From Gemmatimonadaceae bacterium (lineage in GTDB: Bacteria > Gemmatimonadota > Gemmatimonadetes > Gemmatimonadales > Gemmatimonadaceae): a stretch of DNA of 64,000 nt. The notes below the pieces were generated by a model, which saw nothing but the letters and a program-made list of their open reading frames with translations, ran no database searches and was not told the DNA's origin. The stretch covers positions 92,364 through 156,363 of the forward strand of contig JBBDYC010000009.1 in NCBI GenBank assembly GCA_040901985.1, given 5' to 3'. Shown here piece by piece: positions 1-64,000 of the stretch; the stretch's first letter is position 1; the number at the start of each line of letters is the position of its first letter. The translations under genes and the position numbers were made by a program.

Positions 1-968
1 AGCGCACACCGATGTACCACGTGCGCGCCCTGCGCGATGCGATCGAGGTCGAGGCATGCCTGAAGACGCGGCGACGGAATCTCGGGGCGTCCTCCGTCGC
101 GATCATCGACCGCATGGCGGCCGCACTCCCATGGATGTTACGGGCCGATGGCGAACTCTGGATGCTGAACGACACAGCCCACGACCACGGGGTGGACCTC
201 GCCCCGCTTCTCGCGCGCGCCGCTGCCGTTGCCGAGCCCCCTTCAGGCCTCAGGTACTTTGGCGACGCGCACCTAGTGGTTATCGTCGCCGACCGCGACC
301 GCTTGCGAATCGACCTCGGAGGCCCCGCTCCCGCGCATCAGCCGGGCCACGCGCACGCAGGCGCGCTCGGTTTCGAGCTGGATGTCGAGGGGTTCCCATT
401 CATCGTCGATGGCGGGTGCTCCGGCTATGATGGCGATCCGTGGCGCGCGTACCTCCGCGGCACCGCCGCGCACAATACCGTGGCCATTGACGGCAAGGAC
501 CAGAGCGAGCTCTGGGCGACCTTCCGCGTCGGCGCCCGGGCAGCGGTCAGCGGCGTCGCCTGCTCGGGCACGCCCCACCTGCTCACGATCGCCGCCGTGT
601 GCCGGCCCTACCACGCGCGCGGCGTAGTCCATCGGCGCGAGTTCCGTCGCGAGGGCCGCGTGCTGGTCATCAACGATGTGGTGCAGGGTGCGGCCAGACG
701 GCTCGTCGAGAGCTTCCTGCACTTCGACCCCGCGTGGGATGCCGCGTCCTCGAGCGCACACCAATTCGTACTGACGCGCCCCGGTGCGCGGGTTTCCGTG
801 ACAGTCAACGGAGCCACGGATGTATCGCTACACCGCGGCCAAGGCGATCCGCGCATTGGCTGGTACGCGCGGGGGTTCAACCACGTCGTCCCGTCCTGGA
901 CGTTGCGCCTGCGCGAGGAGCGCTACGTCGAACGCCCTTGGCGCATCACGATCACCCCGGACGCCTGA
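1..968 (+). CDS. Heparinase II/III-family protein (5' end probably outside the window)
   Basis: GHAHAGALGFEL, FIVDGG and YLRGTAAHNTVAIDG motifs of the heparinase II/III C-terminal domain; sits next to a glycosyltransferase, as in polysaccharide clusters. Confidence 0.8.
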   Translation, partial: RTPMYHVRALRDAIEVEACLKTRRRNLGASSVAIIDRMAAALPWMLRADGELWMLNDTAHDHGVDLAPLLARAAAVAEPPSGLRYFGDAHLVVIVADRDRLRIDLGGPAPAHQPGHAHAGALGFELDVEGFPFIVDGGCSGYDGDPWRAYLRGTAAHNTVAIDGKDQSELWATFRVGARAAVSGVACSGTPHLLTIAAVCRPYHARGVVHRREFRREGRVLVINDVVQGAARRLVESFLHFDPAWDAASSSAHQFVLTRPGARVSVTVNGATDVSLHRGQGDPRIGWYARGFNHVVPSWTLRLREERYVERPWRITITPDA

Positions 969-970
969 CG

Positions 971-2218
971 ATGCACATCGCGATCTTCGTCCAGGATTTC
1001 GCGCCAGAGACCGGGGCTGGGCCTGCGCGCATCACGGAGCTTGCCGCAGAGTGGATCCGACTCGGGCACGAGGTCTCGGTCGTGACCGCGTTCCCCAACC
1101 GACGACTCCCCGGCCAGCGTGACGGAACGATCCCGCCTCCTTATAAAGGCCGCCTCCTGATGCGGGAGGAGTGGAATGGCATCAAGGTCTATCGCTCTTG
1201 GCTGTTCACGAGCCCCAAGCGGGGTTTCGTCCGCACAATGGTGAACAATCTCACCTTCGCCGCCACTTCGCTCGTCCACGCGCTCGCATCGCTGCCCCGC
1301 CCCGACGTCCTTGTCGCGAGCGGTCCACCCTACTTCGCGCAATTCTCCGGGGCGCTCGTCGGGCTCATCAAGAACGTGCCGCTCGTGCTCGAGATCCGTG
1401 ACCTATGGCCGGACTACGTCGCCGAGATGGGCGTAATCCGCCAGAAGCCGCTACTCGACCTGATGTTCGCCACCGAGCGCTGGCTGCTGCGCCGCGCGCG
1501 TTCGGTGACAGTCGTCACCGATTCGTTCAAGCACCGCATCGTTCAGAAGGGGGTCGCTGCCGACGCCATCGACGTAGTCCCCAACGGCGTCGACACCTCG
1601 CGATACTATCCGTCCGACGAGCGACTGGCGCTCCACGAGCTCTCGCTTGCCCCCGGCACGCCGCTCGTAGGATATCTCGGCACATTCGGCGCGGGTCAGG
1701 GCCTAAACGCCGTGATCGAAGCGGCGCGCGTGCTCCGCGCCAGAGGCGTGCGCGCCCACTTCGCGCTTGTCGGCGACGGACCGGATCGCGCGGCGCTCGA
1801 GGCGGATCTTGCGGCGCGCCCCGTCGAAGGCGTCACGCTCCACTCTCCGATTCCGCGAGACGCCACGCGTGCGCTCTACAACAGCTGCGACGTGGTGTTG
1901 GTCCCGCACGCTTCACTCCCCGTGCTGGGCGACACCGTGCCGTCCAAGATCTTCGAGGTGATGGCCTGCTCTCGCCCGCTCGTCGCCGCCCTACGCGGCG
2001 AGGGGGCCCGCATCGTCGAGAGATCGAAGGGCGGCGTCCTTGCGACGCCCGGGGACGCCGAATCCATCGCGGCCAGTGTCGAGCGCGTGCTCAGGATGGG
2101 GGACGTCGAGCGCGCCGAGATGGGCCGCGCCGGCCGCAAGTTCGCACTCGCGGAGTATGATCGCGGGGCGCTTGCCCGCCGCTATCTCGAGTTGCTCAAG
2201 CGCGCAGCAGCGCGCTGA
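971..2218 (+). CDS. GT4 family glycosyltransferase (WbuB-like)
   Basis: ATG at 971, 3 nt after the previous stop; N-terminal FAPETGAG...GHEVSVVT; LEIRDLWPD; PSKIFEVMAC motif. Confidence 0.88.
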   Translation: MHIAIFVQDFAPETGAGPARITELAAEWIRLGHEVSVVTAFPNRRLPGQRDGTIPPPYKGRLLMREEWNGIKVYRSWLFTSPKRGFVRTMVNNLTFAATSLVHALASLPRPDVLVASGPPYFAQFSGALVGLIKNVPLVLEIRDLWPDYVAEMGVIRQKPLLDLMFATERWLLRRARSVTVVTDSFKHRIVQKGVAADAIDVVPNGVDTSRYYPSDERLALHELSLAPGTPLVGYLGTFGAGQGLNAVIEAARVLRARGVRAHFALVGDGPDRAALEADLAARPVEGVTLHSPIPRDATRALYNSCDVVLVPHASLPVLGDTVPSKIFEVMACSRPLVAALRGEGARIVERSKGGVLATPGDAESIAASVERVLRMGDVERAEMGRAGRKFALAEYDRGALARRYLELLKRAAAR

Positions 2219-3302
2219 CGATCCGTTCCGCCGCGCGACCGTCCCAGCCCGTCGGCGCCTTGGCGCCGACGGCGACTCGCTCCTGCGCGATCGCCGTGCG
2301 CAGGTCCCCAACGATCCCCTCGACCGTCGGTGGCCACGCCACCATTCGATTCGTCCCCTGTGTCACTGTGATAGGGCGCTCGGTCTGTGCGCGCACGGTG
2401 ACACACGGAACTCCCAGCACGGTCGTCTCCTCCTGCAGCCCGCCGCTATCGGTCACCGCCGCTAGTGCGCCATCGAGCATTCCCACCATCTCCGCATAGC
2501 CGAGTGGTTCGGTGACCACCAGCGCCTCGAGGAGCCGCTCGAGGCCTGCACCCTCCGCGCGAGCGCGGGTACGCGGGTGCATCGGAAAGACTACCGGGTG
2601 CGCGGCGCCGATCGTGGCCAGTGCTGACAGCAGGAGTTCGAGGCGCACGGGATCGTCGACGTTCGAGGGCCGGTGCAGCGTGGCGAGCACGTATCCTCCC
2701 CTCCTTACGCCGAGCCGCGCCTGCACATCGAGCTCCCTGGCCTTCGGGAGCACCCCGAGCAACGAGTCAATCATAACGTTGCCGACGAACTCGGCGCGAA
2801 TGTCGGTGAGGCCTTCACGCGCCAAGTTCGCCTCGACGTCGTCGGAAGGCGTCAGGAGGAGATCGCTCAACCGATCCGTGAGCACGCGGTTCACCTCTTC
2901 GGGCATCCCCCAGTCGTTCGAGCGGAGCCCAGCCTCGACGTGCGCGATGCGGCATCCGACCTCCTCGCGCAACTTGGAGGCCACGAGCGCGCAAGCCAAC
3001 GTGCTGTTCACGTCGCCGACCACCACGACCCACGCGGGCCTGTGCTCGAGAAGTACGGGCTCGAACCGCTCCATCACGCGCGCCGTCTGCACCGCGTGGC
3101 TCGCCGACCCCACCTCGAGCAGCACGTCAGGCGCCGGTGCCCCGAGGTCCGAGAGGAGCGCCTCAGACATCTTCACGTCGTAATGCTGCCCCGTGTGCAC
3201 GAAGAGCCGCGAGATCTTGCGTCGATCCAACTCGTGCAGGATCGGCACGACCTTCATGAAATTTGGGCGGGCGCCCGCGACGACGAGAATGGGACGGCTC
3301 AT
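2196..3302 (-). CDS. wecB: UDP-N-acetylglucosamine 2-epimerase (non-hydrolysing)
   Basis: GARPNFMK, HTGQHYD, GDVNST, HVEAGLRS, PEEVNR, TDSGGLQEE motifs; start set at MSRPIL. Confidence 0.93.
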   Translation of the reverse strand: MSRPILVVAGARPNFMKVVPILHELDRRKISRLFVHTGQHYDVKMSEALLSDLGAPAPDVLLEVGSASHAVQTARVMERFEPVLLEHRPAWVVVVGDVNSTLACALVASKLREEVGCRIAHVEAGLRSNDWGMPEEVNRVLTDRLSDLLLTPSDDVEANLAREGLTDIRAEFVGNVMIDSLLGVLPKARELDVQARLGVRRGGYVLATLHRPSNVDDPVRLELLLSALATIGAAHPVVFPMHPRTRARAEGAGLERLLEALVVTEPLGYAEMVGMLDGALAAVTDSGGLQEETTVLGVPCVTVRAQTERPITVTQGTNRMVAWPPTVEGIVGDLRTAIAQERVAVGAKAPTGWDGRAAERIVSALLRA

Positions 3303-3315
3303 TTGTTGGTCTTCC

Positions 3316-4086
3316 TCATCCCGGTAATACGCTCCCGCCATTGACGTTTACGATTTCCCCCACAATGTGCCTCGCACCGGGCGCACAGAGCGCCACCACT
3401 GCAACCGCAATATCCCGCGCGCTCGCGACTCGCCCGACCGGGATTCCCGCGGCAATCGTGCCTTCACGGTCCGCCGCCAGCGCCCCAGCCGCCATCTCCG
3501 TCTCCACCCACCCCGGCGCCACGCAGTTCACCGTAATTCCCCGCCGCGCGAGCTCAACCGCCTGCGATTTCACGAAGCTGATCATCGCCCCTTTGCTGGC
3601 CGCGTAGTCCGCGTGCCCCGCCTCACCGCGCTGCCCCGCCGTGCTCGAGATGTGTACGATTCGCCCGCCATCCCCCAGAACGCGCGCGGCCGCCCGCGAA
3701 ACAAAAAACATCGCATTCAAGTTCTCCCGCATCGTCCGCCGCCACCGCGCGTCAGTCATCTCGTGAACGGGCACGTCCTCTGCGGGCCAAATGCCGGCGC
3801 TGTGTACGAGGATATCGAGCCCGCCCCACTCGTTCACGACGCGCTCGACAAGGCCGTCCGCCACACCAGGCTCTCCCAAATCGCCAGCCACGGCCATCGC
3901 CCGTCGGCCGAACGCCTTCACGTCAGACACCACGCCGTCAGCCTCGACCTTTCGCGTCCGATAGCCAATCGCGACGTCGGCCCCGCACTCGGCGAGCAGC
4001 CTCGCCGTCGCCGCACCAATTCCGCGCGCACCGCCGGTCACAAGTGCCCGCTTCCCCTCCACCGAAAACAGATTGGGCACGCTCAC
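3316..4086 (-). CDS. SDR family oxidoreductase (FabG-like)
   Basis: TGGARGIG Rossmann motif, YAASK catalytic motif, VNCVAPG. Confidence 0.9.
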   Translation of the reverse strand: MSVPNLFSVEGKRALVTGGARGIGAATARLLAECGADVAIGYRTRKVEADGVVSDVKAFGRRAMAVAGDLGEPGVADGLVERVVNEWGGLDILVHSAGIWPAEDVPVHEMTDARWRRTMRENLNAMFFVSRAAARVLGDGGRIVHISSTAGQRGEAGHADYAASKGAMISFVKSQAVELARRGITVNCVAPGWVETEMAAGALAADREGTIAAGIPVGRVASARDIAVAVVALCAPGARHIVGEIVNVNGGSVLPG

Positions 4087-4664
4087 TTGCCAGCGAGTTC
4101 CGCATCAATCGCATCACAAATCGCGTGCTGGATGGCCAAATGCATCTCCTGCGCACGATCCGTCCGCTGCGTCGGCACGACCAGGCACACATCCGCCATC
4201 GCCTTCACCTCCCCGCCATTCTTCGCCGTCAACACCACGCTCCGAATCCCTAGCCGTTTGGCCGCTTCAATCGCGCGCAGACAGTTTGGCGAGTTGCCGC
4301 TCGTGGTATGCACCATCAACAAGTCACCACTCCGGCCGAGCGCCTCGAGCTGGCGACTGAAAATCGAGTCGAATCCGTAGTCATTGCCCGCCGCCGTGAG
4401 CGCCGACGTGTCGGTGGTCAGCGCAATGGCCCGCAGCGCACGCCGCTCGCGCAAATAGCGGATGGTGTACTCCGTTGCGATGTGCTGCGCGTCCGCCGCG
4501 CTCCCGCCATTGCCGCAGAAAAACAGCGTGCCGCCGCTCGCCAGCGTCTCGCGCACCATCGCCGTCACCGTGCGAATGCCGTCGGCAAGCGAATCCGCCG
4601 ACCGCGTTGCCACGTCGGCGAGTTCTCTCAGATGCGCCGCGGGGTCCACGCCCTTGCCGCTCAT
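4083..4664 (-). CDS. gmhA: Phosphoheptose (sedoheptulose-7-phosphate) isomerase
   Basis: CGNGGSAADAQH, GNDYGF, TSGNS, QEMH motifs. Confidence 0.92.
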   Translation of the reverse strand: MSGKGVDPAAHLRELADVATRSADSLADGIRTVTAMVRETLASGGTLFFCGNGGSAADAQHIATEYTIRYLRERRALRAIALTTDTSALTAAGNDYGFDSIFSRQLEALGRSGDLLMVHTTSGNSPNCLRAIEAAKRLGIRSVVLTAKNGGEVKAMADVCLVVPTQRTDRAQEMHLAIQHAICDAIDAELAGK

Positions 4665-4987
4665 TGGCTCAGCTCCGTGATCCGCTGGATGGCCGACTCC
4701 ACCTTGGCACCAATCGTCGCCGGCTCGCCGGCCGCGGCCTCAAACGCCCACGTCACGCACGCGTCCGCCGCCAACAGGTCGAGCGCCGCGTCACGCGTGA
4801 CGGCCTCACCGTGCCCGTGGACGGCGATGAGCAGTTGCTCGCCCGCCTGGATTAGCGCGCGGTCCAATGGCAGTTGCGCAAGCCCAGGCGTGTGGGCCAA
4901 CACGTCCTGCACGCGGGCCACCAGTCGCGGCGGGGCCTCGGCCCCGTGTTCGGCTACCCAAGTGGCGTGATTTGGTGTCGTTGGCAT
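4661..4987 (-). CDS. Hypothetical protein, first gene of the gmhA-SDR-wecB run
   Basis: 4-nt overlap with gmhA; ALDLLAADACVTWAFE segment looks protein-like; start uncertain. Confidence 0.6.
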   Translation of the reverse strand: MPTTPNHATWVAEHGAEAPPRLVARVQDVLAHTPGLAQLPLDRALIQAGEQLLIAVHGHGEAVTRDAALDLLAADACVTWAFEAAAGEPATIGAKVESAIQRITELSQ

Positions 4988-5043
4988 TGGGCAAATCTAA
5001 CGCCAAGTTGCCTTCCCACGCCGAGCCCGATTACCCTATGGAT

Positions 5044-5577
5044 ATGGCCACCGCCACCCGCCCGTGGACACGAGCAGACCTCGACCGATTCCCCGACGAC
5101 GGGAACCGCTACGAGGTGCTCGACGGCGAGCTCCTTGTGACGCCCTCGCCCTCCCGCACACATCAAATCGTGGCGCTCCGCCTCGCCCGCATCCTGGGTG
5201 ACTACTGCGATCACTACCGCATCGGCTACGTGATGGCTCCCGGCGCGGCACCGCGCGGCAAGAGCGAGCTACAGCCGGACATTTTGGCCACCGTGGACCC
5301 CACGCGACCCATTGACGCACGCTGGGACGAGACCGAGCCGGTGGGCCTGGTGGTCGAGGTCCTGTCGCCCGGCTCGCGTGCGCACGACCAGGTCACGAAG
5401 CGCGCTGCCTACCGGCGCTGGGGGTTCCCGGAATACTGGGTGGTTGATACCGATGCCCGCGCGGTGACCGTGGCGCGCCAAGGGCATCGTGACCGACGCG
5501 TGACCGATACGCTCCGCTGGCAGCCGAAGCCGGACGTGCCGCCCCTCGTGATTGGCGTCGAGAGGTTGTTCACGTAG
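5044..5577 (+). CDS. Uma2 family PD-(D/E)XK endonuclease (copy 1)
   Basis: PDDGNRYEVLDGELLVTPSP..H, QPD, VVEVLSP, D...K..Y, EYWVVD; start ATG 5038 or 5044. Confidence 0.9.
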   Translation: MATATRPWTRADLDRFPDDGNRYEVLDGELLVTPSPSRTHQIVALRLARILGDYCDHYRIGYVMAPGAAPRGKSELQPDILATVDPTRPIDARWDETEPVGLVVEVLSPGSRAHDQVTKRAAYRRWGFPEYWVVDTDARAVTVARQGHRDRRVTDTLRWQPKPDVPPLVIGVERLFT

Positions 5578-5727
5578 GGCGACCTCACCTCGTCACTGCC
5601 TACCCGGAGGATGGACGATGACCGTCTCCGCTGCGGGGCGCACGAGGGCCTTGGTTGCGCTCCGAACGGAGGAATTGCGCTTGGCAAAGGCCAGCGACCT
5701 GCTCGCCGCCCGAGCGACCTGAGCCGC

Positions 5728-5789
5728 CGCGAGCTCCGAAACACTCCTGGGCGCGTCTTTGAGCGCCTGGTAGACGGCGAACCGCTTCC
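5728..5789 (+). pseudogene. Fragment of a Phd-like antitoxin gene, near-identical to 7560-7621
   Basis: RELRNTPGRVFERLVDGEPLP versus RELRNTPGRVFERLADGEPLP; ~60-bp DNA match with no intact flanks. Confidence 0.7.
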
Positions 5790-5929
5790 ACGCGCGGCGA
5801 ACGTCCCCTCTAGTTCCCCTTCGTTCCCCATCACGATGGGGGTTTTGTGGAGCGGTTGGCATAAAACGATGGTCGTCCCGCGCCAGCTCAGCGGTATCCT
5901 CGGCGAATCCTCGCTTGGGAGCCACCGCC

Positions 5930-6103
5930 GTGACAGACCGCCCCCTCCTCCCGAAGCGACTGGTGTTCGATCCCCACGCAATCGCCCGCATGCGAAAGCG
6001 TGACTTCAGCGTCCTCGACGTGCGTACCATCCTCTACAAGGTGGTATCCCTCGACCGGCCGAACCACTACTACATCATCACAGTGGAATGGCTCTACGGC
6101 TGA
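5930..6103 (+). pseudogene. DUF4258-like toxin, apparently shortened by an internal in-frame deletion
   Basis: GGGAG RBS plus GTG; FDPHAIARMRKRDFSVLDV N-terminal motif joined almost directly to the C-terminal YYIITV; only 57 aa; upstream of a DUF2283 gene. Confidence 0.6.
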
Positions 6104-6139
6104 CAGCTCTGTCGTGCCGGATACCGGCAACGTGACCCT

Positions 6140-6168
6140 TTGCATTTTTCCCCGTGCGGCCATATTAT
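6140..6168 (+). promoter_or_regulatory. Sigma70-like promoter
   Basis: TTGCAT (6140-6145), 17 bp, TATTAT (6163-6168), ~30 nt upstream of ATG 6198. Confidence 0.6.
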
Positions 6169-6197
6169 CCGTACGACCCCACACACCGGAGCCCGCG

Positions 6198-6641
6198 ATG
6201 GTCGACCGTACCTCGATGACGTATTCCCCGGAGGCGGATGCATTCGCGCTCGACTTTCACCCCGTGCCGGCCGGCCGCCGTGTCACGCGCGAACTGGCAC
6301 CGAACGTCCGTGCCGATTACATCGGCGACCGACTGGTCGGCTTCGAGATCCTCGACGCCTCAACTTTGATACCGTCCGAAGCCCTCGCCACCATTGGCGC
6401 GCCAAGCTTTCCGGTGCTCACCATCGCAGAGGCCGCCAAGAAGTTCAAGCGTCACCCGCGGACGCTTCGCTACGCCGCCGAGCGCGGCAAGATTGCCGGG
6501 GCCGAGAAGACTGGACGGGACTGGCTCGTGCCGTACGTCGGCGTGCTGAACTACGTGGTCAACCTGCCGCCCGCCGGCCGGCCCGCCAAACACAGACGCG
6601 CGCCCAACCGACGGCGCAGGGCAAAGGTCAGCGAAGCGTAG
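6198..6641 (+). CDS. DUF2283-domain antitoxin-like protein fused to an excisionase-type HTH
   Basis: YSPEADAFAL...DYIGDRLVGFEILDAS (DUF2283 pattern), then LTIAEAAKKF...TLRYAAERGKI...KTGRDWLV (HTH_17-like). Confidence 0.75.
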   Translation: MVDRTSMTYSPEADAFALDFHPVPAGRRVTRELAPNVRADYIGDRLVGFEILDASTLIPSEALATIGAPSFPVLTIAEAAKKFKRHPRTLRYAAERGKIAGAEKTGRDWLVPYVGVLNYVVNLPPAGRPAKHRRAPNRRRRAKVSEA

Positions 6642-6707
6642 CCGGCGCTAGACCACTACCCGCAGAGCGCACTCCCCCAGCAACCCCTCACCAGTGTATC
6701 GTTCTCT

Positions 6708-6932
6708 ATGGCTTCGTCTGCCCATCGGGATGTCCCCGCCCGTCACTTGCACGCCCACGACGAGGAAGCCGATGCGCACTACCTCGACCTCAGCCCCGCC
6801 GAGCGCCTCGCGCTCGTTTGGCCCCTCACCGTGTCCGCGTGGTCGGTGATGCTTGCCGCCCGCGGCGAACGTTTCGATGCTGAAGCGCGACTGCAAAAAG
6901 GTCATTGCCGCGTCCAGCGCCGAGGGCCCTGA
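6708..6932 (+). CDS. Small orphan antitoxin-like protein
   Basis: LSPAERLALVWPLTVSAW...RLQK...RVQRR resembles small ORFs I recall preceding nucleotidyltransferase toxins; no partner gene follows. Confidence 0.5.
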   Translation: MASSAHRDVPARHLHAHDEEADAHYLDLSPAERLALVWPLTVSAWSVMLAARGERFDAEARLQKGHCRVQRRGP

Positions 6933-7018
6933 TTCGCTTCGAGGCCCCGCTCGGGTCTTCGGGTAGTTCGGTGTTCCCCCCAGCCGCATTGACATCCTGA
7001 CGCGCGGGGGTTGGCATT

Positions 7019-7037
7019 TGTACATACAAACTGTACA
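7019..7037. promoter_or_regulatory. Putative BrnA operator
   Basis: TGTACA-tacaaac-TGTACA (two palindromic hexamers) at the start of the brnT remnant; TTGACA at 6989-6994. Confidence 0.5.
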
Positions 7038-7041
7038 TTTA

Positions 7042-7180
7042 CTTCGGTTCGAGTGGAACCCAGACAAATCGGAATTGACTCGGCGCGCTGTTCGCGGTGC
7101 GCCGGATCGTTTCAGCACGCCACGCCAACCGAAGGGAGCGCCAGGAATATGCCCAAGCCCTCGACCAAGCGGCGTCCTAA
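7042..7180 (+). pseudogene. brnT: BrnT toxin remnant (internal deletion plus frameshift)
   Basis: N-terminal LRFEWNPDKSELTRR in one frame; C-terminal VRRIVSARHANRRERQEYAQALDQAAS* (7097-7180) in another frame overlapping brnA; central part missing. Confidence 0.78.
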
Positions 7181-7499
7181 GTACGTCACCTACGACGCGC
7201 GCGAACTCGGGCCCGGCCGCGTCAACCAGGCGCTGATTGACAGCTTCACTGAGGAAGACATCGAGCGGATGGCCGCCGAAGATGATGCGGGCGAGATCTG
7301 GGGCGAAATGCGCCTCGTGCCGCCCATCGTCAAGCAGCCCATCACCATCCGCATTGACGACGACATCCTCGCCTGGTTCAAGGCCCAAGGTGCCCGATAC
7401 CAAACCAAGATGAACCGCGTGCTACGCACGTACGTCACGGCGATGAAAGCCAAGGTACCCAAGGCCCAGGCGCTTGACGGCAAACGAAAACCGCGGTAG
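7149..7499 (+). CDS. brnA: BrnA antitoxin family protein
   Basis: KQPITIRIDDDILAWFKAQGARYQTKMNRVLRTY C-terminal RHH signature. Confidence 0.88.
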   Translation: MPKPSTKRRPKYVTYDARELGPGRVNQALIDSFTEEDIERMAAEDDAGEIWGEMRLVPPIVKQPITIRIDDDILAWFKAQGARYQTKMNRVLRTYVTAMKAKVPKAQALDGKRKPR

Positions 7500-7523
7500 C
7501 GTAACTGTAGCCAACTACGCTAC
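7496..7523. promoter_or_regulatory. Inverted repeat, probable TA operator
   Basis: GTAGCGTA-N12-TACGCTAC immediately upstream of the RBS and GTG of the 7536 antitoxin. Confidence 0.5.
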
Positions 7524-7535
7524 AGGGAGCCTACC

Positions 7536-7850
7536 GTGGTCAAGCTGCCAGTCACCTATCGCGAGCTGCGAAACACTCCTGGGCGCGTCTTTGAGCGCCT
7601 GGCGGACGGCGAACCGCTTCCTTTGGTCGCCGACGGAACCACAAAGGCGCTCATCGTCCCCGTAGCGGACGGAGATGTCGCGACGGCGCTTGAGGCGTGG
7701 CGTCGCGGCTCCGCACTGGTCGCGCTGGCGCAGCTTCAGGCCGACGCGCGTCGCGCGGGCCTGTCTGAAATGCCAATTGCCGAAGTCACCAAGGTGATCA
7801 AGTCCGTGAGGAAGGAGCGCCGCCGGCGCGAGACTCCCGACGAGCCGTAG
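7536..7850 (+). CDS. Phd/YefM-like antitoxin
   Basis: VTYRELRNTPGRVFERLADGEPLPLV..G..KALIVP N-terminal Phd-like pattern; directly upstream of a PIN gene. Confidence 0.75.
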   Translation: MVKLPVTYRELRNTPGRVFERLADGEPLPLVADGTTKALIVPVADGDVATALEAWRRGSALVALAQLQADARRAGLSEMPIAEVTKVIKSVRKERRRRETPDEP

Positions 7851-7853
7851 GCC

Positions 7854-8261
7854 GTGCGCATTGTCCTCAACACAAACGTCGTGATCGCTTCGCTGCTCTC
7901 CGGCAGCGGGAGTCCTGCGCACACCCTCAGTCTGGTGCTCAACCGGTCCGTGACACCTCTGCTCGACCATCGGATTCTCGCCGAGTACCACGAGGTCGCC
8001 ACGCGTTCTGCGTTCTCGTTCTCTCGGCCGCTCGTTGACGCGGTCCTCGCCCGCATCAGCGAGGTCGCCGAGCACATCACGGCGCTCCCCCTCAAGCTGG
8101 CGCTCCCAGATCCGGATGACCGGTGCTTCGTTGAGGTCGCGGTTGCCGGCCGCGCCGATGCCGTCGTGACGGGGAATCTCAAACACTTCGTCCCGAAGAA
8201 TCGGAAACTCACCGTGCCTATTCTCACACCGCGACAATTCCTGGACCGACTCCGCCGATGA
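7854..8261 (+). CDS. PIN-domain (VapC-like, PIN_3 type) toxin with the first catalytic Asp replaced by Asn
   Basis: MRIVLNTNVV (family pattern VLDTNV), LAEY, PDPDD, ADAVVTGNLKHF. Confidence 0.85.
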   Translation: MRIVLNTNVVIASLLSGSGSPAHTLSLVLNRSVTPLLDHRILAEYHEVATRSAFSFSRPLVDAVLARISEVAEHITALPLKLALPDPDDRCFVEVAVAGRADAVVTGNLKHFVPKNRKLTVPILTPRQFLDRLRR

Positions 8262-8794
8262 ACTCGATCCCCTCTGCACCGTGGACCCGCGCCGAGCTCA
8301 AGCGCCTTCCCGACGACGGGAACCGCTACGAAGTGCTCGACGGGCGGTTGCTCGTGACGCCGTTGCCTGGGGCGCCGCACCAGCGGACGGCCCTCGCCCT
8401 CAGCACAGCCCTCTTTGCATACTGCCGCAACCACTCCGTCGGGGTCGTCGTCGCGCCAGGGCCTGTCCCGCACGACGACAGCGAGCTGCAGCCGGACATC
8501 GCAGTCTACCTCGATTCCACCATACCGTTCGACGCCAACTGGGAGCGTTTTCCGCGCGCGGACCTCGTCGTCGAGATTCTTTCACCGTCAACCAGGCGGC
8601 GCGACCTCGGGATCAAGCGCGCAGCGTATCGCCGCTGGGGAATCCCCGAGTACTGGATCGTGGACACAGGGCGCCGCACCATCACCGTGGTTCGGCCCGG
8701 CCGCGAAGACGAGCTGGTCACCGACACCCTACGCTGGCGACCGAGGCCAGACGTCCCGGTTCTCGAGATCGCCCTCGCGACAATCTTCAGTTGA
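8258..8794 (+). CDS. Uma2 family endonuclease (copy 2)
   Basis: Same motifs as copy 1; ATGA overlap with the PIN gene. Confidence 0.9.
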   Translation: MNSIPSAPWTRAELKRLPDDGNRYEVLDGRLLVTPLPGAPHQRTALALSTALFAYCRNHSVGVVVAPGPVPHDDSELQPDIAVYLDSTIPFDANWERFPRADLVVEILSPSTRRRDLGIKRAAYRRWGIPEYWIVDTGRRTITVVRPGREDELVTDTLRWRPRPDVPVLEIALATIFS

Positions 8795-8909
8795 GCGCCG
8801 CCCGTACTCATTTGGTACTTGGCGCGGGTGCCTGATGACGCACTTGCGGCAGACTCCGCCCAGTCTGGGCAATGCCGAGTTGCGTCCTGTCGCCGAGGAG
8901 GGGTAGAGT

Positions 8910-9449
8910 ATGGGTATGGCCGCCGCATCGCACGTCTGGACTCGCGCCGAGCTTCTGGAACTCCCCGACGACGGGAACCGCTACGAGGTCCTCGACGGGC
9001 AGCTCCTTGTGACGCCGCTCCCCAGCGCGCGCCACCAGGTGGCTCACGGTCGCTTGTTTGTCGAGATTGGGGCCTACTGCCACCGCCACTCGCTGGGCGT
9101 GGCCGTCACGCCCGGTCCCGTCCCGCACGGGAAGAGTGAACTGCAGCCGGACATCGCGGTGTACCTCGGGGTTCCGCGTACGGCCGAACTCGTTTGGGAT
9201 AGCTTCCCTCGAGCGGCACTTGTTGTAGAGGTCCTATCGCCTTCCACGCGCCGTCGTGATCTCGGAGTGAAACGCGCCGCGTACCTCAAATGGGGGATCC
9301 CCGAGTACTGGATTGTGGACACGGATCGCCGGACCATCACCGTGGTGCGGTCGAATCGCGCGGATGAAGTGGTCACCAATAGTCTGCACTGGCAGCCGCT
9401 GCCGGAGCTACCTGCACTGGCGATCGCACTGAGTGAGGTGTTTCTCTAG
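8910..9449 (+). CDS. Uma2 family endonuclease (copy 3)
   Basis: PDDGNRYEVLDG, QPDI, VVEVLSPS, EYWIVD; GAGGAGG RBS. Confidence 0.9.
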   Translation: MGMAAASHVWTRAELLELPDDGNRYEVLDGQLLVTPLPSARHQVAHGRLFVEIGAYCHRHSLGVAVTPGPVPHGKSELQPDIAVYLGVPRTAELVWDSFPRAALVVEVLSPSTRRRDLGVKRAAYLKWGIPEYWIVDTDRRTITVVRSNRADEVVTNSLHWQPLPELPALAIALSEVFL

Positions 9450-9484
9450 TTCCGCTGGTTCCGCAACACAATCCCCATTAGCCT

Positions 9485-10029
9485 ATGCATATGGCCACTG
9501 CCAGCCGCCCGTGGACCAGGAAGGACCTCGAACGACTCCCTGACGACGGGAATCGGTATGAGGTGCTGGATGGGGCGTTACTCGTGACGCCGCTGGCGGA
9601 CGCACGCCACCAAGGCACCGCTACGGACCTTACGATTCGGCTGGGATCGTACGCCGCCAACTACGGGATTGGCCGTGTATACTCGCCAGGCGCCATCCCG
9701 CACGGAACCAGCGAACTACAGCCCGACCTCCTCATTGTGCTGACTGCGGCCATCCCCGCATCCGGCAAGTGGGAGAATCTCCCGACGCCCGCCCTCGTCG
9801 TTGAGATCCTATCTCCATCAATGCGCCGCCGCGATCTCTTCCTCAAGCGCGAGGCGTATCTCCGCTGGGGCATCCCGGAGTACTGGATCGTGGACGTGGA
9901 CGAGCGCCACGTCACCATCGTGCGCGCCGGACACAGTGACGAGACAGTCACCGACACGTTGCACTGGCAGCCGCAACCTGAGGTGCCCGCGCTCGTGATC
10001 AAGTTGGACGAACTGTTTCCTAAGAGCCG

Positions 10030-10033
<4 letters not shown>
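9485..10033 (+). CDS. Uma2 family endonuclease (copy 4)
   Basis: PDDGNRYEVLDG, QPDL, VVEILSPS, EYWIVD; stop overlaps the alaS stop. Confidence 0.9.
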
Positions 10034-12756
<2,723 letters not shown>

Positions 12757-13012
12757 ATCGATGTAAGATAAGCATTTGCGGGAGAAAGCGACAACGCGGC
12801 CGATATCCCGTTAGCGGTGTATCTGGGCGGTGGCCCTGGTCGTCCTGCCCTTGCCGGTGAGAGTCCCAAGCTTCGGGGTGACCCCCCTCACTGCGCTACG
12901 AAGCCGCGCCTTTTAAGTATCCCTCCCGAGCGTCGCGGCACAGTCTGCCAGTAGCGCGTCAGCAGCAAAGTACCGAGATTTAGCTCCCTTTCCCTCTCAA
13001 TCAGCCCTGACG

Positions 13013-14590
13013 GTGCTACCGCAGATTCTCTCGCCAACCGAAGTACTCGTCCAACATCTGGCAGCGTTGCTGCTCGGGTTCGGGCTGACGGCGGGGGCAA
13101 TCCCCTGGATCATCCGCTTCTCGCTCAAGTACCACCTGCTCGACGAGCCGGATGGAGATCGTCGCATACACACCGTAGCGGTCCCGCGTCTGGGAGGCGT
13201 GGCGCTCTTCGCCGGCACCGCGGTCACGGCCGCGCTGTTGATGCTCTACGCCTACAGCCGCGGCGTCCTCGCGGTACCCTATCCGCGACTGCTGCCGGGT
13301 ATCGTTCTCGGCGCGGCCATCGTTTTCATCACCGGGATCTTCGACGACTTGAGGGGCGTGCCTCCCCGGGCCAAGCTCGCCGCGCAGACGCTGGCCGCGC
13401 TCGCGGTCGTCGCCTACGGCTTCCAGATTGACACGCTCGCCCTCTCGCCGACGTCCGCGGTGGTGTCGCTTGGGATCCTGTCCATCCCCATCACGCTCCT
13501 CTGGATCGTGGGGATGACCAATGCGTTCAACCTGATTGATGGGATTGACGGGTTGGCCGGGACGGTGGCGATGATTGCCATCGTGACCTCGATGGGCGTG
13601 GACCTCTACCTGCACGACTACCGGTCGCTCTTCATCTCGACGGCGATGCTGGGCGCCCTGTTCGGGTTCCTCCGGTACAACAACAGCCCGGCACGGATCT
13701 TCCTCGGCGACTCGGGTTCGATGACGATCGGATTCTTCCTCTCGATCCGGGTCGTGATCAGCGCGACGACGGCGGACGGCAGGCTCTACGTCCTCGTCCC
13801 AATCTTCGCCCTCGCCTTCCCGCTCCTCGACACGGCCATCGCCATCGCGCGCCGCTGGCTTCGCGGCCACCCCTTCTCGCGCGCCGATGGACGGCATATC
13901 CACCATCAGGTGCTCGCGCTCGGACTCGGCACGCGACAGACGGTGAACATCCTCGGATTCTTCTTCGCCGGCGTCGCGGCGCTCGGACTCTCGGTCTCGT
14001 TTGCGCCGCCTGAGTTCACGCTGGCGTTTATGGTCGCCGCCGCTGCCCTGCTTTTTGCCTCGTTCTTCTACGGCAGCCGGTGGCTACAGTACGAGGAGTT
14101 CGCCGAGCTGGGGAACAGCATTGCGTCGGTGGTGCGGAACGCGCGGGTGGTCGTGCGAGAAAAAATCCTCGCGAACGAGATTGCCGCGCAAATCCGCAAT
14201 GCCAAGACGCTCGACGAGGTGCGGATCCTGCTCGGCACGCTCGTGGACGACGTGCGCGTCCTCGACGTGGAACTCATCGCCGGCGACGTGCACGTGCACG
14301 GCCCCGAGCGCCAACAGATTTCACCGGTGGATCAGCTCCCGGTGCGCTTGGACTACCCCTTTGCCTGGCACACCGAGGGCGGCGTCCGCGAAGTGATCCT
14401 GCGCCTTTGGAGCGCCCGGCCACGGCCGGGCGGTCACCCCGCCACGGAACGAGTCGCGACCCGCATCGGCCCCGCGCTCGAGGATTGGTTCCAGCGCAAC
14501 AGTGGCGAGGCCACGCCCGTGTTTGGGATCGAGGCGGTGCCGCAGGCGCGCCGGACGCCCAAGCCGTTCTTCAAGCGGTCGGACGGCTAG
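13013..14590 (+). CDS. MraY/WecA-family undecaprenyl-phosphate GlcNAc-1-phosphate transferase with a C-terminal extension
   Basis: RRIHTVAVPRLGG, GIFDD, NAFNLIDGIDGL, FLGDSG, ADGRHIHH; multiple TM segments. Confidence 0.9.
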   Translation: MLPQILSPTEVLVQHLAALLLGFGLTAGAIPWIIRFSLKYHLLDEPDGDRRIHTVAVPRLGGVALFAGTAVTAALLMLYAYSRGVLAVPYPRLLPGIVLGAAIVFITGIFDDLRGVPPRAKLAAQTLAALAVVAYGFQIDTLALSPTSAVVSLGILSIPITLLWIVGMTNAFNLIDGIDGLAGTVAMIAIVTSMGVDLYLHDYRSLFISTAMLGALFGFLRYNNSPARIFLGDSGSMTIGFFLSIRVVISATTADGRLYVLVPIFALAFPLLDTAIAIARRWLRGHPFSRADGRHIHHQVLALGLGTRQTVNILGFFFAGVAALGLSVSFAPPEFTLAFMVAAAALLFASFFYGSRWLQYEEFAELGNSIASVVRNARVVVREKILANEIAAQIRNAKTLDEVRILLGTLVDDVRVLDVELIAGDVHVHGPERQQISPVDQLPVRLDYPFAWHTEGGVREVILRLWSARPRPGGHPATERVATRIGPALEDWFQRNSGEATPVFGIEAVPQARRTPKPFFKRSDG

Positions 14591-14597
14591 GGAGCGG

Positions 14598-15395
14598 CTA
14601 CGGCATCCGCCCCAACGAAACCCGGTACGCAAACCTCTCACCCGAATCATTCAGCGACCCCACCTTGATCAGCACCCGCTCCCCGGCCTTCACGTCCACG
14701 GTGAGCGACTCATTCCCCGCATTCCCGCGCAGGTCCTGATCCGACCGCGCCGCCGGCTCGTCCAGCGCGTCATTGACGAACGCCTCGAGCACGATGTCCC
14801 CCTCCGTCTCGTCCTCCACCCGCGTGATCACGATCAGCGTCATCGCCTCGGTCGCCGTGATCGCGTACCAGTCCGCGAGGTCCCCGGCGTCGGGATCCAG
14901 CTGGTCGTCCTGCGCCGCGCCGACGGCAATCGCCCGCGCCGTGCCCGGACGCCCGTCGGGATCCGCGGCGACCGCGAACTCAGGCATCGGCGCAAAGGTC
15001 GCCACCACCCGGAAGGCCACCCCCCCGGACTGCCCATTGGTCCGGACCTCGACGCCGTAGCGACCCGCCCGCGGCACCACGACCGCGAGGTACTCCGACC
15101 CCACCTCGCCGCGAAGGTCGCGGTCGGCGGTCCCGTCCCGGAGCTCCTGCCCATCCTCGTCCGTCACCGCCAGCGTGAGGTCCGCCCCGCCGCTCGCCGC
15201 GACGGTCAGCACCCCCGCCGCATCGGTCGAGACGCGGTACTTCACGGCCTGCCCACGCGGCCCGGTCACGCCCGAGGTCGGGGCATTGAAGGCCAGCGTG
15301 GGCGCCTGGGCGCCAAGCAGGCCGGGCAACACGAGGGCGGCGAGTAGCACCACGAACAGCGTGACGATCACGGCGCGAGAGGACGGACGACGCAT
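14598..15395 (-). CDS. Secreted protein with two PPC-like beta-sandwich domains
   Basis: Signal peptide MRRPSSRAVIVTLFVVLLAALV; repeated ADL.L...D..G.E and DWYAI patterns. Confidence 0.6.
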   Translation of the reverse strand: MRRPSSRAVIVTLFVVLLAALVLPGLLGAQAPTLAFNAPTSGVTGPRGQAVKYRVSTDAAGVLTVAASGGADLTLAVTDEDGQELRDGTADRDLRGEVGSEYLAVVVPRAGRYGVEVRTNGQSGGVAFRVVATFAPMPEFAVAADPDGRPGTARAIAVGAAQDDQLDPDAGDLADWYAITATEAMTLIVITRVEDETEGDIVLEAFVNDALDEPAARSDQDLRGNAGNESLTVDVKAGERVLIKVGSLNDSGERFAYRVSLGRMP

Positions 15396-15563
15396 ACGGT
15401 CTCCAGGTGGGTTGGGGGACGGGGAAAACTGCCCCGGCCAGGGCCGCGGCGGTAGGCGGGTCGGCGCTTGCCAAGGAAAGGCGTAGGAACGGCGCTCGGC
15501 GCAATTGCTCGGTGCGGCTCCAAGCCCCGTGGAGGGCAAGGTTGACCTGAGTTCGCAGATCCC

Positions 15564-15592
15564 TTGCCTTATGGTACCGCATTTGGTACCAT
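15564..15592 (+). promoter_or_regulatory. hicAB promoter with an overlapping palindromic operator
   Basis: TTGCCT-17 bp-TACCAT; perfect inverted repeat ATGGTACC-gcattt-GGTACCAT at 15571-15592. Confidence 0.65.
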
Positions 15593-15628
15593 TGGAGACC
15601 GACTATCATCACCACGCCTTGCGACGCA

Positions 15629-15859
15629 TTGCTGGCACGCGCGCGACGGAATCCGAGTGGACTCCGCTTCAGCGAGGTGTGCACGTTGGCGGAGTGTTTT
15701 GGTTGGACTTTTGATCGGTCAAGCGGCAGTCACCACATCTACAAGCGACTCGGCGACAGGCGCTTGATGAACTTCCAGGAGGTCCGCGGAATGGCCAAGC
15801 CCTATCAAGTGCGCCAGCTGCTTCGGGCGATTGATCTTCTGGACGACCCGGCCAACTGA
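15629..15859 (+). CDS. hicA: HicA-family toxin (start uncertain)
   Basis: RNPSGLRFSEV...GSHHIY...AKPYQVRQLL signature. Confidence 0.82.
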   Translation: MLARARRNPSGLRFSEVCTLAECFGWTFDRSSGSHHIYKRLGDRRLMNFQEVRGMAKPYQVRQLLRAIDLLDDPAN

Positions 15860-15861
15860 CG

Positions 15862-16233
15862 ATGGCACCCCCGAACTACAGCTTCCGTGTGCTCTGGAGC
15901 GCCGAGGACGACGCCTACGTCGCGACGTCGCCCGAGTTCGCGGGCGTGTCGGGGATTGGAGACGATCCCGAGGCCGCGTTGACCGAGGCACGAGCCGCGC
16001 TCCGACTCGCAATCAAGAGCTACCAGTCGTCGCGTTGGGCGCTGCCTGACCCAGAATCAGTCGGCGAGTACAGTGGGCAGTTCCGCCTGCGACTGCCGCG
16101 GGGCTTGCACGCACGCCTCGCCCAACGCGCATCAGACGAAGGCGTCTCGTTGAACGCGTATGTCTCGAGCCTACTCGCCGAGGCGGTCGGCGGAGCCGTG
16201 CCTCAGGGCATCCTGCCCAAGGAAAGGCGGTAA
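15862..16233 (+). CDS. hicB: HicB-family antitoxin
   Basis: WSAEDDAYVATSPEF...G...EAAL plus C-terminal YSGQFRLRLPRGLH...EGVSLNAYV RHH. Confidence 0.9.
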   Translation: MAPPNYSFRVLWSAEDDAYVATSPEFAGVSGIGDDPEAALTEARAALRLAIKSYQSSRWALPDPESVGEYSGQFRLRLPRGLHARLAQRASDEGVSLNAYVSSLLAEAVGGAVPQGILPKERR

Positions 16234-16292
16234 GCCGCCCGCCCACGCGTATCGCTCGATCACGCCGCCCGGCCGGGACCAGCTACCCTCCC

Positions 16293-16574
16293 GTGGACTT
16301 GTGCACCCCGACCCCTTACAGATTCAGCGAGGTCGTAAGGCGCGCGTTGGCGCACGAACCCCAGATCGTCGTCCGTGGCGGACGCGAGGAGGAGGCAGTG
16401 GTCGTCGTATCGAAGGCCAACTACGAGCGGCTCCCCGCCCCGCCGCTGCTGGTCGAGTTCCTGCGCCAATCCCCGCTCGCCCAAGCTGTCGCCGACGGCG
16501 CCTTTGGCGACCCGGCTACCGCCGAGCTCTTCCCACGCCCAGCCGACCCGGCGCGCGCCGTCGCATTCGACTGA
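16293..16574 (+). pseudogene. Orphan, possibly 5'-degenerate Phd/YefM antitoxin
   Basis: RFSEVVRRALAHEPQIVV.GG....AVVVVSK..YERL...LVEFLRQSPL; the usual N-terminal WQL..AK segment is missing; no toxin downstream. Confidence 0.6.
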
Positions 16575-16675
16575 CCGCGGGCAGCGTAGGGCCGAGCACG
16601 CCAGCCCCCAGCCGTCGCCCGTACGCCCGTAGGGGTTTTCCTGGCGCAATTGATGGCTTAGCGGTATCCTAACGG

Positions 16676-18781
16676 ATGGTCCTCCAGGAGCTCGTGCACA
16701 ACGCCGCCTTGCTGTTGGCGATCGTGCTGATCTTCGACGTGCGCGATCGTTGGGCCATCGGCGCGCTCAGCCGCCGGGGGACCTTGGTCCTCGACCTCGC
16801 CACGGGCGCCGCCGTGGGCGTCGCCGCGCTCCTCATTCTCTGGAGCGGCGTGCGCGTCGCGGCCGGCGGACTGGTGGACACCCGCTCCGTCCTCTTCTTC
16901 ATCTCCGGGCTCTACCTCGGCGCCGTCCCAACGCTCGTCGCCGCGGTGATGGGCATCCTCGGCCGCGTCTTCCTCGTCGGCGGCCCCGCCGCGGCGACCG
17001 GCGTCGCGGTCATCGTCACCTCGGCCGGGATTGGCCTCCTCTGGCGCAACTTCCGGCGCGAGCGGCTCACCGAGATCGCCTGGTACGAGTTCCTCACCGC
17101 CGGCGTGATCGTCAACGCCGTCCTCCTGCTCGACGTCTGGCTCTTCATCGGCCCTGCACGTGACACCGTCATCCCGCAGCTCGCGCCCGCCGCGCTCGTC
17201 GTCTTCCCGCTTCTCACGGTGGCCCTCGGACTGATCGCGGCGGCGCGCGCGCGGCGCGCGGTCGAGCACGCCACGACGCGGCTCGAGGCCGCCGCCCTCG
17301 ACGCCGCCGCCGACGCAACAGCCATCACGGACGTCAACGGCAACTTTATCTGGGTGAACCCGGCATTCACCCAACTCACCGGGTACAGGCCCGACGAGGC
17401 GATCGGCCGCAATCCGCGCGACCTCCAACGCTCGGGGGAGCAGGACCACGCCTTCTACGCGCAGATGTGGGCCACCCTCCTCGCGGGGAAGGTCTGGGCG
17501 GGCGAACTCACGAATCGGCGGAAGGACGGCACGGTCTACCTCGAGGAGCAGTCCATCACCCCCGTGATGGACGATAAGGGGACGGTCGCCCACTTCATCG
17601 CCTTCAAGCGCGACATCACGGCGCGGCGGCAGTTGGAGGCCCAGTACCGCCAGGCGCAGAAGATGGAGGGGATCGGCCGCCTCGCCGGCGGAATCGCCCA
17701 CGACCTCAACAACCTGCTGACGGTGATCAACGGCACCGTGGAACTCGCGCTCCCCTCGGCAAGGAACGACCCGGCGCTGCGCAACGACCTGATCGAGATT
17801 CACCGCGCCGGCGACCGCGCCGCCGCCCTCACCCGGCAGCTCCTCGCCTTCAGCCGGCGGCAGGTGATGCGCCCCGAGGTGCTCGACCTGAACGCGGTCA
17901 CCACCGAACTCCTCAAGATGTTGACCCGCGTGATCGGCGAGGACATCGTCGTCGAGACGGCGCTCGCCCCCGATCTCGGCAACATCCGCGCCGACGCCGG
18001 GCAGGTCGAACAGATCCTGATGAACCTCGCCGTGAACGCCCGCGACGCGATGCCGGAGGGCGGCACGCTGACCATCGCCACCGCCAACGTCGAGATTGAC
18101 GAGGAGTTCGCTGCGCGCCACGTGACGATGACACCCGGCCGCCACGTCCGCCTCACCGTCTCCGATACCGGGATCGGGATGGACGACGCGACGCAGGCGC
18201 GGATCTTCGAGCCATTCTTCACCACCAAGCGGGTGGGCAAGGGCACCGGCCTCGGCCTGTCCACGGTGTACGGCATCGTGAAGCAGAGCGGCGGAACCAT
18301 CTGGCTGTACAGCGAGGCCGGTCACGGGACGACGTTCAAGATCTACTTCCCGCAGGTGGACGACGCCGCGCGGGAGCGCCGCCCCGACACCGACCGCAGC
18401 ATTGTCGGCGGCAAGGAGACAATCCTCGTCGTGGAGGACGAGGACGCCATCCGCTTCGTCGCCGCCCGCGTCCTCGCGATGCAGGGGTACCGCGTGCTCA
18501 ACGCCGCCACCGGGACCGACGCCCTCGCCGTCGTCGCCGCCCAGGCCGAACGCGTGGACCTCCTCCTCACCGATATGGTGATGCCGGGAATGACCGGTCC
18601 CGAACTCGCCACCGCGATGGTGGCCAAGTACCCCGGCCTCAAGGTGATCTTCACCTCCGGCTACTCGGCCGACGCCGTGGCCCGGCAGTTCGGGATCTCC
18701 GAGGCCTCGCACTTCATCTCGAAACCCTACGGGCTGGCGGACCTCGCGCGCGAAGTGCGGCGCGCCCTCGACGGAGCGTGA
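16676..18781 (+). CDS. Hybrid sensor histidine kinase/response regulator (5TM-LYT-like, PAS, HisKA, HATPase, REC)
   Basis: TM N-terminus with [50 protein letters not shown]; receiver TDMVMP. Confidence 0.93.
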
Positions 18782-18873
18782 CCGGAAGGTGCGTCAACAG
18801 TTGACGCCCCCACTCCGTTATCCTTCGACGTTCGTTCGCGCCCGGCCCCATTCACGCCCTGGAGAGACGCCGC

Positions 18874-20121
18874 TTGCCGTCCTGCCCGACGTTCGTCCGC
18901 AGTCCGCTGGTCGCCGCTTTCGCCGCCGCACTCCTCGCCACCGCCGCCACCGCTCCCGCCCCCCTCGCCGCCCAAGAGCGCCCCGACCTGCCGAGTCTCG
19001 GCAACGGCGCCCGCGCCCTCGGACTCGGCTACGCGGTCACCGCGGTCGCCGACGACCTGAATGCGATTGGCTGGAACCCGGCCGGCCTGACCGCCATCAC
19101 GAGCGGGGAGTTTGCCCTCACCGCGCGACTGCTCGTGATGGGGGCCTCGGCGACGGTCAAGGACTTCAACCCGGACGTCTACCCCCAGTACGGCGGCGAG
19201 GGTGAGATCACCGGAGGGCTTGACCCGATTGAGTTCGTCGGGTTGGCCTTCCCCTTCACCATCGCCGGCCGCCGCGTCGTGCCGGCCGTCGCCTACCGCC
19301 GCCTCGCCGAGGGGATCCGGCCCGGCGAGTTCGAGACGTCACAGCGCCTCGCCAATGGGCGCTATTTCGGGTCCACCACCTACAAGACGACGGGCGGCGT
19401 CCGCGCAATCTCACCGAGCATCGGCATTGCGCTGCACGACCGCGTCCGCGTCGGGGCCACCGCCAACCTCCTGGGCGGGTCGAGCACGTACAGCATCCGC
19501 GGGCCCTACCCGTACCAGTACGCGATGCACGAGCGCGACTACGAGGGGCTCGCACTCGACGTCGGCACCCTGGTCACCGTCCGCGACGGCCTGACGCTCG
19601 GCCTGTACGCGACCCTGCCGCACGACCGCTCGTTCACGTTCGACAACGACACCACCGTGCGCGCCGTGACGCGCGCGGCGCCGCTGGCCCTCGCCCTGGG
19701 GATGGCGCTCGACCTCTCCAGGCGCGACCGCCTCAGCGCCGACATCCGGCACGCCCCCTGGTCCGCGGCCGCGTTCACCGACGACGCCAGCGGCGACAGC
19801 GTGGCCTCGCCGCTCGGCGTCAACGACGCCAGCTCGCTGCACATCGGCCTCGAGCGCGACGTGACGAACGACATCCGGACCTCGAAGGTGCGGCTCGGGC
19901 TCTTTGCCCGGCGGACCACCGCGGTGGACCTCAAGCGGAAGGCGATCAGCGGGCTCGGGGTCACCGGCGGGCAGAGTTGGTACTTTCCGTCGGTGAGGGT
20001 GGACGTGGGGCTCGCCTACCGGGCCAGCTCGCGCTGGGTGCGGTCGGAGGACTCGGCGTTCCGGCTGTCGCTGCGGAACCACGACTTTGCGCTTGCGGTG
20101 GGGCTGACGCGGCTGTTCTAG
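18874..20121 (+). CDS. Outer-membrane beta-barrel protein (FadL/PorV-like)
   Basis: Signal peptide; GNGARALGLG.A.TAVADD.NAIGWNPAGL N-terminal plug motif; C-terminal Phe. Confidence 0.75.
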   Translation: MPSCPTFVRSPLVAAFAAALLATAATAPAPLAAQERPDLPSLGNGARALGLGYAVTAVADDLNAIGWNPAGLTAITSGEFALTARLLVMGASATVKDFNPDVYPQYGGEGEITGGLDPIEFVGLAFPFTIAGRRVVPAVAYRRLAEGIRPGEFETSQRLANGRYFGSTTYKTTGGVRAISPSIGIALHDRVRVGATANLLGGSSTYSIRGPYPYQYAMHERDYEGLALDVGTLVTVRDGLTLGLYATLPHDRSFTFDNDTTVRAVTRAAPLALALGMALDLSRRDRLSADIRHAPWSAAAFTDDASGDSVASPLGVNDASSLHIGLERDVTNDIRTSKVRLGLFARRTTAVDLKRKAISGLGVTGGQSWYFPSVRVDVGLAYRASSRWVRSEDSAFRLSLRNHDFALAVGLTRLF

Positions 20122-20192
20122 CCGGGAACGCGGCGTAGGGCCTCCAGCTCGCGGAGCGACCGGCGTCAGGCGCCCTCGACCGCCTGGCGAAT
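20022..20192 (+). repeat. Direct repeat copy 1 (171 bp), left boundary of the island
   Basis: Matches 25531-25701 with 10 mismatches by manual alignment. Confidence 0.92.
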
Positions 20193-20416
20193 TGGAGTTC
20201 ACCCACCCTCGCGGACACCTCGATTAGCCCGCTCTACGCAACTCCTCCTCGTACTCCACCGGCGAGCGGAAGCCGAGCGACGAGTGCCGCCGCGCCACTT
20301 GGAGAAGGTCTCCCGCGAGATGCCGTGCCGTCGGATGAGTTCGCCGGTTTTCGCGCCTGCCCGGCCATCCTGCAGCATGCCGACAACTGTTCGTCGTTGC
20401 ATCGGGACTTCCGCAT
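20193..20416 (-). mobile_element. IS3-family remnant: terminal IR, orfB tail and frameshifted orfA start
   Basis: TGGAGTTCACCCACCCTCGCGGACAC IR-like end begins right after the repeat; minus strand MRKSRCNDEQ / GMLQDGRAGAKTGELIRRHGISRETFSKWR joined to RRHSSLGFRSPVEYE. Confidence 0.8.
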
Positions 20417-20519
20417 CGGTCCTCCGTGAGGACCGGCAAGATTTGCGGGATCAGGATGCGGGGGTCACGTCGCCAGCGGTGGCGAGCGTGCCGGCGGTTA
20501 CCGTCAATGAGCCTGAAAG

Positions 20520-20584
20520 CGTCGATAGGCGATGCGTATGACAACGCGCTCGCCGAGACGATCAACGGGCTGTACAAGGCCGAG
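20520..20584 (+). mobile_element. Second IS3-family integrase fragment (opposite strand)
   Basis: SIGDAYDNALAETINGLYKAE, the catalytic-Glu region of IS3 transposases. Confidence 0.8.
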
Positions 20585-20607
20585 GGGCCGACGGCGGGAC
20601 CGAGACG

Positions 20608-20860
20608 GTGGACCCGTTGGAGTTCCTCGCCCGGGTGCTGGTGCACATCCCGGACAAGGGACAGGTCACCACGCGTTACTACGCCTGCTACGCCAACCGC
20701 CCCGCGGGATGCGCCGTCAGGCCGAGCCGGCCACCGCCGAGACGCCGCCCGCGATCGTCCCCGCGCCGGGAGGAGGCCACGCCGCCGCCCGTCCGACGGC
20801 GCTCGCGAAGCCGGCGATCCCGCCACATACTCAGGTGATTCCGATTGAAACTCCTATCCC
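20608..20860 (+). mobile_element. IS91-like (Y2 HUH) transposase C-terminal remnant
   Basis: DPLEFLARVLVHIPDKGQVTTRYYACYANR, then frameshifted GMRRQAE. Confidence 0.72.
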
Positions 20861-20933
20861 GATACGTGGAACGCCCCCCCGGCCGCACCACCCGGTTGGC
20901 CGCGGCCGGGGTACAGGGTACTTTCACTGAGTC

Positions 20934-21734
20934 ATGCCTCAACCAGTGCGGCCGACATCCCAGGGAGTCGGAATCGGCGAATGGGAACTCGACGGTTTCG
21001 CGGTCGTCGAGTCGCTCCATGCGCCTGGCATGGCGCTGACGCGCCATGAACACCGTTGGCCAACCATTTCTCTGGTCGTGGCCGGCGACTTCGCCGAGAT
21101 CTTCGCTGACGGGCCGCGATGGTGCGAACGCGGAACGGTTCTGATCAAGCCGGCCGGAGTTCCCCACTCCAATTGGTATGGACGCCAGGGCGCCCGGTGT
21201 CTGATCGCGGAAGTTCGGACCGCAGAGGATGTCGGGAGCCAAACCTGGCATGGCGCTGGCCGGGTGGTTCATTGCGTCCACGGGCCGCTCGCGCGCCTGG
21301 GCAGCCGCGTGGCGCGCGCGTTCTGCGAATGGGACGACCCGTCGCGAATGACGGTGGAGTGTATCCTGCGCGAGATCGCAGCGGGACCGGGGACGTACGG
21401 TTCCCGCGACTCGCTTTCAAGCATACAGCGCGCCATGGAGTACATGCACGCAGAGTTCAGAGGATCGCTGCTCCTGCGCGACGTGGCGGCCGCGGCCGGC
21501 GTGCACCCCACTTACCTGGCGCGCGCATTTCGACGGCACTTTGGCCGCACGCCAGGCGATTTGCTCCGTGAACTACGCGTGCACTGGGCGGCGCATCTCC
21601 TGGCCGAAAGCCCTATGAGCGTCTCGCAGATCGCGCTGGAAGCGGGGTTCACGGACCAGAGTCATCTGACCCGAGTATTCACGCGACGCCTCGGCCGCAC
21701 GCCGGCAAGGTACCGCCGGGATCGTCGAGGCTGA
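20934..21734 (+). CDS. AraC family transcriptional regulator
   Basis: Cupin HEH...H N-terminus; GVHPTYLARAFRRHFG...IALEAGFTDQSHLTRVF...TPARYR. Confidence 0.92.
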   Translation: MPQPVRPTSQGVGIGEWELDGFAVVESLHAPGMALTRHEHRWPTISLVVAGDFAEIFADGPRWCERGTVLIKPAGVPHSNWYGRQGARCLIAEVRTAEDVGSQTWHGAGRVVHCVHGPLARLGSRVARAFCEWDDPSRMTVECILREIAAGPGTYGSRDSLSSIQRAMEYMHAEFRGSLLLRDVAAAAGVHPTYLARAFRRHFGRTPGDLLRELRVHWAAHLLAESPMSVSQIALEAGFTDQSHLTRVFTRRLGRTPARYRRDRRG

Positions 21735-21792
21735 TCGCCTCCTGGTTGCTTCCGTACAAGAACCAGCGCTGCAAGTCTGCCAGATTGCAGCC

Positions 21793-22965
21793 ATGCGACT
21801 ACCCGGCTACTTACTGCTTATCGCTCTCCCGTTACTCGGGATTGGCGCCCAATCGTCGGCGACGGGGCCGCGAATCGCCTTGCCCGAGCCCTGGGGTCTG
21901 CATCCAGTCGGCTACGAGCGTCTCGACCTCGCCGACTCCAGCCGCCAGGAGGTTCGTGGCGCCCGCGCTGGAAGTCCCCGCCGCCTCGTTTTGCAACTCT
22001 GGTATCCGGCACGTGGCAGCGTCACCGAGCCGACCGTGTATATGGATTCTCTCACGGCCGGCGCGTGGGCAGCGAACCAGCGTCTGCCGGCCGGTTTTCA
22101 GAACAGGGTGCTGACGGCTGCACAGCGGGGACTGCCTGTAGTCGACTCTCTCGGCCCGCTGCCCGTTCTCCTGTTCTCGCACGGCCGCACCTGGCCGGTT
22201 CAGACGTATCAGATGATGCTGCAGGACCTCGCCAGCCGCGGCTGGCTTGTCGTCGCGATGAGCCATCCGTATGAAGAGGTGCTCACCACGTTTGCCGACG
22301 GGTCCGCGGCCCGCTTCGACCAGCCGAGCTGGGACACTCCCGCAGAGCGAGGCCGCCTCCTGACCGAGGCGGTCGACGTGCTCGTGCAGGATGCGGAATT
22401 CACCGTCCGGTCGCTGATTCGTTGGAATGAGCAAGCCGGTCACCCCCTTCGCGGTCGCGTGGACACGGCGCGCATCGGCTATTTCGGGCATTCCCTCGGG
22501 GGCGCCGCGGCAGCCCGGGCCCTGTCGCGCCTGCCGGGCGTCCTGGCAGCGGCCACTATCGAAGGCAGCGTATACGACAGCGCGTCTCGGCCTATGGTGG
22601 TGGAAAAGCCGCTGATGAACATCATCGGCGGCTACAACCGGGCGGAACTCGGACTGCGCGATTATCTCGCGGCGCCAGGAGCCGTCGTTTTCGAGGTGAT
22701 CGTTCACGGGGCCTGGCATGCTTCGTTCGCGGACCTCCTGCTCATATACGGTGCCACGGCTCCCCGGGCCTGGCGCGAACGTCATCGCCGCGAACTGTCT
22801 CCCGTTCGCGTCAACCAGATCACCACGGACTATCTGCACGCGTTCTTCCGCCGGTATCTGCTGGGAGAGCAGTCGCTCCTCCTCCGGCCCCATTCGGATC
22901 CTGAGTTGGGCAACTTTGAAACGTCGGGCTATCCCGAAGTCGAGCTGCGCGTCGTTGCCGGATGA
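21793..22965 (+). CDS. Secreted alpha/beta hydrolase (PAF-acetylhydrolase/lipase-like)
   Basis: Signal peptide; QLWYP, PVLLFSHG, LASRGW, GHSLGG nucleophile motif, HASFAD. Confidence 0.8.
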   Translation: MRLPGYLLLIALPLLGIGAQSSATGPRIALPEPWGLHPVGYERLDLADSSRQEVRGARAGSPRRLVLQLWYPARGSVTEPTVYMDSLTAGAWAANQRLPAGFQNRVLTAAQRGLPVVDSLGPLPVLLFSHGRTWPVQTYQMMLQDLASRGWLVVAMSHPYEEVLTTFADGSAARFDQPSWDTPAERGRLLTEAVDVLVQDAEFTVRSLIRWNEQAGHPLRGRVDTARIGYFGHSLGGAAAARALSRLPGVLAAATIEGSVYDSASRPMVVEKPLMNIIGGYNRAELGLRDYLAAPGAVVFEVIVHGAWHASFADLLLIYGATAPRAWRERHRRELSPVRVNQITTDYLHAFFRRYLLGEQSLLLRPHSDPELGNFETSGYPEVELRVVAG

Positions 22966-22998
22966 TGCGCGGTTCTATGCGCCCGCCAGTGAGTTGCG

Positions 22999-24231
22999 AT
23001 GTCTGAGCCGCGCCATGATGCGCAGGTTTCGCCGCCCCTGGTGTCCGTCAATCCGTCGTACGTGCTCAGGGTGCTCAACAACCTGATCGCTATCGACTCG
23101 GTCAATCCATCCCTGGTGCCGGGCGCGCGGGGCGAAGGGGAAATCGCCCGCTACATCGCCTCGGAGATGGAAGGCCTGGGGCTGACCGTCCGGATGGTCG
23201 AGCCGGCGCCAGGACGCCCGTCCGTGGTCGGGCGGCTCGCCGGCAAAGGCGGCGGGCCGTCCCTGATGTTGAACGGACACGCCGACACGGTCGCTGCCGG
23301 CGAAATGCATGCACCGTTCGTCCCCCGGCTCGAGGGACAGCGCCTGTACGGACGCGGAGCATACGACATGAAGGGAGCGGTCGCCGCGTGCCTAGGCGCG
23401 GTCAAAGCGATTCGCGACTCCGGTGTTGCCATCGCTGGCGACGTGTTGGTAGTCACCGTCGCCGACGAAGAGTACGCCAGCACGGGAATGCAGGCGATCC
23501 TCGAGGCGGTTCAAGTTGACGCCGCCATCGTTACCGAGCCCACGTCCCTCGACGTGTGCGTTGCGCACAAGGGCTTTGCCTGGATCGAGGTCGAAACAAG
23601 GGGCCGGGCAGCGCACGGCAGTCAACATGCGCTTGGCGTTGACGCCAACGCCCGCATGGGGCGAATCCTCGTCGAGTTGGAACGCCTGGACGCCGACCTG
23701 GCCGCGCGGGCTCCCCACCCGCTTCTCGGGCGAGCGTCTTTGCACGTCGCGACGCTCGCAGGCGGGTCGGGAATGAGCACGTACTCGGATCGGTGTCAGG
23801 CTGGCGTCGAACGGCGCACACTCCCGGGCGAGACGGGCCAGAGCGCACTCGCGGAGATTCAGAGGATGCTCGACCGGGTGGCGGCCCCCGATCCCGATCT
23901 TCCGGCCTCGGCGCGGCTGCTCCTGGCCCGCGAGCCATTCGAAGTGGATGGATCGGCACGAATTGTCAGGGTGGTGACGGATGCGGCATCCAGAGCGCTC
24001 GGCCGTCCAGCCATCCTCCGTGGCGAGAATCCATGGATGGACGCGGCCCTGCTGGCACAGGCCGGCGTGGAAACCGTGGTGATAGGACCGCACGGCTTCG
24101 GCGCGCACGGACCCGTCGAGTGGGTTGACGTCGACAGCGTCAATACTCTCTCGGCGATCCTGGCGGAAGCCTCCTTGGAATACTGCGGCCAGGCTGCGGC
24201 CCTGGACGGCATACGTGCTCATTCGCAATAG
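22999..24231 (+). CDS. M20 ArgE/DapE family deacylase
   Basis: NGHADTV, GRGAYDMKG, ADEE, TEP, GRAAHGS, AHGPVEWV. Confidence 0.9.
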   Translation: MSEPRHDAQVSPPLVSVNPSYVLRVLNNLIAIDSVNPSLVPGARGEGEIARYIASEMEGLGLTVRMVEPAPGRPSVVGRLAGKGGGPSLMLNGHADTVAAGEMHAPFVPRLEGQRLYGRGAYDMKGAVAACLGAVKAIRDSGVAIAGDVLVVTVADEEYASTGMQAILEAVQVDAAIVTEPTSLDVCVAHKGFAWIEVETRGRAAHGSQHALGVDANARMGRILVELERLDADLAARAPHPLLGRASLHVATLAGGSGMSTYSDRCQAGVERRTLPGETGQSALAEIQRMLDRVAAPDPDLPASARLLLAREPFEVDGSARIVRVVTDAASRALGRPAILRGENPWMDAALLAQAGVETVVIGPHGFGAHGPVEWVDVDSVNTLSAILAEASLEYCGQAAALDGIRAHSQ

Positions 24232-25333
24232 CGCGGCGCGTACCAGCCCGGGATCGCGGACGGCTCCGGCGTTCTCCAGCAGCGAAATCCGCCGGGCCGT
24301 CCAGGCCATACGGGGGTGGCGGGCATACGAGCCGACGCCACTGCTCACACGGGCAGATTTGGCACGCGAACTCGGAGTGGCGGACGTCTGGTACAAGGAC
24401 GAGAGCAAGCGGTTGGGCCTCGGGAGTTTCAAGGCGCTCGGCGGGGCGTATGCAGTCGAAAGGTCTCTCGCCCGCCAGGCCCGCCGCCGCCGGCCCACGT
24501 TCGTCTGCGCAACTGACGGCAATCATGGCAGAGCTGTCGCGTGGGCGGCTGATCGGCACGGCTGCGCCGCAACTGTCTTCGTTCCGCGAGCCATCACAGC
24601 CCCGCGCATCGCCGCCATTCGGGAGTACGGTGCGCGCGTTCACGTCGTTGACGGCACCTATGACGACGCTGCACGTCTTGCCCGAACAGTGGCGGAAGCC
24701 GAAGAATGGCAGCTCATCTCCGACGCAGGAGAGACGGTCACCGAACGGTCCACCTGGGACGTCATGTACGGATACCAAATCATCGGCCATGAAATCTTGG
24801 AGCAACTCCCACGTCACGTTGCCATCACGCATATGTTCGTGCAAGCAGGCGTTGGCGGGCTTGCGGCGTCCTTGGTTCGATTTCGCCAGGGCCGCCGCCC
24901 GGCGCCGGTCATGATCACCGTTGAGCCTGAAGCGGCGGATTGCGTCTTCCAGAGTATCGCCGCACGGCGGCGCGTGCGCGTACCAGGTGCCCTTCGAACC
25001 ATCATGTCCGGCCTCGCGTGTGCCCGACCGTCGGCGCCGGCTTGGTCCGTCCTGCGACACCGAGTGGACTTCGCCATGCGTATTCCGGACCGCTTCGCGC
25101 GCGACGCTATGCGCCTCGCTGCCTCCTTCCCCGGGAGCCAGCGGCTGGTCGTCGGCGAGTCCGGCGCGGCTGGCTTGGCGGGGTGTCTTGCGCTCGTTCG
25201 TTCCGGCCGCACGTCAGACGTGCGTTTGTCCAGCGAGTCTCAGGTTCTGTTTGTTGGAACCGAAGGAGCGACTGATCCGGCACGGTACCGGCTGATCACG
25301 GGCCACGAACCGAACATGGAAGCTCGTGCGTGA
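24215..25333 (+). CDS. Diaminopropionate ammonia-lyase-like PLP enzyme
   Basis: KDESKRLGLGSFKALGG (PLP Lys), ATDGNHGRAVAW, QAGVGG, GESGAAG, TEGATDP; GTG 24215 chosen as start. Confidence 0.85.
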   Translation: MLIRNSAARTSPGSRTAPAFSSSEIRRAVQAIRGWRAYEPTPLLTRADLARELGVADVWYKDESKRLGLGSFKALGGAYAVERSLARQARRRRPTFVCATDGNHGRAVAWAADRHGCAATVFVPRAITAPRIAAIREYGARVHVVDGTYDDAARLARTVAEAEEWQLISDAGETVTERSTWDVMYGYQIIGHEILEQLPRHVAITHMFVQAGVGGLAASLVRFRQGRRPAPVMITVEPEAADCVFQSIAARRRVRVPGALRTIMSGLACARPSAPAWSVLRHRVDFAMRIPDRFARDAMRLAASFPGSQRLVVGESGAAGLAGCLALVRSGRTSDVRLSSESQVLFVGTEGATDPARYRLITGHEPNMEARA

Positions 25334-25530
25334 CTTGTGGAGGACGCACCGATGGACTCCTTGATACAATCTAAACTAGGCTGCTGGCCTCACGGATCGT
25401 GCTCATTTCACGCGTGAGTTCCGCCGTGAATTCGGATTGCCGCCGAGAGCGTAACTCACGCACGTTCGCACCCGTGCCGCGACCGCGGCCCACGACGGCG
25501 CGCGGAGTCCCCCCTCGATCCGATCCCTCA

Positions 25531-25701
25531 GGCCAGCTCGCGCTGGGTGCGGTCGGAGGACGCGGCATTCCGACTGTCGCTGCGGAACCACGACTTTGCG
25601 CTCGCGGTGGGGCTGACACGGCTGTTCTAGCCGGGAACGCGGCGTAGGGCCTCCAGCTCGTGGCGCGCCCGGCGTCACGCGCCCTTGACCGCCTGGCGAA
25701 T
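25531..25701 (+). repeat. Direct repeat copy 2 (171 bp), right boundary of the island
   Basis: Duplicate of the barrel-gene 3' end, the intergenic spacer and the recX 3' end. Confidence 0.92.
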
Positions 25702-26370
25702 CAACCCCGGACTGAAGCCCCGCCGCGCGAGATACCCGTAGAGCCGGCGCCGAGCGACCACCGGATCGAGCCCCGCCAGACTGTGCGAGCGCTTGGCCAC
25801 CAGTGCACGGATGGCCGTGAGTTCGTCCGCGCCTTCGTCCGCCGCGTGTTCCGCCAGTACGCGGTCCACCAGCGCCCGCGCCACGCCTCGCCGCGCGAGC
25901 TCGGCCGCCACGCGCCGCGGCCCGAACCCCCGCCCCACCGCCAACCGCGTGCGCGCAAAACCGCGGGCAAACTCCTCGTCGTTGAGCAGGCCAAGCGACT
26001 CCAGCCGCTCCAGCGCGGGATCGATCTCCTCGGCCGAGAATTCGCGCTGCTTGAGCCAGCGGCCGAGGTCCGCGCGCGAGCGCGCCCGGCGCGCCAAGGC
26101 GTCCAGCGCCTTGTCGTAGCACGCCACCCGGCGCACAGCGGCCTCCAGCCGGGCCCGCAGCGCGGCGTCCACGGTCTGCCCAACGGCGAGCCCCGCGGCC
26201 TGCCCCGCGGCGAGCCCCGCGGCGAGCCCCGCGGCGGGCGCCGAGGCGAGCCCCAGTTCGGCGATGCTGTCTGCCGACACCGCGCCGAGTGGTTCGCCGT
26301 CGAGCTCGATCACGTACCGCCCCGCGCGGCGGGGGTGCTCGCGGAGGGCAGTGATGCGCGACGGAATCAC
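25675..26370 (-). CDS. recX: Regulatory protein RecX
   Basis: LARRARSRADL, GLLNDEEFA, GPRRVAAELARRGV, YLARRGF; downstream of recA. Confidence 0.88.
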   Translation of the reverse strand: MIPSRITALREHPRRAGRYVIELDGEPLGAVSADSIAELGLASAPAAGLAAGLAAGQAAGLAVGQTVDAALRARLEAAVRRVACYDKALDALARRARSRADLGRWLKQREFSAEEIDPALERLESLGLLNDEEFARGFARTRLAVGRGFGPRRVAAELARRGVARALVDRVLAEHAADEGADELTAIRALVAKRSHSLAGLDPVVARRRLYGYLARRGFSPGLIRQAVKGA

Positions 26371-27506
26371 GGCGTCGGCGGCGAGAGCATCTCTTCCAAG
26401 GCGAACTTGATTCTCGGGGAGATTCGGTTCACGGGATAGTACCGCTCGATCACATCCAGGGCGTCCGTCGCCGTGCGGATGTCCAGATAGCGGAGCAGAA
26501 AGCGGATGTCGGCCAGGTCCGGTGCCTGGTCCGCCGGCCGCATCGCCAGGCACTTCATCGCCAGCAAGTACTCCGGACTGGCCACGAAGACGCGGAGAAA
26601 GGGAAGGTCCAAATACGGGCTGAACTCGCCGGTGTGTGAGAGGAACGCCTTCGCCGCATCGTTGAGCCAGCCGCGGGCGAGCCCCTCCCGCTCGGCGATG
26701 CGAGCCACCGCCTCTCGCACCGGCGCGGCCGGCTCGAAGATCGCATCCACGTCACGGGTGGCCTCGCGCGCGCCCATCACCAAGCACATCACCGCACCGC
26801 CCACGACGTGCAGATCCGCACCGACACCCGCGGCCGCGAGTTCCTTCTCCAGTTCACGGAACAGTTCGCGAATGCGATCGGCCGCCAGCATCTCCTGGCC
26901 ATAGCGATATCGGGGCTCTTCCGAGACCCGAAGGCTCGGCGCCAGCGGCACCAGCGGGGCGGCGTAGCCGACACCGTCAAACCCGTCACCGTCCACCAGC
27001 GTGGCGAGGCGGGTGCCGAGCCCCTTCTCGATGAACAAGTTGCGACGACGCCAAACCACCGGCGCCACCCGAAGGAGGTAGGGCCGCCACGACATTATGC
27101 CGAGGGCAAAGTGCGGTGCCGGAAGGGGCGGCACGTCCAGCGTCCAGTCGGGCGGCAGAGTGCCCCACAGCGCGCTCCGCTGCTCCGCGTACGCGGCGAT
27201 GTAGTTCTGGTGGAACGCCGACAGCGCGTGAAAGGCCGCGGGCACCGTGGCGACCTCGATTGCACGCGCACGCGGCAGCGTGAGGAAACAGTCCTCCAGT
27301 TCCGCGAGATAGATCCGCGCACGATGCGCGCTGTCGTACGCCAGCGCGTCAACGAGCTTCTCAAACTCCGTGCGACGCGCCTGAGGAAGCACCCGCGCCA
27401 GCACGTACGACGACAGGTCGAGGCCACTGGCCTCCGCGGCCGCACGGATCTTGGCCTTCTCGTCGGGCGTCACCCGGACTTGGAGCTGCTCGGTCTTGGG
27501 GGTCAT
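26367..27506 (-). CDS. Fusion of a DUF1778-like RHH, an antitoxin-like domain and a DUF6036/AbiEii-like nucleotidyltransferase
   Basis: QLQVRVTPDEKAKIRAAAEASGLDLSSYV; PPDWT...RRRNLFI; VVGGAVM...TRDVDA...WLND...LLAMKCLAMR...DLADI. Confidence 0.75.
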   Translation of the reverse strand: MTPKTEQLQVRVTPDEKAKIRAAAEASGLDLSSYVLARVLPQARRTEFEKLVDALAYDSAHRARIYLAELEDCFLTLPRARAIEVATVPAAFHALSAFHQNYIAAYAEQRSALWGTLPPDWTLDVPPLPAPHFALGIMSWRPYLLRVAPVVWRRRNLFIEKGLGTRLATLVDGDGFDGVGYAAPLVPLAPSLRVSEEPRYRYGQEMLAADRIRELFRELEKELAAAGVGADLHVVGGAVMCLVMGAREATRDVDAIFEPAAPVREAVARIAEREGLARGWLNDAAKAFLSHTGEFSPYLDLPFLRVFVASPEYLLAMKCLAMRPADQAPDLADIRFLLRYLDIRTATDALDVIERYYPVNRISPRIKFALEEMLSPPTP

Positions 27507-27512
27507 CGCGTG

Positions 27513-27556
27513 AAGATATGGCCCGCGTGCCAGGCTGTCAATACGTGGTATTGACA
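27513..27556 (-). promoter_or_regulatory. Promoter and palindromic operator of the fused TA gene
   Basis: Minus strand TTGACA (27541-27536), 17 bp, TATCTT (27518-27513); perfect inverted repeat TGTCAATAC-gtg-GTATTGACA at 27536-27556. Confidence 0.7.
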
Positions 27557-27576
27557 ACGACGGAGGCGGCCTTCGC

Positions 27577-27609
27577 CCCGGAAATACGCCGGGGGTGGAC
27601 CCGAGTGGA
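27577..27609 (+). repeat. 33-bp perfect direct repeat, copy 1
   Basis: CCCGGAAATACGCCGGGGGTGGACCCGAGTGGA, identical at 28088-28120. Confidence 0.92.
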
Positions 27610-27671
27610 TTCATCTACAGTCGCACTGATTCGGTCACGTTCGCCGGGAGGCGGCGGGCGGTATTCGCGCG

Positions 27672-27860
27672 ATGAAGACTCGGGACGTCCTCAAACTGCT
27701 CCACGCCAACGGCTGGCGGATTGCCCGGATTCGCGGAAGTCACCATCATTTCAAGCACCCTGAGAAACGCGGAATCGTGACGGTCCCGGTAAAGAAGGGC
27801 GCGGACGTGCCGCCCGGCACGTTGCGTAGCATCCTCCGCCAGGCGGGCTTGACGCCGTGA
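27672..27860 (+). CDS. hicA: HicA family toxin
   Basis: MKTRDVLKLLHANGW....RGSHHHFKHP...VTVP...GTLRSILRQAGL. Confidence 0.92.
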   Translation: MKTRDVLKLLHANGWRIARIRGSHHHFKHPEKRGIVTVPVKKGADVPPGTLRSILRQAGLTP

Positions 27861-28084
27861 TTCGATATCCCGTACTCCTCGAGGCGACCGGCGACGGTTA
27901 CTGGGTCCACGCCCCGGACGTGCCCGGCTGCGTGTCGTTCGGCGCATCGCGCGAAGAGGCGCTGGCGAATATGCGCGAGGCGCTCGAGGGCCACCTCGGT
28001 CTGATGCTGGAACAGGGCGACGCGCTGCCGCCGGCGTCCGCCGCCGCCGAAATGCTCGAGGTCTCCCTCCCTCCGGGCCGGTAA
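27857..28084 (+). CDS. hicB: Short HicB family antitoxin (no DNA-binding domain)
   Basis: YPVLLE...YWVHAPDVPGCVSFG.SREEALANMREAL; GTGA overlap with hicA. Confidence 0.9.
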   Translation: MIRYPVLLEATGDGYWVHAPDVPGCVSFGASREEALANMREALEGHLGLMLEQGDALPPASAAAEMLEVSLPPGR

Positions 28085-28087
28085 GCT

Positions 28088-28120
28088 CCCGGAAATACGC
28101 CGGGGGTGGACCCGAGTGGA
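28088..28120 (+). repeat. 33-bp perfect direct repeat, copy 2
   Basis: Identical to 27577-27609. Confidence 0.92.
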
Positions 28121-28224
28121 ACGGCGGGGATTCCGGGCCCCGACGACTCACCACAGATCGCACCCCCGACGAACTACCGTGGGACGCATCTCGATTGTCA
28201 CGGCGTCGCGCCGCCGCGTTGACG

Positions 28225-29268
28225 CTAGTCCTCGACTTCGGCTTCGACCGGCTCGGTCTTCGTGATCCCGAGCACCACCTTCACCTTCTCCTCGATCTCC
28301 GCCATCACCGCCGGATTGTCCTTCAGGAAGAGCTTGGCGTTCTCACGCCCCTGCCCGATCCGCTGGGTGCCGTAGCTGTACCACGCCCCCGACTTCTCGA
28401 TGATCCCACTCTCGGCGCCGATGTCCACCAGCAGCGACGTGTGCGAGATCCCCTCCGCGTACATAATGTCGAACTCGGCTTGCCGGAACGGCGGCGCCAC
28501 CTTGTTCTTCACCACCTTCACCCGGACGTGCGACCCGATCACGTCCTCCTTCTCCTTCACCGGGCCGATGCGGCGGATGTCGAGCCGCAACGACGCGTAG
28601 AACTTCAAGGCCTTGCCGCCGGTCGTCGTCTCAGGGCTCCCGAACATCACCCCGATCTTCTCCCGCAGCTGATTGATGAAGATCACCGAGCAGTTCGATC
28701 GGGCGATCGCTCCGGTGAGCTTGCGCAACGCCTGGCTCATCAGCCGGGCCTGCAACCCCATGTGCGACTCGCCCATCTCCCCCTCGATCTCGGCCTTCGG
28801 CACCAACGCCGCCACCGAGTCAATCACGATCACATCCACCGCCCCACTGCGCACCAGGATCTCACAGATCTCCAGCGCCTGCTCCCCCGTGTCCGGCTGC
28901 GAGATGAGCAGCTTGTCCACGTCCACGCCCAGCTTGGTGGAATAGTCCGTGTCCAACGCGTGCTCGGCGTCAATGAAGGCCGCCGTCCCACCCAGCTTCT
29001 GCGCATTGGCCACGACGTGCAGACAGAGCGTCGTCTTGCCGCTGCTCTCCGGCCCGTAGATCTCGGTCACCCGCCCCCGCGGAATCCCCCCGACGCCTAT
29101 CGCCGCGTCAAGATTGATCGCCCCAGTGGGGATGGCGTCCACCTTCACCCTCACGCCATCCGCGCCCATCCGCATGATGGCTCCCTTCCCGAACGACTTC
29201 TCGATCTGCGACACCGCCAGCCCCAACGCCTTCTTGCGATCTTCCTGCTGAGCCGCCGTCGTTGCCAT
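28225..29268 (-). CDS. recA: Recombinase RecA
   Basis: [36 protein letters not shown]. Confidence 0.99.
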
Positions 29269-29565
29269 CGGTGCCTCGGAGAGGTGAAAGGGAATCTACC
29301 CGCCAGGGGACGCTCGGCTACCCCCGAATTGACCACGAAAGGAACCGCCGTACCGAACACCGAACAGATGGCGAACCGCACCGCTCCGCGCAAGGGGGGC
29401 ACTTTGCTTCCTTCCCCATTTTGGCACAAGCTCGAATACTTTCGAAACAGTAATCTGTAGAGTTCTAATAAGACATTACACTACAACGCGTTAAGTCGTC
29501 TCAGCGCACCGAAAATGGTGTGGATTTCGTGTTGACCGAGACCACTTTTCCACACTTTCCCACAC

Positions 29566-29934
29566 TCAACGGGTCACTTCGAAGGCGTTCGGGACGTGTT
29601 TGACAAGCACACGTTCGCCGGCCATCAGGACCCCGACGACGTCGAATTGATACGATTCCCCGTCGCGCCCGTGGCGATCAATCCAGACGTGGGCGCTACG
29701 GGTCAGTTCCCGCTGCTTGCGATGATGCACGGCCTCCACCGGGTCGCCAAAGTCGTCGCCCTTGCGGGCCTTCACCTCGACGAAGGCGATGGTGGACTCG
29801 CGCTGGGCGACGAGGTCAATGTCCCGACGCCCGTTCCTGAACCGCCGCGCGAGGATCCGCCAGCCCTGGCGCGTGAGCCAGCGCTCGGCGATGCGTTCGC
29901 CTAGGTGGCCCAGCCGTTGATTGTGGTTCGTCAT
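29566..29934 (-). CDS. yraN: YraN family endonuclease
   Basis: LG..GE..A..WL...G; IDLVA; FVEVKAR; FDVV; NAF. Confidence 0.9.
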   Translation of the reverse strand: MTNHNQRLGHLGERIAERWLTRQGWRILARRFRNGRRDIDLVAQRESTIAFVEVKARKGDDFGDPVEAVHHRKQRELTRSAHVWIDRHGRDGESYQFDVVGVLMAGERVLVKHVPNAFEVTR

Positions 29935-30029
29935 GGCGGCGAACCTAGCGCTGCCGGCCTTGCTCGGCGTCACCGTCGTGTTGCGGCCGATGGCGGATCG
30001 TTGCCTGGCTTTTACTGCTCTGCAGCTGT

Positions 30030-30419
30030 GCGCGCCGGTCGGTCGGGGCCGCGCCCGCCGCTTCGGGCCCTCGGCCTTACACGCTGCGAGCCCCCGCGAA
30101 CTGCTGCGGGGTCTCTTGCTACGGCCGGGGGCCCTGCGCGTCGCGCACGGCCCCTTCCTCCCTGGGGCGGGCTGCGAGTGTCGTGAGCCTGCTGGCTCCG
30201 CTTCGCGTGGGGCCGGCGCGCGGGGGCGCGAGGGAGCCGGCAGCGCCGGGCTCGCGCTGACTGGGACTCGGCCTGGGCAGGAGGGAGGGAGGGAGGGCGC
30301 GGGCGCGCGGCGCAGGGGCCTACGCCGTAGCAAGAGCCCCCGCAGCAGTTCGCGGGGGCTCGCAGCGTGTAAGGCGTTGGCCCCGAAGCCGTGCGACCGT
30401 GCCCGACCGACCGGCGCGC
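30030..30419. repeat. Structured repeat element A (inverted pair of ~130-nt nested hairpins)
   Basis: Core reversed at 30075-30122 and forward at 30327-30374. Confidence 0.9.
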
Positions 30420-30561
30420 GCAAAAGCCCGACCGACCGGCGCGCACGAGACCGACCGGCGTGCGCAAAAGCCCGACCGCCCGCGCGCACGAACCCTGACT
30501 TCGCACCGCCCGCCGCCTCCTCATATTGCGACCGACGCACCACGAGACCGCCGAGGCGAAA

Positions 30562-31815
30562 ATGATCCGCAGGGACGTGCTGACGCTGGTGCTGGCCGCC
30601 GCAGCGCTGGGGGCCGCGCCGAGGACCGCCGAGGGGATTCCGCCGTTCGCGAGGAAGTACGGCGTGAGTTGCAACCTCTGTCATCAACCGGTGCCGCGAC
30701 TGACGCCCTTTGGCGAGGCATTCGCGGCGAACGGGTTCGAGTTCGCCGTTGGCGAGCCGCCGCGGGACACCATCTTCACCGGCGACCCCCTGCTCCGCCT
30801 CCAGCGCACCTTCCCGCTCGGCGCGCGCGTGGATGCCTATCAGCGACTGCTCTCGAAGCGCGCCGCCGGTGAGGCCGCGCTCGACCAGCAGATCCCGTGG
30901 ACGGTGAAGGTCCTCAGCGGCGGGCAGGTGGCCGACAAGATCAGCTACTACCTGTACTTTCTGGTTTCCGAGCGCGGGACCGTCGCCGGGCTCGAGGATG
31001 CGTACATCCAGTTCACCGACATCGGCGGCAGCGGCGTGAGCGTGCTGGCGGGCCAATTCCAGGTCTCGGACCCGCTCTTCAAGCGCGAGGTGCGACTGCC
31101 GTACGAGGACTTTCACGCGTACCGCGTGCGGGTGGGCCTCACGCGCGCCGACCTGACGTACGACCGCGGGCTGATGGCCGTCTGGTCGCCGCGCACCGGC
31201 ACCAATCTCGCACTACAGGTGGTGAACGGCCGCGGACTCGACCCCGCCAACGAAGCGCGCCAGTACGACACCGATTCGCACCAGAACTTCGCCCTCCGCG
31301 CCTCGCAGGAGGTGGGGCCCCTGCGCCTCGGCGTCTTCGGCTACGCGGGAAACGAGACCGCGGCGGGTTTCAGCAGCCGCATCCGCATCTTCGGTCCCGA
31401 TCTCACACTGCCGCTGGGGTCGTTCGGCGAACTGAACGTTCAGGCGCTGCGGCGATGGGACAGCGACCCCTTCCTCGGCAGTTGCACGCCCGGCACACCC
31501 TGCCCGGGCGGCGCGACGGCGCCGTTTTCGACCGCGGTGGACGCCGGATTCGCCGAGGTGGTGCTCTGGCCGGCGGGCCCTGCCGGCCGATGGTTCGTGA
31601 CCGGGCTGATGAACGTGGTCTCGTCCGACGTGCCGGTGGTCTCCCTCCGACTGGGTGAGGAGAACAGCGCGGTCGGATATCTTAGGGAGTACCGGATGGG
31701 CAGTCTTGGCCTTCACTACGTGCTCCGCCGGAACGTGCGACTGATGGGCGAGGCCGGCTGGGACTTCGAGCTCGACCGGGCCCGGCTGGTGACGGGGTTC
31801 ACGCTCGGCTTCTGA
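30562..31815 (+). CDS. Cyc2-like fused monoheme cytochrome c-porin
   Basis: Signal peptide, then IPPFARKYGVSCNLCH..PRLTPFG..F..NGF; amphipathic beta-strands; C-terminal TLGF. Confidence 0.75.
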   Translation: MIRRDVLTLVLAAAALGAAPRTAEGIPPFARKYGVSCNLCHQPVPRLTPFGEAFAANGFEFAVGEPPRDTIFTGDPLLRLQRTFPLGARVDAYQRLLSKRAAGEAALDQQIPWTVKVLSGGQVADKISYYLYFLVSERGTVAGLEDAYIQFTDIGGSGVSVLAGQFQVSDPLFKREVRLPYEDFHAYRVRVGLTRADLTYDRGLMAVWSPRTGTNLALQVVNGRGLDPANEARQYDTDSHQNFALRASQEVGPLRLGVFGYAGNETAAGFSSRIRIFGPDLTLPLGSFGELNVQALRRWDSDPFLGSCTPGTPCPGGATAPFSTAVDAGFAEVVLWPAGPAGRWFVTGLMNVVSSDVPVVSLRLGEENSAVGYLREYRMGSLGLHYVLRRNVRLMGEAGWDFELDRARLVTGFTLGF

Positions 31816-31838
31816 CCAACGACGAGGAGACTCTGCTG

Positions 31839-32369
31839 ATGCTGTTCTCCACCCCAAGCGTGCTCACGATGATTCACGGCATCGTCCTCAGCGGCGGCGC
31901 ACTGCTGGCGCTCGCCGCCGCACTCTTTGCCGTGCGGGCGATGGCGCTCCCCGACGGCGCGCCCGTGAGCCAAGCCCAGGGCACGAGCTTCGCCCGGGTG
32001 ACGAGCCTGGCCGCCATCCTGCTCTGGTTCGCGGTACTCGGCGGGACGTACCTCGTCTTCCCGCTCTACCGGGCCGCACCTCCGGAGGGTCTCACGGCGC
32101 TGGCGGCGTTCCCGCGCGCCCTGCTGATGTCGGACCCGGAGACGCGCTGGCTCCACGCCTTTGCGATGGAGATCAAGGAGCATATGCCGTGGATCGCCGC
32201 GATGCTCGCGACGGCCGTCGCCGTCGTCGCCCACCGCCGCCGCGCCACGCTCCTCGCCGACGGCCCAATGCGGCGTGTCGCCTCGGCGCTCCTCGCAACA
32301 ACGTTCGTGATCGTCTCGTTCGTCGCCATCCTCGGCGTCTTCGTCAACAAGGTCGCGCCCCTCGAATAG
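31839..32369 (+). CDS. Four-TM membrane protein with a His-containing motif
   Basis: Hydrophobic segments; IHG and WLHAFAMEIKEH. Confidence 0.7.
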   Translation: MLFSTPSVLTMIHGIVLSGGALLALAAALFAVRAMALPDGAPVSQAQGTSFARVTSLAAILLWFAVLGGTYLVFPLYRAAPPEGLTALAAFPRALLMSDPETRWLHAFAMEIKEHMPWIAAMLATAVAVVAHRRRATLLADGPMRRVASALLATTFVIVSFVAILGVFVNKVAPLE

Positions 32370-32383
32370 GGGCAGGAGTCGCA

Positions 32384-32710
32384 ATGCACGAACCAACACC
32401 AGCCACTCCGCGCGCGAACGGTGTCGAACTGGCGGCCGTCCTCGCCGCCGGCATCGGCGCCGCCGCGCTGGGCATCTTCGTCCTCCTCCACGAGGCCGGC
32501 AGCTACTCGGCCCCCGCCCTCTACGCCCCCTCCGGCGGCCTTTCCGGCCGCACCACCGGGGCGGTCGCTGTGTGGCTCGTCGCGTGGGTCGTGCTGGCCA
32601 CGCGCTGGCGCGGCCGCGAGCTCGGACCGACGCGGATCCTCGCCTGGACGCTCGGCCTGACGGCCTTCGCCCTCCTCGCGACCTTCCCGCCGCTCTGGGC
32701 GCTGCTCTAG
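32384..32710 (+). CDS. Small three-TM membrane protein
   Basis: AGGAG RBS plus ATG 32384; AAVLAAGIG..., GGLSGR, TFPP. Confidence 0.7.
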   Translation: MHEPTPATPRANGVELAAVLAAGIGAAALGIFVLLHEAGSYSAPALYAPSGGLSGRTTGAVAVWLVAWVVLATRWRGRELGPTRILAWTLGLTAFALLATFPPLWALL

Positions 32711-32745
32711 CGACGGCGCGCGCAGTCTCGCGCGCACGGTCTCGC

Positions 32746-33158
32746 GCGCGGTCGGTCGGAGCCGCGCCCGCCGCTTCGGGCCCTCGGCCTTACACGCTGC
32801 GAACCCCCGCGAACTGCCGCGGGGTCTCTTGCTACGGCCGGGGGCCCTGCGCGTCGCGCACGGCCCCTTCCTCCCTCGGGCGAGATCGTGGCGAGGCCGG
32901 CTTGCCAGCTCAGCTTCGTGCGTCTGCCGCGGCGGCGGCGCGAGGGCGGCGGCAGAGGGCCGCGGCGGCGCGCGGGCGGCGGTAGCGCCGAGCCCGCGCC
33001 GACTGGGACTGGGACTGGGCAGGGGCGAGGGAGGGAGGGCGCGGGCGCGCGGCGCAGGGGCCTACGCCGTAGCAAGAGACCCCGCGGCAGTTCGCGGGGG
33101 CTCGCAGCGTGTAAGGCGTTGGCCCCGAAGCCGCGCGACCGTGCCCGACCGACCGCCC
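32746..33158. repeat. Structured repeat element B (inverted pair)
   Basis: Core reversed at 32788-32835 and forward from GTAG 33069; arms nearly identical to the matching arms of element A. Confidence 0.9.
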
Positions 33159-33196
33159 GCGCACGATCGCGCGCACACGCGCGCGCGCACACAGAA

Positions 33197-35830
33197 CTAA
33201 GCCGCCGTGCGGTCCCCGGCGATCCGGTCGAGATCCTCGAGCCCCACGAGCACGTCGCGCGGCTTGGATCCATCGGGCGGCCCCAGCACCCCAGCCAGGT
33301 GCAGTTGGTCAATGATCCGCGCCGCGCGCCCATACCCCACCTTCAGCCGCCGCTGCAGCAGCGACGTGGACCCACCCTGGTGCTGCACGCACACCTCCGC
33401 CGCCTCCCGGAAGAGCTTGTCGCGGTCGCCCTGGTCCTCGGCCGACTCCTCGCCGGCGCCCGCCTCGAGCGCCTCGCGCGCGCGGACCGTCTCGAGGATG
33501 TCCGCCTCGCTGGAGGCCTCCTCGACCGCCATCAGCCCGTCGGCCTCCAGCGCTGCCTTGCGCGCCGCCTTCCGGTCCGTGTACCAGCCCATCAGCCGCT
33601 CGGTGTCCTCGATGGCGAGGAACGCGCCCTGGAGCCGCGCCGGCTCGCTCTTCCCCGGTGGGATGAACAGCATATCGCCGTTCCCGAGCAGCGACTCGGC
33701 GCCCATTCCGTCAATGATCGTGCGCGAATCAATCTGCGACGCCACGCGGAAGGCGATCCGGCTCGGGAAGTTCGCCTTGATGAGGCCGGTGATGACGTTC
33801 ACGCTCGGCCGCTGCGTGGCGAGGATCAGGTGGATCCCGATTGCCCGCGCCTTCTGCGCCAGCATCGCCAGCGGCGTCTCCACCTCGGCGGCCACGGTCA
33901 TCATCAGGTCGGCGAGCTCGTCAATCACGACCACGATGTACGGCAGCACGCCCGCCTTGTACTCGCGGTCCTCGAACCCGACGTTCGGGTCCTTCGGCTT
34001 CCGCAGGGCGAGCCCCTCGCGGACCTTCGCGTTGAAGTCCTGGATGTTGCGCGCGCCATTCTCGGCGAGGAGCTCGTAGCGCCCCTGCATCTCCATCACC
34101 GCCCACTTGAGCACCGACGCCGCGTCGCGGTTGTCGGTGACGACCTTGTGGCGCAGGTGCGGCAGCACGTTGTACACGCTGAGCTCGACCATCTTCGGGT
34201 CCACCATCAGGAAGCGCAGCGTCTTGGGTGTGTGCCGGTAGATCAGCGAGGTGATGAGCGTGTTGACGCAGACCGACTTGCCGGAGCCGGTGGCGCCGGC
34301 GATCAGCAGGTGCGGCATCTTGGCGAGGTCGGCGATCACCGGCCGCCCCTCGAGGTCCTTGCCGAGTCCGATCGGGAGGGCCATCGGCCTGGACTGGTAG
34401 TCGCGGCTCTCGAGCATATCGCGGAAGGCGACGACGTCGGGGGTCGGGTTGGGCACCTCGATGCCGACGGCCCCCTTGCCGGGGATCGGCGCGACGACGC
34501 GGATGCTGGGCGCGCGCATCGCGAGCGCGAGGTCGTTGGCGAGGTTGGCGAACTGGCGCACCTTCACGCCGGGTCCGGGCTCGATCTCGAACTGCGTGAC
34601 CGTCGGCCCGGTGGTGCGGCCGGTGAGGGTGCCGTCCACCTTGAAGGTCTTGAGCGACTCAATGAGCTTGGCGCCCATCGCGTCGAGCTGGTTGCGGTCG
34701 GCGGCGGTGTCACGCACGGTGGCCGGGCTCAGGAGCTCGGGGGTGGGGAGCTCGTCCTCCGGGACGTGGGATGGGCGACGGGAGATGGGAGTCCCACTCA
34801 CCGCTTCCTTCCCTCCCCTCGCCTTCGACGTCCGGGTGCGCAGGTGCGTCGGGGCGAACGGCGACTCGACGGCCTCCAACTCGAGCTGCTCGGTCCTCAA
34901 CAGCGAGAGGGAGGTCAGCGGCTGGTGCTGCGACGCGTGGGCGCTCGCGTCCGCCGCTCCGCCCGCGCCGAGGCCCATCAGCGAGAGGTCCACTGGCGGC
35001 ATCTCGGCGGCGTCGGGTTCGAGGGCTTCGGCGGCGGTGAGGTGGCCGGCCGTCGTGGCGCCGGCGCCGTTGGCGTCAGCGCCCGTGGCGTCAGCGCCCG
35101 TGGCGTCAGCGCCCGTGGCGTCAGCGCCGGTGGCGCGGGCGCGGCCGACGGAGAGCAGCACGCGGACTGGATTCCAGCCCAGCGTCACCGCGGCCAGCGC
35201 GGAGAAGGCGATGGCGATGACGATCCAGGCGCCGGCGGCGCCGAGCAACTCGCGCACGTAGAACGCGGCAAAGGCCCCCCACAGGCCGGCGAGGATGTCG
35301 GGGGTGCCGGGCGCCAGGGTGTCGAGGCGCGCCAGTCCGGCGGCGACGGGGATGATGAGCGCGAGGCCGATCGTGAAGAAGAGGAACCGCTGGTCCTCGC
35401 TCTGCTCGAGCCGGCCGAGGAGGCGCAGTGCGTGGACGGCGGGGATGAGCGGCACGATGACGGCGGCGAGGGCGCCGACGAGGCCGAGGATGGACCAACG
35501 GACGCAGCCGCCGACCGGGCCAAAGGCGCCGCCGGCGGCGCTGCAGGCCTCGTTCAGTGCGGGCGCGCGGCCGAAGATCAGCGCGCCGGCGACGAACAGG
35601 GCGCCGAGGAGGAGCGCGATCCCCGAGACTTCGCGCACGACGTAGAGCCGGCGCGATTCGCTGGCGATATCGTCGGACTTCGCCGCAGCCGTCGTGGCCG
35701 GCGCGGCTGGCGCGGCTGGCGCGGCTGGCGCGGCTGTCGCGGCGTCTCGGCGCACGCGCGAGCGCCGCGGCTGCGGCGCGAGGGGGGAATCGGCGGGTGG
35801 AAGGTCGGCCGTGCTCGGCTTGCGGGCCAT
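33197..35830 (-). CDS. ftsK: DNA translocase FtsK
   Basis: N-terminal TM region; PHLLIAGATGSGKS, VVVIDELADLM, LATQRPS; gamma domain LQRRLKVGYGRAARII. Confidence 0.97.
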   Translation of the reverse strand: MARKPSTADLPPADSPLAPQPRRSRVRRDAATAAPAAPAAPAAPATTAAAKSDDIASESRRLYVVREVSGIALLLGALFVAGALIFGRAPALNEACSAAGGAFGPVGGCVRWSILGLVGALAAVIVPLIPAVHALRLLGRLEQSEDQRFLFFTIGLALIIPVAAGLARLDTLAPGTPDILAGLWGAFAAFYVRELLGAAGAWIVIAIAFSALAAVTLGWNPVRVLLSVGRARATGADATGADATGADATGADANGAGATTAGHLTAAEALEPDAAEMPPVDLSLMGLGAGGAADASAHASQHQPLTSLSLLRTEQLELEAVESPFAPTHLRTRTSKARGGKEAVSGTPISRRPSHVPEDELPTPELLSPATVRDTAADRNQLDAMGAKLIESLKTFKVDGTLTGRTTGPTVTQFEIEPGPGVKVRQFANLANDLALAMRAPSIRVVAPIPGKGAVGIEVPNPTPDVVAFRDMLESRDYQSRPMALPIGLGKDLEGRPVIADLAKMPHLLIAGATGSGKSVCVNTLITSLIYRHTPKTLRFLMVDPKMVELSVYNVLPHLRHKVVTDNRDAASVLKWAVMEMQGRYELLAENGARNIQDFNAKVREGLALRKPKDPNVGFEDREYKAGVLPYIVVVIDELADLMMTVAAEVETPLAMLAQKARAIGIHLILATQRPSVNVITGLIKANFPSRIAFRVASQIDSRTIIDGMGAESLLGNGDMLFIPPGKSEPARLQGAFLAIEDTERLMGWYTDRKAARKAALEADGLMAVEEASSEADILETVRAREALEAGAGEESAEDQGDRDKLFREAAEVCVQHQGGSTSLLQRRLKVGYGRAARIIDQLHLAGVLGPPDGSKPRDVLVGLEDLDRIAGDRTAA

Positions 35831-36027
35831 ACGTCTCGGGGATTCAGGGGACGTATGGGAGACGATTCGGGTGGCTATCGGGATACGGGTTGACTACGGG
35901 TTCAAGATCCAAGGTGAAAGGGGCGCGCCGGGGACTGCCTGGCGCGCCCGTGTGAGGGAAAAGGAAAGGGGCGCCCCCACCGGGGCCCCCCCCCCCCCCC
36001 ACCCCTTTTCAACTTTCACCTGTAGTC

Positions 36028-37047
36028 CTAGCGTCTCCCCAGCAACAGCCCGCCGCCAATGGTGAACGCCGAGACCTCTTGCTCCACCGCGAACACCTTG
36101 AAGCGTTCGATGCGGTAGCCGAGGTTCAGCGTGAGGGGAAAGCGGTTCCAGGTCCAGCTGAGCCCTGTCTCGCCGGACCAGCCCTCGAGTTCGTCTTTCG
36201 GCAGGGCGTCGTCGCCGAGCGGGATGCCGATGTAGTAGAGGGCGCGGAGCTGCACGGAGAAGTCGGTGTTGCCGACGTTCGCGCGCGTGCGAAAGCCGGC
36301 GCGGGCAAAGGTGTACGTCGAGTCGAAGTCGCCGCCGCCGCCGAACGTGAGGGAGTCGAAGCCGGTGCGCTGGGCAGCGCCAAGGTCGAGGGCGAAGCGG
36401 CGCGATCCCATCAGGAAGGCCACTTCCTGGTACGTGGGGGCATCATCGCCCCCCGCGATGCGGCGGGCGGCGAGGCCGAGGCCGCCACCGCGCGCGCGCT
36501 GCAGCGCGAGCTCAAGACTGCCGAGCCCGGTCTTGTTCTCCGGCTGGAGGGTTCCGCCGTCGGAGGTGCGGACGCTCGCGTTGTGGAGGTCGAACATCAT
36601 CATCAGGTAGACGGGCGAGCGTCGGCGCGTGGTTCCTGCCTCGGCGATGCGCACCGAGTCGCGCCGCACGGCGGCGGTGGCGGCGGCAATCGCGGCGGCG
36701 GTGGCCTGCGCAGGAGTGGTCGCGGCCGGCGGCGTGGCTGCCGGAGCGGCGGGACGTGCCGCAGCGGGCTGTCCGGCCGGCGGCGTGGCGGGCTGTCCGG
36801 CCGGTGGGGTGGCGGGCTGCCCCGCGGGCGGAGTGGCTGCGGGCGGGGTAGCCGGCTGTGCGGCGGGCTGACCCGCGGGCGGTGTGGTCGGCCGCGCGGC
36901 GGGCTGACCCGCGGGTGGCGTGGTCGGCCGCGCGGCGCCCGGCGCCGGCGTGGTCGTCGGCGCCGGCTTGGGGTCGGCCGGCTTGATCGCAAAGACGCTG
37001 CACCCGGCGAGCGGGAGGAGTGCAGCGAGGAGGAACGCGCGCGTCAT
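36028..37047 (-). CDS. Putative lipoprotein with a Pro/Ala/Thr repeat linker and a beta-barrel-like C-terminus
   Basis: Lipobox LAGC; repeated TPPAGQPAA; alternating beta-strand pattern; alternative start 37071. Confidence 0.65.
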   Translation of the reverse strand: MTRAFLLAALLPLAGCSVFAIKPADPKPAPTTTPAPGAARPTTPPAGQPAARPTTPPAGQPAAQPATPPAATPPAGQPATPPAGQPATPPAGQPAAARPAAPAATPPAATTPAQATAAAIAAATAAVRRDSVRIAEAGTTRRRSPVYLMMMFDLHNASVRTSDGGTLQPENKTGLGSLELALQRARGGGLGLAARRIAGGDDAPTYQEVAFLMGSRRFALDLGAAQRTGFDSLTFGGGGDFDSTYTFARAGFRTRANVGNTDFSVQLRALYYIGIPLGDDALPKDELEGWSGETGLSWTWNRFPLTLNLGYRIERFKVFAVEQEVSAFTIGGGLLLGRR

Positions 37048-37072
37048 TGAGGCCTCGTGAGTGGTCGTCATC

Positions 37073-38164
37073 TCAGCGCGCCTGCGGCTGGATGCGCACG
37101 GTGACCTTGTACGCCGCTATCCGCTGCTTACTCTCGGCGTCGGCGTCGGTGAGCGCCTTCAGGTGCGCCGCCCGCAACGCCATATTGGCCCGCAGGTTCT
37201 CGACAGAGACGGTACCCTTGTCGAGCCAGAATCCGCCGACGGCGGCGCCGATCATCGCCACGCTGACGAGAATCGCGCGGCCGTCCGACTTGTACTCCGA
37301 GCGGATCGGCTCCTCGGCGCGGGCGACCGCGGCAATCGCGCCCGTCGCGGCGGCAAAGAATACGCTGGTCATCACCATCCGCACCCGCGGCGCCTTGGCC
37401 GACTCGGGCAGGAGCTTCGTGGTGTCGAGCACCGGCGTCGAGACCGGCGCAAGCGGCGTCGCCGCGGTGGCCGTCGCGTGATGCCGTACGGTCACCGAGT
37501 CGCCGGTGACGGCGTCCACCGCCGTCACCACAAACTCGTATTCCCCCGAGACGAACAGCGGCGTGCGGCCATCGTGGCCGCGGAAGCCGAGCTGGCCGCG
37601 CGAGTCAGGGGTCACGGTGGAGTCGTGGAGGACGCTCGCGCCAGTCGGAAGCGGGGCGACGCGCAACCGGAAGCGCACCGGCCGCGACGCGATCACGCTG
37701 ATGAACGCCCGGCCGTCGGTCCCGACGAGCGAATCCTGCGCCGCCGGGCGGACGGCCACGGCGAGCGTGCGGCTGCGCGCCACCTCGTAGAGGGAATCGA
37801 GGCCCGACCACCGCAGCTCCACGGGGAGCGTGGCATCGGGCGCGAGCCGGATGATCGCACTCAGGTGCGCGAGCGCGGAGTCGGACCGCTGCTCGGCCAG
37901 TTCCTCGGGGTAGAAGGCGGCCGCCATCGTGGCCCGGAGCGCGATCACCTGCGCCGGTCGCATGTTGGGCGCGAACGCAAAGACCTCGTGGCCGCGCCGG
38001 ATCGCGTCGGCGTAGCGGAGGTCGTTCACGTCCGCGCGCACGCGGGCGATGAGGTCGTCGGTCGGCGATGTGCCCTGCGCGGCCGCACCGTCGGAGGCGG
38101 CGGCGAGCGCGAGGACAACGCCGAGGAGGGCGGCGCCGAGGCGTCGCGATTTCCGGAGGGACAT
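37073..38164 (-). CDS. Hypothetical exported protein
   Basis: Signal peptide; C-terminal hydrophobic hairpin; tightly packed with its neighbours. Confidence 0.6.
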   Translation of the reverse strand: MSLRKSRRLGAALLGVVLALAAASDGAAAQGTSPTDDLIARVRADVNDLRYADAIRRGHEVFAFAPNMRPAQVIALRATMAAAFYPEELAEQRSDSALAHLSAIIRLAPDATLPVELRWSGLDSLYEVARSRTLAVAVRPAAQDSLVGTDGRAFISVIASRPVRFRLRVAPLPTGASVLHDSTVTPDSRGQLGFRGHDGRTPLFVSGEYEFVVTAVDAVTGDSVTVRHHATATAATPLAPVSTPVLDTTKLLPESAKAPRVRMVMTSVFFAAATGAIAAVARAEEPIRSEYKSDGRAILVSVAMIGAAVGGFWLDKGTVSVENLRANMALRAAHLKALTDADAESKQRIAAYKVTVRIQPQAR

Positions 38165-38221
38165 GGAAACTCTCAGGCCGGGGGAATCAGCAAGCGGAGA
38201 AATGAACGCCTGGGACGCCGT

Positions 38222-39976
38222 TCAGCAACTGACAGGGCGGAACCCGATCGTGTGCGTCTGACCGGCCGCCACCACGAAGGTCGTATCCCATCGTGCGCAG
38301 TTCTCGGCGCGCACGGAGATCGTGACGGAGCCCGCCGGGAAGGTCAGGGTCTGGACGCCGCGCTCACCGATCGGACGGACCTCCTGGCCGATGTAGAGCA
38401 CCGCGCCGGGGATCCGGCTGCCGATGCGGATGGTGCCGGGCCCTGCGGGCGCCGGGGGCTCCGCCGGGGGCGGGGTCGGCGGCGGCGCGGCGGTCCGCGT
38501 GGTCTCGGCCGGCGCGGGCTGCGGCCGTGCGGCCTCCCGTGCGGGCTCCCGTGCGGGCTGCTCCTGGACGGGCTCGGGCGCCGGCTGCGGCCGCGCGGCC
38601 GCATCGCCCGGCGGAGTCGCGGCCGCCCGCGCGCGCGCGGCGGCCTCGGCGGCCGCCGCCACCCGGGCAATCGAGTCCTCCCGGGCCAGCGAGTCGGTGC
38701 GGACCGAATCGGCAAACGCGAGGGCGGCGCGCTGGAAGTTGGCAATCGAGTCGCGGATCGCCGCGCTGTCCACCGGCGGCGGCGTGGCGACCAGATTCTC
38801 GACCGGGGCCGCCTCGCGCCCGAGGACGCCGTCCAACAGGCCACCGAAGAGCTCCGGCCGTAGGTACGCAGTGGCGGCCGTCACGCCGATGGCCAGCGTG
38901 AGCAAGCCGACGATGAGGCGCCCGCGCGACGGACGCGTCGTCTCTTCCTCCTCCTCGTCTTCCTTCGCCACCTTGGGCCGGGGGCGCTTCGGCGGGGTCC
39001 GCTTGGCGGGGCGCTGCGCCGGAATCGGACTCACCGGGACGCTCATCCGCGGCTGCTGCTGTGCGCCCAGCTTGGCGAGCGTGATGATCTGCGTCCGGAC
39101 CTCCGCCTCGACCGTGGGCGGCGCCGCGCCGAACGCGGCCACCGCCTCCTCGAGCGTGGGGAAGCGATCGGCCGGATCCTTCGCCATCATCCGTCGGAGG
39201 CACGCCTCGAGTGCCGGCGGCACGTCAGGCCGGTCCAGGCTGACCGACGGCACCTCGTCGAAGAGGTGGCCCCGCATCACCTCGACGATCGTGTCGCCGG
39301 TGTAGGGCTGCTTGCCGGTGAGCATCTCGTAGGCGACGATGCCGAGGGCGTACTGGTCGGCGGCGCCGGTGACCTGCTTCCCGTTGAACTGCTCGGGGCT
39401 CATATAGTACGGCGTGCCGATGATGGACCCCGTCATTGTGAGGCCCTTCATATCCTCGAGCTTGGCGATGCCGAAGTCGGTGACGATGAGCCAGCCGTCC
39501 TGGTCGAGCATAAAGTTCGCCGGCTTCACGTCGCGGTGGACGACGCCGCGCGAGTGGGCGTAGTGCAGCGCCTTGCCGGCCGCGCTGATGAGCGTCTGGA
39601 CGAACGGCACCGACTGCTGGCCGCCCTCGCGGATCACCGAGTCGAGGGCGCGCCCCTCGATGTACTTCATCACGAAGTAGGCGAGGTCGGGGTCGTCGCC
39701 GACCGCGTAGATGCCGATGATGTTGGGATGATTGAGCGAGGCGGAGACCCTGGCCTCGCGCTTGAAGCGCGCGATGTTGTCGGCCGAGTTCATCATCGCC
39801 GGCGACATCACCTTGATGGCGACCTTGCGGTCGAGCGCGAGGTCGAGGGCCAGGAAGACCGAGGCCATGCCGCCCGTGCCGAGCTCGGCATACACGTCGT
39901 ACCGGCCAATCGTCGCGCGACGGAGTCGCTCGATTAGCGGTTCGGTACCGGCGGCGGTGTAAGTCTCGTTGGCCAG
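38222..39976 (-). CDS. Membrane Ser/Thr protein kinase (Hanks type); start uncertain
   Basis: LGTGGMA, VAIK, HRDVKPAN, DFG, GTPYYMSPE; TM segment and Pro-rich extracellular part; the ORF extension to 40867 runs through a repeat. Confidence 0.92.
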   Translation of the reverse strand: MANETYTAAGTEPLIERLRRATIGRYDVYAELGTGGMASVFLALDLALDRKVAIKVMSPAMMNSADNIARFKREARVSASLNHPNIIGIYAVGDDPDLAYFVMKYIEGRALDSVIREGGQQSVPFVQTLISAAGKALHYAHSRGVVHRDVKPANFMLDQDGWLIVTDFGIAKLEDMKGLTMTGSIIGTPYYMSPEQFNGKQVTGAADQYALGIVAYEMLTGKQPYTGDTIVEVMRGHLFDEVPSVSLDRPDVPPALEACLRRMMAKDPADRFPTLEEAVAAFGAAPPTVEAEVRTQIITLAKLGAQQQPRMSVPVSPIPAQRPAKRTPPKRPRPKVAKEDEEEEETTRPSRGRLIVGLLTLAIGVTAATAYLRPELFGGLLDGVLGREAAPVENLVATPPPVDSAAIRDSIANFQRAALAFADSVRTDSLAREDSIARVAAAAEAAARARAAATPPGDAAARPQPAPEPVQEQPAREPAREAARPQPAPAETTRTAAPPPTPPPAEPPAPAGPGTIRIGSRIPGAVLYIGQEVRPIGERGVQTLTFPAGSVTISVRAENCARWDTTFVVAAGQTHTIGFRPVSC

Positions 39977-40334
39977 AGGACTTCCGTGTGGGGGCGGGTC
40001 TCGTAAGAATGTCCGGCTTTTTGGCCGGGCGGTCAAGTGCGTTGTGTCACCTTCTGACTGCTTATTCCCGGCTTTTTTCCGCAGGTCGGGAGGCGCCGGA
40101 CGCCCTCCCGGGCTCTCGCGCGGATGCTGACAGTCGCGCTGCCGCTCGCTCCGTGACCGCTCCCGGGCCGCCGCCGAACCCTCTTTCGGGGCTGGGTAAG
40201 CTAAAACCGCACATTGCCGGCGAGGCGCACAACGGAGAGCGAGGGGACAGGCTGGCCGGGCCGAGACGGAGCGGACGCCGCGGCCCGCGAACCCGTGCAG
40301 CCCGCGCCGGACCGTGCGCGCGGACAGGGCCCTT

Positions 40335-40464
40335 GGGAGGGCAGCGACGTGCGCCCGGCGAAGGGGCCTACGCCGTAGCAAGAGACCGCGCGGCGGTTCG
40401 CGCGGGCTCGCAGCGTGTAAGGCGTTGGCCCCCGGAGCCAGGCGCTCGCCGCTGCCCGACCGAC
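40335..40464 (+). repeat. Structured repeat element C (single arm)
   Basis: GTAGCAAGAGACCGCGCG..CGCGCGGGCTCGCAGCGTGTAAGG from 40375. Confidence 0.88.
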
Positions 40465-40518
40465 GCAAAGATCCCAAGGCACCCGGCGATCGAGCAGCGA
40501 ACAGCGGGCAGCGAGCGT

Positions 40519-41871
<1,353 letters not shown>

Positions 41872-43065
41872 CTACTTGGCATCCTGCTGCAGCGCATTCC
41901 AGGAGCCGTCCGAGGTCCCCGCGACGCCCTGCACCTTGAGCGCGAACTCGCTCGGGCTGGTGGACGCGAAGAGCGCGGCCTCGTACGAGATGACGCCCTT
42001 CTGGTACCAGTTCATCAGCGACTGGTCGAAGGACTGCATCCCGTACTGGACGGTGCCCTCGCGGATCAGGTCCGGGATGTTGAGCGCCTTGCTGGCGTCG
42101 CGGATGTTGTCGGCGACGGCGGCGGTGTTGACGAGGATCTCGCAGGCCGGAATGCGGCCCGGCCGGTCCGTGCGCGGCACGAGGCGCAGCGAGACGACGG
42201 CCTGCAGCGCGGTCGAGAGCTGGAACCGGATGTCGGCCTGCTCGTTGGGCGGATAGAACGAGAGGACGCGGTTGACCGTCTGCGCGGCGTCCATCGTGTG
42301 GAGCGTCGAGAAGACCATATGGCCGGTGTCGGCGGCCTTGAGCGCGATCTCGAGCGTCTCCTGGTCGCGGATCTCGCCGATCATGATGATGTCGGGGTCC
42401 TGCCGGAGGACGCGGCGCAACGCCTGGGCGAACGACGTGGTGTCGGTCCCGACCTCGCGCTGGTTGATGTGGCAGTTGATGTCGCGGTGCAGGAACTCGA
42501 TCGGGTCCTCGATCGAGATGATGTTGGCGTGGCGGTTCTCGTTGACGTACTGGAGCATCGCGGCGAGCGCGGTGGACTTGCCCGAGCCGGTGATGCCGGT
42601 GACGAGGACGAGGCCGCGGGGTTTGAGCGAGATCTCCCTGAGGATCGTCGGGAGGTTGAGCTCCTCCATCGTCAGCGCCTGGAAGGCGATTGCGCGAAAG
42701 GCGTAGGCGAGCGAGCCGCGCTGCTGGTACACGTTGACGCGAAAGCGGCCGATGCCAGGCACGCCGATGGCGAAGTCGGCGTCCTTCGAATCGTCGAACT
42801 CCCGGCGTTGCTTGGGCGGGATGATCTGCTCGCCGATCGAGCGGAGGTCCTCGGGCTTGAGCGCGGGGAGTTCCATCGCGACGAGCTCGCCGTTGAGGCG
42901 CATCGTCGGCGGGCGGCCGATCTTGAGATGGAGGTCGGAGCCGCTCTGCTGGACCATCGTCTGCAGGACGGTCTTGAAGTTGTAGGCGGGCGCGGCGGCG
43001 GCGGCGGCGGGCGCGGCGCCGGGCGCAGCAGCGGCCGGCTTGGCGGCGGGCTTCTGCTCAGCCAT
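41872..43065 (-). CDS. pilT: Type IV pilus retraction ATPase (PilT/PilU family)
   Basis: SDLHL, GRFRVN, TGITGSGKST, EDPIE, LRQDPD, TGHMVFSTLHT, GMQSFDQ. Confidence 0.88.
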   Translation of the reverse strand: MAEQKPAAKPAAAAPGAAPAAAAAAPAYNFKTVLQTMVQQSGSDLHLKIGRPPTMRLNGELVAMELPALKPEDLRSIGEQIIPPKQRREFDDSKDADFAIGVPGIGRFRVNVYQQRGSLAYAFRAIAFQALTMEELNLPTILREISLKPRGLVLVTGITGSGKSTALAAMLQYVNENRHANIISIEDPIEFLHRDINCHINQREVGTDTTSFAQALRRVLRQDPDIIMIGEIRDQETLEIALKAADTGHMVFSTLHTMDAAQTVNRVLSFYPPNEQADIRFQLSTALQAVVSLRLVPRTDRPGRIPACEILVNTAAVADNIRDASKALNIPDLIREGTVQYGMQSFDQSLMNWYQKGVISYEAALFASTSPSEFALKVQGVAGTSDGSWNALQQDAK

Positions 43066-43561
43066 TGGTATCCACCCGGAAGAGCACCTGGCCGTACTCG
43101 ACCGGGTGCGCGTCGGTCGCGGCGACCTCCACGAGCCGCCCTGTCACCTCGGACTCGATCTCGTTCATGATCTTCATCGCCTCGATGATGCAGAGGACCT
43201 GCCCCTTTTGGATGGTCTGTCCGACGCTCACGTAGGGGTTGGCGCCCGGCTCGGGCGCGCCGTAGTAGGTGCCGACCATCGGCGACTTGACGTCGGCGAG
43301 CGCGGCCGACGACGCGGCGCTGGGGGCGGCCGCGGCGGCCGCCATCGGCGCCGGCGCGGCGGCCGGTGCGGCGGCCGGTGCGGCGGCCGGTGCGGCGGCC
43401 GGTGCGGCAACCGGAGCCGCCGCGTACTGCACGGTGCCCCGCGAGACCGGCGTCTTCGCCAGCCGGATGCGCAGTCCCTTGTCGGACGAGATCTCCATCG
43501 AATCCACAGAGGATTCGTCGAGCATCTCGAGGAGCTTCTTCACGTAGCGGAGGTCAATCAT
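43058..43561 (-). CDS. accB: Biotin carboxyl carrier protein
   Basis: SPMVGTYY, EAMKIMNEI biotinylation motif, Ala/Pro linker. Confidence 0.96.
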   Translation of the reverse strand: MIDLRYVKKLLEMLDESSVDSMEISSDKGLRIRLAKTPVSRGTVQYAAAPVAAPAAAPAAAPAAAPAAAPAPMAAAAAAPSAASSAALADVKSPMVGTYYGAPEPGANPYVSVGQTIQKGQVLCIIEAMKIMNEIESEVTGRLVEVAATDAHPVEYGQVLFRVDTNG

Positions 43562-43602
43562 CAAACAGCAGGTGGGAGGTGGTGAGGCGGGAGGCGGGCG
43601 AT

Positions 43603-44721
43603 TCATCCGATCTGCATCAACTCGCGCGGGAAGCTCGTGAGTGTCCGCGGGCCGTCGGGGGTCAGGAGCACATCGTCCTCGATCCGAACCCCGCCCCAAC
43701 CTTCCAGGTAGATCCCCGGTTCGATCGTCACGATCGCGCCGGCCGGCAGCGGGGACTCCGACGTCTGCGCCAGGCGCGGCGCCTCGTGGATCTCCAACCC
43801 GATCCCGTGGCCCAGCGAGTGGCCGAACGCATCCCCGTGACCGAGGCGCTGAATGTAGTGCCGCGCCAGCGCGTCGGCATCCCGTCCCCGCATTCCGACC
43901 CGAACGCCCGCCGAAGCGCTCCCGTTAGCTTCCCGAACCACCCCGTGAACCTCCACCTGGCGCTCCGTCGGAGCGGCGCCGACCACGAAGGTCCGGGTGA
44001 TGTCGGAGCAGTAGCCGGCGTGGACCGCGCCGAAGTCGAAGAGCAGCAGGTCACCCTTGGCGATGACCTGGGCCGATGCCCGGGCGTGCGGCAGGGCCGA
44101 GCGCGGGCCGGCGGCGATGATCGTCTCGAACGGGAAGCCGGCGCTCCCGGCCATCCGCAACTCGTGCTCGAGGATCCCGGCGACCGCCATCTCGGTCATC
44201 CCGACGCGCACCTGCGGCAGTGTGCGCCCGAGCGCGTGCTCGGCGATCCGCACGGCCTCGACGGTGGCGGCAATCTCGGTCGCGTCCTTCGACTCGCGCA
44301 GGATCTCGACGAGGTTGAGCGTCGGACGCCAGCTCCAGGCGGCGCCCTCGGCGCCCTCCTCCACGAACCGCGCCGCGTCCTGGTGCGAGACGTGCGCGGT
44401 CTCGAAGGCGACGACGACGACCCCCTTGAGCTTCTTGTGTTGCTTGAGCTCGCGCCAGAGCCGCGCCCAGAGCGAGTTCCGCTCGATCACGACCTCCACC
44501 GCCGGCTCGACCTCGAGCTTCACCTGCGCCTCGTAGCGGAAGTCGGTGAGGAGGAGGCACTGCTCCATCGTCACCACGACGAGCGCGCTGGAGCCGCTGA
44601 AGCCGGTGAGGTACCGGATGTTGGGCAACGAGCTGACGAGGAGCGCGTCGAGGTCACTCGCCGCGAGCGAGGCCCGCAGCGCGGTGAGCCGCGAGACGAA
44701 CGGCGCCGGCGGGTCAGCCAC
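43603..44721 (-). CDS. Xaa-Pro aminopeptidase (M24)
   Basis: NIRYLTGFSGS, DFG..Y.SDITRT, HSLGHGIGL.IHE, EPGIY, GVRIEDD. Confidence 0.92.
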   Translation of the reverse strand: MADPPAPFVSRLTALRASLAASDLDALLVSSLPNIRYLTGFSGSSALVVVTMEQCLLLTDFRYEAQVKLEVEPAVEVVIERNSLWARLWRELKQHKKLKGVVVVAFETAHVSHQDAARFVEEGAEGAAWSWRPTLNLVEILRESKDATEIAATVEAVRIAEHALGRTLPQVRVGMTEMAVAGILEHELRMAGSAGFPFETIIAAGPRSALPHARASAQVIAKGDLLLFDFGAVHAGYCSDITRTFVVGAAPTERQVEVHGVVREANGSASAGVRVGMRGRDADALARHYIQRLGHGDAFGHSLGHGIGLEIHEAPRLAQTSESPLPAGAIVTIEPGIYLEGWGGVRIEDDVLLTPDGPRTLTSFPRELMQIG

Positions 44722-46039
44722 GCGCGGCGCCGTCCCGTTCGAGCCGGGCGAGCGCGGCCGGGTCGAAGCGCCCGCGGATGCGCATCACGCCCTCGGCCTC
44801 GTCGGCGTCGCTCGCCAGGACCTCCCCCAGCCGATGGACCTCGGCGAGGAGCTTGCCGTCGGTGAGCGGGACGAGGAGCGCGACCTCCGGGCGTCGCGCG
44901 CGCTGGGCCCCGCGAAGCGCCTCCCGCAGCGGGTCGAGGCCGGGGACGCCGTTCCCGGCCGCGCCCCCCGTCTCCTCCGCGCGCGCCGAGACGAAGATCG
45001 AGTCCGGGGCGAGATTCTCCATCCGCGCGCGGATCGCCTCGCGCTCGGCCGGCGCGAGCGCGTCCATCTTGTTGAAGACGTAGCGCATCGGGATCTCCCG
45101 CGCGCCGAGGTCGGCGAGCACGTCGTCCACCACGAGGCGCTGCTCCTCCCACGACGGATGGCTGGCGTCAATCACGTGGAGGAGGAGGTCGGCCTCGCGC
45201 ACCTCCTCGAGCGTCGCGCGGAACGAGGCCACGAGGTGGTGCGGCAGCTTGCGGATGAACCCGACGGTGTCGGTGAGCAGCACCGACTGGCGGTCGCCGA
45301 GGTCCACCTCGCGGGTGAGGGGGTCGAGCGTGGCGAAGAGCCGGTCCTCGACGAAGATCTCGCTCGCCCCACTGATGCCGCGGAGGATCGAGCTCTTGCC
45401 GGCGTTGGTGTAGCCGACGAGCGCGGCGCGGAACGTCCCCGTGCGGCCGGCGCGCTGGACCTCGCGCGCCTTGGTGACGTCCACGAGGCGGTCCTTGAGG
45501 AGGCGGATGCGCTGGCCGACGAGTCGGCGGTCGGTCTCGAGCTGTGTTTCGCCCGGGCCGCGCACGCCGATGCCGCCGCGGAACTTCTCGAGGTGCGTCC
45601 ACATCCGGACGAGGCGCGGGAGCGAGTACTCCAGCTGCGCGAGCTCGACCTGCATCCGCGCCTCGGCCGACCGCGCCCGCACCGCGAAGATGTCGAGGAT
45701 CAGCTCGGCGCGGTCAATGACGCGCTTCCCCACTTCCTCCTCGAGGTTCTTCCCCTGCGCCGGCGAGAGCTCGTCGTCGAAGATCACGACCGTCGCGTCG
45801 AGCGCGGCGATCATCGCGCGGAGCTCCTCCACCTTGCCCCGGCCGATGTAGGTCGAGGGGTCGGGGCGGTCGAGCTGCTGGGTGAGCGTGCCCACGACAA
45901 GCGCGCCCGCCGTGTCGGCGAGCCGCTCGAGTTCGTCGAGGTGCTCGGTGACGTGGTGGCGGGCGTTGCTCCGCTTGATCGGCGCGCCGACCAGGATGGC
46001 GCGCTCCTGCGGAGGGGCGAGGTCAATTAGCGAACGAAT
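44714..46039 (-). CDS. hflX: GTPase HflX (start uncertain)
   Basis: GPGETQLETDRR, GYTNAGKSS, FATLDP, DTVGF, NKMD. Confidence 0.95.
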   Translation of the reverse strand: MRSLIDLAPPQERAILVGAPIKRSNARHHVTEHLDELERLADTAGALVVGTLTQQLDRPDPSTYIGRGKVEELRAMIAALDATVVIFDDELSPAQGKNLEEEVGKRVIDRAELILDIFAVRARSAEARMQVELAQLEYSLPRLVRMWTHLEKFRGGIGVRGPGETQLETDRRLVGQRIRLLKDRLVDVTKAREVQRAGRTGTFRAALVGYTNAGKSSILRGISGASEIFVEDRLFATLDPLTREVDLGDRQSVLLTDTVGFIRKLPHHLVASFRATLEEVREADLLLHVIDASHPSWEEQRLVVDDVLADLGAREIPMRYVFNKMDALAPAEREAIRARMENLAPDSIFVSARAEETGGAAGNGVPGLDPLREALRGAQRARRPEVALLVPLTDGKLLAEVHRLGEVLASDADEAEGVMRIRGRFDPAALARLERDGAARG

Positions 46040-46124
46040 GAGTACAAGGGAAAAGGTGAGAGGGGAAAGGTGAGAGGGGAAAGGTAACCTCCCACCTGCC
46101 ACCTCCCACCTCCCACCTGCAGTC

Positions 46125-46595
46125 CTATGGCATCCCCTCGATCCGCCCCGTCCCCGAATACGGGCGCGTGATGGTCCCGAACGGGGTCGCCATCGTGAAC
46201 TGCCCGGTGACGCGGTAGTCGAGGCGGCCGAATCGCGAGTACTCGCGCAGCGCCTCGCTGAGCGCGGCGTAGCCGAACGTCACCGGTACGACAATCTGCC
46301 CGCGGCCCTTCTGCTCGAGCGTCAGCAGCTTCTCGATCGCCCCGCTGGCGACCTGCGAGGTGTCCACCCAGAACACGTACGAGACGCGCGTTGCGTCGAG
46401 GCGGAATTCATTGGGATTGTAGACGTCGAGCACGACGTCCACCGAGCCGCCCTGCAGGCCGATCGAGGTCACGCGCACGTCCTTGACCTCGACGACCGGG
46501 TTGGCGAACGCCGCGCGGGCGAGGGTCCGGCAGCCGCTTGCGGCGCCGACGGCGAGGAGCGCGAGTACGAGGATGGGCGTGGGGCGGAAGCGCAT
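46125..46595 (-). CDS. LEA type 2 / WHy-domain lipoprotein
   Basis: Lipobox ASGC; P.V......L.V.NPN.F.L motif. Confidence 0.8.
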   Translation of the reverse strand: MRFRPTPILVLALLAVGAASGCRTLARAAFANPVVEVKDVRVTSIGLQGGSVDVVLDVYNPNEFRLDATRVSYVFWVDTSQVASGAIEKLLTLEQKGRGQIVVPVTFGYAALSEALREYSRFGRLDYRVTGQFTMATPFGTITRPYSGTGRIEGMP

Positions 46596-46612
46596 GATTG
46601 TCTGGGGTTCGG

Positions 46613-47947
46613 CTAGGGTTTCTTGGTGCGCAACGACTCCCACCACGCGAGCCGTTTGGCCACTTCCTTCTCGAACCCGAAGTTGCCGGGCTCGTAGAAG
46701 GTCCGTTCGCGCACCTCGTCGGGCAGGTAGTCCTGCGGGATGTACCCGTCCGGCGCGTCGTGCGCGTACTGGTACCCTGCCCCATAGTCCAGTTCCTTCA
46801 TCAGGTCGGTGGGTGCGTTGCGGATGTGGAGCGGGACCGGCGCCGCCGGCGACTCGCGGGCCGCCTCGAGTGCGGCCTTCCACGCGAGATGGACGCGGTT
46901 GCTCTTGGGCGCAGTGGCGCAGTACAGCGCCGCCTCGGCCAGCGCGAGCTCGCCCTCGGGCGACCCGAGGAAGTGGTAGGCGTCGCGCGCGGCGATGCAG
47001 AGCTCGAGCGCGCGCGGGTCGGCGAGCCCGATGTCCTCGGCGGCAAAGCGCACCGTGCGGCGCGCGATGTAGAGCGGGTCCTCGCCCCCCTCGATCATCC
47101 GGGCGAGCCAGTAGAGCGCCCCCTGCGGATCCGACCCGCGGAGCGCCTTGTGGTACGCCGAGATCAGGTTGAAGTGCTGCTCGCCCGACTTGTCGTAGTG
47201 CGCCAGTCGCTGCTGCAGCGCGGCGATCACCGTCTCGCGGGTGATCTCCGTCGCCTCGCCGACCAACACCGCGGCGGCGTCGAGTACGGTGAGGGCGCGG
47301 CGGGCGTCGCCGTCGCTCTCGGTGGCCAGCACGGCACGCGCCTCGTCGGTGAGGGTGAGGCCGCGGCCGCCGAGGCCCCGCTCGGGGTCGGCGAGGGCAC
47401 GATCCACAAGCAGCGTCAGCGCTGCAGTGCCCAGGGGCTCGAGCACGAAGACGCGCATCCGCGAGAGGAGCGCGCCGGTCAGTTCGAAGCTCGGGTTCTC
47501 CGTCGTCGCGCCAATCAGCGTCAGCAGGCCGCTCTCGACGTGCGGGAGCAGGGCGTCCTGCTGGGCGCGGTTGAATCGGTGGATCTCGTCCACGAAGAGC
47601 ACCGTGCGGCCGCCGAGTGCGCGCCGCCGCTCCCCGTCGGCGACGATCTCGCGGAGCCGCGGGATGCCGTCGGTGACCGCGCTGAAGGGGACGAACTCCG
47701 CCGCGACGTGCCCCGCGATGAGGCGCGCGATGGTCGTCTTGCCCGTCCCCGGCGGGCCCCAGAGGAGGATGGACCCGGTCTCGCCGCGTTCGAGGGCCAC
47801 GCGCAGCGGCTTCCCCGGACCGAGCAGGTGGTCCTGGCCGACGACCTCGTCGAGGACGCGCGGCCGGAGCCGCGCCGCCAGCGGCGCGTCGCCCGGCCGC
47901 TCGAACAGGCCCGGCGCCGGCGTCGTCCCGGCCTTGCCGCGCGCCAC
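46613..47947 (-). CDS. rarA: Replication-associated recombination protein A
   Basis: [40 protein letters not shown]. Confidence 0.95.
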
Positions 47948-47949
47948 GG

Positions 47950-48666
47950 CTAGGACGGGTGGCCGAGCGCGGTGCGCAGTGCAAGCGCCACGGCGCAGCC
48001 AGCGAAGAACACGACGTTGTGCGTCCACCCGCTCTTCCCCTGGAACTCGGGGATCAGGTTGGACCCGCCGACGTAGAGCGTCACGCCGGCGGCGAGCGCG
48101 AGTCCCCAGTCGGCGAGCGGGTCCACCAGCTCGGTGAACGCAAAGCCGACCACCGTGGCGACACCGAGCGAGGCGGCGGCGAGGAGCGCCGCGCTCCGCG
48201 AACGGCCCGACGCGATCCAGAGCGACGCGATGGCGAGCCCCTCGGGGACCTTGTGCAGGAAGATCGCGCCGAAGACGAGGATGCCGAGCTCGCGGCTGAC
48301 GTGGAACGCGCTGGCGATGGCCACGCCGTCCACGAACGTGTGCAGCAGGAGGCCGACCAGCGCCGAGACGCTCACCGCGGGCGAGACGTGGTGCGTTTCC
48401 TCGCCGAAGTGAAAGTGCCCCACCAGCGCGTGCTGGGTGAGGTGCACGAGCAGGAAGCCGATGAGGATGATCAGCGCGGCGCGAGAGCCCCCGTGGGCGA
48501 GCGCCTCGGGGACGAGGCCGACGATCGAGACGACGACGAGGAACCCCGCCGAGAAGGCGAGGAGGAGCTCGAGGGTGCGCGGCGACCAGCGCGGGCGGGC
48601 CGTGACCGCGGCGGCGCCGACGACATTGCCCGCCGCAGCGAGGACGGCATAGATGAGGGCGTTCAC
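47950..48666 (-). CDS. ZIP family metal transporter
   Basis: [22 protein letters not shown]. Confidence 0.88.
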
Positions 48667-48714
48667 GTCAGGAAGATAGACGAACCGGGAACCCCCGGTT
48701 CCCGGGCGCGTCGC

Positions 48715-49167
48715 TCAGGCCGCGGCGCTTGGGGCGCCGCCGAGGGCGCGGACGAGGCCGCGCAGGGCGAGTTCGTACCCATCGGCGCCGAAGCCGGCGA
48801 CGATCGCGATCGCGCCGGGGGCGAGCCACGAGTGCCGGCGCTCCGGCTCCCGGGCGTAGATGTTCGAGAGGTGCACCTCGACGTAGGGCAGCGACACGGC
48901 GGCAAAGGCGTCGCGCAGCGCGAGACTCGTGTGCGTCCAGGCGCCGGCGTTCACCAGCGCGCCGGTGACCACGCCGCGGCAGTTGTGGATCGCGTCGAGC
49001 ATCTTCCCTTCGTCGTTGAACTGCGAGAACAGCAGCGTCACCCCGAGCTCGGCGCCCACTTCCTCCAGCCGCGCCTCGATCTCCTCGAGCGTCACCGTGC
49101 CGTAGATCTCGGGTTCGCGGACGCCAAGGAGGTTGAGGTTCGGTCCGTTCAGGACGGCGATCCTCAC
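48715..49167 (-). CDS. aroQ: Type II 3-dehydroquinate dehydratase
   Basis: NGPNLNLLG.REPEIYG, EVHLSNIYARE. Confidence 0.96.
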   Translation of the reverse strand: MRIAVLNGPNLNLLGVREPEIYGTVTLEEIEARLEEVGAELGVTLLFSQFNDEGKMLDAIHNCRGVVTGALVNAGAWTHTSLALRDAFAAVSLPYVEVHLSNIYAREPERRHSWLAPGAIAIVAGFGADGYELALRGLVRALGGAPSAAA

Positions 49168-51422
49168 GGCTTGAGGCCCTTCAACCAGCCCTGGAACTGG
49201 CCGAGTTCGTCGTCGCCGCCGGCGGCGGGCGATCCGTCCGGGGCCGGCGGAGCTGCGGCAGCGTCCGGCGAGTCCGGCGCGCCCGCGGCGCCCGGTGCGT
49301 TCGCGGCACCCCCTGCGCTCGCAGCACCCGGTGCGGCGAAGAACTGGTCGAACTTGAGCGTCTCGGAGGCCCGAGGCACGGGTCGGGGCGCCGAGGGCGT
49401 CTCGGCCGCGGCGGCGAACAGCTCGTCGAGGCCAGTGCCACCGCTCGGCCCCTCAAAGGTGCCGATGCCCGCGAGCACCTCGGCCGCGTGCAGGTCGAGC
49501 ACTTCGTGGGCGGCACCAAAGAGCTGATCGAGCGGCCAACCACTGGCCGCGGCGGCGGCGGACGGCTCGGGCGCCGCCACGGGCGCCGCCACCGGCGCCG
49601 CCACGGGCGCTGGGGCCACTGCCACGGCCGCCGCCGATGCGCCCGCGCTCGGCGTGGCGGCACGGCGCGCGACCGCGCTGAAGAAGTCGCGCGCACTTGG
49701 CCCGGCCGGCGGCGTCGGGGTCGGGGTCTTGGTCGCCGTCTTGGTCGGCGTCGCCGGCGTCGGCGTCTTCAAGCCGACGCCGGTGAATGACACCTCGGAG
49801 AGTGCCGCATTCGCCGGCGCCGGCGTGGGCTCCGGTGCGTCGGCGGCAGGCGCCTCGAACTCGGGCAGTCCCTCCTCACTCCGCTCCAGCGCCGCGAGCC
49901 GTTCCTTGAGGCCGGCGTCCGCCGGGTCCTGCGCCACCAACTGGCGATAGACCGCGATCGCCTCGTTGCGGAAGCCCTGCTTGATGTAGAGCGCGGCCAT
50001 CGTCTCGGTGACGAAGGTCGGCGTCGGCTGCGGACGGCGCGGCTCCGGCGGGGCAGCGGGCGGCTCCACGGTCGCCGCGGGCGGCGCCGCGTCAGGCGGT
50101 GCCGACGCCGGTTCGTCTTCCTCGAGGCCGAAGTCGGCAAGGAGCGGCAACGACGAGAGGTCGGACTTGGTCATCCGCGGCTTGGGCCGCGACTCCGGTT
50201 CCGGCTCGAGCGTGGGCAGGGGCCGGGTATCCGTGGACTCACTGACGTCGAGATCCTCGAAGGTGATCGGCACCGGCTCCGGCGGCGCCCCGTTGGCCGG
50301 CGGCACCGCGTGGGCGGCCGACGGCTCGATGGACGCAAGGTCGGCGGTCGTCGCCAACCCTTCGACGGTTGACGGCGCAATGTCGGCGGGCGAGAGATCC
50401 ACGCGGTCGAGGCCGGCGAGCGGTGCGACCGTCACCTCCCCGACCGAGGGCGTCTCGAGCCCCTCGAGCCGCTCGCCAACGTCGCCGCCGATGAACTCGT
50501 CGCTCTCGAGTCCCGCCATCGGCGAGACCTCGGCGGTGAAATCGGCGGCCTCGAGCCCGGGCAGCGTGCCGGCGGCGGCCTGTGCCGTGGGTGCCTCAAT
50601 GATCAGCGTGCGCTCGCCATCGGGCGGCGCACGCTCCGGCGCCGCCGACTCCACCATCGCCACGTCGCTGAAATCGAAATTGATGTCGAGCAACGACGCG
50701 CGGTGCAACGGAGCGGCGCGCGGCGCAGGCGCGGGCGGCGCAGGCGCCGCGACTGCCTCCGGTGGCGCGAGTGTCTTGGCCGACGCTTCGCGCAGGTCCA
50801 TATCCGCGAGCGCCTGGGCATTGATGACGAGTGTCTGCATCGGCACTTCGGGCTTCCGCGGTCCGCTCCGCGCTTTCGGCGCCGGCGCAGCAGGCGCCGC
50901 CGGCTCCGAGGGGCCGTCGAGCTCGACCATCCCAAAATCCCCGTCGCCGCCGCTGACGCTCACGTTCGGCGCCACGGAGACCAGCGAGGCGGCGCTCGGC
51001 GCGCCCTGACCGCCCTCGCCGGAGGCGCCGCCCAACTGCTCGAGGATGTCCAGCACTTCGTCGTTCCGCCGATCCACCTCGAGGACCTTGAGGTACCACG
51101 CCTTTGCGCCCTCGGTGTCGCCGCCGGCGCGCGCGATGTCACCGAGGTGCCGCAGGGCGATCAGGTTTTCCGGGTCGAGCTTCAGCGCCGCCTCGAACGG
51201 CTGGCGCGCCTCCTCCGGCTTGCCCGTCTCAAAGAGCACCTGCCCGTAGACCACGAGCCCGTTCATGTTCTCCGGCTGCTCGTGCAGGTGCTTCTCGCAC
51301 AGCAGGATGGCGCGGTCGAGGAATCCGCCCTTGCGATACTCGTTGGCGAGCGGCGCGAAGAAGCGACGGGGGTTCTCGTGGTACCGTTTCCGCAGGTCTT
51401 CGATGCGGTTCGATTCAGCCAT
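49164..51422 (-). CDS. TPR protein with a long acidic/Pro-rich disordered region
   Basis: N-terminal FAPLANEYRK TPRs; TETMAALY..QG TPR; C-terminal FQGWLKGLK. Confidence 0.75.
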   Translation of the reverse strand: MAESNRIEDLRKRYHENPRRFFAPLANEYRKGGFLDRAILLCEKHLHEQPENMNGLVVYGQVLFETGKPEEARQPFEAALKLDPENLIALRHLGDIARAGGDTEGAKAWYLKVLEVDRRNDEVLDILEQLGGASGEGGQGAPSAASLVSVAPNVSVSGGDGDFGMVELDGPSEPAAPAAPAPKARSGPRKPEVPMQTLVINAQALADMDLREASAKTLAPPEAVAAPAPPAPAPRAAPLHRASLLDINFDFSDVAMVESAAPERAPPDGERTLIIEAPTAQAAAGTLPGLEAADFTAEVSPMAGLESDEFIGGDVGERLEGLETPSVGEVTVAPLAGLDRVDLSPADIAPSTVEGLATTADLASIEPSAAHAVPPANGAPPEPVPITFEDLDVSESTDTRPLPTLEPEPESRPKPRMTKSDLSSLPLLADFGLEEDEPASAPPDAAPPAATVEPPAAPPEPRRPQPTPTFVTETMAALYIKQGFRNEAIAVYRQLVAQDPADAGLKERLAALERSEEGLPEFEAPAADAPEPTPAPANAALSEVSFTGVGLKTPTPATPTKTATKTPTPTPPAGPSARDFFSAVARRAATPSAGASAAAVAVAPAPVAAPVAAPVAAPEPSAAAAASGWPLDQLFGAAHEVLDLHAAEVLAGIGTFEGPSGGTGLDELFAAAAETPSAPRPVPRASETLKFDQFFAAPGAASAGGAANAPGAAGAPDSPDAAAAPPAPDGSPAAGGDDELGQFQGWLKGLKP

Positions 51423-51603
51423 CCGGCTCGGCTCTGGGAAGTGAGAAGGGACCAGCGCCCCGACTTGGGAGAAAATACCACGCCGGGAGAGTGCAGGTCA
51501 ATCAGAAGTGTGCGTGTCGCTTGATTTTAGGTCGTGTCGCCGGGTAGGTTTCGAGGTTCTTTCCCACGTCATTCTCCTACCGTTCGCGCCAGGGTTGTCC
51601 GCC

Positions 51604-53433
51604 GTGCTCCAAGAGATGCGAGTCGTTGCCAAGTACGTCTGGATCTTCCTCTTCATCGCGTTCGTCGGAAGCTTCCTCTTCGCCGATATGTCCGGCCTGA
51701 TCGGCCAGGCGCCGGTCACGACCTCCACTGTCGTGGCCAAGGTGAACGGCGATGAGATTCCCTACCTAGCGTGGGAAAACCTCACCCGCTCGCTTGCCCA
51801 GCAGCAGGAACAGCAGACCGGGCGCTCGCTGAACCTCGACGAGCGCCTCCAGCTCGAGCAGCAGGCGTTCGACCAGCTGGTGACCGACCTGCTCCTCCAA
51901 CAGGAATACGAGAGGCGGGGGATCATCGTCACCAACGACGAGATCGTGGCCGCCGCGCGGTACTCCCCCCCCCCCCAGTTCCAACAGGCGGCCGAGTTCC
52001 AGACGGAAGGCCGGTTCGACCAGGCCAAGTACGAGCGGTATCTGGCGTCGCCCCTCGCGCGCCAACAGGGCCTGCTGGCGCAGTTGGAGAGCTACTACCG
52101 GGCCGAGCTGCCGCGGAGCAAGCTCTTCTCGCAGTTGATTGCCGACACCTGGCTGAGCGACGAGCAGCTGTTCCAGGTCTTCCGGGACGAGCGGGACTCG
52201 GCGCGCGTGTCGTACGTGGCGCTGCGCCCGACGCCGGCGCAGGTCGCGGCGGTCACGGTGAGCGAGGCGGAGGTGAAGCGCTACTACGATCGCTACAAGG
52301 GACGCTGGGAGCGGAGCGGGCGGGCGGTGGTCTCGTTCGTCAGCATCAGCCGGATCCCGGTCGCGGCCGACACGGCGGCGGTGGTCGCGCGGCTTCGCGA
52401 GCTGCGCGCCGAGATCGTCGGCGGCGCGAGCTTCGCCGACGTGGCGCGCCGCGAGTCCGAGGATTCCGTCTCGGCGCGCGAGGGCGGCGATCTCGGCCGC
52501 GGGACGCGCGGCCGGTTCGTGCCCGCGTTCGAGAATGCCGCGTTTGCCCTTCGCGTGGGACAGGTCTCCGAGCCGGTAGAGACCCAGTTTGGGTGGCACC
52601 TGATCCAGGCGACCGATCGCAAGGGCGACACGCTCGCGGTGCGGCACATCCTGCTGCGCGTCCGCCAGGGCGATTCCACCGCGACGCTCTCGGACCGCGC
52701 GGCGGACCGGCTGGCCGGGATCGCGGCCGGCGCGAGCGACCCCCGCAAGTTCGACGAAGCCGCCGAGGCACTCGGGCTGCTCGTCACGCAGATCCCGGTG
52801 ACCGAGGGGCAGACGGCCACGTATCAGGGCCTCCCCGTCGGCGGCGTCAGCGGATGGGCGTTCTCCGGCGTGCAGCCGGGCGAGACGAGCGACCTCTTTG
52901 ACGACGAGCAGGCCTACTATCTCGTCCGGCTCGACTCGCTGACGCGGGGCGGCGAGCAGCCCCTCGCGCTGGTGCGCGACGACATCGCGCAGGCGCTGCG
53001 CGAACGGAAGGCCGTGGACGTCCTGGTGCCACAGGGCGAAGCGCTCCTCGCCGACGCGCGGAACTCGACGCTCGAGGCGATGGCGGCCAAGGCCGGGCTC
53101 ACGGTGGACACGACGCGCACGTTCACCCGGCTGAGCTTCGTGGAGGGACTCGGCTATTCGAACGAGGCGGTCGGCGCGGCGTTCGGCCTCGACGTCGGCA
53201 CCACCGCGATGGTGCGCACGATTGATGCCGTCTTCCTGATGCGGGTGAACCACCGGGTCGGGGCATCGCGCGAGGCCTTCGAGGCGCAGAAGGCCACCCA
53301 GCGCCAGCAACTCGGCAACGCGGCGCGCGAACAGCGCATCCGCACGTTCCTCGACAACCTCCGCCGCGAGGCGACGATCGTGGACCGCCGCCGCGACATC
53401 AACGCAGCGCTGCGGAGACAGGTAGTCGAATAA
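51604..53433 (+). CDS. PpiD/SurA-like periplasmic parvulin PPIase chaperone
   Basis: N-terminal TM, VAKVNG; parvulin FADVARRES.D...GGDLG...FENAAF...ETQFGWHLI. Confidence 0.88.
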   Translation: MLQEMRVVAKYVWIFLFIAFVGSFLFADMSGLIGQAPVTTSTVVAKVNGDEIPYLAWENLTRSLAQQQEQQTGRSLNLDERLQLEQQAFDQLVTDLLLQQEYERRGIIVTNDEIVAAARYSPPPQFQQAAEFQTEGRFDQAKYERYLASPLARQQGLLAQLESYYRAELPRSKLFSQLIADTWLSDEQLFQVFRDERDSARVSYVALRPTPAQVAAVTVSEAEVKRYYDRYKGRWERSGRAVVSFVSISRIPVAADTAAVVARLRELRAEIVGGASFADVARRESEDSVSAREGGDLGRGTRGRFVPAFENAAFALRVGQVSEPVETQFGWHLIQATDRKGDTLAVRHILLRVRQGDSTATLSDRAADRLAGIAAGASDPRKFDEAAEALGLLVTQIPVTEGQTATYQGLPVGGVSGWAFSGVQPGETSDLFDDEQAYYLVRLDSLTRGGEQPLALVRDDIAQALRERKAVDVLVPQGEALLADARNSTLEAMAAKAGLTVDTTRTFTRLSFVEGLGYSNEAVGAAFGLDVGTTAMVRTIDAVFLMRVNHRVGASREAFEAQKATQRQQLGNAAREQRIRTFLDNLRREATIVDRRRDINAALRRQVVE

Positions 53434-53516
53434 CTAAAGGTGAGAGGTGGAAGGTCACCGCACCTGCGCGCCAGGCAGTCCCCGGCGCGCCCCTTTCCCC
53501 TTTCTCCTTTCGCCTT

Positions 53517-53765
53517 TTAAATCAGCCTCTTCGGCTCCGTCCCCTCGGCATCCTTCTGCGGTGCCCCCTGGCGCTCCTGGGCGGGCGGCAGACTCCCCTG
53601 CTCCGCCGGCGTCGAGATCTCGCGCTGCACCTCGTTCATATTCTTCTTGAACTCCTTGATTCCCTTGCCGAACGAGCCGGCGATCTCGGGAATGCGCTTC
53701 GCGCCGAAGAGCAGGAGAACGACTACAAGACCGATGAAGAGTTCGGTCGGGCCGAGTCCGAACAT
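53517..53765 (-). CDS. tatA: Twin-arginine translocase TatA/E
   Basis: LLLFGAKRIPEIAGSFGKGIKEFKK. Confidence 0.95.
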   Translation of the reverse strand: MFGLGPTELFIGLVVVLLLFGAKRIPEIAGSFGKGIKEFKKNMNEVQREISTPAEQGSLPPAQERQGAPQKDAEGTEPKRLI

Positions 53766-53776
53766 ACGAACCTCCG

Positions 53777-54058
53777 TTAGAACAGCGAACGCGCGATGAG
53801 ATAGGCGGCGAGGACCCCGACAAGGCTCAGCAGCGAGACGTCGAGCGCGATGGGTCCCAATCCAAACTTGATGATGACCAGATCCACCGACAAGGGGCCG
53901 ACCGACGGCGTCACCCCGGTGGTGAGGAATTCCTTGACCGCGCCCGACGGCAGGAAGAGCCGGGCAAACTGCGTGAGGAAGCCGCCGACCACGAACCCGA
54001 TGGCCAGCACGATGGCGTGATACCCCGGGCGATGCTTCGCCGAGCCCTGGAGCGCCAT
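53777..54058 (-). CDS. Small membrane protein (DUF4321-like)
   Basis: Two hydrophobic segments with a central DLVIIKF; packed between the polyprenyl synthase and tatA. Confidence 0.6.
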   Translation of the reverse strand: MALQGSAKHRPGYHAIVLAIGFVVGGFLTQFARLFLPSGAVKEFLTTGVTPSVGPLSVDLVIIKFGLGPIALDVSLLSLVGVLAAYLIARSLF

Positions 54059-55062
54059 CAGGCCCGTCGGTCCATCACGTAGGCCAGCGCGTCCACCAGC
54101 GACTGCCGCACCTCCGACTCCGGCACGCCGTCCAAGGCCTCCTCCGCGAGCTGGGCGAATTTCTCCCCGGTCCGGCGTGCGTAGTCGAGCCCGCCGCACT
54201 CCGCCACGATGCCGACGACCTCGGCGATCGTCGCGTCACCCGGCGTCGGATCGGCGAAGAGGGCATCCACCCGCGCCCGCTGGGCGCGCGACATCTGCCC
54301 GAGCGCCGCGATCAGCGGGAGCGTGACCTTGTGCTCGCGCAGGTCGGTGCCGCCCGGCTTCCCGGTCACCGCCTCCTGCTCGATGTAGTCGAGCAGGTCG
54401 TCGGCGACCTGGAACGCCATCCCGAGCTGCTCCCCGAAGCGTCGGAGCTGGGCGCGGTAGCGCGGCGCGCCGGCCAACGCGCCCATCTCGCACGCCGCGC
54501 CGACCAGCGAGGCCGTCTTGGCCCGGATCAGCGTGTAGTAGTCCGCCTCGGTGAAGGTCAGCGCATCGTACGACGCCAGTTGGCGGAGCTCGCCGAGCGT
54601 CATCTCGTTCGACGCCTGCGTGAAGACCCGCAGCGGCTCGAGGTCACCGAGCCGCACCAGCTCGGCGATGGCCTTGGAGAACAGGAAGTCGCCCATCAGC
54701 ACGGCCACCTGATGACTGAAGATTGCGTTGAGCGTCGGCTGGCCGCGGCGGAGGACCGAGTGGTCCACCGAGTCGTCGTGGACAACGCTCGTCAGGTGCA
54801 CGAGCTCGGCGACCGCCGCCAGCGGGATGGCACGCTCCTCCGGCGTCCCCTCGACCTCCGACGCGAGGAGGAGGAGTGTCGGCCGGAAGAGCTTGCCGCG
54901 CATCCCGCGCAGGTGCGCGTTGGCCGCCTCGACAATCGCGACGTCGGCCTCGACGATCCGCCAGAGCTCCTCCGGCACGCGGTCGAGCCGGGCCCGCACC
55001 GGGAGCTGGATCTCGAGCAGCGCCGGGGCGACCGGCAGGCGCGTCTGCGCGTCGGGCGTCAC
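54058..55062 (-). CDS. Polyprenyl diphosphate synthase (IspB/HepT-like)
   Basis: GKLFRP, HDDSVD...RRG, KTA, FQVADDLLD. Confidence 0.93.
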   Translation of the reverse strand: MTPDAQTRLPVAPALLEIQLPVRARLDRVPEELWRIVEADVAIVEAANAHLRGMRGKLFRPTLLLLASEVEGTPEERAIPLAAVAELVHLTSVVHDDSVDHSVLRRGQPTLNAIFSHQVAVLMGDFLFSKAIAELVRLGDLEPLRVFTQASNEMTLGELRQLASYDALTFTEADYYTLIRAKTASLVGAACEMGALAGAPRYRAQLRRFGEQLGMAFQVADDLLDYIEQEAVTGKPGGTDLREHKVTLPLIAALGQMSRAQRARVDALFADPTPGDATIAEVVGIVAECGGLDYARRTGEKFAQLAEEALDGVPESEVRQSLVDALAYVMDRRA

Positions 55063-57380
55063 GTGAGATTCCGCTCGACCGCGCTGAGCCGGTCGCCGAC
55101 GTCGCGGAACTGGATGTCCACCGAGAAGACGCGCTCGTAGAACTTCTTGGCCTCCGGATACGCCTTGGTCTCCTCGGAGATGGCGCCGAGCAGGTAGAGC
55201 ACGCCGACGAGCTCCTCGTCGCGGACGTTCGGCTCGGAGAGCGCGCGCTGGAGAATCGTCGCCGCCACCGGAAGCTGCTGCTTCTCGATGAAGCAGTGGC
55301 CCAGCGCCTCGAACGAGCGCACGCGCGCATTGGGCGCGCGGAGCGCCTTCTGGAACTCGGCGATCGCCTCGTCGAGCAATCCCATCTCCTTGTAGGCGAC
55401 GCCGAGGTCGTAGTGGGCCTCGTGATCCTCGTCGTCCACGTTGTCGGAAACGCCCTGCTTGAACATCCGGAGCATATCGGCGAAGTCCGCCTGCTCGTCG
55501 CCGGTGGGCTCCTTCTCCTCGACGACCATCCGCGTGCTCTTCGGCTCGTCGTCCTCGCGCAGCCAGTCGCCGAGCGACACAAATTCGTCGTCGCTGTCAC
55601 CCTTGGGCTTGGCGGCCTTCTTCGGCATCGGGGCGGGCTTGGCGGGCGCCGCGGTGGTGCTGCGCCGCGGCGGCGGCGGGGCCTCGACGGCAACCTCCTC
55701 CGGGATGGACTCGATGGCCGCCTGGGCGCGCAGGTCGTCCGGCGTGATGTCGAGGACCCGCTGGTAGACCACGCGCGCCTTCTGCGCCTGGCCGTCGGCG
55801 AGCAGCGCGTCAGCGAGTTCGAGGTACGCCTCGGCGAGGAGCCCGCGGTCGTTGGCGCGGAAGGCGAACTCGACCCGCTTCTGGTGGAAGCGGATGGACT
55901 TGGGCTCAAGCCGGACGATCTCCTCGGCGATGGATCCGGCGGTGTCGAGGTCGCCGCCGGTCTCATAGCCGGTCATCGCCTGCTCGAGTTGCGCCACGCC
56001 TTCAGCCCGGTCGCCGCCCTCCAGCAGCGCCTCGGCGAACTGCCGCCGCAGGCCCCAGTCCTCCGGCGAGGCGTCCACGCGCTCCCGCAGGGCGTCCACC
56101 GAGGTCGCCAGTTCCGTGGAGGCCTCGGGCATCTCGAGCACCGGCGCCTCGACCACCGGCTCCTCGAACGGGCTGTCGCCCAGCGGCGAGTCGGTGTCGA
56201 AAACGATCAGATCGTCGGACAGCGATGGCTCCGGCTCGACTTGGAGGGCGTCGCCGCCGAGCGTCGGCTCCGGCTCGATCAGCGATTCCACGGTCCCGAT
56301 CTCCGCCGGCGCGTCGAGGTCCATCACCTCGAGGTCGGGCGCCGATCGCGGCACGGTCGGCGGCTCCTCGCTCTCCACCGGCTCCACCGGAGCGTCGGCG
56401 TCGGCGTCGGCGGGCGGTGCGACCTCGTCGGAGAAGCTGGTGGCCTGGAGTCCTGCCAACGATCCGCGCGGCGGTGGCGGTGCCTCGTCGGCGACCTGCG
56501 TGGGTTCGATGAGGATTGGCTCGGCGGGCGGCGCAGGGGGTGTGGCGGGAGCGGCGGGCTCGGCGGGGGCGGCGGCCGCCGGCTTGGCCGGAGCAGGCGG
56601 AGCGAGCGGCTCAAGCAGCGAGAGTCCCTCGACCGCCTTGGTGAGACGCTTGGTCTCCAGCGGCGACGGCATCCGCACGGACTTGCGGCCGGCCGGCGTG
56701 TCCACGTCGAGGAAGACCAGCCCCGCGCCCCCGGACGAGGACGCCGCACCGTCGGCCTTCGGCTCGATGGACGGGTCAATCTCCTTGAGCTTTGCGGCGA
56801 AGCTGTCGGCATCGCTTGCATCGCCGTCGGCCGACGCCTGCGCGTAGCCCACCTGGAGCTGGGCGATTGACTCGTCCTTCTTCCCCGCCTTGAGGAGTTG
56901 ATCGGCCAGCATCAACCGGACGTCGTACTGGTCCGGCACGAGGTCGGCGAACTCCTTCAGGGTCCGGAAGGCCTCGTCCATATTGCCGGCCTGCTGCTGG
57001 CGACTCGCGTACTCGAGGAAGTTCTGGCGCGCGTCGGCCTTGAAGCCCTTCTCGGCGCTGATCTTCCCGAGCTTGTAGTAGATCACGGTGCGGCCGGGCG
57101 AGGCGCGCAGGATCTTGTTGCAGAGCGCGATGGCCGGGTTGTAGAACCCGCCCTCGGTGTAGTGATCCACCGCCTTCTCCCAGACCGACACGGCGTCCGG
57201 GAGTTTCCCCGCCTTCTGCAGCATATCGCCGACGCGATTGTAGAACGGGATGTCTACCGGATCCTCTTCGCCCCCCTCGTACGCGTCAATGATCTGGCGA
57301 TAGACGTCGAGGGCCTTGTCCACCTGCTTCTTGGCCTCGAGGTCGGCCGCTTTCTTCTTCAGCTTGACGATGTCGGCCAT
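55059..57380 (-). CDS. Large TPR protein with a C-terminal HYDLGVAYKEMGL TPR cluster
   Basis: N- and C-terminal TPR arrays separated by an acidic linker. Confidence 0.8.
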   Translation of the reverse strand: MADIVKLKKKAADLEAKKQVDKALDVYRQIIDAYEGGEEDPVDIPFYNRVGDMLQKAGKLPDAVSVWEKAVDHYTEGGFYNPAIALCNKILRASPGRTVIYYKLGKISAEKGFKADARQNFLEYASRQQQAGNMDEAFRTLKEFADLVPDQYDVRLMLADQLLKAGKKDESIAQLQVGYAQASADGDASDADSFAAKLKEIDPSIEPKADGAASSSGGAGLVFLDVDTPAGRKSVRMPSPLETKRLTKAVEGLSLLEPLAPPAPAKPAAAAPAEPAAPATPPAPPAEPILIEPTQVADEAPPPPRGSLAGLQATSFSDEVAPPADADADAPVEPVESEEPPTVPRSAPDLEVMDLDAPAEIGTVESLIEPEPTLGGDALQVEPEPSLSDDLIVFDTDSPLGDSPFEEPVVEAPVLEMPEASTELATSVDALRERVDASPEDWGLRRQFAEALLEGGDRAEGVAQLEQAMTGYETGGDLDTAGSIAEEIVRLEPKSIRFHQKRVEFAFRANDRGLLAEAYLELADALLADGQAQKARVVYQRVLDITPDDLRAQAAIESIPEEVAVEAPPPPRRSTTAAPAKPAPMPKKAAKPKGDSDDEFVSLGDWLREDDEPKSTRMVVEEKEPTGDEQADFADMLRMFKQGVSDNVDDEDHEAHYDLGVAYKEMGLLDEAIAEFQKALRAPNARVRSFEALGHCFIEKQQLPVAATILQRALSEPNVRDEELVGVLYLLGAISEETKAYPEAKKFYERVFSVDIQFRDVGDRLSAVERNLT

Positions 57381-57487
57381 TCGGGGAGGCGGTCGGCGAG
57401 AAACAGGGCGGGCATCAGTAGAGCGCCGGAGGCGCAACGACCCGAAAGGTACGCCCCGAACCACTGGCGTGACAAGCGTTTGGGTCG

Positions 57488-58744
57488 CTACTCCGTGTGT
57501 GCCGGCCGGCCGCCGACCCAACTGCCCACGCAGCGTCGGTCGCCGTACCAGTACGGGATCTCCCGATGGTCACCCACCGCGAAGAGCGCCAGGTCGCCCT
57601 GAAATCCTGGCGAGAGCTGGCCAAGCTCGGCGGCCATCCCGAGCGCCGCCGCACCATTCACCGTCGCCGCCACGAACGCCTCGGCGACGCTCAGCCGGAG
57701 CTGGCTCACGCCGAGCGTGAGGACCAGCGGGAAGTTCACGGTCGGGCTTGTCCCCGGATTGAAGTCGGAGGCGAGGGCCACGGCGCAGCCGGCCTCGACC
57801 AGCGCCCGCGCCGGGGCCTGGGTGGACCGCCCGAGGAACAGCATCGTCCCGGGGAGGAGCGTGGCCACGGTCCCCGCCTTCGCGAGGGCGGCGATCCCGG
57901 CGGCGGAGACCGCCGCGAGATGGTCGGCGGAGGTCGCGCCAAGTTCGGCGGCGAGCTCGGCCGCCGCGCCGTTCGCGAGTTCGTCGGCGTGCAGCTTGAG
58001 GGAGAGCCCGTGCGAGCGCGCCGCGGTCAGCACCTGCCGCGACTCCTCGACGCTGTAGACGCCGGGCTCGCAGAAGACGTCGCAGAAGCGCGCCAGTCCC
58101 TCGCGCGCCACGGCCGGCAGCATCTCGTGGACGACGAGCGCCAGGTAGTCGGCCCGCGTGCGCGGCGCCTCGCGGTACTCGAGCGGGACCTCGTGCGCGC
58201 CGAGGAACGTCGGGACGAGCCGCACCGGCAGCTCGGCGGCGAGGCGGCGCACCACGCGCAGGGTGCGGAGCTCGGCGTCGAGCGAGAGGCCGTAGCCCGA
58301 CTTCACCTCGATCGTCGTGGTGCCGTGCGCGGCAAGCCGGCGGAGCCGCGCGCCGGCGAGCGCCGCGAGGTCGTCCTCCGGGCGCGTCCGCAGGTCGCGC
58401 ACCGAGGCGTGGATCCCGCCGCCACGCCGGGCGATCTCCAGATACCCGACGCCGGCGGCGCGGAGCTCCTGCTCCTCGTGGCGCGGCCGCCCGAAGATCG
58501 CGTGCGTGTGCGAGTCCACGAAGCCCGGTGTCAGCACGCCGCGCGCGCAATCCACGAGCGTCGCCGCGGGATGCGCCGCGCGGAGCTCGGCATCCGGCGC
58601 GACGGCGAGCACGCGGCCATCGGCCCCGACCGCCACGCCGACCCCGTCGCGCACGCCGGCGTCGGCCATCTCGGCGCCGCGACGCGCGCGCCCCGGGCCC
58701 GCGCACGTCACCACCTGCGCGGCGTTCACGAAGAGCGTCGTCAC
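57488..58744 (-). CDS. hutI: Imidazolonepropionase
   Basis: [36 protein letters not shown]. Confidence 0.96.
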
Positions 58745-60417
58745 GCGCCGTCCGGGCGCGGGCCGCCCATCGGGATGCGGATGCCGGTCCGCCGCGCGGT
58801 CTCCTGCGCCGACGGGTATCCCGCATCGGCGTGCCGCGCCACGCCGATCCCCGGATCGTTCGTCAGCACGCGCTCGAGCCGCTCGCGCATCTCCGGCGTC
58901 CCGTCGGCGACGATCACCTGTCCCGCGTGGAGCGAGTTGCCGATCCCCACCCCGCCGCCGTGGTGAAAGCTCACCCAGCTCGCGCCGCTCGCCACGTTGA
59001 GCAGCGCGTTGAGGATCGCCCAGTCAGCCACCGCGTCGGTGCCGTCCTTCATCCCCTCCGTCTCGCGGAAGGGTGAGGCCACGCTGCCGGTGTCGAGGTG
59101 GTCGCGCCCGATGACGATCGGTGCCGAGATCTCCCCCGAGGCGACGAGGTCGTTGAGCGCCACGCCGAAGCGGGCGCGTTCGCCCTGGCCGAGCCAGCAG
59201 ATGCGCGCCGGCAAGCCCTGGAACCGGATTCGCTCGCGTGCCATCGTGATCCACCGCTTGAGGTGCGCGTCGTCCGGAAACATCTCCAGCACCAGGTCGT
59301 CGGTGCGTGCGATGTCGGCCGGGTCGCCCGAGAGCGCGGCCCAGCGGAACGGGCCCTTGCCCTCGCAGAACAGTGGCCGCACGTACTCGGGGACGAACCC
59401 GGGAATCCGGAAGGCGTCGGTGACGCCGGCGTCGAGGGCGACGGTGCGGATGTTGTTGCCGTAGTCGAAGGCGACCGCGCCGGCGTCCTGCATCGCGCGC
59501 ATCGCGCGGACGTGAGCGACGACGCTCGCCGTCGAGCGGCGCAGGTACTCCGCGGAATCGCTGCCGCGCAGCGCCGTCGCGGCGGCGAGCGACATCGCGT
59601 GCGGGACGTAGCCGTGCAGCATATCGTGCGCCGAGGTCTGGTCGGTCACGACGTCGGGGATCAGGCCGCGCTCGACCATCGTCGGGAGGACCTCCGCCGC
59701 ATTGCCGACGAGCCCGACCGAGAGTCCGCGCCTCGCTGCCTGCGCCTCGCGGATCCAGCGCATCGCCTCGTCGAGGTCGGCCGTCATCCGGTCGCAGTAG
59801 CCGCCCTGCAGGCGCTTCTCGATGCGCGACGGATCCACCTCGACGCAAAGGATCGCGGCGTCGTTCATCGTCGCCGCCAACGGCTGCGCGCCGCCCATCC
59901 CGCCGAGTCCGGCGGTGAGGACGAAGCGGCCGGCGAGGGTGCCGCCGAAGTGCCGGCGCGCGACCGCGCCGAACGTCTCGAACGTCCCCTGCACGATTCC
60001 CTGCGACCCGATGTAGATCCACGACCCGGCGGTCATCTGCCCGTACATCATCAGGCCCCGCCGCTCGAGCTCGCGGAAATGCTCCCAGGTGGCGAAGCGG
60101 CCCACAAGGTTGGAGTTGGCGATCAGGACGCGGGGCGAATGGCGGTGGGTGCGGAAGACGGCGACCGGCTTGCCGCTCTGGACGAGGAGCGTCTCGTCGT
60201 CGGCGAGGTCGCGCAGCGTCGCGACGATCGCGTCGAACGACTCCCAGTTGCGCGCCGCCTTGCCGGTCCCGCCATAGACGACGAGGTCCTCGGGCCGCTC
60301 CGCGACCTCGGGGTCGAGATTGTTCATCAGCATCCGCAGGGCGGCCTCCTGCGGCCAGCCCTTGCAGCTGATCGCCGTGCCGCGCGGGGCGCGCACGACT
60401 CGCGTCTGGTTCGTCAT
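58741..60417 (-). CDS. hutU: Urocanate hydratase
   Basis: [37 protein letters not shown]. Confidence 0.98.
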
Positions 60418-60509
60418 CGCTGGCCGCGGCTCCTCTCAGGCATCGCGCTAATCTAGCGCGTCGGCGGGCCCTGTTCTGCTCGCCTGCTGTCTGGCTGGGA
60501 TTCGTGCGC

Positions 60510-60899
60510 GGTCGGGGGGCGGGGGCATTCCCTTCGCGAGCCTCACGCGCTTAGACGCTGCGAGCCGCCGCAACGGCGCGGCGTCTCTTGCTACGCGCGA
60601 CGGCTCGCTGTGGGAACGCCCCCGCCCCCCTCCCCAGCCGGCCTCGCACGTGAGGGGCGGCGGCGAGGCGCGGCCCGGCCGCGCGCGAGCGCACGCGACG
60701 CCCACGCCGAGGGCGAGCCAGAGTGAGCGATCCGGATCGCGCCCGCGCGAGCCGACCTGCACTGAAGACCTTGGGAGGGCGGGAGCGGCCGCGCGGCGCA
60801 GGGGCCTACGCCGTAGCAAGAGACCCCGCGGCAGTTCGCGGGGGCTCGCAGCGTGTAAGGCGTTGGCCCCGAAGCCGTGTGGCCGCTCCCGACCGACCG
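60510..60899. repeat. Structured repeat element D (inverted pair; left arm strongly diverged)
   Basis: Core reversed at 60551-60594 and forward from GTAG 60813; lies between hutH and hutU. Confidence 0.88.
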
Positions 60900-60952
60900 A
60901 CGCACCGACGCACCGCAGTCGCCGTTCAGCAGCGAACGTGCGGGAGACCGCG

Positions 60953-62455
60953 CTACGCAAACTCGCCGTCCGCGACGCCGACCGCGAGCGACTCGATGTC
61001 GCCCCCGAGCACGCGGTCGGCCACGAGCGGCGCCACGCGCGCGCGGACCGCGGCGTAGGCGCGCTCGACCCCGACGCCGGCGCGCAGCGGCCGCCGCGAC
61101 TCCAGCCCCTGCGCCGCGCAAAGGAGCTCGACCGCCAGCACGTGCCGCACATTGTGGAGCACGCGCCGCAGCTTGATCGCCGCGCCCATCGCCATCGGCA
61201 CCACGTCCTCCTTGCTGCCGTCCGTGGGAATCGTGTCCACGCTCGCCGGATGCGCGAGCACCTTGCATTCGCTCGTCAGCGCGGCCGCCGTCACCTGCGC
61301 CATCATCAGGCCCGAGCTGACGCCCGCCGTCGCGGTCAGGAAGGGCGGCAGGCCCTGGTTGAGGTCCGGATGGACGAGACGGTCGGCCCGCCGCTCACTC
61401 ATCGCCGCGAGGTTCGTCATCACGATCGCCAGCACGTCGAGCGCCAGCGCCACCGCCTGGCCGTGGAAGTTGCCGCCGGAGAGCATCGTCCCGTCGTCGA
61501 ACACCAGCGGGTTGTCGGTGGCCGCATTCAGCTCCGGCGCGATCAGCGACTCGGCGAAGTCCAGCGCCTCGAGCACCGGCCCGTGCACCTGCGGCATGCA
61601 GCGGAGGGCGTAGGCGTCCTGCACGCGCGGGTCATTGTCGCGATGCGATTCGCGGATCTCGCTCCCTTCCAACAACGCGAGCAGGCGCGCGGCGGAGGCG
61701 GACTGGCCGCGCTGGCCGCGTGCGGCGTGGATCCGCGCGTCGAAGGCCGCCGGCGTGCCGAGCAGGGCCTCGAGCGACATCGCGCCGGCGGCGTGCGCGG
61801 CGTCCCAGCACCGCCGCGCTTCGACAAGTGCGAGGGCGGCGACCGCGGTGTGCGCCTGCGTCCCGTTGATCAGCGCCAACCCTTCCTTCGGGCCGAGCGT
61901 GACCGGCGCCAGCCGGTGCTGCCGCAACACCTCGGCAGCCGGCCCCTCGCCCTTGGGATGCCGCAGCGTGCCCTCCCCGATCAGCGCCAGCGCGAGGTGC
62001 GCCAGCGGCGCGAGGTCCCCGCTCGCGCCCACCGACCCCTGTTCCGGCACCGGCGGGTGGAGCCGCGCGTCGAGCATCGCGCAGAGGAGCTCGACGAGTT
62101 CCGGCCGCGCGCCGCTGTAGCCCTTGGCGAGGACGTTGGCGCGGAGCAGCATCATCGCGCGGACCTCGCGCTCGGGGAGCCGCGGCCCCACCCCCGCCGC
62201 GTGGCTGCGGACGAGATTCACCTGCAGCTGCGCCAGCTGGTCGGGCGCGATGGCGATGTCGGCGAGCTTGCCGAATCCGGTGGTGACGCCGTACACCACC
62301 TCGCCGCGCGCGGCGATTCCCTCCACAATCGTCCGCGTGGCGCGCATCCGGTCGCGCGCCGTCGCCGCGAGCCGGACCGCGCGCCCGCCGTCGGCGACGG
62401 CGGCGACCTCGGCGACCGTCAGGGTGGAGCCGGTCAGTTCGAGGGCAGCGGTCAC
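60953..62455 (-). CDS. hutH: Histidine ammonia-lyase
   Basis: VYGVTTGFG, GASGDLAPL (MIO motif), QDAYALRC, GGNFHG; GTG start overlaps the upstream stop. Confidence 0.96.
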   Translation of the reverse strand: MTAALELTGSTLTVAEVAAVADGGRAVRLAATARDRMRATRTIVEGIAARGEVVYGVTTGFGKLADIAIAPDQLAQLQVNLVRSHAAGVGPRLPEREVRAMMLLRANVLAKGYSGARPELVELLCAMLDARLHPPVPEQGSVGASGDLAPLAHLALALIGEGTLRHPKGEGPAAEVLRQHRLAPVTLGPKEGLALINGTQAHTAVAALALVEARRCWDAAHAAGAMSLEALLGTPAAFDARIHAARGQRGQSASAARLLALLEGSEIRESHRDNDPRVQDAYALRCMPQVHGPVLEALDFAESLIAPELNAATDNPLVFDDGTMLSGGNFHGQAVALALDVLAIVMTNLAAMSERRADRLVHPDLNQGLPPFLTATAGVSSGLMMAQVTAAALTSECKVLAHPASVDTIPTDGSKEDVVPMAMGAAIKLRRVLHNVRHVLAVELLCAAQGLESRRPLRAGVGVERAYAAVRARVAPLVADRVLGGDIESLAVGVADGEFA

Positions 62456-64000
62456 GGCAGGACGGCGGTCGGTTGACGGTAGGTCCGGCGATCGTAGTCC
62501 ATCTTGATCTCGGGCTGGGCCTTCAGCGAGATGAGGAAGGTAAAGGAGAAGTTCCCGTTCGGCGCCTGCGTGACGCCGAAGATCGCCTTCCAGTCGTGGA
62601 GGTCGCGCTGCAGGGTGACCACCTGGCTCGCGAACTGGCTCCGCTCCACGTCGTAGGTCGTGTTCCACCCCGCGCCCCACTTCGGCGTCAGGTTGAAGCT
62701 CGTGCGGATCCCCACCGACGTCGTCGGCGGCACGCGGATGAACGTCCCGCCCGCCGTCCCGTCGCCCTGGCCGCCGTCGGTCGGCCGGTTGCGTTCCGCG
62801 TTGAAGATGCAGAAGTCGTACTGCGGAAGTCCCGCGAGCGCGGCGCACTCCACCGCCGGGTCGTAGTCAATCACGCGTCCCCCGACCGGCGGCCGCTGGC
62901 GCTGCTGGGAGACGCTGAAGTTCGCCGTGAACCCCCGCGCGGTGTTGAGTTCCTGCACGCCCGAGCGCCCGCGCGTGCCGGTCACCGCGCCGATCCCCTG
63001 TTGGCCGGGGATCATTGACGACACGAGGCCGCCGCCCATCGCGTCGGTCTCGTTCGCCCCCGGGCCCTCGGCCGCGACCGTCGCCACCGGCTGCAGCCCG
63101 AGGAGCCGGACAATTCCCCGCACGATCGCCGAGTTGCGATTGAGGTCGAACCCAAACCGCACCGCCTCCCGGTACGGCTTGAAGACCGCGGTGTCGGTCA
63201 GCACGCTCCCCTGGAAGAGCGAATAGTCCACGCCGAGGTCGAACCCGGGGAGGAGCTCGGACCGGAAGGTGTAGCCGGCGCGGTCGGTGGCGAACCCGCT
63301 GCCGCCGATCTGGCGCTTCTTCTCGAAGTCATAGACCAGCGGCGTGAACTGGAGCGAGACGAGGCGCACCTTCCGTCCGCCGCCGCGCGCCGTGTCGTCG
63401 GGGATCCGCAGCTTCGCCTCGAGGCTCGTGTTGAGCCCGAACGTGACGCGGTTCTGCGCCAGCCCGCCGATGTACGACGCCGGCGACTTACCGAGCGCGA
63501 GGAGGTACTCGTCGCTGACGTCCTTGGCCGGCGAGTAGCCCCACGACAGCGTCGGCGACACCGAGTGGCGCATCCGCTCCGCCGGACCGATGCCCGGCAG
63601 GAGCCGGAAGAGCGTCGGGCTGATCCCCAGTCCGTAGGTCACGCGCTTGGACTGCGAGACCCAGGCGCCGTTGGTCCGCTCCGACCGCACGAAGCTGCCG
63701 CTGGGGTCCACGTTCGACAGGCTGACGTAGGGCGCGACGTTCCACCTTCCCTGGGCGAACTGCGGGAGGCCGACGCTGACGTCGAAGTCGGCCGTCGAGA
63801 GGTAGGTCCGCGCATAGACCCGGTCAATGGTCCGCGATGGGTCGGCCGGGTCGGGGACGGTCTTGATCGCCGGGAAGTCCTGGACGACGTCCGTATAGCG
63901 GTAGCTGTTCTGCACCTGGAAGTTGAAGAACTTGAACGGCGTCGAGAGCGTGATGGCGCTGTTCCGCGTGTCGCGCTTGAGGCGCGTCGAGTCGAGACCG
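62452..64000 (-). CDS. Putative LPS-assembly protein LptD, C-terminal barrel (5' end outside the window)
   Basis: Beta-barrel pattern; C-terminal W...Y.......LQRDLHDW...F...NF.F.ISLKA. Confidence 0.65.
   Translation of the reverse strand, partial: GLDSTRLKRDTRNSAITLSTPFKFFNFQVQNSYRYTDVVQDFPAIKTVPDPADPSRTIDRVYARTYLSTADFDVSVGLPQFAQGRWNVAPYVSLSNVDPSGSFVRSERTNGAWVSQSKRVTYGLGISPTLFRLLPGIGPAERMRHSVSPTLSWGYSPAKDVSDEYLLALGKSPASYIGGLAQNRVTFGLNTSLEAKLRIPDDTARGGGRKVRLVSLQFTPLVYDFEKKRQIGGSGFATDRAGYTFRSELLPGFDLGVDYSLFQGSVLTDTAVFKPYREAVRFGFDLNRNSAIVRGIVRLLGLQPVATVAAEGPGANETDAMGGGLVSSMIPGQQGIGAVTGTRGRSGVQELNTARGFTANFSVSQQRQRPPVGGRVIDYDPAVECAALAGLPQYDFCIFNAERNRPTDGGQGDGTAGGTFIRVPPTTSVGIRTSFNLTPKWGAGWNTTYDVERSQFASQVVTLQRDLHDWKAIFGVTQAPNGNFSFTFLISLKAQPEIKMDYDRRTYRQPTAVLP

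Follow-up and report, generated by a model that had tools for sequence, protein, structure and literature searches.

The analysed window, a 64-kb stretch of DNA from a Gemmatimonadaceae genome (G000), contains seven copies of a repeat, with ftsK, accC, hutH and hutU among the adjoining genes (Table 1). The conserved unit is 127–130 nt long in the window and includes an inner core of 40–46 nt. All seven cores reported in the first-pass annotation were found where it had placed them (on the minus strand at 30081-30122, 32794-32835 and 60555-60594), each followed by (G/C)TAA, and gene calls together with Pfam confirmed that all seven copies are intergenic. The annotation had overlooked the pairing of six of these copies into three dimers of GTAG-inward orientation. 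An eighth copy was found split, with one part at an end of contig C13 and the other at an end of C8, and seven of the eight copies of the genome are located inside 31 kb. The core of copy B-left has one C>T change in its 3' half, by which a G.T pair is kept, and the 3' tail of B-right reaches the stop codon of ftsK (33197).

Table 1. Copies of the repeat and associated features in the window.
Feature	Position	Strand	Remarks
Copy A-left, full rod	30036..30165	-	Core 30077-30122; parts: GA:GA tail stems, outer stem P1, GCA:GAA loop, middle stem, core, inner hairpin
Dimer A spacer	30166..30284	.	Contains hairpin; partly homologous to dimer B spacer
Copy A-right, full rod	30285..30412	+	Core 30327-30372
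Four imperfect tandem repeats of the 3' tail (CCGACC...GCGC...) after A-right	30403..30495	+	Read directly in the sequence
Copy B-left	32749..32878	-	Core 32790-32835; near-identical to A-left
Dimer B spacer	32879..33026	.	
Copy B-right	33027..33154	+	Core 33069-33114; near-identical to A-right
Single copy C	40336..40464	+	Core 40375-40420; 3' of accC
Copy D-left	60510..60636	-	Core 60551-60594; middle and outer stems different
Dimer D spacer	60637..60772	.	
Copy D-right	60773..60899	+	Core 60813-60858; between hutH (stop 60953) and hutU (start 60417)

Each copy is built of a near-fixed, GTAG-headed core within nested stems. The inner stems of copies B, C and D-left were as previously described, and the same was true of the middle stem of about 12 bp, formed by 5 bp, a small loop and a further 5–9 bp, and of the 3 × 3 internal loop GNA:GNA. 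GTAG was present in practically 100% of 290 copies, a figure partly due to ascertainment, and an A.G mismatch in 198 of 202. The 5-bp stem adjoining the core was Watson-Crick paired in 94.4–99.7% of 306 copies, depending on the position, and included 25 different perfect 5-mers. Of the 16 pairs, 10 showed double changes, amounting to 155 cells where shuffles gave 53.7, and slid controls were at most 62% paired in comparison to 93% in the true register. The compensatory change of the stems, first proposed from the window copies, was thereby supported by covariation across 290–306 copies. Also the core loop alternates, between AA:GCA (147/202) and GA:GAA (35/202), both sides changing in concert.

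When 284 copies were aligned with a strand-neutral aligner, the mismatches were distributed very unequally between the strands: 230 GA:GA loops were found against no TC:TC, 139 GNA:GNA against no TNC:TNC, and 165 G.T against 31 A.C. The earlier statement that most non-canonical pairs are G:T holds for the outer stem, where this is the commonest single mismatch (165/273), but not overall, the G.A-type loops being the commonest in the same 284 copies. This asymmetry bears on the idea that the repeats are decaying relics, the compensatory changes of which reflect neutral template-switch correction of palindromes while the fold itself is unselected. Such correction would remove mismatches on both strands, whereas the GA:GA and GNA:GNA loops are strictly one-stranded; the concerted switches of the core loop and the occurrence of the same core in 13 genera also argue against it. 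Copy C and the C13/C8 copy have strongly diverged outer stems despite a common core and middle stem, chimeric and fused copies exist, and no enzyme was found, all of which fit a relic, but as a whole we regard this explanation as very improbable.

RNA tetraloops were nearly absent from the tips of the inner hairpins. Of 260 distinct inner arms, 54 had DNA mini-hairpin caps (GCGNAGC/GCGNNAGC), in contrast to three on the other strand, while CUUCGG was found once and GNRA-type tips three times among the same arms. Mini-hairpins of this kind are described as far more stable in DNA than in RNA; they cap ssiA and the origins of phage G4, and SSB has little affinity for them (PMC13037366). The commonest tip, GCVGTT(Y), is typical of neither DNA nor RNA, which counts against reading the repeat as a single-stranded DNA element.

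The approximately 130-nt intergenic repeats occur in Gemmatimonadaceae and are essentially confined to Gemmatimonadota. Copies occur in 30 of 401 genomes of the family and in 13 of 77 genera, with 1 to 34 or more copies per carrier, and 326 distinct copies were gathered altogether; among the 55 congeners, 22 carry 1–34 copies each. The near-fixed core is retained across all 13 genera, although its invariance is partly built in because the copies were retrieved by core patterns. The strict core is expected by chance about 1e-4 times per genome. A CM search of 150 genomes of the class, with 21 candidates scored per genome, was positive in at least two. The bracket CTAC/TA(A/G)GAC yielded no strong hairpin at 60 local matches. 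No match to Rfam 15 was found in the window at the gathering score, and the two matches obtained at E ≤ 10 were chance matches outside the copies. The family probably represents a variant of REP-like ssDNA elements for which a mobiliser was not found, with a role as RNA as an unlikely rival reading.

Close pairs of copies were oriented GTAG-inward in 67 of 68 cases, their gaps ranging from 21 to 647 nt, and about half of all units were single copies. The 12-nt arms of the partners were identical in four of the 68 dimers and unlike in 64. The computed minimum-energy fold paired the cores of the dimer with each other in 55 of 68, a point against the reading favoured below. Of 110 units, 44 were located between convergent, 59 between tandem and seven between divergent genes, compared with 68, 465 and 242 of the 775 gaps of G000, so the copies are concentrated at gene 3' ends. 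Dimer A is one of the rare cases between divergent genes. In 43 of 68 loci, most of the surrounding genes were on the strand opposite to GTAG, a bias that is not decisive. TAG was the stop codon of the facing gene in 63 of 132 cases (CTA on the GTAG strand) and of 84 among 325 further genes at these loci, at most a hint of the C|T site at which the cognate enzyme of GTAG REPs cleaves and transfers ssDNA; lying 47–130 nt from the core, the stop is not a fixed junction.

Copying within genomes was indicated by the closest relative of a copy being in the same genome in 59 of 75 cases. In genome G063, a dimer has a duplicate 3.4 kb away with 92% identity and sharp ends, and between one gene pair the filled site of 380 nt in G063 corresponds to an empty site of 2 nt in G007. 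Neither a flanking direct repeat nor a target-site duplication was detected at the duplicated dimers of G063 or at dimers A and B of G000, a small sample, and three DNA read runs gave no readable empty allele.

Several of these features would also suit a repeat acting as RNA, either as a structured non-coding RNA or as a stabiliser or terminator of 3' ends that the host retains and that recombination or gene conversion would have spread. The copies follow stop codons and lie between convergent genes, the ends of ftsK, accC and hutU being occupied across several species. Folding z-scores (60 shuffles each) were −5.4 to −11.1 for RNA and −2.6 to −8.1 for DNA, and in 120 of 131 copies it was the GTAG strand that folded more stably as RNA. 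Tandem G.A loops are stable in RNA as well, and both these and the G.U pairs are compatible with RNA. REPs, too, are described as frequently transcribed (PMC3733652). However, the gene with the abutting stop mostly reads the non-folding strand, and single copies in tandem gaps were GTAG-sense in 15 and antisense in 27 cases. Between positions 29800 and 41000, no U-tract terminator was found at any of the five copies and no sigma-70-like promoter was detected. The near absence of RNA tetraloops, the lack of an Rfam match and the 33 of 55 congeners without copies likewise leave the structured-RNA alternative weakened, and we consider it unlikely.

The link to a RAYT that the first-pass annotation had implied was not recovered: no Y1/RAYT gene was found in G000 or in 54 congeners (PF01797 and NF047646 both 0/55), or beside any copy. 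Nor was one found in five other high-copy genomes or, above the cut-off, in five further carriers including the single-contig G437. Some Y1 gene was present in eight of 42 other carriers, and a Y1 match was obtained in 84 of the 301 genomes sampled across the class. No copy was located within about 1.5 kb of 42 Y1 loci from those carriers and the class sample, and none of 30 Y1 loci from the class-wide sample carries a copy. A home-made Y1 profile, which recovered 42 of 42 controls, gave no match either in G000 or across 333 element loci (1.09 Mb, redundant). A small Ssn-like GIY-YIG gene was absent from five carriers, in which matches were present only in frames of 416–703 aa, two per genome, and no GIY-YIG was found among the scanned neighbours of the copies.

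Other candidate mobilisers and modes of insertion were also rejected. G000 has no reverse transcriptase, and its two fragments of an IS91-type Y2 transposase have unrelated ends of their own; IS91-type Y2 was found in none of five high-copy genomes, a weak result as the search controls gave no signal. IS110 is present in just two of those five genomes. No neighbour gene recurred except at orthologous sites, and the genes enclosed between paired dimers, considered as a possible 'REPtron', were ordinary or, in G028, of DUF2442 type. A guide role of the 25-nt variable loops was set aside when 27 loops gave no flank match of at least 11 nt except to the loop of the partner. A gene-cassette site (attC/pdif-like) was dismissed, the cargo between ftsK and yraN being the same with or without copies (G063 vs G007, G000 vs G030), and a MITE of a DDE transposon likewise, target-site duplication not being seen at the duplicated dimers checked.

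The failure to find a transposase would be accounted for if the rod served host replication proteins as an ssDNA signal (for primase or PriA, or as an SSB-resistant site), with copies on opposite strands cross-priming and an over-replicated dimer integrating nearby without a dedicated transposase. The caps shared with G4 origins and ssiA (PMC13037366), the near-invariant orientation of the dimers and the local clustering in G000 are consistent with this. The large share of single units is not, an HUH enzyme accounts better for the GTAG tag and the REP-like layout, and no copy matched in the viral contigs, phages and plasmids searched, the usual home of such signals; we hold this explanation to be distinctly improbable.

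In comparison to the GTAG REPs and BIMEs of E. coli with TnpA-REP/RAYT, as described in PMC3333891, PMC8266576 and PMC3733652, the repeats are alike in having GTAG on the 5' side of a hairpin that contains a conserved mismatch, in their intergenic, mainly tandem or convergent positions near stop codons, in inverted heterodimers with variable linkers (TT type), and in strand asymmetry and a copy number varying among relatives. Among the arrangements reported for GTAG REPs are heterodimers and TT-type dimers whose spacers vary (PMC3733652). Differences concern size and the position of the tag. The repeats are about 130 nt long against 20–50 nt for REPs, just the inner core being REP-sized, and GTAG is internal, enclosed by the 5-bp stem, about 25–40 further base pairs and G.A zipper loops, and separated by 3 nt (CAA/CGA) from a 3-bp stem. 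In REPs, by these accounts, GTAG is terminal and unpaired, 0–2 nt from a basal stem of 7–20 bp (PMC6006769, PMC3733652). Carriers have 1 to 34 or more copies compared with hundreds of REPs in E. coli, where a cognate tnpA-REP is present, while here none was found in the genus or adjoining any copy.

The Pseudomonas REPIN-RAYT system, as presented in bioRxiv 2021.07.10.451892, resembles the repeats as an extragenic, copied inverted doublet with conserved arms and a variable spacer, and by our computed folds the dimers of the present family can also form one long hairpin. Unlike in REPINs, each arm is a 130-nt rod and the partners are unlike each other, and there is no vertically inherited single-copy RAYT, yet duplicates look recent. 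According to the same source, REPIN populations without a RAYT decay, and the near-identical copies present here, where no RAYT was found, are at odds with this. REP-like repeats without an associated transposase gene have a parallel in the CGTC-tagged REPs of PMC3733652, which as described there are simple stem-loops with another tag, size and taxa. The Ssn motifs processed by SsnA, a GIY-YIG enzyme (PMC11893778), are an earlier example of repeated ssDNA hairpins targeted by a nuclease that is not of HUH type.

The reading that we favour, with moderate confidence, is a non-autonomous REP/BIME-like mobile element, the GTAG strand of which is predicted to fold as ssDNA and the core of which would be the target of an HUH-type nuclease acting in trans, for which no gene was found. 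Of the original proposal of a large, structure-selected REP/REPIN-like ssDNA element, the covariation, strand asymmetry, DNA-type caps, BIME-like dimers, gene context and within-genome copying speak for the element, while the RAYT association fell away. When the DNA is transiently single-stranded, at the replication fork or by supercoil extrusion, the GTAG strand would form a rod stiffened by G.A pairs. The enzyme would read the core with its GTAG and asymmetric loop, pairing being sufficient for the outer stems, and might cut and rejoin beside the rod so that single units or dimers are copied, mostly nearby. Surviving copies would gather behind stop codons, in places that leave promoters intact. 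The nuclease could belong to an unrecognised family, or be a RAYT that visits or was lost. A bolder version, in which large G.A-zipper ssDNA rods are still copied without Y1/RAYT, either by proteins of host replication or by a structure-specific ssDNA nuclease-ligase of a novel class, is conceivable but rather doubtful.

The working model of REP-type spread requires a RAYT transposase. Here a REP/BIME-like family of three times the usual size shows recent-looking duplications without a findable RAYT, also in a single-contig assembly. If the repeats are only a relic of a lost RAYT, they would be a lineage-specific REP variant of modest interest. If they are still mobile, they would point to an unknown ssDNA-processing enzyme, for which the repeats offer a ready substrate to fish with. 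With several hundred natural variants, the family documents in unusual richness how selection has acted on a folded nucleic acid containing G.A tandem and zipper loops.

Re-reading the window confirmed all seven core positions of the first-pass annotation, and six of the copies form three dimers of opposite copies with their GTAG ends facing each other (GTAG-inward). Searching the window's entire genome (G000; 2.64 Mb in 19 contigs, 99.97% complete) with profiles and covariance models added only an eighth copy, split across the ends of contigs C13 and C8, and therefore a 31-kb stretch holds seven of its eight copies. By chance, the strict core would occur ca. 1e-4 times per genome, and all copies folded better than shuffled sequences (z -2.6 to -8.1 as DNA, -5.4 to -11.1 as RNA). 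The annotation had named a strong Rfam match as speaking against novelty; the Rfam search of the window gave no match to any family, and none was found for the hairpin copies. The UPF0102 gene beside dimer A is presumably yraN. The 3' tail of some copies is itself repeated in tandem (12 of 326 copies, exact-repeat test), and the stretch from copy to facing stop is A-rich and T-poor on the strand reading the GTAG core (GTAG strand).

Hairpin copies, their parts and other features in the window, in G000 and in fetched loci (L numbers)
Feature	Location	Strand	Description
Dimer A	window		between starts of UPF0102 gene (Pfam match) and unannotated 417-aa gene
Dimer B	window		between 108-aa gene and ftsK stop
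Copy C	window		3' of accC
Dimer D	window		between hutH and hutU
Layout, base			2-bp stems separated by tandem GA:GA loops; outer stem P1 ~12-23 bp; 3x3 GNA:GNA loop
Layout, middle			5-9-bp stem; small variable loop; strict 5-bp stem
Layout, tip			core loop GTAGCAA / GCAGCGTGTAA; GAG/CTC; A.G mismatch; variable-length inner hairpin
Tandem-repeated 3' tail	window 30403-30495; L002, L103, L282		
23-27-nt apical-loop subfamily	L026, L034, L048, L064, L081, L096, L098, L105, L106, L301, L312 and others		
Chimeric or fused copies	L104/L265:6324, L276:7847, L101, L264:4813-4898		
Truncated partner	L339 near 3927		middle stem and core 3' half retained; GTAG half and inner hairpin missing
ftsK-yraN interval	window 29935-33196; orthologous L226-L260		variable cargo
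IS91-type fragments	window 20542-20860; G000 C1:31842-32000	+ (window)	Y2_Tnp transposase fragments, then conserved end
Toxin-antitoxin-rich patches	window 5038-10033, 15862-16233, 26367-28084		three Uma2-family, PIN, BrnA-like, HicB-like, ribbon-helix-helix/nucleotidyltransferase

The scan of one genome per species found at least 122 stretches with the pattern. The 80 matches listed with titles comprised 77 from Gemmatimonadota, two from unclassified bacteria and one labelled Actinomycetota, the flanking genes of which match a Gemmatimonadota locus. In the family of G000 the pattern was present in 30 of 401 genomes and 13 of 77 genera. The covariance model matched in at least 22 of 55 congeners with at least 1-34 copies per genome, these counts being lower bounds with at most 58 candidates scored per genome. 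Metagenomes gave 123 further stretches, and no copies were found in the viral contigs, phages and plasmids searched. Altogether 326 distinct copies were gathered, a set that includes related genomes and is thus non-independent, and in which the conservation of the core is partly by construction because copies were collected with core patterns. In one genus (g164) several sites were common to different species, which indicates vertical inheritance of copies as well.

The strict 5-bp stem was Watson-Crick paired in 94.4-99.7% of 306 copies per position, with 25 distinct perfect 5-mers. Compensatory change, claimed from the window copies, was also borne out in a 56-row alignment: double changes occurred in 10 of 16 pairs. 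Double-change cells numbered 155 where shuffles gave 53.7, and pairing stood at 93%, falling to at most 62% with partners slid. In some rows of this alignment MAFFT misplaces the inner stem, and the shuffle takes no account of kinship. Among 202 copies the core GAG/CTC was replaced by AAG/CTT (4) or GAA/TTC (14), and the core 2x3 loop alternated between AA:GCA (147) and GA:GAA (35). One subfamily has an apical loop of near-constant length, mostly 25 nt, AT-rich and variable in sequence, as a rule starting with GAC and matching nothing in the flanks. Some copies combine 5' and 3' arms of different subtypes, and one dimer is fused via spacer loss; these point to crossing-over at the core or close to it, or else to misassembly.

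Strand was assessed in 284 copies with an aligner scoring G.T like any other mismatch. G.T mismatches numbered 165 against 31 A.C, GA:GA loops 230 against no TC:TC, and GNA:GNA loops 139 against no TNC:TNC. The strand on which structural selection acts is thus the GTAG strand; neutral palindrome correction is a highly improbable origin of the paired arms. The DNA mini-hairpins GCGNAGC/GCGNNAGC form the tip in 54 of the 260 distinct inner arms, compared with 3 for the opposite strand, RNA-type tips being rare (CUUCGG 1, GNRA-type 3); the most frequent tip, GCVGTT(Y), points to neither. Kimoto and Hirao describe such mini-hairpins as far stabler in DNA than in RNA and as present at phage ssDNA origins (PMC13037366). 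Genes with a stop abutting a copy mostly read the non-folding strand (15 sense, 27 antisense; singles in tandem gaps), and no terminator-like or promoter-like sites coincided with the five copies scanned. Against DNA stand the neutral commonest tip, the stability that tandem G.A loops also have in RNA, and the core-to-core fold predicted for most dimers (below). The folded GTAG strand acting as DNA is favoured, not proven, and a host RNA element is unlikely.

Close pairs were GTAG-inward in 67 of 68 cases, with gaps of 21-647 nt and identical 12-nt arms in only four. The predicted fold joined both cores into one long hairpin in 55 of the 68 dimers, under an energy model that is poor at treating G.A loops. 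Where genes could be called to either side (110 units), the gaps were convergent (44), tandem (59) and divergent (7), compared with 68, 465 and 242 of the 775 G000 gaps of at least 60 nt. TAG stops ended 63 of 132 genes facing a copy against 84 of 325 other genes of the same loci, an excess faintly reminiscent of TnpA-REP cleavage at C|T, though the copy-to-stop distance varied from 47 to 130 nt. In 11 congeners, 59 of 75 copies had their nearest relative in the same genome. Congener G063 carries one dimer twice (92% identity, sharp ends) with no direct repeat at its flanks, and dimers A and B of G000 are likewise duplicates without flanking direct repeats. The same gap measured 380 nt in G063 against 2 nt in congener G007. 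A host priming signal amplifying itself is an unlikely alternative.

Within the genus, copies recur at the recA-yraN-ftsK-accC region, with a copy within 2.5-11.5 kb in 8 of the 14 carriers fetched; also congener G018 and G000 carry copies there. Its ftsK-yraN interval is a genus-wide hotspot of variable cargo, including an unannotated three-gene block, padR with an ADOP permease and a DUF2442-type gene. Cargo was exchanged both with and without hairpin copies, and copies as cassette ends were therefore ruled out.

Also other repeats were seen. The IS91-type end …TTGAA(T/A)(T/C)TCC(T/C)ATCC occurs nine times in G000, several clustered on contigs C1, C14 and C19, and is a repeat family separate from the hairpin copies. 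The commonest repeated words of G000 are heptamer microsatellites (CTCACAC, CCTGACA, CTCCCAC) at the ends of contigs C5 and C6 and elsewhere.

A RAYT or Y1 transposase flanked by the motif, proposed as a check, was not found in profile searches of genomes and of loci beside copies. PF01797 and NF047646 gave zero matches in G000, 54 congeners and five other genomes with 16-31 copies, and none above cut-off in five further genomes, including the single-contig G437 (89% complete by markers). Some Y1 gene occurred in 8 of 42 other carriers, and none of 42 fetched Y1 loci held a copy. A profile made out of 23 of these proteins recovered all 42 control loci, whereas neither the 333 element loci nor G000 yielded a match. 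A reverse transcriptase (G000), Y2 and IS110 (five high-copy genomes) and a small GIY-YIG protein (five carriers) failed as mobiliser, the Y2 negative being a weak one. The 185 neighbour genes (102 against NCBIfam, 83 against Pfam) had no common function, one being an HNH protein. Most genomes searched are fragmented assemblies, from which a small repeat-flanked gene can drop out, and an enzyme may enter a lineage and later be lost from it. In another family (f8), 31 of 74 genomes had a weak single-copy Y1_Tnp match, often 6-8 kb from the contig start, which may be a Y1 gene that has been domesticated.

Folding, strand choice, arrangement and the pattern of copying are observed or computed. 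The family is somewhat more probably than otherwise a non-autonomous REP/BIME-like ssDNA element. By analogy with TnpA-REP, an HUH-type enzyme would recognise the core of the folded copy, and would cut and join the element; TnpA-REP binds REP in single-stranded form, depends on GTAG and on an irregular stem, and cleaves at CT (PMC8266576; PMC3333891). The REP/REPIN-like reading was supported in part: the elements are real and behave as GTAG REPs do in TT heterodimers (PMC3733652). However, they are longer than REPs (about 130 nt against 20-50 nt), their GTAG is buried whereas that of REPs lies 0-2 nt from a 7-20-bp stem (PMC6006769), and no REPtron (tnpA-REP/RAYT gene flanked by its repeats) was found. 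No published description of the Gemmatimonad family was found in the open-access literature searched; Gemmatimonadota are absent from the main texts of PMC3733652 and PMC6006769, whose supplements may contain additional families. In Pseudomonas and Neisseria, repeat decay follows RAYT loss (bioRxiv 2021.07.10.451892), and the young duplicates of the hairpin family are therefore notable. The chief interest of the family is its missing mobiliser.
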